A stretch of DNA of 64,000 bases. Origin: Mobula hypostoma (lineage: Eukaryota). A model generated the notes under the pieces. The model made no database searches. It was given only the letters and a program-made list of their open reading frames with translations, and was not told where the DNA came from. The stretch covers positions 8,060,001-8,124,000 of the forward strand of contig NC_086108.1 of the NCBI RefSeq assembly GCF_963921235.1, in the 5' to 3' direction. Each line of letters opens with the position of its first letter. Position 1 is the stretch's first letter. A program made the translations under genes and the position numbers. Below, in pieces: positions 1 to 64,000 of the stretch.

Positions 1-735
1 TGACTCTTGTGTTTATGTGGTGATGTAAATGTTTCTCTGAAGAATTGGGCGGGTAGAGTCTGAGTGGGAGAATGCCGGTGGAATTAAGTTCTGAATAGAT
101 AGGCCAAATTACCTGTGCTGTAATTCAAGGTTCAAAGTCCAAAGAAAATTATTATCAAAGTACATATATGTCAGAATCTTTTACCCTGAGATTCATTTCC
201 TTGCAGGCATTTACAGGAAAATAAAGAAATATAACAGAATTTACCATAAACTATAAATGTCAATGTCTGAAAAACATGCAAGATTCGAGATTCAAAGTGA
301 ATTATTATTAAAGTGTGTCTGCAGAAAACAACCCTGAGATTTTTCTTACCCACAGACAGCCACAAAACAAAGAAAATCATACAGCCCGTTCAGAGAATAA
401 ACATCAAACTCTCTACCCCACATGCAAAGAATAAACAAATCGTACAAAAAGCAACAAAAATAAAGAGCGACAAACACAGCATAAAAAACACAAAATTGAA
501 CAAGTCCAGGCATAGTCAGTACAGCTCAGTGCCCATGATCTGCTGGTTGCCCTGATTCAAATTCACTGAAAATAGCAACAAAAGAGAGGACAACCAGAAA
601 CACATCATAACGTGAACTACAGAAATGTGTAAAAAACAGACTATTTATGCAAATAAAAAGTAAATAAATAATATTGAGAACATGAGTTGCAGAGTCCTTG
701 AAAGTGAGTCTGTAGGTTCTAAAATCAGTTCAGTG

Positions 736-2444
736 TTGTGGTGAGTGAAGTTATCCACACTGGTTCAGGAGCCTGATGGTTGTGGGGTAATAATTGTTCC
801 TGAACCTGGTGGTGTGGGACCTGAGGCTCATTGTGGTGAGTGAAGTTATCCACACTGGTTCAGGAGCCTGATGGTTGTGGGGTAATAATTGTTCCTGAAC
901 CTGGTGGTGTGGGACCTGAGGCTCATTGTGGTGAGTGAAGTTATCCACACTGGTTCAGGAGCCTGATGGTTGTGGGGTAATAATTGTTCCTGAACCTGGT
1001 GGTGTGGGACCTGAGGCTCATTGTGGTGAGTGAAGTTATCCACACTGGTTCAGGAGCCTGATGGTTGTGGGGTAATAACTGTTCCTGAACCTGGTGGTGT
1101 GGGACCTGAGGCTCATTGTGGTGAGTGACGTTATCCACACTGGTTCAGGAGCCTGATGGTTGTGGGGTAATAACTGTCCCTGAACCTGGTGGTGTGGGAC
1201 CTGAGGCTCATTGTGGTGAATGAAGTTATCCACACTGGTTCAGGAGCCTGATGGTTGTGGGGTAATAACTATTCCTGAACCTGGTGGTGTGGGACCTGAG
1301 ACTCATTATGGTGAGTGAAGTTATCCACACTGGTTCAGGAGCCTGATGGTTGTGGGGTGATAACTGTTCCTGAACCTGGTGGTGTGGGACCTGAGGCTCA
1401 TTGTGGTGAGTGAAGTTATCCACACTGGTTCAGGAGCCTGATGGTTGTGGGGTGATAGTTGTTCCTGAACCTGGTGGTGTGGGACCTGAGGCTCATTGTG
1501 GTGAGTGAAGTTATCCACACTGGTTCAGGAGCCTGATGGTTGTGGGGTGATAACTGTTCCTGAACCTGGTGGTGTGGGACCTGAGGCTCATTGTGGTGAG
1601 TGACGTTATCCACACTGGTTCAGGAGCCTGATGGTTGTGGGGTGATAACTGTTCCTGAACCTGGTGGTGTGGGACCTGAGGCTCATTGTGGTGAGTGAAG
1701 TTATCCACACTGGTTCAGGAGCCTGATGGTTGTGGGGTAATAACTGTCCCTGAACCTGGTGGTGTGGGACCTGAGGCTCATTGTGGTGAGTGAAGTTATC
1801 CACACTGGTTCAGGAGCCTGATGGTTGTGGGGTAATAACTGTCCCTGAACCTGGTGGTGTGGGACCTGAGGCTCATTGTGGTGAGTGAAGTTATCCATAC
1901 TGGTTCAGGAGCCTGATGGTTGTGGGGTAATAACTGTCCCTGAACCTGGTGGTGTGGGACCTGAGGCTCATTGTGGTGAGTGAAGTTATCCACACTGGTT
2001 CAGGAATCTGATGGTTGTGGGGTAATAACTGTTCCTGAAGCTGGTGGTGTGGGACCTGAGGCTCATTGTGGTGAGTGAAGTTATCCACACTGGTTCAGGA
2101 GCCTGATGGTTGTGGGGTAATAACTGTTCCTGAACCTGGTGGTGTGGGACCTGAGGCTCATTGTGGTGAGTGAAGTTATCCACACTGGTTCAGGAGCCTG
2201 ATGGTTGTGGGGTAATAACTGTTCCTGAACCTGGTGGTGTGGGACCTGAGGCTCATTGTGGTGAGTGAAGTTATCCACACTGGTTCAGCAGCCTGATGGT
2301 TGTGGGGTAATAACTGTTCCTGAACCTGGTGGTGTGGAACCTGAGGCTCATTGTGGTGAGTGAAGTTATCCACACTGGTTCAGCAGCCTGATGGTTGTGG
2401 GGTAATAACTGTTCCTGAACCTGGTGGTGTGGGACCTGAGGCTC
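736..2444 (-). repeat. 95-bp tandem array 1 (~18 units) derived from the Rex1 ORF end
   Basis: TTATCCACAC recurs every 95 nt from 751 to 2366. The unit encodes LRSHTTRFRNSYYPTTIRLLN, the Rex1/Babar RT C-terminus. Confidence 0.97.
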
Positions 2445-2609
2445 TTGCACATCCTTTCCGATTGCAGCAGTGAGAAGAGAGCATGGTCTAGGTGGTAGTA
2501 GTTTGAGGTAGGTGGTTTAGTAGGATGTGTTTCTTTTTTTAAAAAAATGGAAGTTTCACAGTGATTTTTTCACTAGTCCTTCAGAGCACTTTACTGGAGA
2601 AAGTTGTAT

Positions 2610-2960
2610 CTTAGTCCACTCCATCATGGGCACTAGCCTCCGTAGTAACCGGGGCATCGTCAAGGAGCGATGCCTCAAAAAGGTGGTGTCCATCATTAAG
2701 GACCCCCATCACCCAGGACATGCCCTCTTCTCATTGCTACCATCAAGAAGGAGGTACAGGAGCCTGAAGACACACTAACAAGACTTAAGGCTCCTGTACC
2801 TCCTTCCTGATGGAGCAGCAAGAAGAGAGAATGCCAGGATGGTGGGGGGGTCCTTGATGATCGATTCTGCTTTCTTATGCAGCGCTCCATATAAAAGCGC
2901 TCAACGGTAGGGAGTATTTGCTGGCAATGGACTGGGCTGTATCCACCACTGTCTGTTCCT
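2610..2960. mobile_element. Two Rex1 3' fragments in inverted orientation
   Basis: [18 protein letters not shown]...RYRSLK on + (to 2778) and the homologous segment on - from 2788. Confidence 0.75.
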
Positions 2961-3505
2961 GGGTATTCATTAAGAAGCAGGTTTCCACTTCTGATCTGAT
3001 TTTTTTTTCTCACTCCCACTGTGGGCAGGATTGTTTGAATCTAACAGTCAATCATTGAATACTTTAATGACTCTAAGTTGCCCTGGAACTGTGACAGAGA
3101 GATATCAGACCTGGTCAAAACCTGTCCTCCCTGGAGAGAGAAAGAGCGAGAGAGGTGAGAAATGGGAATTGGGAGCCAGTAGGCATTGGCAATAGCGTCT
3201 TTCTAAGTATTTCTTTCACTCTTTCTCAACTTTTTACTTGTGTGACCATAGGGAAACAGATTAATTCACTTTACTAACTTTATTTAAAGACTTTAAATTA
3301 AAACATTTTTCAGAAAAAGTCTTTGTTATTTATAGGTTTTCATAAGTTATATTGTATTTCTTTATTTTCCTGTAAATACTTCCGAGAAAATTAATCTCAA
3401 GGTAATATATAGTGACATTTATGTACTTTGATAATAAATTTTACTTGGAGTGGTGCCACAACAATAACCTTTTATTCATTGTCAGCAAAACCAAAGAGCT
3501 GATTA

Positions 3506-4304
3506 CACTGGACAACAAAGATTTTGCTTCCTGAATACTTCTGGGTTGATCTTATGGATTTTGGGCTGCTGATCATGAAAATCAGCAGGAAATTTCTCTA
3601 TCACACACCATACCTTTGAAATTGCCTATATTTGTTATTTCAATTCATAATTCAAGTCAGAGCAGCTTATACCAAGATTAAGGAAGGCACGTTTGTCGGT
3701 ACAATTCAAACAGATCATCAATGACAGGCATTTCAATGGACTTCTAGTGGGACCGGAGAAAATCGCATTGAAGGTATTCAAGGATGTTGCTGGAAGTTTT
3801 CTTGGCAACTACAGAGCATCAAACTACGTGCAGCTGGTTGACAACATGCTTCAAGCATACAAAACCATGAAGAACAACATGTCACTGAAGATTCATTTTC
3901 TGCATTCCCATTTAGACTTCTTCTCTGCAAATCTTTGTGCTGTTAGTGACGAGCATGGTGAAAGGTTTCACCAGGACCTTGTGGTCATGGAGAAACGGTA
4001 TCAGGGCAACTGGAATCCATCAGTGCTGTCTGAATATTATTGGACACTTACGTGAGAAGCTTCAGACACTGAGCACAAATGAAAATTACCAACAAAACAT
4101 TTTTAGTTGAACTATTACAAAGCGTCAGCACTGTTAAGTAATTAAACACATTATATTCAATAAAAGTTAATTTCTTGTTTCTCCAAATCCCTATGTGATA
4201 CAAGTAGCCTTAAATTATATTTTGTGTTCAGCTTCAAGTAGTCTATCATAAACAAAAAAAAATTCTGAGGAAGCAACACTTTCAAAAAAAATTGTTCTCC
4301 CGCA
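3506..4304 (+). mobile_element. Internally deleted Chapaev3-like (CMC) DNA transposon
   Basis: ORF 3693-4055 contains MSLKIHFLHSHLDFF...AVSDEHGERFHQD...MEKRYQG. Left end is CACTGGACAACAA, with a degenerate complement at 4292-4304. TTA is duplicated on both sides. Removing the element restores the Rex1 frame KTKELIID. Confidence 0.8.
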
Positions 4305-4342
4305 TTATTGACAACAGGAGGAGGAAACCAGAGGCCCATGAG

Positions 4343-4546
4343 CCAGTCCTCATGGGTCGTATCACATCCAGTCCTCACTGGTCATATCGCGTCCAGTCCT
4401 CACGGGTCGTATCACATCCAGTCCTCACTGATCGTATCACATCCAGTCCTCACTGGTCGTTTCACATCCAGTCCTCACTGGTCGTACCACATCCAGTCCT
4501 CACTGGTCGTATCACCTCCAGCCCTCACTGGTCGTTTCACATCCAG
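4343..4546 (+). repeat. 25-bp minisatellite (~8 units, CCAGTCCTCACTGGTCGTATCACAT)
   Basis: CCAGTCCT recurs every 25 nt from 4343. Confidence 0.92.
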
Positions 4547-4740
4547 GAATGCAAAAGGTTATACAGAAAGTGGTGCTCAGGTTCAGTCCATCACGGTTAG
4601 ACACTCCCCACCACTGAGCAGATCTACATGGAGCACTGCCATTAGAAAGCATCATCCATCACTAAAGACCACCACCATCCAGGCCATGCCCTCTTCTCAC
4701 GACTATCATTGGGCAGGAGGAATGGGAGCTCTAGGTTCAA

Positions 4741-4910
4741 TACCACCAGGTTCAGGAACAGTTATTACCCCACAACCATCAGGCTCCTGAACCAGTGTGG
4801 ATAACTTCACTCACCACAATGAGCCTCAGGTCCCACACCACCAGGTTCAGGAACAGTTATTACCCCACAACCATCAGGCTCCTGAACCAGTGTGGATAAC
4901 TTCACTCACC
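4741..4910 (+). repeat. 95-bp repeat dimer (array 4)
   Basis: Two units with the same CACCACAATGAGCCTCAGG junction, in the opposite orientation to array 1. Confidence 0.9.
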
Positions 4911-5169
4911 TCAACCCTGACTCACTTTGAAGAAGTCTTCAACTTAAGTCCTCACTACTTATTTTGTTATTTGCACAAGTCGTCTCACTTTTTAAATTTA
5001 TTTTATAAATATTATTTTGTTATTTGTACAGTTTGTCTTCTTTTGCCAATTGGTTGTTTGTCAGTCTTTGTTATTTATAGTTTTTTTATAAATTCTATTA
5101 TGTTTCCTTGTTTTCCTATAAATGTCTGCTAGAAAATTATTCTTAAGGTTGTATATGTGATATAGATAT

Positions 5170-7740
5170 CGTCATCATCTTCATCATTTTGTGCCGCGTT
5201 GTGTGACGTAGGTGATCATGGCCTCATGTCCATGATTGTTCTTGGCAAATTTATCTACAGAAATGGTTTGCCATTCCCTTCTTCTGAACAGTGTCTTTAC
5301 AAGATTTTTAATTGGGTTAGGGCAAATTATGAGGCTATAAGGCTAGAACTTGCGGGTGTGAATTGGGATGATGTTTTTGCAGGGAAATTTACTATGGACA
5401 TGTGGTCGATGTTTAGAGGTCTCTTGCAGGATGTTAGGGATAAATTTGTCCCGGTGAGGAAGATAAAGAATGGTAGGGTGAAGGAACCATGGGTGACAAG
5501 TGGGGTAGAAAATCTAGTCAGGTGGAAGAAGATAGCACACATGAGGTTTAGGAAGCAAGGATCGGATGGGTCTATTGAGGAATATAGGGAAACAAGAAAG
5601 GAGCTTAAGAAGGGGCTGAGAAGAGCAAGAAGGGGGCATGAGAAGGCCTTGGCGAGTAGGGTAAAGGAAAACCTCAAGGCATTCTTCAATTATGTGAAGA
5701 ACAAAAGGATGACAGGAGTGAAGGTAGGACCTATTAGAGATAAAGGTGGGAAGATGTTCCTGGAGGCTGTGGAAGTGAGCGAGGTCCTCAGTGAATACTT
5801 CTCTTAGGTATTCACCAATGAGAGGGAACTTGATGATGGTGAGGACAATATGAGTGAGGCTGATGTTCTGGAGCATGTTGATATTAAGAGAGAGGAGGTG
5901 TTGGAGTTGTTAAAATGCATTAGGACGGATAAGTCCCTGGGGCCTGATGGAATATTCCCCAGGCTGCTCCATGAGGTGAGGGAAGAGATTGCTGAGCCTC
6001 TGGCTAGGATCTTTATGTCCTCGTTGTCCATGGGAATGGTACCAGAGGATTGGAGGAAGGCAAATGTTGTCCCATTGTTCAAAAAAGGTAGTAGGGATAG
6101 TCCGAGTAATTATAGACCAGTGAGCCTTACGTCTGTGGTGGGAAAGCTGTTGGAAAAGAGTCTTAGAGATAGGATCTATGGGCATTTAGAGAATCATGGT
6201 CTGATCAGGGACAGTCAGCATGGCTTTGTGAAGGGCAGATCGTGTCTAACAAGCCTGATAGAGTTCTTTGAGGAGGTGACCAGGCATATAGATGAGGGTA
6301 GGGCAGTGGATGTGATCTATATGGATTTTAGTAAAGCATTTGACAAGGTTCCACACAGTAGGCTTATTCAGAAAGTCAGAAGGCATGGGATCCAGGGAAG
6401 TTTGGCCAGGTGGATTCAGAATTGGCTTGCCTGCAGAAGGCAGAGGGTCATGGGGTGGAGGGAGTACGTTCAGATTGGAGGATTGTGACTAGTGGTGTCC
6501 CACAAGGATCTGTTCTGGGACCTCTACTTTTCATGACTTTTATTAACGACCTGGATGTGGGGGTAGAAGGGTGGGTTGGCAAGTTTGCAGACGACATGAA
6601 GGTTGGTGGTGTTGTAGATAGTGTAGAGGATTGTCGAAGATTGCAGAGAGACATTGATAGGTTGCAGAAGTGGGCTGAGAAGTGGCAGATAGAGTTCAAC
6701 CCGGAGAAGTGTGAGGTGGTACACTTTGGAAGGACAAACTCCAAGGCAGAGGACACAGTAAATGGCAGGATACTTGGTAGTGTGGAGGAGCAGAGGGATC
6801 TGGGAGTACATGTCCACAAATCCATGAAAGTTGCCTCACAGGTAGATAGGGTAGTTAAGAAAGCTTATGGGGTGTTAGCTTTCATAAGTGGAGAGACAGA
6901 GTTTAAGAGTTGCGATGTAATGATGCAGCTCTATAAAACTCTGGTTAGGCCACACTTGGAGCACTGTGTCCAGTTCTGGTCGCCTCACTATAGGAAGGAT
7001 GTGGAAGCATTGGAAAGGGTACAGAGAAGATTTACCAGGATGCTGCCTGGTTTAGAGAGTATGGATTATGATCAGAGATTAAGGGAGCTAGGGCTTTACT
7101 CTTTGGAGAGAAGGAGGATGAGAGGAGACTTGATAGAGGTGTACAAGATAATAAGAGGAATAGATAGAGTGGACAGCCAGCACCTCTTCCCCAGGGCACC
7201 ACTGCTCAATACAAGAGGACATGGCTTTAAGGTAAGGGGTTGGGAAGTTCAAGAGGGATATTAGAGGAAGGTTTTTTACTCAGAGAGTGGTTGGTGCATG
7301 GAATGCACTGCCTGAGTCAGTGGTGGAGGCAGATACACTTGTGAAGTTTAAGAGACTACTAGACAGGTATATGGTGGAATTTAAGGTTGGGGGGTTATAT
7401 GGGAGGCAGGATTTGAGGGTCGGCACAACATTGTGGGCCGAAGGGCCTGTACTGTGCTGTACTATTCTATGTGCTATTAAGATGGGTGACCCCAGCCATT
7501 ATTAATACTCTTCAGAGTTTGTCTGCCTGGCGTCAGTGGTCACATAACCAGGACTTGTGATCTGCACCAGCTGATCATACGACCGTCCATCACCTGCTCC
7601 CATGGCTTCACGTGACCCTGATCGGGGTGATGGGAGGGGCTAAGCAGGTGCTACCCCTTGTCCAAGGGTAACCTGCAAGCTAGAGGAGGGAGTTAGCGCT
7701 TTACACCTTCTTTGGTAGGGACATATCTCCACCCCGCCAA
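5170..7740 (-). mobile_element. RTE/BovB-type SINE-like element (family A), split by the CR1 into 5170-5305 and 7479-7740
   Basis: Matches copies at 38505-38805 and 56300-56690. Contains the BovB-like AAGGCAATGGCAAACCAC motif. Confidence 0.65.
5306..7478 (+). mobile_element. 5'-truncated CR1 LINE (ORF2 RT with a stop and frameshifts)
   Basis: Motifs NYRPVSLTSVVGKLLE, MDFSKAFDKVPH, SGVPQGSVLGP, KFADD, LVRPHLE. AAGAT is duplicated at 5301-5305 and 7479-7483 inside an RTE-derived SINE. Confidence 0.95.
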
Positions 7741-7769
7741 ATACTTTGATAATACATTTGATCTGAAGG

Positions 7770-8420
7770 GTCAAAAATCCTGGATGTCAAGATCTCTGAG
7801 GATCTAACCTGGTCCCAACATATTGATGCAGCTACAAAGAAGGCAAGACAGTGGCTCTACTTCGTTAGGAGTTTGAGGAGATTTGGCTTGTCACCTAACA
7901 CACTCGAACACTTCTATAGATGTACTGACAGGCTGCATCACTGTCTGGTATGATGGGTGGGTGGGGCAGGACTGAAAGAAGCTACAGAAAGTTATAAAAT
8001 TAGTCAGCTCCATCTGGGGTACCAGCCTCCATTGTATCCCAGACTTCTTCAAGCAGCGATGCCTTAAAAAGGTGGTATCCATCATTAAGGACCCCCATCA
8101 CCCAGGACATACCCTCTTCTCACTGCTACCATCAGGGAGGAGGTACAGGAGCCTGAAGGGATTCAGTGATTCAGGAACAGCTTCTTCACCTCTGCCATCA
8201 GATTCCCAAATGGACATTGAACCCCTGAACTTTACCTCACCTTTTTAAAAAATTATTTCTGTTTTCGTACTGTTTTTAATATAACTATACATGTATACTT
8301 ATTGTAATTGACTGATTTATTTGTTTTCTTTCTGTATTATATATTGCATTGAACTGACGCTGCTAAGTTAACAAATTTCACGACGCATGCCGGTGATAAT
8401 AAACCTGATTCTGACTCTGA
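7770..8420 (+). mobile_element. Rex1/Babar 3' fragment
   Basis: Degenerate RT C-terminus; 3' tail AATAAACCTGATTCTGACTCTGA. Confidence 0.8.
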
Positions 8421-8789
8421 GATTTTCTCTCCCCCTGTGGATGCTGATCGACTCGCTGAGACCTTCAGCAGATTGTGCTCGGGCTTGGCCTCCCTGGCAC
8501 CCTGAGGCTGGAGCAGCTCAGTTCCACCTCTGTCCGTGGGAACCCACGTACAAGTGGGCTGCTGAGCGCACCACCCTCCCCCTTTGTGCCAAACCTAATT
8601 CATCCACACACACGCAACGGGATGCTGCAGATGCTGGAAATCCAGAGCAACACACTCAGAAAGTGCTGGAGAAACTCAGCAGGTCAGGCAGCACCTATGG
8701 AGGGGAATAAACAGTCGACAGCTGAGGACGAGAACCTTCATCAGGACTGGAAAGGAAGGAAGCGGAAGCTGTAAGTTATCGGGGTAGTA

Positions 8790-9390
8790 TTGGGCCATTC
8801 AGCCCTTAGGTGTCTACTCCCCCATTCCACCATGGCTGCAATATTAACCCTCTCAACCCCATTCTCCCAACTTCCCTCCGTAACCTCTGACACCCTTACA
8901 AGCCAAGAAGCTATAAACCTCCACTTTAAATATACCCAATGACTTGGCCTCCACAGCCACCTGTGACAGATTCACCGCTCGCTGACTAAAGAAATCCCTC
9001 CTCATCTCTGTTCTAAATGGACGTCCCTCTATTCTGAGGCTGCGCCCTCTGCTCCTAAACTCCCTCGCCATAGGAAACATCTCCACATCCACTCTATCTC
9101 CACCTTTCGATGTTTGATAGGTTTCAAAGAGACCAGTCCCCGCCCCCCCCCACCATCATTCTTCTAAGCTCCAGCGAGTACAGGCTCACAGCCATCAAAC
9201 GCTCCTCATTTGTTAACCCTTTCATTCCTGGGATAATTCTTGGGAACCTCCTTAGGACCCTCTCCAATACCAGAACATCCTTTCTTGGATAAGGGGCCCA
9301 AAACTGCACACAAATATTCCAAGCGGTATCTGGCCAATGCCTTATAAAGCCTCAGTATCACATCCTTGAATTGCATTCTAGTCCTCTTGA
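8790..9390 (-). mobile_element. CR1 3' fragment
   Basis: LYKAL..., QFWAPY..KD, TEMRRDFFSQR on the minus strand. Confidence 0.85.
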
Positions 9391-9392
9391 CA

Positions 9393-9845
9393 TGGGGGAG
9401 GGGGAGGGTGTGGGAGGGAGAGAGGATGGTGAGGGAGGATGGAGGTTGAGGGAGAAAGAAATATGGGAAGGACGGAGAGTGGGAGGGAGGGAGGGCAGAG
9501 ATGGTGAGGAAAGATGGAGTCTGTGTAGGTGAGGGAGGGAGATTGTGAGAGGGACAGAGGCTGGGACTGAGGGAGGGCAGAGAGTCGATGGGGAAGGTGA
9601 GGATGACAGAGGGAAGTTGAGGAGGGTGAGAGATGGTGGGAGGGCAGAGGATGAGGGTGAGGTTGAAGGGGTGAGGGGTTGAGGTTGAGGGAGAGAGGTC
9701 GGAGGTTGAGGAATGTCGGAGGATGCCCCCTCCTCCCTTCCCTGAAGACGTGTCAATGCTAAGCCCTGGAGATGTTCTGGTGAAGACTGAGGACGAGGGT
9801 GAGGAGAAGAGGGCAGAGGGTGAGGTTGAGGGATATCGGAGAATG
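9393..9845. repeat. Purine-rich low-complexity tract at the start of globin X intron 1
   Basis: GAGG/GGGA-rich on the + strand. Confidence 0.75.
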
Positions 9846-9859
9846 CTCTTCCCCATTAC

Positions 9860-10074
9860 CTGATAAACATGATGATGCCGACCCTAGCAATGTCCTGGTG
9901 AAGAATCTCCCAGGACTCCCGGACCAGCTGTTTCTGCGCCTCGGACAGAACCGGGCGCGGGGACGAAGCCGGAATCTCCTCGCTGTCCTCGGGCGGTGGA
10001 GCCGGAGCTGAGCCGCTCACGTCTGGACTGGGTTTGTCCGGGTTGACCCCGGACCCGGATAACGCACAGCCCAT
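9860..10074 (-). CDS. GbX: Globin X, coding exon 1 (partial CDS; the rest lies beyond position 1)
   Basis: Translates MGCALSGSGVNPDKPSPD...LSEAQKQLVRESWEILHQDIARVGIIMFIR. This is an MGC start (Gly2/Cys3 acylation motif), an N-terminal extension, then globin helices A-B. Ends ATC AG|GTAATG after 215 nt, a phase-2 donor at the conserved globin B12.2 intron position. Confidence 0.9.
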
Positions 10075-10360
10075 AATACCGACCCGCTGTCCCGGCACGG
10101 AACTCCCCGGGGCCGGTCCTTAACGCAGGTTCAACGCCACTGCGAGCATTCAATCTACAGGGGACTCTCACCCGGGGTGACCGACAACACCCCCAGGGCA
10201 ACTCCTCTCCCCTCAACTCTCTCAGCCTCTCGCCAAAGTTGGGCGAGTTCCGGATCCGATGCTCCGCTCTCGGCAGCGTCGCCGAGACTGAGCGTCAGCA
10301 TCAGGACCACAGGCTGCGGGGGAGGGGGTGGGCGGAGGACAGAGGGTGGGGATTGGTAGC
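9880..10360 (-). promoter_or_regulatory. CpG island and putative globin X promoter/5' UTR
   Basis: GC- and CpG-rich island around exon 1 in an otherwise CpG-poor window. GC box GGGCGG at 10330-10335; CCAAT on the minus strand at 10352-10356. The TSS cannot be determined from sequence. Confidence 0.6.
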
Positions 10361-10384
10361 GATGGTGAGAAAGGGATGGAGGCA

Positions 10385-11700
10385 GGACAGAGAGGGAGAG
10401 AGAGAGAGGGGGAGAGAGAGAGAGGGAGAGAGAGAGGGTGAGGGGGGGAGAGACAGGGGGAGAGGGAGGGGGGAGAGAGAGGGAGAGAGAGAGGGGAGAG
10501 AGAGAGGGAGAGGGAGAGAGAGAGGGGAGAGGGAGGGGGGAGAGAGAGAGGGAGAGAGAGAGGGAGAAAGAGAGGGAGAGAGAGGGGGAGAGAGACAGGG
10601 GGAGAGGGAGGGGGGAGAGAGAGGGAGAGAGAGAGGGAGAGAGAGAGGGAGAGGGAGAGAGAGAGGGGAGAGGGAGGGGGGAGAGAGAGAGGGAGAAAGA
10701 GAGGGAGAGAGAGAGGGGGGGAGAGAGAGGGAGAGAGAGAGGGTGAGAGAGGGGGAGAGAGGGGGGGAGAGAGAGAGGGAAAGAGAGAGGGTGAGAGAGA
10801 GAGGGAGAGGGAGAGAGAGAGGGGAGAGGGAGGGGGGAGAGAGAGAGGGAGAGAGAGAGGGAGAAAGAGAGGGAGAGAGAGAGGGGGGAGAGAGAGAGGG
10901 AGAGAGAGAGGGTGAGAGAGGGGGGAGAGAGAGGGGGGGAGAGAGAGAGGGAAAGAGAGAGGGTGAGAGAGGGGGGAGAGAGAGAGGGAGAGAGAGAGGG
11001 AGAAAGAGAGGGAGAGAGAGGGGGAGAGAGAGAGGGAAAGAGAGAGGGTGAGAGAGGGGGGAGAGAGAGAGGGAGAGAGAGAGGGGAGAGGGAGAGGGGG
11101 AGAGAAGGAGGGAGAGGGAGAAAGAGGAACAGGGATGGAGAGAGTGGGAGACAGAGAGAGAGGCATACAGAGGGGACACAGGAGGGTATAAGGTGAGAGA
11201 GAGAGAGAGGGAGGGAGGGAGAGAGAGGGTGAGAGAGAGAGAGAGGGAGGGAGGGAGGGAGAGGGAGAGGGCAAGAGAGAGTGGGAGAGAGAGAAGGGGA
11301 GAAAAAGAGAGGGAAAGCGAGTATGTGAGGTGGGGCTGAGAAAGAGGGTAGAGAGCTGAGAGACCAAGGAGGAGGGGGAGGGATGAGTGCATTGCTGAGT
11401 GGAGAAGGGAGGGAGGGGAACAGGCTAGGGGAGTGGGGGATTTCAAGGGAGGGCGAGAGGGTGGGAACAGTGGAATTGGGGAGAGAGGGACGAGAGGTGA
11501 AGGTATTGAAAGGGGAGGGAAAAGGGAGTTGGAAAGGTATGAAGAGAGAAGAGGTACAGGGAGACTGCAAACAGGAGAAGATGTTGGAACAGGATGGGAG
11601 AGAAATGGAAGGGTGTGGGAGGGAGGTCAGGAGAAGGAGAGTATTTGGGGAAGAAAGAGAATGGGTGAGAGGTCTGTGAAAAGGAGAGAGAGGGACTGAG
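10385..11700. repeat. Polypurine (GA/GGGA)n low-complexity tract
   Basis: Almost pure G/A on the + strand from 10385 to about 11340, purine-rich to about 11700. Confidence 0.95.
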
Positions 11701-11989
11701 GGCACTCGGGAATTGAGTGTAAAGATCCTTCCCAGTGGCAGATGGAGGGGACACTTGGAGTGAAGTCCCCAAGAATCCTACCTTCCAGTCTGAGGTTGAG
11801 GACAGGCAGCAACAGGAATCTCCAAGCCAACCCATCATTGGACAGGAGACTGAGCCGGGGCAGCTCTCATTGGCCGATTCGGTGTCGCTCATGTTTTCTG
11901 TATCGAATGAGAGGGTCTTGTAATGACTAAATCGGGTACATTGTCCAACCATGTACAACTTATTAGTATTAAGAACTCAAAACTCGTAT

Positions 11990-12218
11990 TCTAAGCTAAA
12001 CTTTCCTCCAATCACCTTAAAAGCATGTCCTCCCATTATAGCCATTTCCGCCCCAGGAAAAGGTCTCAGGGTTGTTCACTTGATACATGCTCTTATCATC
12101 TTGTACACCTCTATCAAGTCACCTCTCATCCTCCAGAGAGAAAAGCCCTAGCTCACTCAACCTATCCTCATAAGACACACTCTCTAATCCAGGCAGCATC
12201 CTGGTAAATCTCCTCTGC
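11990..12218 (-). mobile_element. CR1 3' fragment
   Basis: Reverse complement of the RRFTRMLPGL...GDLIEVYKM segment. Confidence 0.7.
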
Positions 12219-12635
12219 TGTCACAACGAGGCATTGGGAACGGACCCAAGTGCAAGATACAGACACTGAAGTACAAGGAACAGGACGTGACTAGAGTAGG
12301 GACGTGACAGGATACAGACAAGGAGCAGGGACAAAAACAAAGACTTGGGCTTGAGAAGAGGGGACCAGGACTAGGAACCATGAACTAAGAACCTGGCTTG
12401 GGCTCCGAGCCAGAGACTGGACAAAGACCCAGAACCTGGGTCTTGCCTCGGGCTCGGGTCCCAGAACCAGGCAAGGACATGACATGACTACAGGGCAGGA
12501 GGTGGCTGGGGTCTTGGCCCTTGAACTTGGAGACAGGCTGGGGTCTTGGCCCTTGAACTTGGAGACAGGCTGGGGTCTTGGACCTTGAACTTGGAGACAG
12601 GCTGGGATCTTGGCTCTTGAGGCTACAGGCCTTGT
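12219..12635. mobile_element. Possible LTR fragment containing a 32-bp tandem repeat (~3.5 copies, 12505-12620)
   Basis: Begins TGTCAC exactly where the CR1 fragment stops; GCTGGGGTCTTGGCCCTTGAACTTGGAGACAG is repeated. No second LTR or TSD seen. Confidence 0.35.
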
Positions 12636-13289
12636 CACTTGTCTCCTGCACTAACCTGTATCTCCCGACTTACTAAATATTCAATATAAGACAATTTGGG
12701 CTCTTGTATGTCAGAAACACCTCAGCGGCTCCCCGCTGAGATCTTGCAGCAATCCGTTTAGCAAGGAGTCAACGAGTAAAGAAGGTTTCGTATGACAGGG
12801 ACAGCCAGTTCTCGGGGCAGATGGTGCTGGATCAGACATGGAAATATGCACAAAGCTGAGGAACCAACCCACAATCCGAAGAAACAAGCAAGAAAGATGA
12901 AGAGTTTTGACCCGAAGTGTTGACTTTCCATTTCCTTCCAAGACACTGTATGACCTGTTAAATTCCTCCAATATTTGGTCATTCCAAAACGTCAGAGTTG
13001 AGATTTCAGAGGAAGGTTCTGTGCGTAGCTCAGCACCGGGAGCAAAGCTGTGCCTTGCGTGTTCTGAGTCCAGTGTCAGTAGGACATCCAACGTCAAAGC
13101 AAATGTATTATTAAATTGACATTTAACTACCTTGACATTCATTTTCTTGCAGACATTTACAGGAAAATAAAGAAATAAAATTGCATTTATGAAAATCTAT
13201 ACATGACAAACAACCAATGTGCAAAAGAAGACAAACTGTGCAAATAAAAAATAAAACTGAGAGCATGAGTTGTGAAGTCCTTGAGTGTA

Positions 13290-13799
13290 CAGTACTGTGC
13301 AAAGGTCTCAGGCAGATATATAGAGCGAGGGTGCCTCCAACTTTTCCACAGTGCTGTATTTGTCAAGGTGGAGCGGGGCGAGTTTGTAAATCTGGCGGGA
13401 GAAAAGGATGTTGGGAATGGGGAGGGTGGAGCGCCATGTGGGACAAGTGGCAGAGACGGAGTGCCAGGGGTGAGTACAGACACACCCAGCCCCGAGTCGC
13501 CAGGAAAGGTCATGTGATTCCAAACAAATTACGAATTTGTTTATTGATCATCGCAGAATGGTCTCTGGTGCTTCTCTCTCCTCTCTCCTTTTCCCAACCA
13601 TGATTCCCCTCTCCCTGCCCCCTTCCCACTCCCAGTCCACAGCAGAGACCCATATCAGAATCAGGTTTATCATCACTCACAAAATTTGAATTTTTTTTTG
13701 CAGCAGTACACTACAATACATAAAACCACCACATTACTGTGCAAATGTCAGGGCACCCTCACTATATATACATGTGTCTAAGACTTTTGCACAGTACTG
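13290..13799. mobile_element. Composite Tc1/mariner-type MITE, copy 1
   Basis: TA|CAGTACTGTGCAAA...TTTGCACAGTACTG|TA, inserted in a Rex1 3' UTR. Confidence 0.85.
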
Positions 13800-13845
13800 T
13801 AAGTTTGTAGGCTGAGGAATCAGTTCACAATTGAGGGTGAAGGTA

Positions 13846-14780
13846 GTTATCCACACTGGTTCAGGAGCCTGATGGTTGTGGGGTAATAACTGTTCCTGAA
13901 CCTGGTGGTGTGGGACCTGAGGCTCATTGTGGTGAGTGAAGTTATCCACACTGGTTCAGGAGGCTGATGGTTGTGGGGTAATAACTGTTCCTGAACCTGG
14001 TGGTGTGGGACCTGAGGCTCATTGTGGTGAGTGAAGTTATCCACACTGGTTCAGGAGCCTGATGGTTGTGGGGTAATAACTGTTCCTGAACCTGGTGGTG
14101 TGGGACCTGAGGCTCATTGTGGTGAGTGAAGTTATCCACACTGGTTCAGGAGCCTGATGGTTGTGGGGTAATAACTGTTCCTGAACCTGGTGGTGTGGGA
14201 CCTGAGGCTCATTGTGGTGAGTGAAGTTATCCACACTGGTCCAGGAGCCTGATGGTTGTGGGGTAATAACTGTTCCTGAACCTGGTGGTGTGGGACCTGA
14301 GGCTCATTGTGCTGAGTGAAGTTATCCACACTGGTTCAGGAGCCTGATGGTTGTGGGGTAATAACTGTTCCTGAACCTGGTGGTGTGGGACCTGAGGCTC
14401 ATTGTGGTGAGTGAAGTTATCCACACTGGTTCAGGAGCCTGATGGTTGTGGGGTGATAACTGTTCTTGAACCTGGTGGTATGGGACCTGAGGCTCATTGT
14501 ACTGAGTGAAGTTATCCACACTGGTTCAGGAGCCTGATGGTTGTGGGGTAATAACTGTTCCTGAACCTGGTGGTGTGGGACCTGAGGCTCATTGTGCTGA
14601 GTGAAGTTATCCACACTGGTTCAGGAGCCTGATGGTTGTGGGGTAATAACTGTTCCTGAACCTGGTGGTGTGGGACCTGAGGCTCATTGTGGTGAGTGAA
14701 GTTATCCACACTGGTTCAGGAGCCTGATGGTTGTAGGGTAATAACTGTTCCTGAACCTGGTGGTGTGGGGCCTAGGGCTC
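13846..14780 (-). repeat. 95-bp tandem array 2 (~10 units)
   Basis: Period of 95 from 13847 to 14702. Confidence 0.97.
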
Positions 14781-14829
14781 CTGTACCTCCTGCCCAATTG
14801 AAGTGTTGAGAAGAGAGATGGCCTCGATA

Positions 14830-15019
14830 CAACATTCTACAGCTGCACGGATCAACTGTTGCTCCGAGCAAGAAATTTGACATGGTCTGAAAACTGTGGG
14901 GCGCTTTAATAAAACATTATATAAAAGATAATTCCTGCTGTGCAGCAACAAAGGTGTGTGCGAGGAAGCATTTCGGTTACTGTGCGGCCATGCACCCACA
15001 CAGCTTAGTGGGAACAGTG
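14830..15019. mobile_element. hAT-like MITE inserted in Rex1
   Basis: Right end CTTAGTGGGAACAGTG. Degenerate 8-bp duplication CCTCGATA/CCTGGATT. Rex1 sequence resumes after it. Confidence 0.5.
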
Positions 15020-16324
15020 CCTGGATTGTAGGGGTCCTTAAGATGATCGATGCTGCTTCTTCGCGGCTGCACGCAATGCAAACGTGCTTCTTCCTCCTCT
15101 ACCCATAATGGGCAGTGTTAACAGAGCCACTTCAGTGATGATTTGATGTTTCAGAAGTGGTTAGAAACCTCGGTGATGAGATTTCAGTGGAAAGTTTCCT
15201 GTAGCTGTCTCAGGGACATGTTTTATTGAGGTGTTTATTTATATATTTTTGTCATAAATTCATGATTATTTTATCACCTTGAAGTATTAATGTAAGGTTT
15301 ATTTAGTGTAGTTTTTAATGGGTCACATGACCAGAGTTTGATAAAAGCATGACTGTGGTATTATGGGTCAGAACCAACATGGAGGCAGAGGAAGACACAT
15401 GGCCCTAAAATAACCTTATTCTGCAAGAGGCCCACAAAGTAATTTCTTTATTTGTTTATATAATGTTGTTGAAGTGCCTTTATATGAACAGTGTGATACA
15501 TTTTAGTGATTTATTTGATTTCAACACACTTCTGATATGCCAACGTGTTTGGGCCTGTTTATCGGCAGACACCAGCTTGAGAGACTTTAAAAGACAGAGA
15601 GATGTATGTTTCAAACTTTTATGTCCTTTATTTTCTTGTAGTTTTCACAGTGTCTACTGAAGAAAGAGAGCGAGAGAAATAAAAATAAATCTTCAAGGAC
15701 ATCTGTATTTTGCGTGGCCATTATTTCACTGGACTGGTGCAGTTACATTTCCTATGTGTCTGAATACCAGGAAAGAGACCATTCCCAAGAGTTTTAGAAC
15801 AAACTTAACATCTAGAAACAAGCAAGCGTCTTGGCACAGGGCCTGCTGGACAATATCAATTGTCTGTCACTGACTAGAGTGATAGAGAAGATGAGACTCT
15901 GCAAGAGGTTAGTGCCTGCAAGATTCCGGTTGTTTACTGAATTATTGATTGGTCTGACACTAGCAATTGTGGAGGTGATTGCTTCAGGGAGGGAAGGCGG
16001 TCCAAGGTGGAGGTAAAATTCTGAAATTTCTGGGAGGGGCATCGCAACAGACAATGTACTGAATAACTTCAGCACCAAACAGCAAGTCCACAGAGCTGGA
16101 GTGCAGATGGAACCCAGTCATGATAGATGTGAATTTCTGGCAAGACAAAAGGGTTCAGCAGGAAAGAGTTCAGCAGACTCAGAAGGCAGAGACCCTGATG
16201 TTGTAAAATTGAGCGATGTCGTAGCTTGATGTAGATTAATGAAAATAAAATTATTAGCTTTATTTGTACATTAAAACATTAAAACGTACTACGGAGGGGT
16301 ATTAAAATATGGCATTCCATCCAA

Positions 16325-16627
16325 TGGTCAGAATCAGAATTAGATTTAATATCACGATATATGTCATGAAATTTGTTGTTATTGGGCAGTGTTACGCAGC
16401 AATACAAAATAATTAAAAATGTAAATAACAATAAGAAATATATATTAAAAAGTTAAATAAAATAAGTTATGCAAAAAAAGTGCTGGGGTAGCATTCATGG
16501 GTTCAATGTCTATTCAGAAATCAGATGGCAGAGTGGCTGAAGCTGTTCCTGAATCATTGAGTGTGTATCTTCAGGCTTCTGTACCTCCTCCCTGATGGTA
16601 GCAATGAGAAGAGGGCACGTCCTGGGG
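16325..16627 (-). mobile_element. Rex1/Babar 3' fragment
   Basis: TCAGAATCAGAAT tail and ORF-end motif; truncated at the microsatellite. Confidence 0.75.
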
Positions 16628-16660
16628 AGTGTGCGTCTGTGTGTGCGCGTGTGTGTGACG

Positions 16661-16696
<36 letters not shown>

Positions 16697-16698
16697 CG

Positions 16699-16748
<50 letters not shown>

Positions 16749-16791
16749 CAGTATGTGTCTGTGTGTGTGTGTGTGTGTGTGTCTGTGTGTA

Positions 16792-16822
<31 letters not shown>

Positions 16823-16922
16823 CAGTATGTGTGTGTGTGTCTGTGTGTGTGTGTGTGAGAGAGAGAGACGGTATGTGTCTGTGTGTGTGTGTGAGATGGT
16901 GTGTCTGTGTCTGTGCATGTGC

Positions 16923-16957
<35 letters not shown>

Positions 16958-16958
16958 G

Positions 16959-17022
<64 letters not shown>

Positions 17023-17026
17023 CGGT

Positions 17027-17073
<47 letters not shown>

Positions 17074-17074
17074 G

Positions 17075-17114
<40 letters not shown>

Positions 17115-17260
17115 CAGTATGTGTCTGTGTGTGTGTGTGTGTGTGTCTGTGTGTGTGTGTGTGAGAGAGAGAGACGGTATGTGTCTGTGTGTGTGTGTGT
17201 GAGATGGTGTGTCTGTGTCTGTGCATGTGCGTGTGTGTGTGTGAGAGAGAGAGAGAGACG

Positions 17261-17312
<52 letters not shown>

Positions 17313-17313
17313 C

Positions 17314-17375
<62 letters not shown>

Positions 17376-17376
17376 G

Positions 17377-17434
<58 letters not shown>

Positions 17435-17482
17435 CGGTGTGTGTGTGTGTGTGTGTGTGAGATGGTGTGTCTGTGTCTGTGC

Positions 17483-17514
<32 letters not shown>

Positions 17515-17542
17515 CGATATGTGTCTGTGTGTGTGGGTGTGG

Positions 17543-17606
<64 letters not shown>

Positions 17607-17668
17607 CGGGGTGTGTGTGTGTGTGTGTGTGAGACGGTGTGTCTGTGTCTGTGTGCATGTGTGTGTGT
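16628..17668. repeat. Compound (TG)n/(GA)n microsatellite
   Basis: Alternating TG and GA runs joined by GACGGT/GACAGT linkers. Confidence 0.97.
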
Positions 17669-18319
17669 AAAATTATGCCCCCTCGTAATAGCCATTTCCG
17701 CCCTGAGAGAAAGTCTCTGGGTGCCCACTCATTCTACGCCCCTAATGTTCCTGAACTCCTGTGTCTTGTACGTACCCTTCACTCTGTGTAAAGAACCTAC
17801 CACAAGACCATAAGACATAAGAGCACAATTGAATCATTCGGCCCATCAAGTCTGCTCTGCCATTCCATCATGGCTGATTTATTCTCACTCCTTCTCTCAT
17901 TCTCCTGCCTTCTTCCTGTAACCTTTAACGTGCTGACTAATCAACCTCCACTTTAAATTAATGCCACTTACCTGTGACACCCCATGACCCCTCCAGACTT
18001 TCCTTCAATCACCTGAAAAATGATGCCCCATTGCATTAGTCATTCCTGACCGGGGGAAATGTCTCTGGCTGTTCACTTGACCTTTGCCTCTTACCTCTCG
18101 TCATCTTGTCCACCTCTATCAAATGCATCTTATCATCCTATACAGCTTTGTGGAAGTTGTGGCAAGGCAAGTGTTCTGTAATCATTCTTTCATGACATAT
18201 TACTCTGACTTTGAATCTTTGAACACAAGATCCAAGCAAAGCAAGATTGCCGACAGGAGGGAGATTGGTGTCATAACAGTAATCTCTCACTCAATGTCAA
18301 TAAGACCAAGGAATAGATT

Positions 18320-19130
18320 GTAGACTTCAGCAGAGGTCCATGAGTCAGTCCTCATCGGAGGACCAGAGCTGGAGAGGGTCAGCAACTTTAAATTCCTGCG
18401 CGTCACTATTTCAGAGGACCTGTCCTGGACCCTACACATAACTTCAATTGTGAAGGAAACATGGCCGTGCTTCTACTTCTTCAGGTGTTTGTGGAGATCT
18501 GGCATGACATCTAAATCTTTGACGAACTTCTATAGATGTGTGGTGGAGAGTGGGATGACTAGCTGAATCACAGCCTGGTATGAAAACACCAATGCCTTGG
18601 AATGGAAATTCATGAATGGTCGTGAATTCGGCCCAGTACATCACAGGTAAAGCCCTCCCAACCACTCAGCACATCCACATGAAACTTCTTCATAGGAAAG
18701 CAGCATCCATCATCAGAGATCCCCACCACCCAGTCGTGCTCTCTTCGCCGTGCTGCCATCAGGTAGAAGGTACAAGAGCCTCAGGACTCGTACCATCAGA
18801 GTTCAAGAACAGCTACTACCCCTCAACCATCAGGCTCCTGAACAAAGGGGAATAACTTCACTCACTTGCCCATCCATTGAGATGTTCCCACAACCAATGA
18901 TCTCACTTTAAGGAATCTTTTCCCTGTTATCTCATGTTCTCGTTATTTATTGCTATTTATTTATATTTTCATTTGTACAGTTTGTTGTCTTCTGCACTCT
19001 GGTTGACCTTTCACTGATCCTGTTATAGTTACTGTTCTATAGATTTGCTGAGTATGCCCGCAGGAAAGTAAATCTCAGGATTGTATATGCTGAAATATGT
19101 ACTTTCATAAGTCACAATTACTTTGAACCA
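18320..19130 (+). mobile_element. Rex1/Babar 3' fragment with a single, unamplified ORF end
   Basis: KAASIIRDPHHP...FKNSYYPSTIRLLN followed by 3' UTR. Confidence 0.85.
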
Positions 19131-19899
19131 TGAAAAGAAAGAAAGGCCTTCGAAGAGGATAGCTTTCCTCTGCACCACGGGGGCCCAGAGTCGCTCACTT
19201 ACAAAGACGAGACAAGTAACAGAGACCGCCCCCACAACTAACTTCAATGTATCATCAGTTGTCGGCTTGTAGTTGCTATTGAATTTAACACCTGCACTGT
19301 GAATGGTGATTGATCTTGTAAGTAAGGAATTCAAACATACAGTTTACCAAAGCAACACACACACAAAATGGTGAAGGAACCCAGCAGGTCAGGCAGCATA
19401 TGTGGAAATGAAACGGAAACAGTTGACGTTTCTGTGGAGCAGGTACAAACGTTTGTATTTATATTCTGTATTCTTTGCTCCTTTCTTTTTTGCCGTTTGT
19501 GGGGTTTTTTTTAAAAAAGCGTTGGTGGGTGGGGGTTGATGTTTTTCTCTGAACGAGTTGGTTCCATGGTGTTTCTTTGTTTCGTGGCTGTCTGTGAGAA
19601 AGACAGATCTCTGGGCTGTATGCTGCCAACAGACTTTGATTGCAAATGTCCTTTGATTATTGAGGGCGAGTTTTCAGAGCCTGGTGGACCGGCAACAACA
19701 CCGCGATTGAGTAATGGAGCCGCAAGCCCTTGTCATCTTTAGCAAGTACCCTGGCGGCCCCTTGAAGGGCTGTGCTCCCCCAGGCTGCAATCAGAAGTGG
19801 CGTCTCTGTCCAGCAGCGACACGGTTAAAACTCCGACCCAGCCTCAGAGTTTGGCCATTCTCTGGATTTCAGTGAAAAAGCCAGCTGAAACCATTTATC

Positions 19900-20240
19900 A
19901 TTTACTTACTTACGTCCTGACAGCCTGTTGCCCTGCTGGAGGTTGGGGCAGCAATGAAGATCCTCCATCTCTGCCCGTCCACACCGTCACACTCAGATGG
20001 AGAAGGATTCTTCATTGCTGTTTCTGTTACAATTTTGTTTGACTGGTCAGGGTCGTTAGCCCTGAGTTGAACCCCCGAACCTGGAGGACCGGTGGACCAC
20101 TCTTAGTCTGGCCTCTACCCTTTGACCTGTTTGGCATGGGTGACCCTGTCAAGAGTCGGTGCACGAGGCCCTGACTCCAGCCAACGCTGCTCATTGAGTA
20201 CCCAAGCCTCCAAAGCATGACAGGGGTGTGGTCCTCTTGG
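19900..20240 (-). mobile_element. RTE/Expander-derived non-autonomous element (family B)
   Basis: Expander-like 5' segment (GGGTCACCCATGCCAAACAGGTC) joined to a 3' end with a TAAG tail. Four copies in the window. Confidence 0.65.
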
Positions 20241-20922
20241 AGGTGTCTTGGTTTAAATTCCAGAAACTGCTGCTCTTTCAAGAATGGTGAATCTGTGGAA
20301 TTCATTGCCACAGACAGCTGTAGAGGCCAAATCATTAAAGTAGAGGTTGATAAGTCTTGATTAGTCAAAGGTTACAGGGAGAAGACAGGAGAATGGGGTT
20401 GAGAGGGATAATAAATCAGATATGAGGAAATGGCAGAGCAGACTCGATGGGCCAAAAGGCCAAATTCTGCTCCTGTCTGATGGTGCAATTGTGATGCTGA
20501 AGTGTCAAAACTGTTATTTTCTGAGCAAGATATGAAGGTCAAGGTCTGCTTAAAATAGATTGCGGCAACAGGTCGTGCAGGCAATGTTCCCATCAGATCC
20601 ACACACTGCAGATCCCACAAGCATGGTGGTGTCGTTTGACCAATTGATGGCTCTGGGACTGTACTCACTGCAGTTTAGAAGAATGTGGGTGTGAGAGGAA
20701 GAAATCACATTGAAACTATCTAATATTGAAAGGCTTCCATAGTGTGGAGGTGGAGAGGATGTTTCCTGTAGTGGAGGGAGTCAAGGACCAAAGGGCACGA
20801 TCTTGGAATAGAGGAACATCCCTTTAGAACAGAGATGAGAAGGAATTTCTTTAGTCAGAGAGTGGTGAATCTGTGGAATTCATTGCCACAGATGACTATG
20901 GAGACCAAGTCATTGGATGCAT

Positions 20923-21612
20923 TTAGATTTTTTTTTAGATTATGAGGACACTCAGTCCTCGTTTATTGTCATTTAGAAATGCATGCATGCATTAAGAAAT
21001 GATACAATGTTCCTCCAGAGTGATATCACAAAAAAAAAACAGGACAAACCAAAGACCAACACTGACAAGACCACGTAATTATAACATATAGTTATAGCAG
21101 TGTAAAGCAATACCGTAATTTGATAAAGAACAGACCATGGGAACGGTAAAAAGAAGTCTCAAAGTTCCAATCGACTCCAGATAGTCCCCGATAGCAGGTG
21201 GCAGAAGGGAGAAACTCTCTCTGCCATAAACGTCCAGGCACTGACAACTGTCGATGCATTGGAAGCACCCGACCACAGCCAACTCTGAGTTCGTCCGAAA
21301 ACTTCGAGCCTCCGACCAGCCCTCTGACACCGGACGCCGAACACCATCTCTGCCGAGCACTTCAACCCCGTCCCAGCTGCCAAACAACAAGCAAAGCCGA
21401 GGATTCGGGGCCTTCCCGTCCGGAGATTCTGGATCACACAGTAGCAGCGGCAGTGAAAAAGGCATTTCAGAAGTTTCTCCAGATGTTCCTCCGTTCTCTC
21501 ACATCTGTCTCCATCAAATCAGCATTGTGCACGGCACCCTACTTGACAGGTTACAGATATCATTCACCGGAGTGGCCACGCAAGCTGTGTCACGCCGCCA
21601 TCTTCTCCTCCT
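20923..21612 (-). mobile_element. Non-coding retroposed element inserted in a CR1 3' end
   Basis: 5' end AGGAGGAGAAGATGGCGGCG. 3' end has AATAAA, a hairpin (20944-20960) and a TAATCTAAA tail. CR1 sequence is continuous across it. Confidence 0.55.
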
Positions 21613-22444
21613 ATAGGCTGATGTTGACAGGTTCTTGATTAGTCAGGGCATCAAAGGTCACAGGAAGAAAAGAAGGAGAATAGAGTTTAGAGGGTTACTA
21701 CCCCTCAACTATCAGGCTCCTGAACAGAGAGGATAACTATACTCATTAATTGAGGTATTCCTAAACCAATGATCTCACTTAAAGGACTGTTTACCTTGTT
21801 ATTTCAAACTCTCATTATTTATTAGTATTTATTTATATTTGCATTTGCACAGTTTGGTGTCGTCTGCACTCTGGTTGATCTTTCATTGATCCTGTTATAG
21901 TTACTGTTCTATAGATTTGCTGAGTATGCCTGCAGGAAAATGAATCTCAGGGTTGTATGTGGTGACATGCATGTTCTCTGATAATAAATTTTATTTTGAA
22001 TTTTGACTGGGGTAACAAATCAAGCATGATGAAATGGTGGAGCAGATTCGATGGGCTGAATGACCTAATTCTGCTTCTAAATCTTTTGGTTCTATTGTTT
22101 GCAAGATAAAAACACAGTACTCAGCTATGTAGAGCTTGTTATCTTTAATTGGCTTGTTGACACTCCCGGAGCAGTGTTTTTTTTTCTTACACACAGTTAT
22201 AGGTTCCAAAAGGATGTTATTATAACTGCAGAGAAAATCATTAGTGACGGATCTGGAATCAGTCCCCTGTTTATTCCATCTCTCATGTTAATCTGTGATT
22301 CATCTTAATGATCTTATTTGTCATTCTGAATCCACTCCCTTCTTGTGAATCCTGGTGCCTGGAACTCACGCACTCACTCTCTCTCTCTCTCTCTCTCCAG
22401 GCAGCCTCTCAGTCTGATGGCCTGCTCTTTGTAAGTGGTTTTTG

Positions 22445-22772
22445 GGCCTCTTCCAAGAGGACTACAACCTTGTCTTTGGGTTTGGAGGCTTGAGTGCCTC
22501 AGTGACCCAGAGAACCACTGCATGTTGGCTGGAGCCAGGCTCTTGGTAAGGTCATCCATGCCAAACAGGTCAGAGGGTAAAGGCCAGACTAAGAGTGGCC
22601 CACCAGCCCTCCAGGTTCGGGGGTTCAGCTCAGGGCTAACAATACTGACTGGTCAAACACAATTGTTACAGAAACAGTAATGAAGAATCCTACAACTGAA
22701 TGGCCAAAGACAGAGAGATGGAGAACCTTCATTGCTATCATAAATGCCAGTGGCGTAACAGGCAGTAAGTAT
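22445..22772 (+). mobile_element. RTE/Expander-derived element (family B)
   Basis: Homologous to the other family B copies. Confidence 0.65.
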
Positions 22773-22790
22773 GCAAGAGCCATTGATATA

Positions 22791-24358
22791 CAGTGCCTGT
22801 AAAAAGCATTCACATCCCTTGGAGGTTTTCTTGTTTTACAGTATTGAATCATAGTGAATTTAATTTGTTTTTTTGACACTGATCAACAGAAAAAGATTCT
22901 TTCAAGTCAAAATGAAAACAAATTTCTACAAGTTGGTCTAAATTTATTGCAATTATTAAACACAATATGACTGATTGCATAATTACATCACTCCCTTCAA
23001 GCCAGTATTTAGTAGATGCACCTTTGGCAGCAATTGCAGCCTTGAGTCTGTGTGGATAGGTCTCTATCAGCTTTTCATATCTGGACACTACAATTTTTCC
23101 CCATTCTTCTTTACAAAACTGCTCAAGCTCTGTCAGATTGCATGGGGATTGTGAGTGACAGCACTTTTCAAGTCCAGCCACAAATTCTTGGCCACTCCAG
23201 GACATTAACTTTGTTGTTTTTAAGCCATTCCTGTGTAGCTTTGGCTTTATGCTGGAGGTCATTGTCTTGTTGGAAAATAAATCTTCTTCCAAGTTGCAGT
23301 TCTTTTGTAGACTGCATCAAGTTTTCCTCCAGGATTTCTGTGCATTTTGCTTCATTCATTTTACCCTCTACCTTCACAAGCCTTCCAGGGCCTGCCGCAG
23401 TGAAGCATCCCCACAGCATGATGCAGCCACCACCATGCTTCACGGTAGGGATGCTGTGCTTTTGATGATGTGCAGTGCTTGGCTGATGGTCAACAAGCTC
23501 AATTTTGGTTTTATCAGACCTTAGCACCTTCTTCCAGCTGACTTCAAACTCTCCCACATGCCTTCTGGCAAACTCTAGCTGAGATTTCATGTGAGTTTTT
23601 TTCAATAGTGGCTTTCTCTTTGCCATTCTCCCAGAAAACTGTCTGTTGAAGCACTCGGGCAATGGTTGTTGTATATGCAGTCTCTCCCATCTCAGCTGCT
23701 GAAGCTTGTGACTCCTCCAGAGTTGTCATAGGTCTCTTGGTGGCCTCCCTCACTAGTCTCCTTCTTGCACGGTCACTCAGTTTTTGAGGACAGCCTGCTC
23801 TAGGCAGATTTACAGCAGTGCCATATTCTTTCCATTTCTTGATGATTGACTTATCTGTACTCCAGGGGATATTCAGTGACTTGGAAATTTTCTTGTATCC
23901 ATCTCCTGACTTGTGCTTTTCAATAACCTTTTCATGGAGTTGCTTGGAGTGTTCTTTTGTCTTCATGGTGTAGTTCTTGCCAGGATACTGACTCACCAGC
24001 AGTTGGACCTTCCAGCTACAGGTGTATTTTTACTACAATCAATTGAAACACCTTGACTGTATACAGATGATCTCTATTTAACTAATTATGTGACTTCTAA
24101 AACCAATTGGCTGCAGCAGTGAAGATTTGGTGTGTCATATTGAAGGGGACGAACATTTATGCAATCAATTATTTTGTGTTTTATATTTGTAATTAATTTA
24201 TATCACTTAGTAGAGATCTGTTTTCACTTTGACATGAAAAAGAATTTTTCTGTTGATCAGTGTCAAAAAAGCCAAATTAAATGCATTGTGATTCAATGTT
24301 GTAAAACAATAAAGCATGAAAACTTCTGGGGGGGGGTGAATACTTTTTATAGGCAAGG
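22791..24358 (-). mobile_element. Full-length degenerate Tc1 transposon (Passport-like)
   Basis: TA|CAGTGCC...|TA with long (~200-bp) TIRs. Frameshifted transposase from ATG 23966: MKTKEHSKQ...GYKKISKSLNIP...KHGGGCIMLWGCF...FQQDND...AKGASTKY. Confidence 0.93.
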
Positions 24359-24682
24359 TATGTTCTCCTCGCACTAATGCGATGCATGTTTGCACTGACT
24401 TGTACTCGTTCATCCACAGCCCACCATTTGCGCGGGTGTACAGCCGCTGCCTCACAGTTCCAGGGACACCGCCATCCCCCCCTCCCTTGCATGTTTGCTC
24501 CGAGCCTCCGGCACTTGGTGGGCCAAATGACGCAATTGTGCTGTTATGACTTATGGTCTTGTGGTAGGTTCTTTACACAGAGTGAAGGGTACGTACAAGA
24601 CACAGGAGTTCAAGAACATTAGGGGCATAGAATGAGACTTTCTCTCAGGGTGGAAATGGCTATTATGAGGGGGCATAGTTTT

Positions 24683-25935
24683 CTTTCTTTTTAAATCTTT
24701 TTATTGAGTAAGTATACAAAAAAGGTAAGCCATATAAACATTAATACAATGTTAAAGTATAATAAAATTCCAAAAGATAACAATACCAAAAAGAAAATAC
24801 TACAAACAATGTAATTTAAGCATAAGAAACCAAGATAACCAAGTATACTAGATTTTATATATATCAATGGAAAAAAAAGAAAAAAAAAACCCCAAAAAAA
24901 AACCCACCGTGCAACTAACTAAAAGCAAAGCAAAGCAATGGGCTAACTTGAAACCAAACAGAGTTAAACTTAAAATCACGTCCTCAATCCCGACCTCCAT
25001 TAAAACAGTGAAAAAAGAACAAGAAGGGTAAATATTACATTAAATGAAAATATCGAATAAAAGGTCCCCAAATCTGTTCAAATTTAAATGAAGAATCATA
25101 AAGGTTACTTCTAATTTTCTCCAGATTCAAACATAAAATCGTCTGAGAAAACCAAAAAAAGGTAGTTGGAGCATTAAGCTCTTTCCAATGTTGTAAAATA
25201 CATCTTTTCGCCATCAAAGTAAGAAATGCAATCATTCTACGGGCTGAAGGGGAAAGATTACTAGAAATTTTAGGTAGTCCAAAGATAGCAGTAATAGGGT
25301 GAGGAGAGATATCTATATTTAATACCTTAGAAATAATATTGAAAATATCTCTCCAAAAAGTTTCCAAAGTAGGGCAAGACCAAAACATATGAGTTAAAGA
25401 GGCTATCTGCCCCGAACATCTATCACAGAAAGGATTAATATGCATGTAAAAACGCGCTAACTTATCTTTGGACATATGTGCTCTATGAACCACTTTAAAT
25501 TGAATTAGGGAATGTTTAGCACAAATAGAGGAAGTATTAACTAATTGTAAAATCTGCCCCCAATCATCCACAGAAATGATAAGCCCCAATTCCTGTTCCC
25601 AATCTACCCTAATCTTATCAAATGGAGCTTTCCTAAGTTTCATAATAATATTATAAATCATAGCCGATGCACCTTTCTGACATGGATTAAGGTTAATTAT
25701 CGAATCTAAAATATATATAGGAGGAAGCATTGGAAAGGAAGAAAGTATAGTACTTAGGAAATTTCTAACTTGTAAATATCTAAAAAAATGTATTCTTGAT
25801 AAGTTATATTTATTAGATAATTGTTCAAAAGACATAAGGGAACCATCTAAAAATAAATCCAAAAACCGTAAAATACCCTTAGTCTTCCAAGTTTGAAAAG
25901 CGCGATCCGTAAAAGAGGGAGGAAAAAATATGTTA
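24683..25935 (-). mobile_element. 5'-truncated L1-clade LINE
   Basis: ORF 25035-25862 has the CDRC-x8-HMFWSC zinc knuckle. AATAAA and an A-rich tail. 16-bp TSD GAGGGGGCATAGTTTT (24667-24682, 25936-25951) at a TTTT/AA site. Confidence 0.92.
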
Positions 25936-26672
25936 GAGGGGGCATAGTTTTAAGGTGTTTGGAGGAGAACATAGGGGGGAGTATCAGAGGTAAGATTTTT
26001 ATACACAGAGTGCTGGTTGCATGGATCGTCCTGCCAGAGACGGTGGAAAAGGTAGATCCATACTCCTAGATAGGCATGTGGACGAAAGAAAACTGGAGGG
26101 CTCTGTAGGTGGGAAGGGTTAGACCTGAGAGAAAGTTACAAGGTTAGCACAACACCGTGTGGTCAAAGGGCCTGTACTGTGCTGTAATGAGTTTTAGAGA
26201 TGAAGTCCTTCTGGCCGTTGGACCATACTGTCCCGTGACCCACCTATTTAACCCTCACCTAATCATGGCACAATAGAGGATGTCTGACTAACTTGCCCTT
26301 TGGACTGTGGGAGGAAAGCTGGAGCAGCCCGGAGGATCGGCACTTCCACGGGGAAGGTGTACACAGACTCAAAGATTCAAAATAAATTCATTATCAAAGT
26401 GTGCACAGTATCTATAAAAAGCATTCACCCTCACTTGGAAGTTTTCATCTTTTATTGTTTTAAAACATTGAATCACAAAGGATTTAATTTGGCTTTTTTT
26501 TGACACTGATCAACAGAAAAAGACTTTAACATCAAAGTGAAAACAAATCTCTACAAAATCATCTAAATTAATTACAAATATAAAACATAAAATAACTGAT
26601 TGCATAAATATTCACTCCCTCCCCCTTAATATGACAGATCAAATAATCACTGATGCAGACAATTGGTTTTAA

Positions 26673-27027
26673 AACATAGAAACATGGGAAACCTACAGCA
26701 CAATACAGGCCCTTCAGCCCACAAAGCTGTGCCGAACATGTCCTTACCTTAGAAATTACCTAAGGTTACCCATAGCCCTCTATTTTTCTAAGCTCTATGT
26801 ACCCATCCAGGAGTCTCTTAAATCGTATCTGCCTCCACCACCGTCGCTGGCAGCCCATTCCATGCACTCACTACTCTCTGTGTTTCTTTTTAAAAAACCT
26901 TACCCCTGACACCTCCTCTGTATCTACTTCCAAGCACCTTAAAACTGTACCTTCTTGTGCTAGCCATTTCAGTCCTGGGAAAAAGCCTCTGACTATCCAC
27001 ATGATCAATACCTCTCATCTTACACAC
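26673..27027 (-). mobile_element. CR1 3' fragment nested in the Tc1
   Basis: CR1 tail and ORF end; comparison with Tc1 copy 1 shows the interruption. Confidence 0.8.
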
Positions 27028-27386
27028 AAAGTCACATAATTAGTTAAATGGAAATCTGTTTTGGGAGACCTGTGTGCAGTCAAGGTGTTTCAATTGATTG
27101 TAGTAAAAATACACTTGTATCTGGAAGGTCCAACTGCTGGTGTGTTAGTATCCTGGCAAAAACTACTCCATGAAGACAAAAGAACACTCCAAACAACTCT
27201 GCGAAAAGGTTATTGAAATCACAAGTCAGGAGATGGTTACAAGAAAATTTCCAAGTCACTGAATATCCCCTGGAGTACAGATAAGTCAATCGTCAAGAAA
27301 TGGAAAGAATATGGCTCAGCTGTAAATCTGCCTAGAGCAGGCCGTCCTCAAAAACTGAGTGACCGTGCAAGAAGGGCACTGGTGAG

Positions 27387-30300
27387 ACCATAAGATATAG
27401 GAGGAGAAGTAGGCTATTCGGCCCATTGAGTCTACTCCACCATTCAATCATTGGCTGATCCAATTCTGCCAGTCATCCCCACTCCCCTGCCTTCTCCCAA
27501 TATCCTTTGATGCCCTGGTTAATCAAGAACTTATCTGTCTCTACCTTAAATGCACCCAATGACTTGGCCTCCACAGCCACTCGTGGCAACAAACTCCACA
27601 GATTTACCATCCTCTGACTAAAGTAATTTCTCCGCACTCTCAGTTCTAAATGGACATCCTTCAATCCTGAAGTCGAGCCCTCTTGTCCTAGGCTCCCCTA
27701 CAATGGGAAATAACTTTGCCATATCTAATCTCTTCAAGCCTTTTAACATTTGGAATGTTTCTATGAGATCCCCCCTCATTCTCCTGAACTCCAAGGAATA
27801 CAGCTCAAGAGCTACCAGATGTTCCTCATACAGTAACCCTTTCATTCCTGGAATCATTTTTGTGAATCTTTTCTGAACCCTCTCCAATGTCAGTATGTAC
27901 TTTCTAAAATAAGGAGCCCAAAACTGCACACAATACTTTGTGTGGTCTCACGAGTGCCTTATAAAGACTCAATATCACATCCCTGCTCTTATATTCTATA
28001 CCTCTAGAAATGAATACTAACAATGCATTCGCCTTCTTCACAACCGACCCAACCTGGAGGTTAACCTTTAGGGTATCCTGCACAAGGACTCCCAAGTCCC
28101 TTTGCATTTCTGCATTTTGATATTCTCTGCCCATCTAAATAATAGTCTGCCCATTTATTTCTTCCACCAAAGTGCATGACCATACACTTTCCAACATTGT
28201 ATTTCATTTGCCATTTCATTGCCCATTCCCCTAAACTATCTGTCTCTCAGCAGGCTCTCTGTTTCCTCAACACTATCCGCTCCTTGATCTATCTTTGTAT
28301 CATTGGCAAATTTAGCCACAAATCCATTAATCCCATAGTACAAATCATTCACATACATCGTAAAAAACAGCAGTCCCAACACTGACCCCTGTGGAACTCC
28401 ACTGGTAACCGGCAGCCAGCCAGAATAGGATCCCTTTATTCCCATTCTCAGTTTTCTGCCAACCAGCTAATGCTCTACCCATGCTAGTAACTTCCCTGTA
28501 ATTCCATGGGCTCTTATCTTGCTAAACAGCCTCCTGTGTGGCACTTCGTCAAAGGCCTTCTGAAAATTCAAGTACACCACATCCACTGCAATACCCTTTG
28601 TCTACCCTGCTCGTAAGGTTAGTCAGGCAGGATTTTCCTTTCAGGAAACCATGCTGGCTTTGGCCTATCTTGTCATGTGCCTCCAGGTACTCCATAATTT
28701 CCCTAACAATCGATTCCAACAACTTCCCAACCACTGATGTCAGGCTAACAGGTCTATAGTTTCCTTTCTACTGCCTCCCACCCTTCTTAAATAGTGGAGT
28801 AACATTTGCAATTTTCCAGTCATCCGGTACAATGCCAGAATGTATTGAATCTTGAAAGATCATTGTTAATGCCTCTGCAATCTCTCCAGCTACCTCCTTC
28901 AGAACCCAAAGGTGCATTCCATCAGGTCCAGGCGATTTATCCACCCTCAGACCATTAAGCTTCCTGAGCACCTTCTCAGTCGTAATTTTCACTGCACATA
29001 CTTCTCTTCCCTAACACTCTTGAATGTCCAGTATACTGCAGATGTCTTCCACTGTGAAGACTGATGCAAAATATGCATTCAGTTCCTCTGCCATCTCTGC
29101 ATCTCTCATTACAATATCTCCAGCGTCATTTTTTATTGGTCCTATATCTACCCTCAACTCTCTTTTACCCTTTATATACTTAAAAAAAAGCTTTTAGTGT
29201 CTCCTTTGATATTAGTCACCAGCTTCCTTTCATAATCCATCTTTTCCTTCCTAATGACCTTCTTAATTTCCTTCTGCAAGTTTTTAAAAGCTCCCCAATC
29301 CTCTATCTTCCCACTAGCTTTGACTTCCTTGTATGCCCTCTCTTTTGCTTTTACTTTGGCTCTGACTTCACTTGTCAGCCACGGTAGTGTCCTCCTTCCA
29401 TCCGAAAATTTATTCTTATTTGGAATACGTCTGTCTTGCACTTCCCTCATTTTTCACAGAAACTCCAGCCATTGCTTCTCTGCTGCCCTTCTTGCTAGTG
29501 TCCCTTTGGCCAGTTCCCCTCTTGTGGCATTGTAATTTCCTTTATTCCACTGAAAAACCGATACATAGGAATTTGGTTTCTCCTTCTCAAATTTCAAAGT
29601 GAACTCAATCGTATTGTGGTCACTGTTCCCAAAGGGTTCCTTAACCTTAAGCTCTCTTATCACCTCCGGATCATTGCACAACACCCAATCCATCCCTAGT
29701 CAGCTCAACAACAAGCTGTTATAAAAAGTCATCCCTTAGACAATCTACAAATTCTCTCTTGAGGTTTAGTACTGGCCTAGGTTTCCCAATCCACTTTCAT
29801 GTTAAAATCCCCAATGATTATCATGACATTGCCCTTCTGACACGCCTTTTCTATCTCCTGCTGTATGTAATCCACATCCCGGCTGCTGTTTGGAGGCCTG
29901 TATACTACTGCCATTAGGGTCCTTTTACCTTTGCCATTTCTTAACTCAACCCATAGAGACTCTACACCTTCTGATCATATGTCATCCCTTTCTAATGGTT
30001 TAATATTATTTCTTACACACAGGGCTACAACCACCCCGCTGCCTACTAACCTATCTTTCAGATACACTGTAAATCCTTGGACGTTCAGCTCCTTTAGCCA
30101 AGTTTCAGAGATGGCCACAATGTCATACTTGCCAATCTGTAGCTGAATTTCAAGATCGTCCATTTTATTTCTTATGCTGCATGTATTCAAATATAACGCT
30201 CTCAGTCCAGTATTTGCTTTCTGTTTTAACTGCACCACACCTCTATTGCCCTGTAACTCATCCCACTGGCTGTGATTATGCCTCATCTCCTGCCTGTCCT

Positions 30301-31475
30301 TTCTATCATCTCTGTTGCATGCCGTCTTTGATTTATTTCTGTTTCTCCCTTCCTCAGCCCTATCACTCCGGTTCCCATCCCCCTGCCAAATTAGTTTAAA
30401 CCCTCCCTGACAGCTCTATTAAACCTGCTCGCTAGGATATTGGACCTCTTTGGGTTCAGGTGTAACCCATCCTTTTTGTATAGGTCGTACCTCCGCCAGA
30501 AGAGGCCCCAATGATCCAGGAACCCGAAGCCCTGTCCCCTAAACCAGTCTCTCAGCCACACATGCTATTCTTGCACTCGCTAGCACGTGGTACAGGCAGC
30601 AATCCTGAGATTACTACCCTGGAGCTCCTGCTTTTCAGCTTCCTACCCAACTCCCTGAATTCTCTCTTCAGGACCTCCTCCCTTTTTCTACCTATATCAT
30701 TGGTAGCAATGTGTACCAAGACTTCTGGCTGCTCACCCTCTCCCTTCAGAATACTCTGTACCCAATCCGAGACATCCCGTACCCTGGCACCTGGGAGGCA
30801 ACACACCATGCGGGTATCTCTATCAGGCTGACAGACCCTCCTGCCTGTTCCCTTCACTGTGGAGTCCCCTATGACTCCGCCATTCCTCATCTTCTCTCCC
30901 TTCTGCAGCACGTAACCAGGCTCAGTGCTAGAGACTCAATCACCATGGTTGTCCTCTGTCACGTCACCCCCCCACAACGGCATCCAAAATGAGATAATGA
31001 TTACTGAGGGGAATGCTCTCTACTATCTGAGCTCTTCCCACCCCTCCCCTGTCAGTCACCCACTTATCTAGCTCCTGCAGCCTTGGGGTGACTAACCCCT
31101 TGTAGCTCCTACCTATCTCCTGCTCACTTTCCCTGATAAGCTGTAGGTCCAGATCCCTAACGCAGTCTCACAGGAGCTGCATCTCGGTGCACCTGGCGCA
31201 GATGTGGCCATCTGGGAGACTGGAAGATTCCCAGGATTCCCACATCTGACACCCAGAGCAAAACACTAACCCTACAGACATGCTCTTTATTCCTCAAGAA
31301 ATGCAAGGGGAAAAAAATGAAGTCCACTTACCCACTTACCTCGCCAAAGCCCGAATGAGCCAAAGCCCTACCGCCCTGACTCAGACCGCTCCTGACGATG
31401 ACCACTCTGCTAGGCAGTGTCTCCCTTTTGTACCTGTACCCTCCCTGCTCTCCAACACACAACTGGTGCTCCAGT
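27387..31475 (-). mobile_element. Near full-length degenerate CR1 (ORF1 esterase and ORF2 EN/RT)
   Basis: ORF1 VIGDS...CLPGARVRD...VHIATND (SGNH-like). ORF2 LYLN..SIRNK, SDHN, KSPGPDG, SGVPQGSVLG. Possible TSD TGGTGAG/TAGTGAG. Confidence 0.92.
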
Positions 31476-32049
31476 TAGTGAGGGAGGCTGCCAGGAGACC
31501 TATAACAACTCTGGAGGAGTTACAAGCTTCAGTGGCTGAGATGGGAGAGACTGCGCAAACAACAACTGTTGTCCGGGTGCTTCACCAGTCACAGCTTTAT
31601 GGGAGAGTGGCAAAGAGAAAGCCACTGTTGAAAAAAAACTCCCATGAAATCTCAGCTGGTGTTTGTCAGAAGGCATGTGGAAGACTCTGAAGTCAGCTGG
31701 AAGAAGGTTCTATCACCTGAAACCAAAACTGAGCTTTTTGGCCATCACACTAAACACTATGTTTGACATAAGCCAAACACCACACATCATCAAACACACA
31801 CCATCCCTACTGTGAAGCATGGGGGTGGCTGCGTCAATCTATGGGGATGCTTCACTGCACCAGGCCCTGGAAGGCCCTGGAAGGTAGAGAGGAAAATGAA
31901 TGCAGCAAAGTACAAGGAATTCCTGGAGCAGTCTGCAAGAGAGCTGCAACTTGGGAGTAGATTTGTTCTTTTAGCAAGACAATAACCCCAAGCATAAAGC
32001 CAAAGCTACACAGGAATGGCTTAAAAGTTAATGTCCTGAAGTGACTGTG

Positions 32050-32765
32050 CACGTCTCCAAAAGCAGATCTCCATTTAACCATCAGCGCAGGAGTTGAGTG
32101 GGCGAGGTGGTCCCGACCCTCCAAGCAGACCATTGCCTTTGTCAGAGCTGGGGAGCAGCCAATACCTGTCAAAAGAACATCTGCAGGCATTCTGACCTCT
32201 GCAAGGGACTGGCAGCTGTTGGTGGACCTCGAAGGGCAGCTGAAGTTCCCCAACCATATCGCAGCCACCACCCTGCGACCAGACATTGTCCTAGTGTCTG
32301 AGTCTACTAAGCAAGTGGTGCTGCTGGAGCTGACAGTCCCATGGGAAGATAGCTTGGAAGAGGCCTTTGAAAGGAAGCTCTCCAAGTACGCAGGACTGGT
32401 CAGCAACTGTCAGCAGGCTGGATGGAGAGCAAGGAGTCTCCCAGTGGAAGTTGGTTGTAGGGGGTTCATTGCCCGTTCTTTAGTTAGAGCCTTCAGCATT
32501 TTGGGCATCGAGGGAGAGAGGAGGAGGAGAGCCATCCGCAGTACCACCGATGCGGCAGAGAGGGCCTCAAGATGGCTGTGGCTCAAAAGAGGGGAGCCAT
32601 GGAGTCATAAGTAGCTAGCCATCTGGACACAAGCTGGGGTCTGATCAGCCCCGGCTGGGTCACCTAGAGGAGGTTGTATGATGTTGAAAGACCCGAAACA
32701 CCCGATGATTCCAGGAACATCACTGAAGATGTGTCCGGAAGCATCAATAGATGTATGTACACAGC
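32050..32765 (+). mobile_element. 3' fragment of a HERO-like (R2 group, restriction-like endonuclease) retrotransposon
   Basis: Open frame from about 32075 to 32614: DWQLLVDL...LRPDIVL...LLELTVPWE...ERKLSKY...PVEVGCRGF (PD..E..K-KY RLE domain), then a ~150-nt 3' UTR. Confidence 0.85.
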
Positions 32766-33322
32766 AAAGGGGTTGAATACTTAGGCAATCAATTATTTTG
32801 TGTTTTATATTTGTAATTAATTTAGATCACTATAGAGATGTTTTCACTTTGATATAAAAAAGTCTTTTTCTGTTGATCAGTGTCAAAAAAAACAAATAAA
32901 ATCCACTGTGATTCAATGTTGTAAAATAATAAAGCATGAGAACTTCAAAGAAGTGGGTGCCTACTTTTTATCGGCATTCAACCCCGAGATTTGTCTTCCC
33001 ACAGGCAGCCACGAAACAAAGAAAGGAAAGCCATATAACCTGTTCAAAGAGAAACATCAAAGACCCAACGCACGAAAGAAAAGAGCACAAACAGCAGCCC
33101 ACTAACCCTTACAGGCAGCGCTGGAATGGAACTCTAAACTGTGATGCCCCGAGCTGTAATAAGCACTGTGCTAACCGCGATACTAATGTTCGCGTCCCGG
33201 TGTCACGACAGGGCAGCTCCAACCACCTGTCTTTCAGAAGGTCATAGAATCACGCAGCCCAGAAAGGGGCCATTTGTGCTGACCAAATGACCATCCCACG
33301 TTTGGCCCATATCCCTCTAAAC

Positions 33323-33375
33323 CAGGGGTCCACGGACACATTGGTTCATGGCCTAACAAAGGTCGGGAACCCCTG
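33323..33375. mobile_element. Tiny hAT-like MITE in a CR1 tail
   Basis: CAGGGGT...ACCCCTG termini; degenerate 8-bp TSD CTCTAAAC/CTCGAGAC. Confidence 0.55.
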
Positions 33376-34125
33376 CTCGAGACCTTTCCTACCCATGTAC
33401 CTATATTCTGCAGATGCTGGAAAGCCGGAACAACACACACACACACAAAATGCTGGAGGAATGCGGGCAGTCTAAACATCCAGCTTGTTTTTTAAATGCG
33501 GAACAGGTCCTTCCGTCTCTTGGGGCAGCGTCATCCAGCAACCCACCGATTTGTCCCTAATCACGGGACAAGTTGCAAAGAACCCACTAAGTGGTCCGTC
33601 TTTGGACTGAGAGAGAAAACCGGAGGAAAACACACAGGAAGAGATGTACAAACCTGCATGAAGAAGAACCCAGAATTTAACTCTGAACTCTGATGCTCCC
33701 GAGCTGTAATAGTGTTGCGTCTCAGCCTGATACATCGACTGTTTACTGTTTTCCATAGATGCTGCCTGACCTGCTGAGTTCCTCCAGCATTTTGTGTGTC
33801 ACATACCACAGATAAAGGCCCTTCTGCCCTTCTGCTCCATGCCAACCCAAAGCCCAGCTAAGCCTGTCGCATTTGCCAATGTTTGACCGGTATCGCTCTA
33901 AGCCTTTCCTATCCAGGTGTATGTTGAAGTCTCTTTTAAATGTTGTTAATATACCTCCCTCAGCCTCTCTCAACTCCCTCAACCTCAGTTCCATCTGTGG
34001 GTACACTCCAGATGAAAACATTCCTCATTCCCCCCCACCTTAAAGTTTTGCCCTCCAGTCTTTGACTTGCAGCCTGGGGAAAAGGACAGTGTTCTTTCAC
34101 CCCTCGTGATTTTACATAAGTCTGT

Positions 34126-34416
34126 ACACTCTGTGGCCACTTTATGAGATGCCCATTCACACAAATATCTAATCAGCCAATCATATGGCAGCAACTCAAT
34201 GCATAAAAGCATGCAGACATTGTCAAGAGTTTCAGTGGTTTTTCAGACCAAACATCAGAATGGGGAAGAAATGTGATCTGTGACTTTGACCATGGAATGA
34301 TCGTTTGTGCCAGACTGAGTGGATTCAGTATCTCAGAAACTGCTGATCTATGGGGGTTTTCACGCACAACAGTCTCTAGAGTTTACAGAGAATGGTGTCA
34401 GAAAGGAACAACATCC
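34126..34416 (+). mobile_element. Tc1-like transposon 5' fragment (different family)
   Basis: From ATG 34260 a degenerate MGKKCDL...ISETADL.GFSRTTVSRVYREW helix-turn-helix N-terminus. Confidence 0.7.
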
Positions 34417-34514
34417 TGTGGAATTCATTGCCACTGACAGATGTTGAGGCCATCATTGTGTATTTCTTGGAATGGAGGGACATTGCTTTAGAACACAGAT
34501 AAGGAATCTCTTTG

Positions 34515-35678
34515 TTCAGAATCAGAATCAGGTTTATTATCACTGGCATGTGTCGTGATATTTGTTAACTTAGCAGCAGCAGTTCAATGCAATACATGAT
34601 ATAGAAGAAGAAGAAGGAAAAGATAATAAAATAGTAAGTAAATCAATTACAGTATACATATATTGAATAGATTAAAAATTGTGCAAAATACAGAAATAAT
34701 ATATGATAAAAAAGTGAGGTAGTGTCCAAGGATTCAATGTCCATTTAGGAATCAGATGGCAGAGGGGAAGAAGCTGTTCCTGAATTGCTGAGTGTGTGCC
34801 TTCAGGCTTCTGTACCTCTTTTGTGATGGTAACAGTGAGAAAAGGGCATGCCCTGGATGTTGGAGGTCCTTAATAATGGACGCTGCTTTTCCGAGACACC
34901 ACTCCTTGAAGAAGTCCTGGGTACTTTGTAGGCTAGTGCCCATGATGGAGCAGACTAAATTTACAATCCTCTGCAGCTTCTTTTGGTCCTGTGCAGTAAC
35001 ACCATCACCCCGCCCCCCCCCCCCACCCCCATACCAGACAGTGATGCAGCCTGTCAGAATTCTCTCCACGGTAGAAGTTTTTGAGTACTTGTTGACAAAC
35101 CTAAGTCTCTTCAAACTCCTAATGAAGTATAGCCGCTACCTTGCCTTCTTTATAACTGCATCACTATGTTAGGTCCTCAGGGATACTGACACCCAGGAAC
35201 TTGAAGCTGCTCACTCTCCACTTCTGATCCCTCTATGAAGATTGGTATGTTTTCCTTTGTCTTACCCTTCCTGAAGTCCACAATCAGCTCTTTCTTCTTA
35301 CTGACATTGAGTGCCAGGTTGTTGCTGTAGCACCACTCCACTAGTTGGCATATCTCACTCCTGTACGGCCTCTTGTCACCACCTGAGATTCTACCAACAA
35401 TGGTTGTATCGTCAGCAAATTTATAGACAGTATTTGAGCTATGCCTAGCCACACAGTCATGGGTATATAGAGAGTAGAGCAGTGGGCTAAGCACACACCC
35501 CTGAGGTGCGCCAGTGTTGATCGTCAGCAAGGAGGAGATGTTATCACTAGTCCACGCAGATTGTTGTCTTCCAGTTAGGAAGTTGAGGATCCAATTGCAG
35601 AGGGAGGTACAGAGGCCCAGGTTCTGCAACTTCTCAATCAGGATAGTGGGAATGATGGTATGAAATTCTGAGCTATTT
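34515..35678 (-). mobile_element. Rex1/Babar RT fragment
   Basis: [46 protein letters not shown], plus tail. Confidence 0.92.
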
Positions 35679-36621
35679 GCAGAGGGTGCTGAGTCTGTGG
35701 AATTCATTGCCATTGACAGCCGTGGAGGCCCTGTCATTGGGTATATTTAAAGTGGACATTGATAGGTTCTTAATAAGTAAGGGCATCAAAGATTACAGGG
35801 AGAAGGCAGGAGAATGGAGTTGAGAGGGATAATGAATTGTCCATGATGGAATGGCAGAACAGACTTGATGGGCTGAATGGCCTAATTCTGCTCCTACATC
35901 TTATGGTTTTATGGTCTTAACCCTAATTACCATAGTATAACAACACTGAAATTGATTTTTTGTTCAAATTTGTTCTTTCTTGTAAAATTAATTTATATTC
36001 AATTATGACTTTTGTCAACGCAACTTGTCTGATGCTGCCGCAAGTGAGTAAGTTTGTCCTCTGCACAAGTCCATGTGTGCAGAGGACAATAAGCTCGACT
36101 TTCACTTGACCATCAGCTCTGAGTGGTGGTTCAGTCTTTCTGGCAGTGTGGGTTAGGAAGTTATTCTGTCTGTGAATTTAACATCAGTTATTTGTTAAGT
36201 TAACTTGATTAAGTGGTTAATTTCCTCCATCTCATTGAAGTCAATTACATTCAATGGGTTTGGGGTCAAATTACAAACCAGGCAAGGGCAACAGGCTTCC
36301 TCCCTGAAGAACATTAGTGATCTGCCAGGTTTTTAACAATGAAAGCCAAAAGCTCCTGATGAAGCACTGACTGATTATTTCCTTCCATTAATACTGCCTG
36401 ACCCGTTGTGTTTCTCCAGCATTTTATACAATGCTCTGAAAGAGAACTTAGGATGAGCATTATTTGTCACACATACAGTACATTGAAACATACAGTGAAA
36501 TGTATGGGTCGGGTCAGGTACAGGCCAAATTAGGGCAGCGGGGCCTGAGAGGACATCGAACTGCATGCCCTGGGTTCGAGAGTAAGGGACGACCCGAGGT
36601 TTGGCTGATACAAGCGCTGGG

Positions 36622-37318
36622 GAATTATTCCAAAAAGCACAGTTAATTTATTAGGTTGTAGATTAATTTTAAGTGCTTTAGAAATTGTTGAAAAAACCGA
36701 CTTCCAGAACTGTTCCAATATAGAACAAGACCAAAACATATGGTCTTAACATATTAACTGTGCTTTTTGGAATAATTCCTCAAAATATTCATGGTATCTC
36801 TGTGTCTGACCAACATGTTATTGCATTTGTTACATTGATAGCTAGGAAGGCCATTTTGTTGAAGTGGAAGGATGTATCAGCTCCCACTTTGTCACAATGG
36901 TTCTCTCAAGTGATGCTATGTCTTAGTTTGGAGAAAATTAGAAGTTGAACCTTTGAACCTTTATTTGATTTTGAGAAAAGATGGAGCTCATTTGCTTGTT
37001 ATTATCATTTGAGTTAGTTGATAGAATTTTTCCACAATCTAATTGTAAATTTTTTGAGTATATTTTCTTTTCTTGCTGGCGGTTTGATGTTTATTTTTAG
37101 AAGCTTTTTGTGTGACGCATGAATCTGGGGTTGTACACCTAATGGGTTCTTTTTTTTCCTCACTTTTCTGCTTAGTAGGTTTTTTTTGTTATCACAAAAT
37201 CTTTTTTTTTCAATCCTTAAGATAATGTCTTTTTTGAGACATTGTAAGTGTTGTTACTTCAATGTACTCATGTTATTTTTTTTTGTATAATATAACAATA
37301 AAAAGATTTGAAAAGGAA
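36622..37318 (+). mobile_element. Short L1-clade insertion with a 5' inversion
   Basis: 15-bp TSD GATACAAGCGCTGGG (36607-36621, 37319-37333). 36622-36743 is antisense ORF2; from 36753 it is sense ORF2 end, 3' UTR and AATAAA. Confidence 0.88.
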
Positions 37319-37714
37319 GATACAAGCGCTGGGTCAGATTGAGAAGGTCAATCAAAGGTCAAAGGGCCGGACTGGCATTTGGTTTGCTACTTGGCGAGGT
37401 TTGCTCATCTCTGTGCTGAACTGAAGTTGTGACCAGCAACTAGCAGGCTCCTGAATTGGCTGCAGCGTCGACTGGCCTCGTGGCTGGGGACTCACTTCCG
37501 TTCTGAATGTTATTTGCCTACTCTTATCGTTTGCATGATTTGTTTTTTTTTTCTTGCTGCACATTGGGTGTTTGATGGTCTTCTGTCTTTTTAATGGATT
37601 TGTTGCTCTGTGGCTGCCTGTAAGGAGACAAATCTCAAGGTTTCTTAAACTTTGAACCTTGCATCAAAGACCAACACAGGACAAGGATATGCTGGGGGCG
37701 ACCCGTAAGTGTCA

Positions 37715-38085
37715 CGGTGGTGTCTGAAAAGAGGATGCTGTCCAAGTCGCATGCCATCTTGGTCAAGGTCTTCCATCCACTACATAATGTACTGGTTGGG
37801 CACAGGAGTACATTCAGCCAGAGACTCATTCCACTGAGATGCAACACAGAGCGTCATAGGAAGTCATTCCTGTCTGTGGCCATCAAACTTTACAACTCCT
37901 CCCTTGGAGGGTCAGACACCCTGAGCCTATAGGTCCTGGACTTATTTCATAATTTACTGGCATAATTTACATATTACTATTTAATTATTTATGGTTCTAT
38001 TACTATTTATTATTTATGGTGCAACTGTAACGAAAACCAATTTCCCCCAGGATCAATAAAGTATAACTATGACTATGACTACGAC
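37715..38085 (+). mobile_element. Rex1/Babar-type 3' fragment (different subfamily)
   Basis: HPLH...RCNTERHRKSFLSVAIKLYN; AATAAA and an (ACTATG)n tail. Confidence 0.7.
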
Positions 38086-38504
38086 CAAGTTTTGAAGTTC
38101 AAAGTACACTTATTATTTAAGCATGTACACTAAGTACAACTTTGAGATTGCACTTTGACTTTTGTATTTAAGGCAGAGATTGGTAAGGTTGACATTTCGG
38201 GCTGAATACTTTTTTTCCATAGATGCTGCCTGGCCTGCTGAGTTGCTCCAGTATTTTGTGTGGGTGCTTGGATTTCCAGCATCTGCAGGTTTTCTCTTGT
38301 TTGTGGAGAGATTGGTAGGTGCTTGGTTAGTCAGGAGGTTAAGGGTTATGGGAAAAAACAGGAGAATGGAATTTAAAAAATCAGCCTCCACTCAGTGTTA
38401 GTTGTCACCTCGGCATTTTTGTCTGTGTTACTTCAGACTGCATGGCAGTCTCTGCACTGCTCTGTCGTTCTGTGTTCATCACTGTGTCTATTATTACCTT
38501 GTAC

Positions 38505-38805
38505 TCTGCTTAGCTCCCCCTTCTCCACCCCGATCAGGGTCATGTGGAGCCACGGGATCAGGTGGTGGGTGTTTGTATGAGCAGCCGGTGCAGATCACAA
38601 GTCCTGGTTACGCGACCACTGACGCCAGGCAGACAATCTCTGAAGAGTTTTGATAATGGCTGGGGTCACCCGACTTGTAAAGACACTGCCCAGAAGAAGG
38701 CAATGGAAAACCACTTCTGTAGAAAAATTTGCCGAGAACTATCACGGTCATGGAAAGACCACGACTGCCTACATCGTACGACACGGCGCATAATGGCGAT
38801 GTAAT
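38505..38805 (+). mobile_element. RTE/BovB-type SINE-like element (family A)
   Basis: GAAGAAGGCAATGGAAAACCACTTCTGTAG; homologous to the other two copies. Confidence 0.65.
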
Positions 38806-39089
38806 ACGACACGAGACATAACGAACGAACACTGTTTACTCTGTGGGCTTCACGTGAGCAAGTACACTTCATCGCAGCCTGTTGCACGTGACAATAATAA
38901 CCCCCCCCCCCGATTTAATCTTTGCCTAATCACAGGTCCGTTTACAGTGACTAATTAACCCATTAACTGGTACGTCTTTGGGCTGTGGGAGGAACCTAGG
39001 GCACCTGGGGGAAACCCACCCATTCCACAGGGAGAATTTACAAACTCCTTACAGTGGACTCTGATCTCCATCACCTTCAAGTGTAATAG

Positions 39090-39390
39090 CTTCCTTCCTT
39101 TTTGGCCCTTTACCTTTTCCACCTATCATCTCCCAGCTTCTCACTTCATTCCCCCAGCATCCCCACTCACCTACCTTCCCCCTCACCTGTCACCTGCCAG
39201 CTCGTACTCCTCCCCTCCCCCACCTTTTCATTCTGGCTTCTTCCCTCTTCCTTTCCGGTCCTGAAGAAGAGTCCCGCCCCAAGATGTCACTGTTTATTCA
39301 TCTCCATAGACGCTGCCTGACCTGCTGAGTTCCGCCAGCATTTTGTGCTCTGGATTTCCAACATCTACAGAGATTCTTGTGTTTATGACT
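39090..39390 (+). mobile_element. Penelope-like terminal-repeat fragment
   Basis: Pyrimidine-rich segment, decayed hammerhead, then GACGCTGCCTGACCTGCTGAGTTCC. Confidence 0.7.
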
Positions 39391-39529
39391 GAAGCCAATT
39401 CTTGTAGCTAGTGTTCCCACCTTGGCTTGGGCACCTGGTCACTGAGACAGACACCAGAAACAACCTCGATTTCTGTAAACTGACTGTGGGGTCAGTAAAT
39501 GTAAAGTTAAACTGTAATTTACTTACTAT

Positions 39530-40780
39530 CCAAAGTTCAAAGTAAATTTTATTATCAAAGTATGTATACATCACATATAGAACCCTGAGACTCATTTTCT
39601 TGCAGACATTCACAGGAAAATAAAGAAATACAATAGAATTTATGAAAAACTATACATAAATAAGGACTGACAATGTGCAGAAGACAAATTGTGAAAATAA
39701 TAAATAAATAATATTGAGAACATCAGTTGTAGAGTCCTTGAAAGTGAGTCCATAGGTTGTGGAGTCAGTTCAGAGGTGAGTGAAGTTATCCACACTGGTT
39801 CAGGAGCCTGATGGTTGTGGGGTAATAACTGTTCCTGAACCTGGTGGTGTGGGACCTGAGGCTCATTGTGGTGAGTGAAGTTACCCACACTGGTTCAGGA
39901 GTCTGATGGTCGTGGGGTAATAACTGTTCCTGAACCTGGTGGTGTGGGACCTGAGGCTCATTGTGGTGAGTGAAGTTACCCACACTGGTTCAGGAGCCTG
40001 ATGGTCGTGGGGTAATAACTGTTCCTGAACCTGGTGGTGTGGGACCTGAGGCTCATTGTGGTGAGTGAAGTTATCCACACCGGTTCAGGAGCCTGATGGT
40101 TGTGGGGTAATAACTGTTCCTGAACCTGGTGGTGTGGGACCTGAGGCTCATTGTGGTGAGTGAAGTTATCCACACTGGTCCAGGAGCCTGATGGTTGTGG
40201 GGTGATAACTGTTCCTGAACCTGGTGGTGTGGGACCTGAGGCTCATTGTGGTGAGTGAAGTTATCCACACCGGTTCAGGAGCCTGGTGGTTGTGGGGTAA
40301 CAACTGTTCCTGAACCTGGTGGTGTGGGACCTGAGGCTCATTGTGGTGAGTGAAGTTATCCACACTGGTTCAGGAGCCTGATGGTTGTGGGGTGATAACT
40401 ATTCCTGAACCTGGTGGTGTGGGACCTGAGACCCTTGTACCTCCTGCCTGATGACAGCAGTGAGAAGAGAGCATGGCCTGGGTGGTGGGGATCTCTGATG
40501 ATGGATGCTGCTGTCCTATGACAGCATTTCATGTCGATGTGTTCAATGGTTGGGAGGGCTTCACCCATGATGTACTGTGCCGAATCTTTTTGTAGGATTT
40601 TCCATTCAAAGACAGTGGTGTTTCCATACCAGGCTGTGATGCAGCCAGTCAAAACACTCTCCACTACACATCTGGAGAAGTTTCCAAAGGTTTTTGTTGT
40701 CAAGCCAAATTTTTGCTGACTCTTGAGGAAGTACAGGTGTTGCAGTGCTTTCTTCACAATTGCACTTACAACATGGGTCT
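39530..40780 (-). mobile_element. Rex1/Babar 3' fragment hosting array 3
   Basis: ORF 40356-40757 (ESVLTGCITAWYGN...DPHHPGHALFSLL) then array, then 3' UTR. Confidence 0.88.
39775..40430 (-). repeat. 95-bp tandem array 3 (~7 units)
   Basis: Period of 95 from 39786 to 40356. Runs directly into Rex1 ORF 40356-40757. Confidence 0.97.
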
Positions 40781-40934
40781 AGGACAATACAATAGGGGAT
40801 CTTAGACAAGGCACCTGAATGTGCAGGGGATGGAGCGAAAAGGACATTGTATTTGGGAAAGGATTAGTGCAGGAATAATGGGCTGAATGGCCTGTTTTGT
40901 GCTGCAATATTCCAGGTTCTAAGTTTCCTTTGCA

Positions 40935-41455
40935 GCACACACAAAATGCAGGAGGAACTCAGCAGGTCAGGCAGCATCTGTGGAAATGAATAAACAGTCG
41001 ACGTTTCGGGCTGAGACCCTCCAACAGGACTGAGAAGGAAGAGGGGAGATGCCAGGATAAAAAGGTGGGGTGGGGGAGGAAGAGGCTAGCTGGAAAGTGA
41101 TGGGTGAACCCTGATGCGTGGAAAAGACCAGGCTGAAGAAAAGGGAATCTGAGAGGAGAGAGGAGGGGACTGTAGGCAAAAGGGAGGAGGAGGGACCCAG
41201 AGGAAAGTTATAGGCAGTGAGAAAAGATAAAAGTAGGGAACAGAAGAAGTAGGGAGGGGGATGGAATTTTTTTTATCAGAAGAAGTTGATGTTCATGTCA
41301 TCAGGTTGGAGGCTATGCAGGTGGAATGTAAGGTGTTACTCCTTCACCCTGAGGGTGGCCTCATTGTGGCACAAGAGGAGGCCACGGACCAACATGTTGG
41401 AACAGGAATGGGAATTAAAATGTTTGGTCACTGGGAAGTTCTGCTTTCAACAGAT
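40935..41455 (-). mobile_element. Penelope-like element 3' fragment
   Basis: Homologous to 45890-46400; hammerhead with a mutated core at about 40995-41031. Confidence 0.75.
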
Positions 41456-41459
41456 GGAG

Positions 41460-43630
41460 ACCCCAAGGTGGTGCAAAGGTCACAAAAGGAAGAGAGTGCA
41501 GATGAATGAGTGTCTGAGGAGATGGTGCAAGGGAAAGGGTTTCAAGTTCTTGGATCATAGGAACCTTTTCTGGGGAAGGGGTGACTTGCACAAGTGGGAC
41601 GGGTTGCACCTGAACTGGAGGGGAAACCAATATCCTGGGAGATAGGTTTGCTAATGCTATTGGGGAAGGTTTAAACTAGATTTGCAGGGGGCTGAGAACT
41701 GAAGTGAAGAGGCAGAGGATGGTGTGGTTGACTCACAAGTAGAGACAGTTTGAAGGGAGTTTGTGAGGAAGGACAGGCAGATGATAGAGCAAAGGTACAC
41801 TCAGCCAGATGGTTTGAGATGTGTCTATTTTAATGCAAGGAGTATCATAAACAAGGCCGGATGAATTTAGAGTGTGGATCAATACGTGGAACTATGATGT
41901 TGTGGCCATTACAGAGACTTGCATGGAGTTGGAGGAGGTAGCAGTAGTACTTAATGAATACTTCGCTTCAGTGTTCACCAGAATAGGAACTTGGCAATTA
42001 TGGGGATGACTTGCAGTGGATTGAAACATTTGAGCATATAGACATCAAGAAAGAGTATGTGCTGGAGCTTTTGAAAACCATTAAGTTAGATAAATAGCCA
42101 GAACCGGAAGAGATGTACCCCAGGCTACTGTGGGAAGCGAGGGGGGAAGATTGCTGAGCCTCTGGCAATGAACTTTACATCATAAAAGGGGATGGGCGAA
42201 GTACTAGAGGATTGGAGGATTACAAATGTTGTTCCCTTGCTCAAGAAAAGGAGTAGAGATAACCCAGGAAATTATAGACCAGTGAGTCTTACTTCAGTCG
42301 TTGGCAAGTTGTTGGAGAAGATCCTGAGAGGCAGTACTTACGAGCATTTGGAGAGACGTAATCTGATTTGGGATAGTCAGCACGGCTTTGTCAAGGGCTG
42401 GTCATGCCTTTGAATTCTTACAAGAAGTAACAAAACACATTGATGAAGGTAGAGCAGTGGATGTAATGTATATGGATTTCAATAAGGCATTTGATAAGGT
42501 CCTCCTTGCAAGGGCTCATTCAGAAAGCAAGGAGGCATGGGATCCAAGGGACCTTGCTTTGTGAATCCAGAACTGGCTAGTTCACAGAAGGCAAAGAGTG
42601 GTTGTAGATGGTTCGTATTCTGCATGGAGGTTGGTGACCAGTGGTGTTCCACAGGGATCTGTTCTGGGTGATTTCCTCTTTGTGATTTTTATAAATGACC
42701 TGGAAGAGGAAGTAGACGTATGGGTTAGTAAGTTTGCTGATGACACAAGAGTTGAGGGTGTTATGGATAGTCTGAAGGGGTGTCAGAGATTACAAGGGGG
42801 AAATTGATAGGGTGCAGAACTGGGCTGGAAAGTGGCAGATGGAGTTCAACCCAAATAAGTATGAAGTGATTCATTTTGGCAGGTCAAATTTGAAAACAGA
42901 ATATAATATTAATGGTAAGATTCTTGGCAGAGTGGAGGATCAGAGAGATCTTGGGGTCCATATCCATAGGACGCTCAAAGCTGCTGCACAGGTTGACAGT
43001 GTTGTTAAGTAAGCTTATGATATGTTGGCCTTCATCAGCCATGGGATTGAGTTCAAGAGCTGTAATGTTACAGCTATATAAGACCTTAGTTAGACCCCAC
43101 TTGGGGTACTGTGTTCATTTTTGGTCACCTCACTACAGGAAGGATGTGGATGCTATAGAGAGTGCAGAGGAGATTTACACGGATGTTGCCTGGATTGGGG
43201 AGCATGCCTTATGAAAATAGTTTGAGTGTACTTGGCCTTTTCTCCTTGGAGCGACGGAGGATGAGAGGTGATCTGATAGAGGTGTATAAGATGAGAAGCA
43301 TTGGTCATATGGATAACCATAGGCTTTTTCCCAGGGTTGAAATGGCTAACAGGAGGGGGCATAGCTTTAAGGTGCTTGGAAGTAAGTATAAGGGGGATGT
43401 CAGAGGTAAGTTTTTCATACAGAGCGGTGGGCATGTGGAATGCACTGCTAGTGACAGTGGTGGAAGTGGATACAACAGGGCCTTTTAAGAGACTTTTAGA
43501 TAGGTACATGGAGCTTAGAAAAATAAAGGGCTTTGCAGTAGGGAAATTCTAGGCAGTTTCTAGAGCATGTTACATGGTTGGCACAATGTCGTGCGCCGAA
43601 GGGCCTGTAATGTGCTGTAGGTTTCTATGC
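41460..43630 (+). mobile_element. Degenerate, internally deleted CR1
   Basis: ORF1 end (WDGLHLN) and ORF2 motifs NYRPVSLTS, SGVPQGSVLG, KFADD, LVRPHL. Confidence 0.9.
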
Positions 43631-43924
43631 TCAGTGTGGTGGTTACTTTGCTTTCTGAGCACTCAGAGTTCCGGGACTCCGGTTCAAATCATACCCAGGA
43701 ACTGAAGTTCAATTGCAGTTCAGACTAGAACGGCCGAGATGGTCTGTTTCCGTGCTGTAATTGTTATATGGTTATATGGTTCAACAAAGAAAATAAGAAG
43801 CTCGGTTCTTTTTCCAAATGAAGCTAACCTCTCTAATGGTGAACATGGACTTGATGGATTTTAATAAAAGCCCATTGGGTTCAGTAATATCCTTCAGAGG
43901 AGAAAATATGTCACCCTTCACTGA

Positions 43925-44342
43925 TGCCCGCAAGAGGACCACAGCCTTGTCATCGTTTGGAGGCTTGTGTGCCTTAATGACCCAGAGAGCTATGTTGGCT
44001 GGAGTCAGGGCTTTATGCTTTGGCTCCTGGTAGGGTCACCCATGTCAAACAGGTCAAAGGGTAGAGGCCAGACTAAGAGTGGTCACTGGTCCTTCAGGTT
44101 CGGGGGTTCAGCTCAGGGCTAGCAATCCTGACTGGTCAAACAAAATGGTTACAGAAACAGCAATGAAGACTCCTTCTACATCTGAGTGTGACGGTATTCC
44201 TGAGTCTCCACCCAGAAATTGCGTGACTGACAGTAGTGAAAACCGAGAGGAAGCTACTGACATGATGAAGGAAGCCCTGAACACCACCAGAGATGGAGGA
44301 CCTTCATTGCTGCCCTAAACACCGGTGGCGTAACAGGCAGGA
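43925..44342 (+). mobile_element. RTE/Expander-derived element (family B), longest copy
   Basis: Homologous to the other family B copies. Confidence 0.65.
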
Positions 44343-44509
44343 AGTTCCCTGGCGTGGCCTGTTTGTACCTCATCGAGGGGTCAACGGTGGAAAGTGTGAG
44401 CAGCTTCAAGTTCCTGGGCATCAGCATCCCAGAGGATCTATCCTGGGACCATCCCACTGATGTGTTGTTTCTTTGTGTATTGGGTGTTTGATGTTTTGTT
44501 TGAATGGGT

Positions 44510-46410
44510 TCCATTTCCTCCCAAAGATACAGAAGCCTGACTGTCCCGGTAGACCCATAGTTTCTGCCTGCTCCTGTCCCACTGAACTAGTATCTGCCTA
44601 CCTGGACTCCATTTTGTCACCCATAGTTCAGTCCCTCCCCACCTACATCCGGGATACATCCCATGCCCTCCACCTCTTCAATAACTTCCAGTTCCCCGGT
44701 CCCAACCGCTTCATTTTCACTATGGATGTCCAATCCTTATACACCTCCATTCCCCATCAAGAAAGCCTCAAAGCCCTCCGCTACTTCCTGGATAATAGAC
44801 CTCACCAGTTCCCCACCACTACCACCCTCCTCCGTTGGTTCTCACACTTAATAACTTCTCTTTTGGCTCTTCCCACTTTCTTCAGACTAAGGGTGTAGCT
44901 ATGGGAACTCACATGGGACCCAGCTATGCCTGCCTCTTCGTTGGTTATGTGGAACAGTCTGTGCTCCAAACCTATTCCGGTACTGCTCCCCAACTTTTCC
45001 TTCGGTACATTGACGACTACATTGGTGCTGCTTCCTGCACCCATGCTGAGCTCGTCAATTTCATCGACTTTACTTCAAACTTCCACCCAGCCCTCAAATT
45101 CACTTGGTCCATCTCGGACACTTCTCTCCCCTTTCTCGATCTCTCGGTCTCCATCTCTGGAGATAAACTGTCCACTGACATCTTCTACAAGCCCACTGAC
45201 TCTCATAACTACCTCGACTATACCTCTTCCCAACCCACCACATGCAAAAATGCCATTCCCTTTTCCCAGCTCCTCCGTCTCCGCCGCATCTGCTCGCAGG
45301 ATAAGACTTTCCGTTCCAGGACATCTCAAATGTCCTCTTTCTTTAAGGATCGTGGTTTCCCTTCTACCATCATCAATGATGCCCTCACCCGCATCTCCTC
45401 CATTTCCCGCACTTCGGCCCTCACCCCATCCTCCCGCAAACACAACAGGGACAGAGTTCCCGTTGTCCTCACCTACCACCCCACCAGCCTCCGGATCCAG
45501 CACATTATCCTCCGCAGCTTCCACCACCTTCAACAGGACCCCCACCACTAAGCACATCTTTCACTCTCCACCCCTCTCCGCTTTCCGCAGGGATCGGTCC
45601 CTCCGCGACTCCCTTATCCGCACATCCATCCCCACTGATCTCCCACCCAGCACTTATCCCTGTAAGCGCAAGTGCTACACTTGTCCCTACACCTCATCTC
45701 TTGCAACCATTCAGGGCCCCAAACAGTCCTTCCAGGTGAGGCAACACTTCACTTGTGAGTCTATTGGGGTCATCTATTGCATCCGGTGCTCCCGGTGCGG
45801 CCTCCTTTACATCGGTGAAACCTGACGCAGATTGGGGGACCGTTTCGTCGAGCACCTCCGCTCCGTCCGCCACAACAGACAGGATCTCCCGGTAGCCACC
45901 CACTTCAACTCTGCTTCCTAGTCCCATTCAGATATGTCCATACATGGCCTCCTCTACTGCCATGATGAGGCTAAACTCAGGTTGGAGGAGCAACACCGCA
46001 TATACTGTCTAGGTAGTCTCCAGCCCCTTGGTATGAACATAGAATTCTCCAACTTCCAGTAATTCCCTTCCCCTCCCTTCCTCTATCCCTATTTCACCCT
46101 CCCCCTCCCCCAGCTGCCTATCACCTCCCTCATGGTTCCGCCTCCTTCTACTACCCATTGTTTTCAGGGCTATGACCTCAATGCTTCCCCTCCCCCACCC
46201 CTTTGTCTTTCAAATTACTGGTCTTTCAAGTGAAGCTACAAGCATTCTTCAAATCCTTCCCCATCTTTCATTCTTCAGTCCTGACGAAGGGTTCCGGCCC
46301 GAAACGTCGACTCATCGTTTCTGACTGATGCTGCCCGACCTGCTGAGTTCGTCCAGCGCACTGAAAGTGTTGCTTTGATCTTTTACAGCATCTGCAGATT
46401 ATTTGGTGTT
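44510..46410 (+). mobile_element. 5'-truncated Penelope-like element (RT plus GIY-YIG endonuclease)
   Basis: LPKIQKPDCPGRPIVS, MDVQSLYTSIPH, GVAMGTHMGPSYA, LRYIDD, GVIYCIRCSRCGLLYIGET. Frameshifts and stops present. Terminal repeat region carries a hammerhead. Confidence 0.93.
46277..46312 (+). ncRNA. Minimal type I hammerhead ribozyme motif
   Basis: AGTC-CTGACGA-A-GGGT(TCCG)GCCC-GAAA-CG-TC-GACT. Stem I AGTC/GACT, intact core, 4-bp stem II, palindromic ACGT in place of stem III. Predicted cut after C46308. Confidence 0.8.
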
Positions 46411-46683
46411 TTGACTGGGTTCCATGGTGTTGCTTTGCATCGTGACTGTCTGTGTGAAGATGAATCATGGGGTTGTATACCGTATACATACTTCGATCAT
46501 GAATGTACTTAGAAGTTTGATGCAATCAGGAAAAATGCGCGTTGGTTGTGCTTCATTAGGAGTTTGGTATGTCACTAAAGACGCCCACAGATTTCTGCAG
46601 ATGTACCCTGGAGAGCATTCTGATGGGTTGCATCACCGTCTGGTATGGGAACTCCAATGCCCTGATCACAATAGGCTACAAAG

Positions 46684-46760
46684 GGCACCACGATACCGTA
46701 GTGGTTAGCGCAACGCTGTTACAGCTCTGGGCGTGGGAGTCTGGAGATCAATTCCAACAT
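46684..46760 (+). mobile_element. tRNA-derived SINE head
   Basis: A-box-like GTAGTGGTTAGC and B-box-like GGAGATCAATTCC. Related pieces near 33500-33720, 48700-48790 and 49850-50000. Confidence 0.45.
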
Positions 46761-47254
46761 CATCCCGAGCACATACATGCTGGGCAAGGCAAATGGTCAG
46801 TCGGCTTCTGGGCTGCCACAATCTCCAGTGGTCAGTGGTCACCGCGGCAGTGTGTACCCTATCGCCAAACTTGGGGTGTGGCGGGCTAGTGGATGGGGGT
46901 CTGGAGGGGAATAGGGAAGCGGAGGAAAGATGGGATGGAAGGAAGAAGAGTGAAAAGGAAAGGGAGGAAGGGAGGTGAAGAAGAGAGGGAAAGGGGAGAC
47001 GGGGGGGAGGGGAGAGGGTATTGAGTACAGGAGATGGGGTCAGCAAGTATGTGCATGTGGGATCTGACTGAGATCAGTTTCTCATCGTATACACCGGGTG
47101 CAATAAAATTCCCTGCTGGTGTGAAGCTCACTAAATAAACAGCAGATGTGGTGATGATAATTACAACAATAAAGACAGCGGCGAACACAAAACAACAGAA
47201 TGGTGAGGAGACTGCAGTACAGTGTCAGACAGAGCAAACAGAAATGCTTACATA

Positions 47255-48090
47255 CGGCCATTAGATACAGGAGCAGAATGAGACCATTTGGCCCATCGAA
47301 TCTGCTCCACCATTTCATCCTGGCTGATCCATTTCCCTCTCATCCCCAGTCTCCTGCCTCCTCCCTGTACTAATCAAGAAACTATCAACCTCTGCCTTGA
47401 ATATGCAGTACCCAATGATTTGGCCTCCACAGCTGCCTGTACTGACAAATTCCACAGATTTACCACGCTCTGGCTAAAGAAATTCCTCCTCATCTCTGTT
47501 CTAAAGCAATGCCACTCTATTCTGAGGCTGCCTCTTCTAGTCTCAAACACCCCCCACCATAGCAAACATCCTCTCTACATCCACTTTATCAAGGCCTTTC
47601 AACATTCGATAGGTTTCAGTGAGGTCACCCCTCATTCTTCTGAATTCCAGTGAGTACAGGCCCAGGGCCATCAAATGCTCCTCCTATGACAAGCCTTTCA
47701 ATCCTGGAATCATTTTCATGGACCTCCTTTAAAGCCTCTCCAATGCCAGCACGTCCTTTCTCAGATAAGGGGCCCAAAACTTCTCATAATAAAACTCCAA
47801 GGTGAGGCCTCACCGGTGCTTTATAAAGCCTCAACATTACATCCTTGCGTTTATATTCTAGTCCTCTCAAGGTGAATGCTCACCATGGACCCAACCTGCA
47901 AATTGACCTTTCGGGAATTCTGCGTGAAGACTCCCAAGTCCCTTTGTACCTCAGGATTTTGAATTTTCCCACCATTTCGAAATAAGTCTACGCTTTTATT
48001 TCTTCTACCAAAGTGCACAACCATACAGCTCCTGACATTGTACTCAATCTGCCATTTCTTTGCCCCTTCTCCTAACCTGTCTAAGTGACC
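47255..48090 (-). mobile_element. CR1 3' fragment
   Basis: KKWQIEYN...VVHFGR, RDLGV, TEMRRNFFSQ. Confidence 0.88.
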
Positions 48091-48299
48091 GTGTGAGAAC
48101 AAAACACCAGCACCGGGAAGGGGATGTGAATGGGGGCATGAAACAGGCGACTGGTTCAGCAGGCTGCTATGTCAGGGTCAAAGTAAATTTATCACCAAAG
48201 TACATACGTGTTACCATATACAACCCTAACATTCATTTTCTTACAGGAAAATAAAGAAGTACAATAGAATTTATGAAAAACTATACATTTTTAAACCTC

Positions 48300-48615
48300 C
48301 GAGAGAACCACAACCTTGTGGTGGGGTTTACCCGGAGAGCTATGTTGGCTGGAGTCAGGGCTTGTGTTTTGTCTCTTGGTAGGGTCACCCATGCCAAACA
48401 GGTCAAAGGGTAGAGGCCAGACTGAGAGTGGTCCACCAGCCCTCCAGGTTCGGGGGTTCAGCTCAGGGCTAACAACCCTGACTGGTCAATCAAAATTATT
48501 ACAGAAACAGCAATGCAGAATCCTCCTACATCTGTGTGCGAGGGCATGGCCAGGGAGAGACAGAGATAGGGGACCTTTATGGCTGCCCAAAGTGTCATCA
48601 GCTTAACCTCAGTAA
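48300..48615 (+). mobile_element. RTE/Expander-derived element (family B)
   Basis: Homologous to the other family B copies. Confidence 0.65.
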
Positions 48616-48914
48616 ATACAAATAGCAAAGATAGACAAATAACCAATGTGCAAAAGAGAACAAACTGTATCAATAATAAAAAATATATATTTTGGGGGGT
48701 GGCATGGTAATGTGGTGGTCAGCATAATGCTATCTCAGTGTCATCAACCCTGGTTCAGTTCTCACCAGTGTCTGTAAGGAGCTTCTCCCCAAAGACATTT
48801 CAACCATTTTCGGGTTAGTAGGATAATTGCCCATGTGGGGTAATTGGGCATTGCAGGCTGTTATCAAGTTGTATCTCCAGATAAAAATAAATATGATATA
48901 ATAAATAACAACAG

Positions 48915-49495
48915 TAGATGGGATGTTATGTTGAAGTTGTATAAGACGTTGGAGAGGTCTAATTTGGAATATTGAGTGCAGTTCTGGTCACCTGTCTACA
49001 AGAAAAATAAAAATAAGGTTGAAAGAGTACAGAGAAAATTTACAAGGATGTTGCCAGGACTGGAGGGCCTGAGTTATGAGGGAAGATTGGATAGGTTAGG
49101 ATTTTATTCCTTGAAACATAGAAGATTGAGGGGAGATTTGATCAAGGTATACAAAATTATGAGGGGTATAGATAGGGTAAATGTAAGCAGGTTTTTTCTG
49201 CTGAGGTTGGGCGGGACGACAACTAGAGCTCATGGGCTAAGGGTGAAAGGTGAAAAGTTCAAGAGGAACACGCGGGGAAACCTCAAAAGGGTGGTGAGAG
49301 TGTGGAACGAGCTGCCAGCACCAGTGGTGCACATGAGCTGGATTTCAATGTTTGAGAGAAGTTCAGATGGGTACACGGACAGTCCGGATATGGAGGACTA
49401 TGGTCCCAGTGCAGGTCGATAGGAGTAGGCAGTTTAAATGATTTTTCATGGGCCAAAGGGCCTGTTTTTTTTGTCGTACTTTACTGTGACTCTAT
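48915..49495 (+). mobile_element. CR1 3' fragment
   Basis: ORF 48976-49422 QFWSP...FTRMLPGL...RGDLI. Confidence 0.88.
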
Positions 49496-50129
49496 GACAT
49501 TCCAAAGATTTTTGGTTTTGTAGGATAATTGTCAAATGGGTTTGATAGGGCAGTGCAGGCTCGTTAAGCCAGAGAAGCCTGTTACCAATCTGTATCTCCG
49601 AACTAAAATAAATATTTATATAATAAATTCTATCAGTGATAAATAAACATGTTGATTCCTGATGCCGCTGGAGAAGAAGCCTTTGTAAAGATGAGATTAG
49701 CTGTACTTCCCACGAGTATATTGAAACACACAGTGAAATTCATTGTTTGCATCAACAACAAACGCAGTCCAGGGACATGCTGGGGGCTGCCCACAAGTAT
49801 CACCACACTTCCGGTGCTAACATAGCAGGCCCACAACTCACTAACCCTCACCCATACATCTCTGAACTGCGGGAGGAAACTGGAGCACTTGGAGGAAGCT
49901 CACATCTTCACAGGGAGAACATCCCTACCGGCAGCAGCGGAAATCGAACCGCAAACTCTGGGGCTGTAAAGAGTCCTGCTAACCGCCACACTACTGTGCT
50001 TGCGTCAGCTTGCCTGGGCTTTCAAGCTCCTGTATCCTCTCCCGGAAGGTAGAGGAGTGGAAATGGAATTGGTCGGGGCGGCAGGCATCTTCAGTGATGT
50101 TGTCCATTACGGTATTATTGTGAGTTAAG

Positions 50130-50890
50130 ACATGATTTAGGCCAGTACAGCACAGGAACAGGCCCTTCAGCCCACAGTGTTGTGCTGAACCTGATGAAAA
50201 GCAAATCAAAAGCACCCAAACACTAATCCCACCTACCTACACCATGTCCATATCCCTCCATCTTCCTCACATCCGGGTGCCCATCCAAACGTCTCTACCA
50301 CCAGTCCAGGTATCCACAGCTCTCTGAGTAAAAAACATATCACTCACACTTCCTCTCACCTTCAATCCTCTCACCTTCAATGCATGCCCTAGGAAACAGA
50401 TAGGGCCCTGCCTCCTCTATCGCTGCCCCTCAAAATCTTGAAAACCTCTATCAGATCTCCCCTCAGCCTCCGACACTCCAGAGAAAACAACCCAAGTTTA
50501 TCCAGCCTCTCATGACAGTACATGCCCTCTAAACCAGGCAGCATCCCGGTAAACCTCTTCTGCACCCTCTCCAAAGCCTCAACGTCCTTCCTATAGTGGG
50601 GTGACCAGAACAGTATGCAATACTCCAGATGTGGCCTAACCAGAGTTCTGTAAAGTTGCAACATAACCTCTTGACTTTTGAACTCAATGCCTCGACTAAT
50701 AAAAGCAAGTATTTCATAAGCCTTCTTAACCACCCCATCAATCTGTGTAGGCACTTCCAAGGAGCTATGAACTTGGACCCCCAGATCTCTCTGCTCAGCA
50801 TGCTAAGCACCTTGCCCTTAACTGTATACTGCCTCCTTGCATTTGCTCTACTGAGGTGCAGCAAACATCTCATATTTATCTGGGTTAAGC
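50130..50890 (-). mobile_element. CR1 3' fragment
   Basis: ORF 50389-50760 [20 protein letters not shown]. Confidence 0.88.
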
Positions 50891-50934
50891 TTGTGGGGCT
50901 TTATGCTGTTACTATGGAGGATGTCGATGGGAAA

Positions 50935-52390
50935 CCCCAACCAGAACCAGCATGGTTTCTTGACAGGAAAACCCTGCCTAACAAACCTACTGCAATTCTT
51001 TGAGGAAACTACAAGCAGGGTAGACAAAGGGGATGCAGTGGAGTGGTGTACTTGGATTTTCAGAAGGCCTTTGACAAGGTGCCGCACATGAGGCTGCTTA
51101 ACAAGACTACAGCCCATGGAATTACAGGGGAGTTACTGCATGGGTGGAGCATTGGCTGATCGGCAGAAAACAGAGAGTGGGAATAAAGGGATCCTATTCT
51201 GGCCAGCTCTCGGTTACCAGTGGAGTTCCACAGGGATCGGTGTTGGGACCGCTGCTTTTTACGATGTATGCCAATGATTTGAACTGTGGGATTAATGGAT
51301 TTGTGATGAAATTTGCCGATGATACAAAGATAGGTGGAGGGACGGGTAGTGTTGAGGAAACAGAGAGCCTGCAGAGAGACTTAGATAGTTTAGGGGAATG
51401 GGCAAAGAAGTGACAAATGAAATACAATGTTGGAAAGTGTATGGTCATGCACTTTGGTGGAAGAAATAAATGAGCAGACTATTATTTAGATGGGGAGAGA
51501 ATTCAAAATGCAGAGATGTAAAGGGACTTGGGAGTCCTTGAGCAAGATACCCTAAAGGTTAACCTTCAGGCTGAGTTGGTTGTGAAGAAGGCAAATTCAA
51601 TGTTGGGTCCATTTCTAGAGGTACAGAATATAAGAGCAGGGATCACACATAAAAGTTGCTGGTGAATGCAGCAGGCCAGGCAGCATCTATAGGAAGAGGT
51701 ACAGTCAATGTTTCAGGCCGCGACTCTTCGTCAGGTATGTTGCTTGAAATTCCAGCATCTTCAGATTTCCTCGTGTTTTCGTTTTTAAATAAGAGGAGGG
51801 ATGTGATTTTGAGGCTCTATAAGGCACTCGTGAGACCACACTTGGAGTATTGTGTGCAGTTTTGGGCTCCTTACTTTAGAAAGGATATACTGACATTGGA
51901 GAGGGTTCAGAGAAGATTCACGAGAATGATTCCAGGAATGAAAGGGTTACTGTATAAGGAACGTCGGGCAGCTCTTGGGCTGTATTCCCTGGAGTTCAGG
52001 AGAATGAAGGGGGATCTCACAGAAACATTCTGAATATTAAAAGACCTGAACAGGTTAGATATGTCAAAGTTATTTCCCATGGTAGGAGAGTATAGGACAA
52101 GAGGGCATGACTTCAGGATTGAAGGACATCCATTTAGAACAGAGATGCGGAGATATTACCTTAGTCAGAGGGTGGTAAATCTGTGGAATTTGTTACTACA
52201 GGCGGCTGTAGAGGCCAGGTCATTGGGTGTATTTAAGGCAGAGATAGATAGGTTCTTGATTAGCCAGGGCATCAAAGAGTATGGGGTGAAAGCAGGGGAG
52301 TGGGGATGACTGGAAGAATTGGATTAGCCTGTGATTGAATGGCAGAGCCGAATGGCCTACTTCTGCTCCTATATCTTACGGTCTAATGGT
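50935..52390 (+). mobile_element. CR1 RT fragment interrupted by a Penelope-like terminal piece at 51644-51788
   Basis: [38 protein letters not shown]. Confidence 0.9.
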
Positions 52391-52394
52391 AAAG

Positions 52395-53380
52395 AACCAG
52401 AATCAGGATCGGAATCATAATCTGAATTAGGTTTATTATCACTGATACACAGTGTGAACTTGTTCACTTTGTGGCAGCAATACAATGCGAGAAATAAAAA
52501 GTTACAACAAGATATATGTAAAAAAATAAATAAGTGGTTCAAAACAAGAAGAAAAAATTCAGGTAGCGTTTATGGGTTCATTGTCCGTACAGAAATCTGG
52601 TGAAGAAGCTGTTCCTGAAACATTGCGTGCCAGTCTTCAGGCTCCTGGACCTCCTCCTTGGAGGTAGAAGTGAGAAGGGGTGGAGTCCATTCTGTATTTA
52701 ATATTTCAGTAATATTTGAGTAATCTTGTAAATATATTGTTTGCTTAAGCATTCTTTGATGTTTACATAATTCACTAATCATGCAAAAATAGAAATAAAA
52801 AAGTAGTGAGGTAGTGTTCATGGGTTCATTGTCCGTTCAGAAATCGGATGGCAGAGGGGAAGAAGCTGTTCCTGAATCACTGAGTGTGTGTCTTCGGGCT
52901 CCTGTACCTCCTCCCTGATGGTAACAGTGTGAAGAGGATAGTCCAGGGCAAAGAGGGACCTTAATGACGGATATTGCCTTTTTGAGACATCGCTCCTTGA
53001 AGATGTCCTGGATACTTCAGAGGCTGGTGCCCGTGATGGAGCTGACTGAGTTTACAACTCTCTGCAGCTTTCTTCAATCCTGTGCAGTCGCCCTTGCACC
53101 CACCCCCCCACCCCCCGCCGTACCAGATGGTGATGCAGCCAGTTAGAACGCTCTCAGAGAGTGTTTTCGGTGACGTACCAAATCTCCTCAAACTCCTAAT
53201 GAAATACAGCCACCATCTTGCCTTCTTTGTAGTGACATTGATGTGTTGGGACCAGGTTGGATCCTCAGAGATATTGATGCCCAGGAACTTGAAACTGCTC
53301 ACTCTCTCCACTTCTGATCCCTCCATGGGCACGGGTGTGTGCTCTCTTGTTCTACCCTTTCTGAAGTCCACAATCATTGC
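52395..53380 (-). mobile_element. Two tandem Rex1/Babar 3' fragments
   Basis: IVDFRKG...SFKFLGINISED...LTGCITIWYG; two ORF-end/3' UTR segments. Confidence 0.85.
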
Positions 53381-55324
53381 ATTGAAAGGGGATGGATTTG
53401 GGGTGGAGATCGCAAAACCCTTTTGGACATTTGATAATGTAAGACGCCGCAGGCCTGTTTCCCTTGTTTGGTGGGGAGACGGGTGACGTGGGAGCTGATA
53501 GCCTCGGTTGTGGCAAGGACTAGACCTCAAGTCGCAGGCTTGCCTGCTGCTGCAGACCAGGTGACAAATGGCCAGAAGTGCCGTCAGCACTTTGTTGGAG
53601 GCTGGCCTCTAAAATATGTATTTTTTTTGCGTAAACATGTTTTTTTTTGCTTGCGATTTTGAATGTGCTGTGTATGTTTGCAGCTTGGCCCAGAGAAATG
53701 CTGTTTCATTCCACTGTATTAATGTTTGGTTGAATGAAAATTAAACTCCATTTGATTTGATTTGTTATTGGTGTACAGTCCAGAAGCTCAGGGAGAATTG
53801 TCCCGAGTTTCTCATTACCCACAAGCACAGTACCGCCTCCGTCCCTGGAAAAGGTCAGCTAGATGCTCGGGGAAATGTCACCACAACTGTTCAAACACTT
53901 CCAGGCCAGATAAGATGCTCAATCACTTTGTGCCACAGAGAACACAGCAGTTAAATCTAACAACCTACTTCATCTTGCCTGTGGGTAGATAGCAGAGCAG
54001 TTTAATGTGATACCATGCCCAGATAATACTCGACATTAAATCCTGAAGCGGGGGGGGGGGGGGGTTCAAATCCTCAATTTTGCCTCATGGTTACTTGCTT
54101 AAGTATATTTTTCAAATAGATCAGAATTATTTTGCAGTAATCAGATTTTTTTCCTCGCTGAACATCTGCGTCGCTAACTCTCAGGGACATCAATGACTCC
54201 ATCTTTCTCTCTGTGATTTCCTGCGCCATCGGTTGTCTACCAGAAGCGGTATCTGCCCTGCAGTAATCGGCAATGTCTGTTCAATCATATAGTTGTTATC
54301 CAAACTATTGTCGGCTGTTCAGCAGTCATCACTCACAGATCTCTTTGTGTCGGCCGTGCTAACATGGGAAGTTTGACGTGAGGCTGCCTTTCTGAGGCAT
54401 CGCGCTCTGAAGAAGTCCTCAGTGGTGGGGAGGAATGTACCCGTGAGGGAGCTGGCTGAGACTACATCCGCTGCAGCTTTTTCCGAGCCCGTACGTCGGA
54501 GCCTCCGTACTAGACAGTGATGCAGGCAGTCAGAATGCTCTGTCGAAGCAGATTAGACTGGTGTTGATCGCTCGTCCCCAGTTGTACCTGAAGAGGTGGA
54601 GGTGAGTTGCCATCTTGAACCTCGTGCTCCGTGTGGCGAAGGTGTCTGACAGAGCTATGGGAAGGGAGCCAGAGAACTACAGTGACAATGAAGGAATGAA
54701 GGAGACATTTACAACTGGGGTATGGTGTGATTTGGTGGGGAAGCTGTGGGGTTGGATCTCCCACACAGCTGCTTCTCTTGTTCTTGACTTGGTGATTTGG
54801 CACATGAGATTTGGTGGGGGATCTGCGGTGGAGGTTTTCACTTGTACAATACCTGCTCTTCGAAGGACTCACGAAGACAGCTCACAACATGCTGGAGGAA
54901 CTCAGCAGGTCGGGCAGCATCCGTGGAAACGATCAGCCAACGTTTCGGGCCAGAACCCTTTGTCAGGACTCAGCTAGCTTGTCATGGCCTTGCATCTCGT
55001 TGGCAGCCTGCACTGTATTTTCTCTGTAACTGTAACACTTTATTCTGAATTCTGTTCTTGCTTTCCCATGTCATTAGCTTGATACACTAAAGTGACAAAG
55101 TGTTCTGTGTGGATGACAGGCAAAACAAAGTTTTTATCTGTAAATGTGACAATAAAAAACCAAGTTAATATCTGGTTCTTGAACCAATCTGTAAAAATCC
55201 TAACCAATATCTCAGTGTGCAACACTATGGACCTAATCAATATCGTAATTACTGCCTCAGTGTAAGCAACACTGTGACCCTGATCAATATCGTAATCACA
55301 GGCAACACTATGAACCTAATCTCT

Positions 55325-56290
55325 ACCTCAGTGTACAACACTACGACACTAATCACTATCCAGATCACTACCTCAGTGTACAACACTACGACACTAATCA
55401 CTATCCAGATCACTACCTCAGTGTACAACACTACGACACTAATCACTATCCAGATCACTACCTCAGTGTACAACACTACGACACTAATCACTATCCAGAT
55501 CACTACCTCAGTGTGCAACACTACGACACTAATCACTATCCAGATCACTACCTCAGTGTGCAACACTACGACACTAATCACTATCCAGATCACTACCTCA
55601 GTGTGCAACACTACGACACTAATCACTATCCAGATCACTACCTCAGTGTACAACACTACGACACTAATCACTATCCAGATCACTACCTCAGTGTGCAACA
55701 CTACGACACTAATCACTATCCAGAACACTACCTCAGTGTACAACACTACGACACTAATCACTATCCAGATCACTATCTCAGTGTGCAACACTACGACACT
55801 AATCACTATCCAGATCACTACCTCAGTGTGCAACACTACGACACTAATCACTATCCAGATCACTACCTCAGTGTACAACACTACGACACTAATCACTATC
55901 CAGAACACTATCTCAGTGTGCAACACTACGACACTAATCACTATCCAGATCACTACCTCAGTGTACAACACTACGACACTAATCACTATCCAGATCACTA
56001 TCTCAGTGTGCAACACTACGACACTAATCACTATCCAGATCACTACCTCAGTGTACAACACTACGACACTAATCACTATCCAGATCACTACCTCAGTGTA
56101 CAACACTACGACACTAATCACTATCCAGATCACTACCTCAGTGTACAACACTACGACACTAATCACTATCCAGATCACTATCTCAGTGTGCAACACTACG
56201 ACACTAATCACTATCCAGATCACTACCTCAGTGTGCAACACTACGACACTAATCACTATCCAGATCACTACCTCAGTGTGCAACACTGTG
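55325..56290. repeat. 45-bp minisatellite (~21 units, ACCTCAGTGTRCAACACTACGACACTAATCACTATCCAGATCACT)
   Basis: Period of 45 with near-identical units. Degenerate units at 55205-55320. Confidence 0.97.
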
Positions 56291-56299
56291 ATCCTAATC

Positions 56300-56690
56300 A
56301 CTCATCAGCATTAAGTGATGTTTCAGGTGATGTGGGCAATCATGGTCTTTCCATGACCGTGATTGTTCTTGACAAATTTTTCCACAGATGTGGTTTGTCA
56401 CTTCCTCCTTCTGGGCAATATCCTTACAAAACAGGTGTCCCCAGCCATTATCAATATGCTTCAGCGATTGTCTGCCTGGCGTTAGTGATCACATAACCGG
56501 GACTTGTGATATGCACCAGCTGTTCATACGACCACCTGCTTCCACGGCTTCGTGTGACCCTGATCAGACGGGGGTGGTGGGGGGGCTAAGCAGGTGCTAC
56601 ACCTTGCCCAAGGGTGACCTGCTGGCTAGCGGAGGGAAGGAGCACCTCATATCTCCTTCGGTAGAGACGTATCTCCACTCCACCACCTAT
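56300..56690 (-). mobile_element. RTE/BovB-type SINE-like element (family A)
   Basis: Homologous to the 5170-7740 pieces, including the 5' head. Confidence 0.65.
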
Positions 56691-57587
56691 CCCAGAAGGT
56701 AGAAGAGAGGAAGGAGAATGGCTGGTGTAGTGGGCATCTCTGACAACACTGTCAGCCGCTTTGAAGCAATGCACTGTGAAAATGGAGTAGATGGAAGTGA
56801 GTAGAGATCCTGTGGTGGACTGGACAGTCTTTGGAGATTGAAAAATGGCGTTCCTCTGTGCAGGCGACATGGGTGACAGGGGCCACGCCGTTCTGCTTCT
56901 GCACAAGTAAATAAAGTGCATCTGAGGAAGTAGTGTGAGTGTTTAGAGTGCTGTTAATCGGTGAAGGCAAGCCCATCAATTGGGAAAACAGAGAGGGAAG
57001 TTCGAAAAGGAGACGGGTCACTTTTGTCAATGCATTATTCCTTCAGTTTGTATCTCAGCCTGGACTTGGTGCTGCCACCTCTGGGGTGAAGTTGCCCACT
57101 GTGGCACAGGGGACAATAGAACATCTCACTGACTAGAAAACAAAATATCATGGAGAAAGTGGCCATGTCTAGACAGCTAACCAAACACAGACAGCAGAAT
57201 CTTAAAAGGAACCAGTTAATGATGGTGTTGGAGCACGGTCTCACTCTGATCAATCAAGATGATCATTGCCCGACAGCGGAAGACACATCAACAGGCTAAT
57301 GCACAGTAACCACATTTTCCCAGCACAATCTGATCAGAGGAAAATTAGCCAGGCAAGGTAGCGTCTTGGGATGTTAACCATTTATCAGCCAGCCGTAGTC
57401 AGCACAGTATGAGTAGGTCACTGGCTGCCAGCACGGTCCATCTCAACGTGTATTCCTGCAAGAGAGGTGGACAGACGGAGAGAGAGATACATAAATATAG
57501 ATAGGTCAAGATAGTGAGTCCTCAGATAGATAACTAGGAGAGATATTGAGAGGTAGGTAGAGGAAAAGATAGTTAAATAGATACATG

Positions 57588-58096
57588 CATTACTGTGCAA
57601 AAGTCGTAGATATATGTCATAGCAATGGTGCCCATGACTTTTTCACAGTACAGTACTGTATTTGTCAATGTGAAGCGGAGAGCAAGATTGTAAATGTGGT
57701 GGGAGCAAAGGATGTTGGCCATGGAGAGGGTGAAGTGCCACGGGAGGGGTGTGGGGACAGGTGGCAGAAGAGGTGTGTCAGGAACGGGTGCAAGCACAAG
57801 GCAGGATCATTTGATTCCAAACAATTGGTTTATTGATCATTACAGAATGTCTCTCTTGTGCTTCCAGCTCCCTCTCCTCTTCCTTCCCCTTTTCCCAACC
57901 ATGATTCCCCTCTCCCTGTCCCCTTCCCACTGTCAGTCTCCAGCAGAGACCCAGATCAGAATCAGGTTTATCATCACTCACATCTGTCATGAAATTTGTT
58001 TTTGTTTGCAGCAGCAGTACAGTGTAATGTATAAAATTGCTACAGTACTCTGCTAAAGTCTGAGGCACCCTAGCCTGAGACTTTTACACAGTACTG
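57588..58096. mobile_element. Composite Tc1/mariner-type MITE, copy 2
   Basis: Same termini and same internal sequence as 13290-13799. Confidence 0.85.
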
Positions 58097-59259
58097 TTCA
58101 TAGAGATGGTGAGTAGATAGATAAATAGATTAAGGGGGAGAGATCGATAAATAGAAATAGATAATTAGAAGAGATAGATGACACATTGATCAATAGAGCG
58201 AGAGAGTGATATAAGGAGATCAAAAGCTTCAAAGGTTCATTTATTATCAAAGTATAGAACTCTGAAATGATTCTTCTCCAGGTAACCACGAAACCAAGAA
58301 AGAAAAAAATGACAGCATGATCACCAACTACCGTACCCCCCGAACTTCCTCCTCCCCGTGCAAAAAACACAAAATGGGAACAGGTACATCACCCCCCAAA
58401 CACGAAAATGAGAAAGATCATGTGAAGAAAACAGAATATTAAAAAAACTATATGACTGGGAAAAAAGGCTGTAGTCAAGTCCATACACAAAATGCAGAAA
58501 ACGCGGCTAACTTTCTCCAGGCACAGCGGCAGCCTCTGCCCTCCCCAGCAGTGAGCGATCACCCAGTGATCAAGAAGCAGTCTCCCCTCTCCGGTAGCAG
58601 AGCGATCCCCCAACGATCTAAAGGCAGGCAGCTTTTTGATACGGTGATAGAAGATAGAGAGATAGAGATAGAGAAAGAGATAGAGGGAGGAGGAGGAGGA
58701 GGAAGAGAGGGCGAGAGAGAGAGTGAGAGACAAACAGAGACAGAATGCTCCAGATTAGACCAATTTGTCATGATTCCAGGATCATCGAGTTCCATATACC
58801 AAACAAGTTGCTGCATCAGCCAGTTTCCAAGTGACAGGACTTATGTTCGCAGGGGTTTCTTTGACTGAGAGGTCGAGTACAGATGTGAGCCCCTGACATT
58901 TGTAGGATGTAGAAAATGAAGTTTATTGTCAGAGTTGAAGGGAATGTGACGTGGGTAAGTACAACCACCCCTTCTGTCGTTCCCAGCACGTGACAGAGTG
59001 TATAGCACTGGAGGGGGTTTGCTGGTGTGATGGTTAAAGGGCAAAACCAGCAATTCAGATCTCAGTTAGTGAGTCAGAATCATAGAGCAATGCAGCAGAG
59101 TGACAGGCTGTTTGGCCTGACTCGTCCATGCTGCCCACCAGGAGAGTCTTAATTCCCCAGAGCTGGATGTGGAGAGGGTATTTCCGATACATATACATTC
59201 TCTTCCTTAATGCACATTTCCAAACCAAACCAGGAGGTTCATCGCCTGCTGAGGGCTCC

Positions 59260-61055
59260 AGTTCTATATAAGAACACCAGGCACTGGCGGAGGGCTATTT
59301 CAAGAGCTAAGAAACAATTCTGAATGAGGTTGGAGGCGGCATCGGATGCACGTCAACTCTGGCGGGGTTTGCAGGCCATTACTTCCTACAAAGCAAAACC
59401 CAGCATCACGAACGTCAGCAATGCTTCATTACCAGATGAGCTCAACACCTTTTATGTCTGCTTTGAGAGGGAGAATAAAACCACAGCTATGAGGGTCCCT
59501 GCAGCATCCGATGACCCTGTGACCTCAGTCTCAAGCCAGCAGGGACTGATGGAGTAGCTGGCAAGGCTCTGAAAATCTGTCCCAACCAACTGGTGGGAGT
59601 ATTCAAAGACATTTTCAATCTCTCACTGCTACGGCCAGAAGTTCCCACTTGCTTCAAAAGGGCAACAATTATACCAGTGCTGAAGGAGAGCTGTGTGATC
59701 TGCGTCGATGACTATCATCCAGTAGCATTCACATCTACAGTGATGAGGTGTTGTGAGAGGCTGGTCATGGCTAGAGTTACCACCTGTCTCAGAAAGGACG
59801 TGGAGTCCACTGCAATCTGTCTATCGCCAGAATCGGTCTACAGCAGATGTGATCTCAGTGGCTGTCCGCGCAGCCTTGGATCACCTGGACAATGCAAATA
59901 CCAATGTCTGGATGCAGTTTATTGACTACAGCTCAGCACTTAACACCATCAATCCTACAGCCCCGATCGAAAAGCTACAGAACCTGGGCCTCTATACCTC
60001 CCTCTGCAACTCGATCCTCTACTTCCTAACCAAGAGACCATAACCTGTGCGGTTTGGAAATAGCATCTCCTCCTCGCTGACAATTAACACAGGGCTGTGT
60101 GCTTAGCCCACTGCTCTACTCTCTCTACACCCATGACCGTGTTGCTCAGCATAGCTCAAATGCCACCGATACATTTGCTGACAATACAATCATTGTTGCC
60201 AGAGTTTTAGATGGTGACGAAAGGGCATACAGGAGCAAGATATATACCAGTGGTGTCACAGTGACAACCTTGCACTCAACATCAGCAAGACCAAAGAGCT
60301 GATTGTGGACTTCAGAAAGGGTAAGACAAGGGAACATACACCAGTCCTCATAGTGTGATCAGGAATGGAAAGAGTGAGCAATTTCTAGCTCCTAGGTGTC
60401 AATATTTCTGAGGATCTAACCTGGACCCAGCATATCCATGCAGCTATAAAGAAGGCTTTGCAGAGGCTGTATTTCACTCGGGGTTTAAAGAGACTTGGTT
60501 TGTCAACTAAAACACTTGAAGACTACTATAAATATACTGTGGAGAGCATTCTGACTGGCTGCATCACCGTCTGGTATGGGGTGGGGGGGGGGTGTTGGTA
60601 CTGCACAAGTTCGAAATAAGTCGCAGAAACTTGTAACATCAGTCGGCTCCATCATGGGTAGCAGCCTCCGCGACATCTTCAAAAAGCAGTGCCTTAGGAA
60701 GGCAGCATCCATCATTAAGGACCCCCACCACCCAGGACATGCCCTCTTCTCATTGTTACCATCAGGAATGAGGTACAGGAGCCTGAAGACTCAATGATTC
60801 AGGAACAGCTTCTTCCCCTCTGCCATCCGATTCCTAAATGGACATTGAACCCATGAACACTACCTCACTACTTTTTTATTTCTGTTATTTTTGCACTAAT
60901 TATTTTAATTTAACTATTTAGCAGACATATATATATATTTAATGTAACTCAGTTTTTTCCTCTATTTATTTATCATGTATTGCATTGTACTGCTGCTGTA
61001 AAGTTAACAAATTTCACGACATATGCCGGTGATATTAAATCTGATTCTGATTCTG
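59260..61055 (+). mobile_element. Degenerate Rex1/Babar LINE
   Basis: LPDELNTFY, VFKDIFNLSL...[39 protein letters not shown] tail. Confidence 0.92.
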
Positions 61056-62090
61056 TAGTGGGGGGAGACTAGGACCAGAGGGCATAGTCTCAGAACTTTA
61101 TTGACTTATTTGTGTTAATATTTTCTTTTATGTGCAGTGTGTGATATGGGTATTGTGGGTGCATCGTGGCCCAGAGGAACATTGTTTCATTTGGTTGTAT
61201 ATATGTACAGTCAGATGACAATAAACTTGGAACTCAACTTCTAAAGGATGCCCTTTAGAACAGAGATGAGAGGAGTTTCTTTAACCAGAAGGTTATGCAC
61301 TTTGGTAGAAGGACCAAAAGCGTAGATTATTTTCTAAACGGGGAGAAATTCCAAAAATCAGAGGTGCAAAGAGATTTGGAAGTCCTTGTAGAGGATTCGT
61401 AAAGGTTAATTTGAAGGTTGAGTTGGTGGTGAGGTAGGTGAATACGATGTTAGCATTCATTTTGACAAGACTAGAATACAAAAACAAGGATGTGATATTG
61501 AGGCTTTATAAGGCACTGGTGAGGCCTCACTTGGAGTACTGTGAGCAGTTTTGGGCCTCTTATTTCAGAAAGGATGTGCTGACATTGGGGAGGGTTCAGA
61601 GGAGGAGGTTCACGAGAATGATTCTGTGAATGAAAGGGTTAATATAATCAGCAGCAATTGAAGGTTCTGGGCCTGTACTCGCTGGAATTTAGAAGAATGA
61701 GGAAGGGACCTCAGTGAAACCTACCGAATGTTGAAAGGTCCAGGTAGAATGGATATGAAGAGGATGTTTCCTATAGTGGGGGCGACTAGGACCAGAGGAC
61801 ACAGCCTCAAAATAGTAGGACATCAATTTAGAATGAAGATGAGGGGGAACTCCTTTAGCCAGAGATGGGTGAATCAGTGGAATTCATTGTCACATACAGC
61901 AGTGGAAGCCAAATAATTGGGTAAATTTGAAGCGGAGGTTGGTAGGTTCTTGATTAGTAAAGGTGTCATAGGTTATGGGGTAAAGGCAGGAAAATGGGTT
62001 TGAGAGATATAATAAATCAGCTCTGATGGAATGGTGGAGCAGACTCGATGGGACGAATGGCCTAATTCTGCTCCTGTAACTTATGATCCT
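61055..62090 (+). mobile_element. CR1 3' fragments
   Basis: [21 protein letters not shown]. Confidence 0.85.
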
Positions 62091-62949
62091 ATGGCCCCAA
62101 ACTGGTCATGGTGTTACCCGTGCCTTCTCCCGCAATCCTTTTCTCCTGTAGGATATCCCAACACTCACTGTGATGTCTTTCACCCAGCACCAGACAGACA
62201 TTCAGGACTGGGCCCAGGGACTTTCTGTTTGAACTTAATTATGACTGGCAAGGGTTTCTTGCATTCTTGAATGACTTACAGGGGACTTTCACTGTGCTCT
62301 GTAAACAGAGTCCTACTGTGTGTTTGTGGAGAATGATTGGTCTCGCTGTGTCGCTCGGTTGTTCCTCTGATGCCAAGTAGTGTTCCAATGCCTAACCCCT
62401 TGTTCCATCTCTTCATGGGGAGCTTGCTGTTCCTCCGCTCCTGTCCCGAGTCATTGCCAGTGCTTACCATGACCGAGGCTGCCGTCTGCCACACCTGGAT
62501 TGAGTTGGTGCCAGTGACCACCATGACAGTTCCCCCGCACTTGGGCCCAGTGCTGTGTGCCCACACCCCAGAACACCTACTTCAATGGGCGGGCTAAACC
62601 AGGTGAGGGTAGCTGGCGGTCTCATACCCCGGTGAGCTGGGGATATGCCTGACCCAGCATGCGGTCACCTCCAGTGGACTGGGCAGATGAGATCGACAGT
62701 GAGATCCAACAGCCAGGGAGGTGGTACCGGAACGCTCCACGGGGAGCGAAGGAACGGAAGATGTCCTGGTCATCCATTGCAAACAGGGAAGACCCCGGTT
62801 TGTGACGCTTGTTCATACCACTGGACCCAGACTTCCGAGGTCGAGAGAGTGGAACTGATCCAGTGCAGAGGCTTTTCCACTTTAAAAACTCTCCTGCCCA
62901 GGTTTCCTGTCATCGTCAGACCTGATGGACAACCACTACCATTTAAGGT

Positions 62950-63565
62950 TTGAAGTTCAAAGTAAATTTTATTATCAGAGTACATATATGTCACCGCATA
63001 CAATCGTGGGATTCATTTTCCTGTGGGCATACTCAGCAAATCTATAGAGTAGTAACTATAACAGGATCAATGAAAGATCAACCAGAGTGCAGAAGACAAC
63101 AAACTCTGCAAATATAAATAAATAGCAATAAATAATGAGAACATGAGATAGTGAGATAAAGAGTCCTTAAAGAGAGATCATTGGTTGTGGGAACATCTCA
63201 ATGGATGGGCAAGTGCGAGCAGTTATCCCCCTTGTTCAAGAGCCTGATGGTTGAGGGGTAGTAACTGTTCCTGAACCTGGTGGTGTGGGACCTAAGCCTC
63301 CTGTACCTTGTAGCTGATGGCAGCAGCAAGAAGAGAGCATGTCGTGAGTGGGGCTCTCTGATGATAAATGTTGCTTTCCTATGATAGCATCTCATATAGA
63401 TGCGATCAGTGGTTGGGAGGGCTTTACCCGTGATGTACTGGGTCAAATCCACTACTTTTGTGAGATTTTCTGTTCAAAGCTATCAGAGTTCCCGTGCCAG
63501 GCCATGATGCAGCCAGTCAGTACACTCTCTACTACAGATCCATAGAAGGTTATCAAAATTTTAGA
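62950..63565 (-). mobile_element. Rex1/Babar 3' fragment with a single ORF end
   Basis: ORF 63198-63452 ends LRSHTTRFRNSYYPSTIRLLNK with no tandem amplification. Confidence 0.85.
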
Positions 63566-63814
63566 GATGGTTTCGGGATGTGGATTGCAGTCTTGTGGTA
63601 ACAGACTAAAGTAGAGACATGGAATGTGGCAGAAACTTCACTAATTGTTTTACACCGTGCACCAATTGTTGTAATAGAAAACTATCTAATTTGTGGATGA
63701 TCAATCTATCCTATAGGACTTAGTCCAGAGCCAAAATGTGTAGGTTTACTCATAATCTCAGTAAATGAGAATGTAAAATCTCAGGCAGATCATAGTTATA
63801 TCCTTGTGCATGAA

Positions 63815-64000
63815 AGTCCGTGACCTTCTCTTGTGCCAAGATGAGGCCACCCTCAGGCTGGAGGAGCAACACCTTGTATTCCATTTGGGCAGCCTCCAAC
63901 CTGATGGCATGAATATCGATTTCTCCTCTGGCTATAAAATATATTCCCTCCCCCTCCCCTCTTCCTCTATTCCCCACTCTGGCCTCTTACCTCTTCTCAC
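63815..64000 (+). mobile_element. Penelope-like 3' fragment running off the window
   Basis: Homologous to 45940-46100. Confidence 0.7.

What the first reader, a model, noticed from the sequence alone, without database searches (positions are those of the whole stretch)
736..40430. A 95-bp satellite from the Rex1 ORF end, apparently spreading or homogenising between dispersed LINE copies
Seen: four Rex1 remnants (736-2444, ~18 units; 4741-4910, 2 units; 13846-14780, ~10 units; 39775-40430, ~7 units) carry the same 95-bp unit at the same position. All share the junction CACTCACCACAA-T-GAGCCTCAGG. The host elements are visibly diverged from each other, while the units are near-identical. Only host 1 has a 3' UTR (CACCACAAC) matching the junction; hosts 2, 3 and 4 read CACCCTCAA, CACCTCTGA and CACCTCAAC. 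Rare variants are shared across loci: GGTCCAGG at ~14240 and ~40179, AACTATTCC at ~1270 and ~40400, GGTGATAA in arrays 1-3. Rex1 copies at ~18800 and ~63250 are unamplified. The unit contains a 9-bp inverted repeat (GGTTCAGGA/TCCTGAACC). Inference: the junction arose once, at CAA microhomology. It then either invaded homologous LINE copies (gene conversion or circle reintegration) or was carried by a master element and later homogenised between loci. This is my best candidate for an undescribed system.
Basis: partly seen in the sequence, partly recalled or inferred. Interest (0 to 1): 0.72.

Follow-up and report, generated by a model that had tools for sequence, protein, structure and literature searches.

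The report
Satellite re-entering its parent LINE copies
A 95-base repeat matching the tail of a jumping gene sits as near-identical arrays at the same spot inside four old, separately inserted copies of that gene in what is likely a ray genome, likely because DNA repair copied it in from existing arrays and it then grew in place, which would be a clear vertebrate case of a partly known way that satellite DNA spreads.

Summary
Observation confirmed. Four LINE remnants carry 18, 2, 10 and 7 copies of one 95-bp unit with one junction. Units differ by about 3%; host flanks differ by 13-37%. This excludes retrotransposition of a young subfamily. Host letters are missing from the core of all eight edge units, and the borders stay at the unit's edges. 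Variants cluster in neighbouring units (P=0.0004) and within arrays (P=0.001), so the arrays grew in place; an assembly artefact is unlikely, though no read spans an array. Best reading (0.6): non-allelic gene conversion copied pure array into old copies of one LINE subfamily. Circle re-entry (0.15) and an old dimer-bearing master element with later homogenisation (0.15) remain open. Filled versus empty status in the nearest relative was not resolved. The scan found this before: eight earlier notes describe a 95-bp LINE-derived unit 0.6-4.3 Mb upstream in this genome, including a block of at least 64 kb (not checked here). Precedents: snake SINE satellites, Drosophila Rsp-like, maize CRM1TR. 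New variant of a known kind.

The parts
736..2444 (-). Array 1: 18 units of 95 bp in host 1
2445..2496 (-). Host 1: short remnant of the LINE ORF upstream of the array
   Evidence: 83% to host 4 upstream flank over 52 nt
125..735 (-). Host 1: 3' UTR, interrupted at about 260-620 by other sequence, ending in short 7-nt repeats
4584..4725 (+). Host 2: LINE ORF remnant upstream of the array
   Evidence: laid contigs cover 4550-4698 with 0 differences (organism A) and 4553-4682 with 3 (organism B)
4726..4915 (+). Array 2: two units; host-specific letters only at unit positions 5-16 of the first unit and 91-95 of the last
4916..5164 (+). Host 2: 3' UTR with a deletion near its start
   Evidence: an organism B contig covers 4891-5076 with 5 differences
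13129..13835 (-). Host 3: 3' UTR, split by a 515-bp insertion at 13288-13801
13836..14780 (-). Array 3: 10 units; host-specific letters at positions 6-10 of the first unit and from 82 of the last
14781..14828 (-). Host 3: short remnant of the LINE ORF upstream of the array
   Evidence: organism B contigs cover 14788-15100 at about 95-97%
39520..39774 (-). Host 4: 3' UTR ending in short 7-nt repeats
39775..40434 (-). Array 4: 7 units; host-specific letters at positions 2-4 of the first unit and a short deletion after position 90 of the last
40359..40790 (-). Host 4: end of the LINE ORF, 140 open codons running into the first unit; the stop codon lies inside the unit, so further units fall in the 3' UTR
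   Evidence: PF09004 at 19.4 bits, under its cut-off of 21; 66% to a Hypanus sabinus protein
14116..14210 (-). One typical unit: last 25 codons of the ORF, the stop and 17 nt of UTR; 9-bp inverted repeat; the majority unit has no CpG
   Evidence: fold z -2.2 on the + strand, -1.5 on the - strand
18776..18865 (+). Unamplified LINE copy of another subfamily, 84% like the unit
63213..63300 (-). Unamplified LINE copy of that other subfamily, 88.5% like the unit with a 32-nt exact run

Best explanation
A 95-bp satellite matching the end of a Rex1/Babar-like LINE ORF sits inside four old, separately inserted copies of one LINE subfamily, likely because homology-directed repair copied several units of pure array into each copy's own single 95-bp segment, after which each array likely grew and shrank in place. 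SHOWN: one unit and one junction in four hosts; units about 3% apart, hosts 13-37% apart; host letters absent from positions 17-81 of the edge units; borders at or inside the unit's edges; local clustering of variants. INFERRED: (1) The junction arose once. (2) A break in a host's single segment was repaired on an existing array, the two ends pairing in different registers (synthesis-dependent strand annealing or double template switch), so that n units replaced one. (3) The donor was pure array, because host-specific letters begin at or inside the unit's edge at all eight borders. (4) Unequal exchange or slippage then expanded the arrays and wore away remaining host letters. (5) The process is regional and depends on identity. 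The donor may be a neighbouring array or the large block that earlier notes place 4.2 Mb upstream; this was not determined.
For: Unit versus flank divergence: 3.2-3.3% against 13-23% in the tail and 17.5-37.5% in the 40 nt upstream. The first and last units of the four hosts differ from the majority at 6 places in 8 x 66 core positions, and at most 2 of these are not clearly array variants. If each host had kept one copy of its own letters, 17-26 differences would be expected at 6.5-10% host decay; P of 6 or fewer is 1e-3 to 9e-7. Host-specific letters start right at the unit edges. Neighbouring units share 11 variants against 4.0 by permutation (P=0.0004), and 8 of 12 multi-copy variants are private to one array against 2.9 (P=0.001). 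4 of 4 copies of the host subfamily that keep the whole segment are filled; 0 of 7 whole copies of two other subfamilies (55-88% like the unit) are (Fisher P=0.003; against the 2 closest alone P=0.07). Empty copies of the host subfamily exist elsewhere: of the 32 pieces listed (out of about 252,000, longest first), 16 hold one whole unit, the host-type 3' end and 20 or more non-junction letters upstream; 2 span the junction by 30 or more letters on each side (X1 and X2 are one sample). Lead only: eight earlier notes on a 95-bp LINE-derived unit all lie 0.6-4.3 Mb upstream of this window on its own piece. Precedent for the route: PMC7403614 (passages), PMC3648361 (Discussion).
Against: No read or contig spans an array, and the empty ancestral state of these four hosts was not seen: organism B holds the flanks of hosts 2 and 3, but its listed contigs stop short of the unit core. 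Old junction-bearing copies exist: one contig in organism A (4786-4886, 10 differences) and two in organism C (11-12 differences in 99-115 nt). The junction may therefore be as old as the hosts, which suits a master element. Loss of host letters at the edges can also come from later homogenisation, so it does not identify the entry route. The copy at 63213-63300 is 88.5% like the unit yet empty. Regional confinement rests on unchecked notes shown eight at a time. Young filled hosts collapse in short-word contigs, so their genome-wide number is unknown.
Confidence: 0.6

Rival explanations
1. Circles of n units popped out of an array and re-entered old LINE copies by one crossover in the shared 95 bp. 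Later exchange within each array erased the host letters.
For: Gives the same anatomy (whole units, both LINE ends kept, flanks untouched) and needs no contact between loci. Circles are reported for Rsp-like (PMC7403614, passages).
Against: One crossover leaves one full set of host letters split between the first and last unit: 17-26 expected, at most 6 seen. All four hosts, including the 2-unit host, would need complete later erasure. Circles would not obviously stay within a few Mb (lead from notes).
Confidence: 0.15
2. The duplication arose in an active master LINE, which is possible because the extra units fall behind the stop codon. The hosts were inserted already carrying two or more units, and copies near a large block were later homogenised and expanded.
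For: The ORF stays open through the first unit. All four hosts belong to one subfamily. Junction-bearing contigs 10-12% diverged exist in organisms A and C. Ogre elements carry 3' UTR arrays in this way (PMC7004042, passages).
Against: Old single-unit copies outnumber old junction-bearing ones 16 to 2 among the 32 pieces listed, yet 4 of 4 hosts here are filled. Retrotransposition scatters copies, while the earlier notes shown lie in one 4.3-Mb region (lead). This reading still needs recent transfer between loci to explain 3% against 13-37%.
Confidence: 0.15
3. Assembly or polishing artefact: reads of an abundant satellite were walked or polished into homologous LINE remnants.
For: Only the copies presumed most like the satellite are filled. 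No laid contig confirms an array, and organism A's contig at host 2 stops at 4698, short of the unit.
Against: Array-private and neighbour-clustered variants (P=0.001 and 0.0004) would not be expected to survive polishing to a satellite majority. The window has no N and runs through 0.9-1.0-kb microsatellites, which suggests long reads (inference).
Confidence: 0.05
4. Ordinary retrotransposition of a young subfamily that carries the array, or independent duplication in each host.
For: Same position in every host; dispersed copies in both orientations.
Against: Flanks are 4-10 times more diverged than units. Independent events would copy each host's own letters and would not all give the same extra T at the junction.
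Confidence: 0.03

Closest known systems
SINE-derived satellites (sSat3) of squamates, Vassetzky, Kosushkin and Ryskov 2023, PMC10702118 (read: abstract, sections 5, 17 and Discussion; supplements not opened)
   Same: Tandem repeats of one part of a retroposon at many loci; units more alike (89% in cobra) than the parent SINE copies (64%); short and very long loci side by side.
   Different: The parent there is a SINE. Most loci keep only one end of the element, and both ends are called uncommon; here all four hosts keep both sides. The sections read explain the pattern by duplication plus concerted evolution, not by entry into old copies. The units here are more uniform (about 97%).
[quoted passage not shown] 2020, PMC7403614 (passages only)
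   Same: One junction arises rarely, then seeds arrays at loci that already hold homologous sequence; interlocus gene conversion or circle re-entry proposed; spread along one chromosome.
   Different: There the two satellites are unrelated and a hybrid repeat supplies the homology. Here the satellite is itself homologous to its target, a dispersed LINE. That study showed empty syntenic sites in sister species; that test is missing here.
Maize CRM1TR, Sharma et al. 2013, PMC3648361 (abstract and Discussion)
   Same: Retrotransposon-derived tandem repeat with one junction. The authors suggest the second locus, 1.4 Mb away, may have come by intrachromosomal gene conversion, possibly by recombination with a CRM1 sequence.
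   Different: LTR element; two loci only; offered as one possibility; little exchange between loci. Here four hosts lie within 40 kb with almost no difference between arrays.
Satellites from LINE 3' ends or ORF2: chicken HinfI (CR1), cetacean common satellite, PROsat; review PMC9659126 (passages)
   Same: Unit drawn from the end of a LINE ORF and the 3' UTR.
   Different: The passages read report sequence origin only, not arrays inside old copies of the parent, and name no Rex element.
Ogre 3' UTR tandem repeats in Lathyrus, PMC7004042 (passages)
   Same: Short arrays at a fixed place behind the coding region of a retroelement, with large arrays elsewhere.
   Different: There the arrays travel with the element. 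Here the flanks are far older than the units, so carriage alone fails.
Non-allelic gene conversion among neighbouring Alu elements, PMC8230782 (passages)
   Same: Distance-dependent copying between dispersed retroposon copies, reported there within about 10 kb.
   Different: The passages read concern converted letters, not gain of tandem units. The hosts here lie 2-25 kb from the nearest filled neighbour.

Membership tests
Transposon-derived satellite/minisatellite | Head-to-tail repeats of a fixed unit | tested here: met
   Period 95, 96-98% matches, four arrays
Transposon-derived satellite/minisatellite | Unit is wholly a piece of a dispersed mobile element | tested here: met
   The unit continues the host ORF in frame and aligns to single-copy LINE segments at 84-88%
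Transposon-derived satellite/minisatellite | Concerted evolution: units more alike than parent copies | tested here: met
   3% against 13-37%
Classical satellite DNA | Long block (tens of kb or more), usually heterochromatic | not testable with these tools
   Arrays here are 0.2-1.7 kb; no genome is held; a block of at least 64 kb is known only from earlier notes
Rex1/Babar LINE (host) | Reverse transcriptase grouping with Rex1/Babar | not testable with these tools
   Only the ORF's last 140 codons were found in the hosts and no named Rex1 reference was available. PF09004-like tail; its link to Rex1/Babar is recalled, not tested
Rex1/Babar LINE (host) | Conserved 3' UTR followed by short oligonucleotide repeats; 5' truncation (PMC6274825, passages) | tested here: met
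   Shared 3' tail in four hosts, 7-nt repeats at the ends of hosts 1 and 4, all hosts 5'-truncated. This feature is not unique to Rex1
Rex1/Babar LINE (host) | AP endonuclease domain | not tested
   The hosts are truncated below this region
Homology-guided satellite seeding (Rsp-like type) | Same junction at several dispersed loci | tested here: met
   28 of 33 junctions carry the exact 23-mer
Homology-guided satellite seeding (Rsp-like type) | New arrays only where homologous sequence already lay | tested here: met
   All four arrays in the window lie in register inside LINE copies with both sides kept
Homology-guided satellite seeding (Rsp-like type) | Target present but empty at the syntenic site in a sister species | tested here: inconclusive
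   Organism B holds the flanks of hosts 2 and 3 at about 95-98%, but no listed contig crosses the unit core
Array carried by a young retrotransposing subfamily (Ogre type) | Flanks as young as the units | tested here: not met

The most novel reading that the evidence does not exclude
Satellite homing without an enzyme: the satellite uses the thousands of dead copies of its parent LINE as ready-made landing pads and advances along one chromosome from a large block. It converts nearly every sufficiently similar copy over more than 4 Mb, and each filled copy becomes the next donor, possibly helped by breaks at the unit's hairpin. The region would be a dated, mappable wave of satellite spread in a vertebrate.
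Probability: 0.25. Interest if true: 0.62.

Novelty: new variant of a known kind. Interest (0 to 1): 0.36.

Why it matters
How a satellite reaches new loci is an open question; conversion and circle re-entry are usually inferred without knowing the empty target. Here every target is an old LINE copy with its own diagnostic letters, and empty copies of the same subfamily are plentiful. With a chromosome assembly and one or two sister species, one could measure fill rate against distance and identity, map tract borders, and tell conversion from circles. It also warns that LINE ages taken from this segment are too young. No function for the host is indicated.

Tried and rejected
No whole genome is held, so genome-wide junction counts and flank trees were not possible. 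The junction 23-mer has 0 matches in metagenome contigs; this says nothing about rays. Look-ups of earlier findings by sequence, near place and relatives returned nothing. Depth near the junction first suggested that organism B lacks the satellite, but a second run of the same sample did not show this; rejected, and summed contig depth is no copy number. Unit position 47 (A) looked satellite-specific, but 16-42% of laid depth carries it in three organisms, so it was not used. Shared rare variants as proof of exchange between arrays: P=0.08 and 0.03, and one of the five is probably a host letter; weak. No target-site duplication of 8 nt or more was found at 4 of 4 hosts. Hairpin as trigger: fold z -2.2 and -1.5 for the unit against -0.2 and +0.5 for the element strand of two empty copies; G4Hunter peak 0.96. 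These values are modest, and about 70% or more of laid depth keeps the same letter at the one arm position listed as variable, so the inverted repeat looks inherited from the LINE. RNA-borne spread of a filled host was rejected, because the 3' UTRs would then be young. A coding role was rejected: reading frames through three units hit stops. Paper searches (listings only) showed no paper on this ray satellite; the library lacks most subscription journals. In bioRxiv 10.1101/2025.06.08.657570 the main text has 0 hits for 'satellite' and 'Rex'.
Full report
What is there. The four arrays are in the sequence at about the stated places: period 95 at 736-2444, 4742-4914, 13845-14780 and 39775-40430. 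In register they hold 18, 2, 10 and 7 units, and the exact 23-nt junction occurs at 28 of 33 junctions. Each array lies inside a 5'-truncated LINE copy, with ORF remnant on one side and 3' UTR on the other. No cross hits were found among the eight outer flanks tested, so these are four insertions.

The unit and the host. The unit is the last 25 codons of the ORF, the stop and 17 nt of UTR. Host 4 has 140 open codons that run into its first unit. This peptide scores 19.4 bits on PF09004, under the cut-off of 21, and is 66% identical to a Hypanus sabinus protein that carries PF09004 (atlas clusters agree). A ray as source is therefore likely. The Rex1/Babar label fits the 3' anatomy described in PMC6274825 (passages). 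It was not tested on a reverse transcriptase, and its link to PF09004 is recalled.

The age contrast. Over unit positions 16-81, units differ by 3.2% within and 3.3% between arrays; the 29 units scored at full length lie 1.6% from their majority. The 40 nt upstream differ by 17.5-37.5% between hosts and the shared tail by 13-23%. Retrotransposition of a young subfamily is excluded, and so is independent duplication, which would copy each host's own letters. Something moved sequence between loci long after the LINEs inserted.

The edges. Host-specific letters lie only at the outer ends: none inside the first unit of host 1, positions 5-16 in host 2, 6-10 in host 3 and 2-4 in host 4; in the last units from position 95, 91, 82 and 91. 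In the core, the eight edge units show 6 differences from the majority, at most 2 of them not clearly array variants. A single crossover with a circle would leave one full set of host letters, 17-26 at 6.5-10% decay; P of 6 or fewer is 1e-3 to 9e-7. So the host segment was replaced, either at entry or by later exchange within the array. These data cannot separate the two. The flanks stay host-specific up to the unit edge, so the donor was likely pure array rather than a whole filled element (inference).

Growth in place. Neighbouring units share 11 variants against 4.0 in permutations (P=0.0004), and 8 of 12 multi-copy variants are private to one array against 2.9 (P=0.001). This is the pattern expected of local duplication. 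It argues against polishing to a satellite majority and against complete ongoing mixing. Sharing between arrays is weak: 5 of 28 distinct variants, 2.6 expected, P=0.08 (0.03 counting extra occurrences), and one of the five is probably a host letter.

Which copies are filled. The window holds three subfamilies, told apart by the segment and its 3' UTR. All 4 host-type copies that keep the whole segment are filled. The 2 whole copies of a close subfamily (84% and 88.5% like the unit) and 5 of a distant one (55-69%) are empty (P=0.003 overall, 0.07 against the close pair). One partial copy at 21694 and copies that lack the segment were left out of this count. The copy at 63213 has a 32-nt exact run and is still empty, which counts against a simple identity rule.

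Reads. The best runs (organism A, one sample) hold 0.55-0.58 of the words of 2445-9300, organism B 0.35-0.42 and organism C 0.34. Five of the 23 listed runs were laid; all are assembled contigs. A contig of A matches 4550-4698 with no difference but stops before the unit; no array is confirmed by reads. B holds both flanks of host 2 (3 differences in 130 nt; 5 in 186 nt) and the upstream flank of host 3 (5 plus a gap in 107 nt; 7 in 225 nt), so these insertions likely predate the A/B split, but no listed piece crosses the unit core. Of the 32 pieces listed (longest first, from about 252,000), 16 are single-unit copies of the host type with ordinary upstream sequence, so empty hosts are common elsewhere. 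Two span the junction with 10-12 differences, one in A and one in C, and adds a second in C with only 15 letters beyond the junction. Old junction-bearing copies therefore exist, seem rare, and keep the master-element rival alive. Young filled hosts collapse in such contigs and cannot be counted.

The junction. Upstream of position 1, hosts 1 and 4 read ACAA, and the unit ends ACAAT. Joining at that homology would give 94 bp. The 95-bp unit needs one added T, or a blunt join after the host's C that made a CpG which decayed to TpG; the majority unit has no CpG. Both are inferences. Host 1's match to the junction can be a longer conversion tract, so it does not mark the origin.

Earlier scan notes (leads, not checked here). 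Eight notes describe a 95-bp LINE-derived unit at 4.29, 4.28, 4.21, 4.19, 3.82, 3.69, 1.67 and 0.63 Mb before this window. Two are large blocks (64 kb and more than 26 kb); six are short arrays in old LINE copies. I could not compare their sequence with this unit. None of the notes shown on such a unit lies on another piece, though each look-up shows only eight. If right, the window is the far edge of a regional halo around a large block. These notes gave me four of the papers and moved me away from host 1 as origin.

Mechanism. Most likely (0.6): a break in a host's single segment is repaired on an existing array, with the two ends pairing in different registers, so n units replace one; unequal exchange then changes the length. 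Circle re-entry with later erasure (0.15) and an old dimer-bearing master with later homogenisation (0.15) both fit the anatomy; artefact 0.05; simple retrotransposition or independent origin 0.03.

Comparison. It is a member of the transposon-derived tandem repeats: all three features tested were met. It works like the seeding of Rsp-like into 1.688 clusters (PMC7403614, passages), but the key test there, empty syntenic targets, was inconclusive here. Snake sSat3 shows the same contrast of 89% against 64%, mostly with one element end kept (PMC10702118, sections 5, 17, 19; its supplementary figures were not opened and may show two-ended loci in more detail). Maize CRM1TR authors proposed transfer by recombination with a parent-type element (PMC3648361, Discussion). 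Six paper searches (listings only) showed no description of this ray repeat. What is less usual is re-entry into the parent's own dispersed copies, both sides kept, at high local frequency in a vertebrate.

Verdict. The feature is real in the assembly and probably real in the animal. It is a new variant of a known kind, and a like unit was already noted eight times by this scan in the same genome. Its value is as a test bed for how satellites reach new loci. Interest 0.36.

Noticed in passing
window 2598-2915: Two LINE copies of different subfamilies are fused in inverted orientation at about 2780, both cut off at the equivalent of unit positions 14-20, giving a 74% fold-back at 2664-2888. It lies about 150-470 bp from array 1.
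   Followed up: partly
window 13288-13801: A 515-bp insertion with roughly 65-bp inverted ends splits host 3's 3' UTR; a second copy lies at 57588-58071, 72% alike.
   Followed up: no
window 55319-56302: 45-bp minisatellite, 22 copies, 97% matches; origin not examined.
   Followed up: no
window 4343-4546: 25-bp minisatellite, 8 copies, just upstream of host 2.
   Followed up: no
window 10389-11314 and 16629-17668: Degenerate (AG)n and (GT)n tracts of 0.9 and 1.0 kb; the second abuts a truncated LINE copy at 16580-16626.
   Followed up: no
runs X2 and X10, laid on window 4742-4886 and 14655-14769: Low-depth contigs carry the tandem junction with 10-12 differences, so old junction-bearing copies exist in organisms A and C.
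   Followed up: partly
window 46442-46659: A LINE copy whose ORF remnant joins its 3' tail directly, with the middle, including the 95-bp segment, missing.
   Followed up: no
same genome, other places (earlier notes): Notes describe other LINE-derived tandem repeats in this genome (27, 61 and 110 bp), suggesting it makes such repeats often.
   Followed up: no
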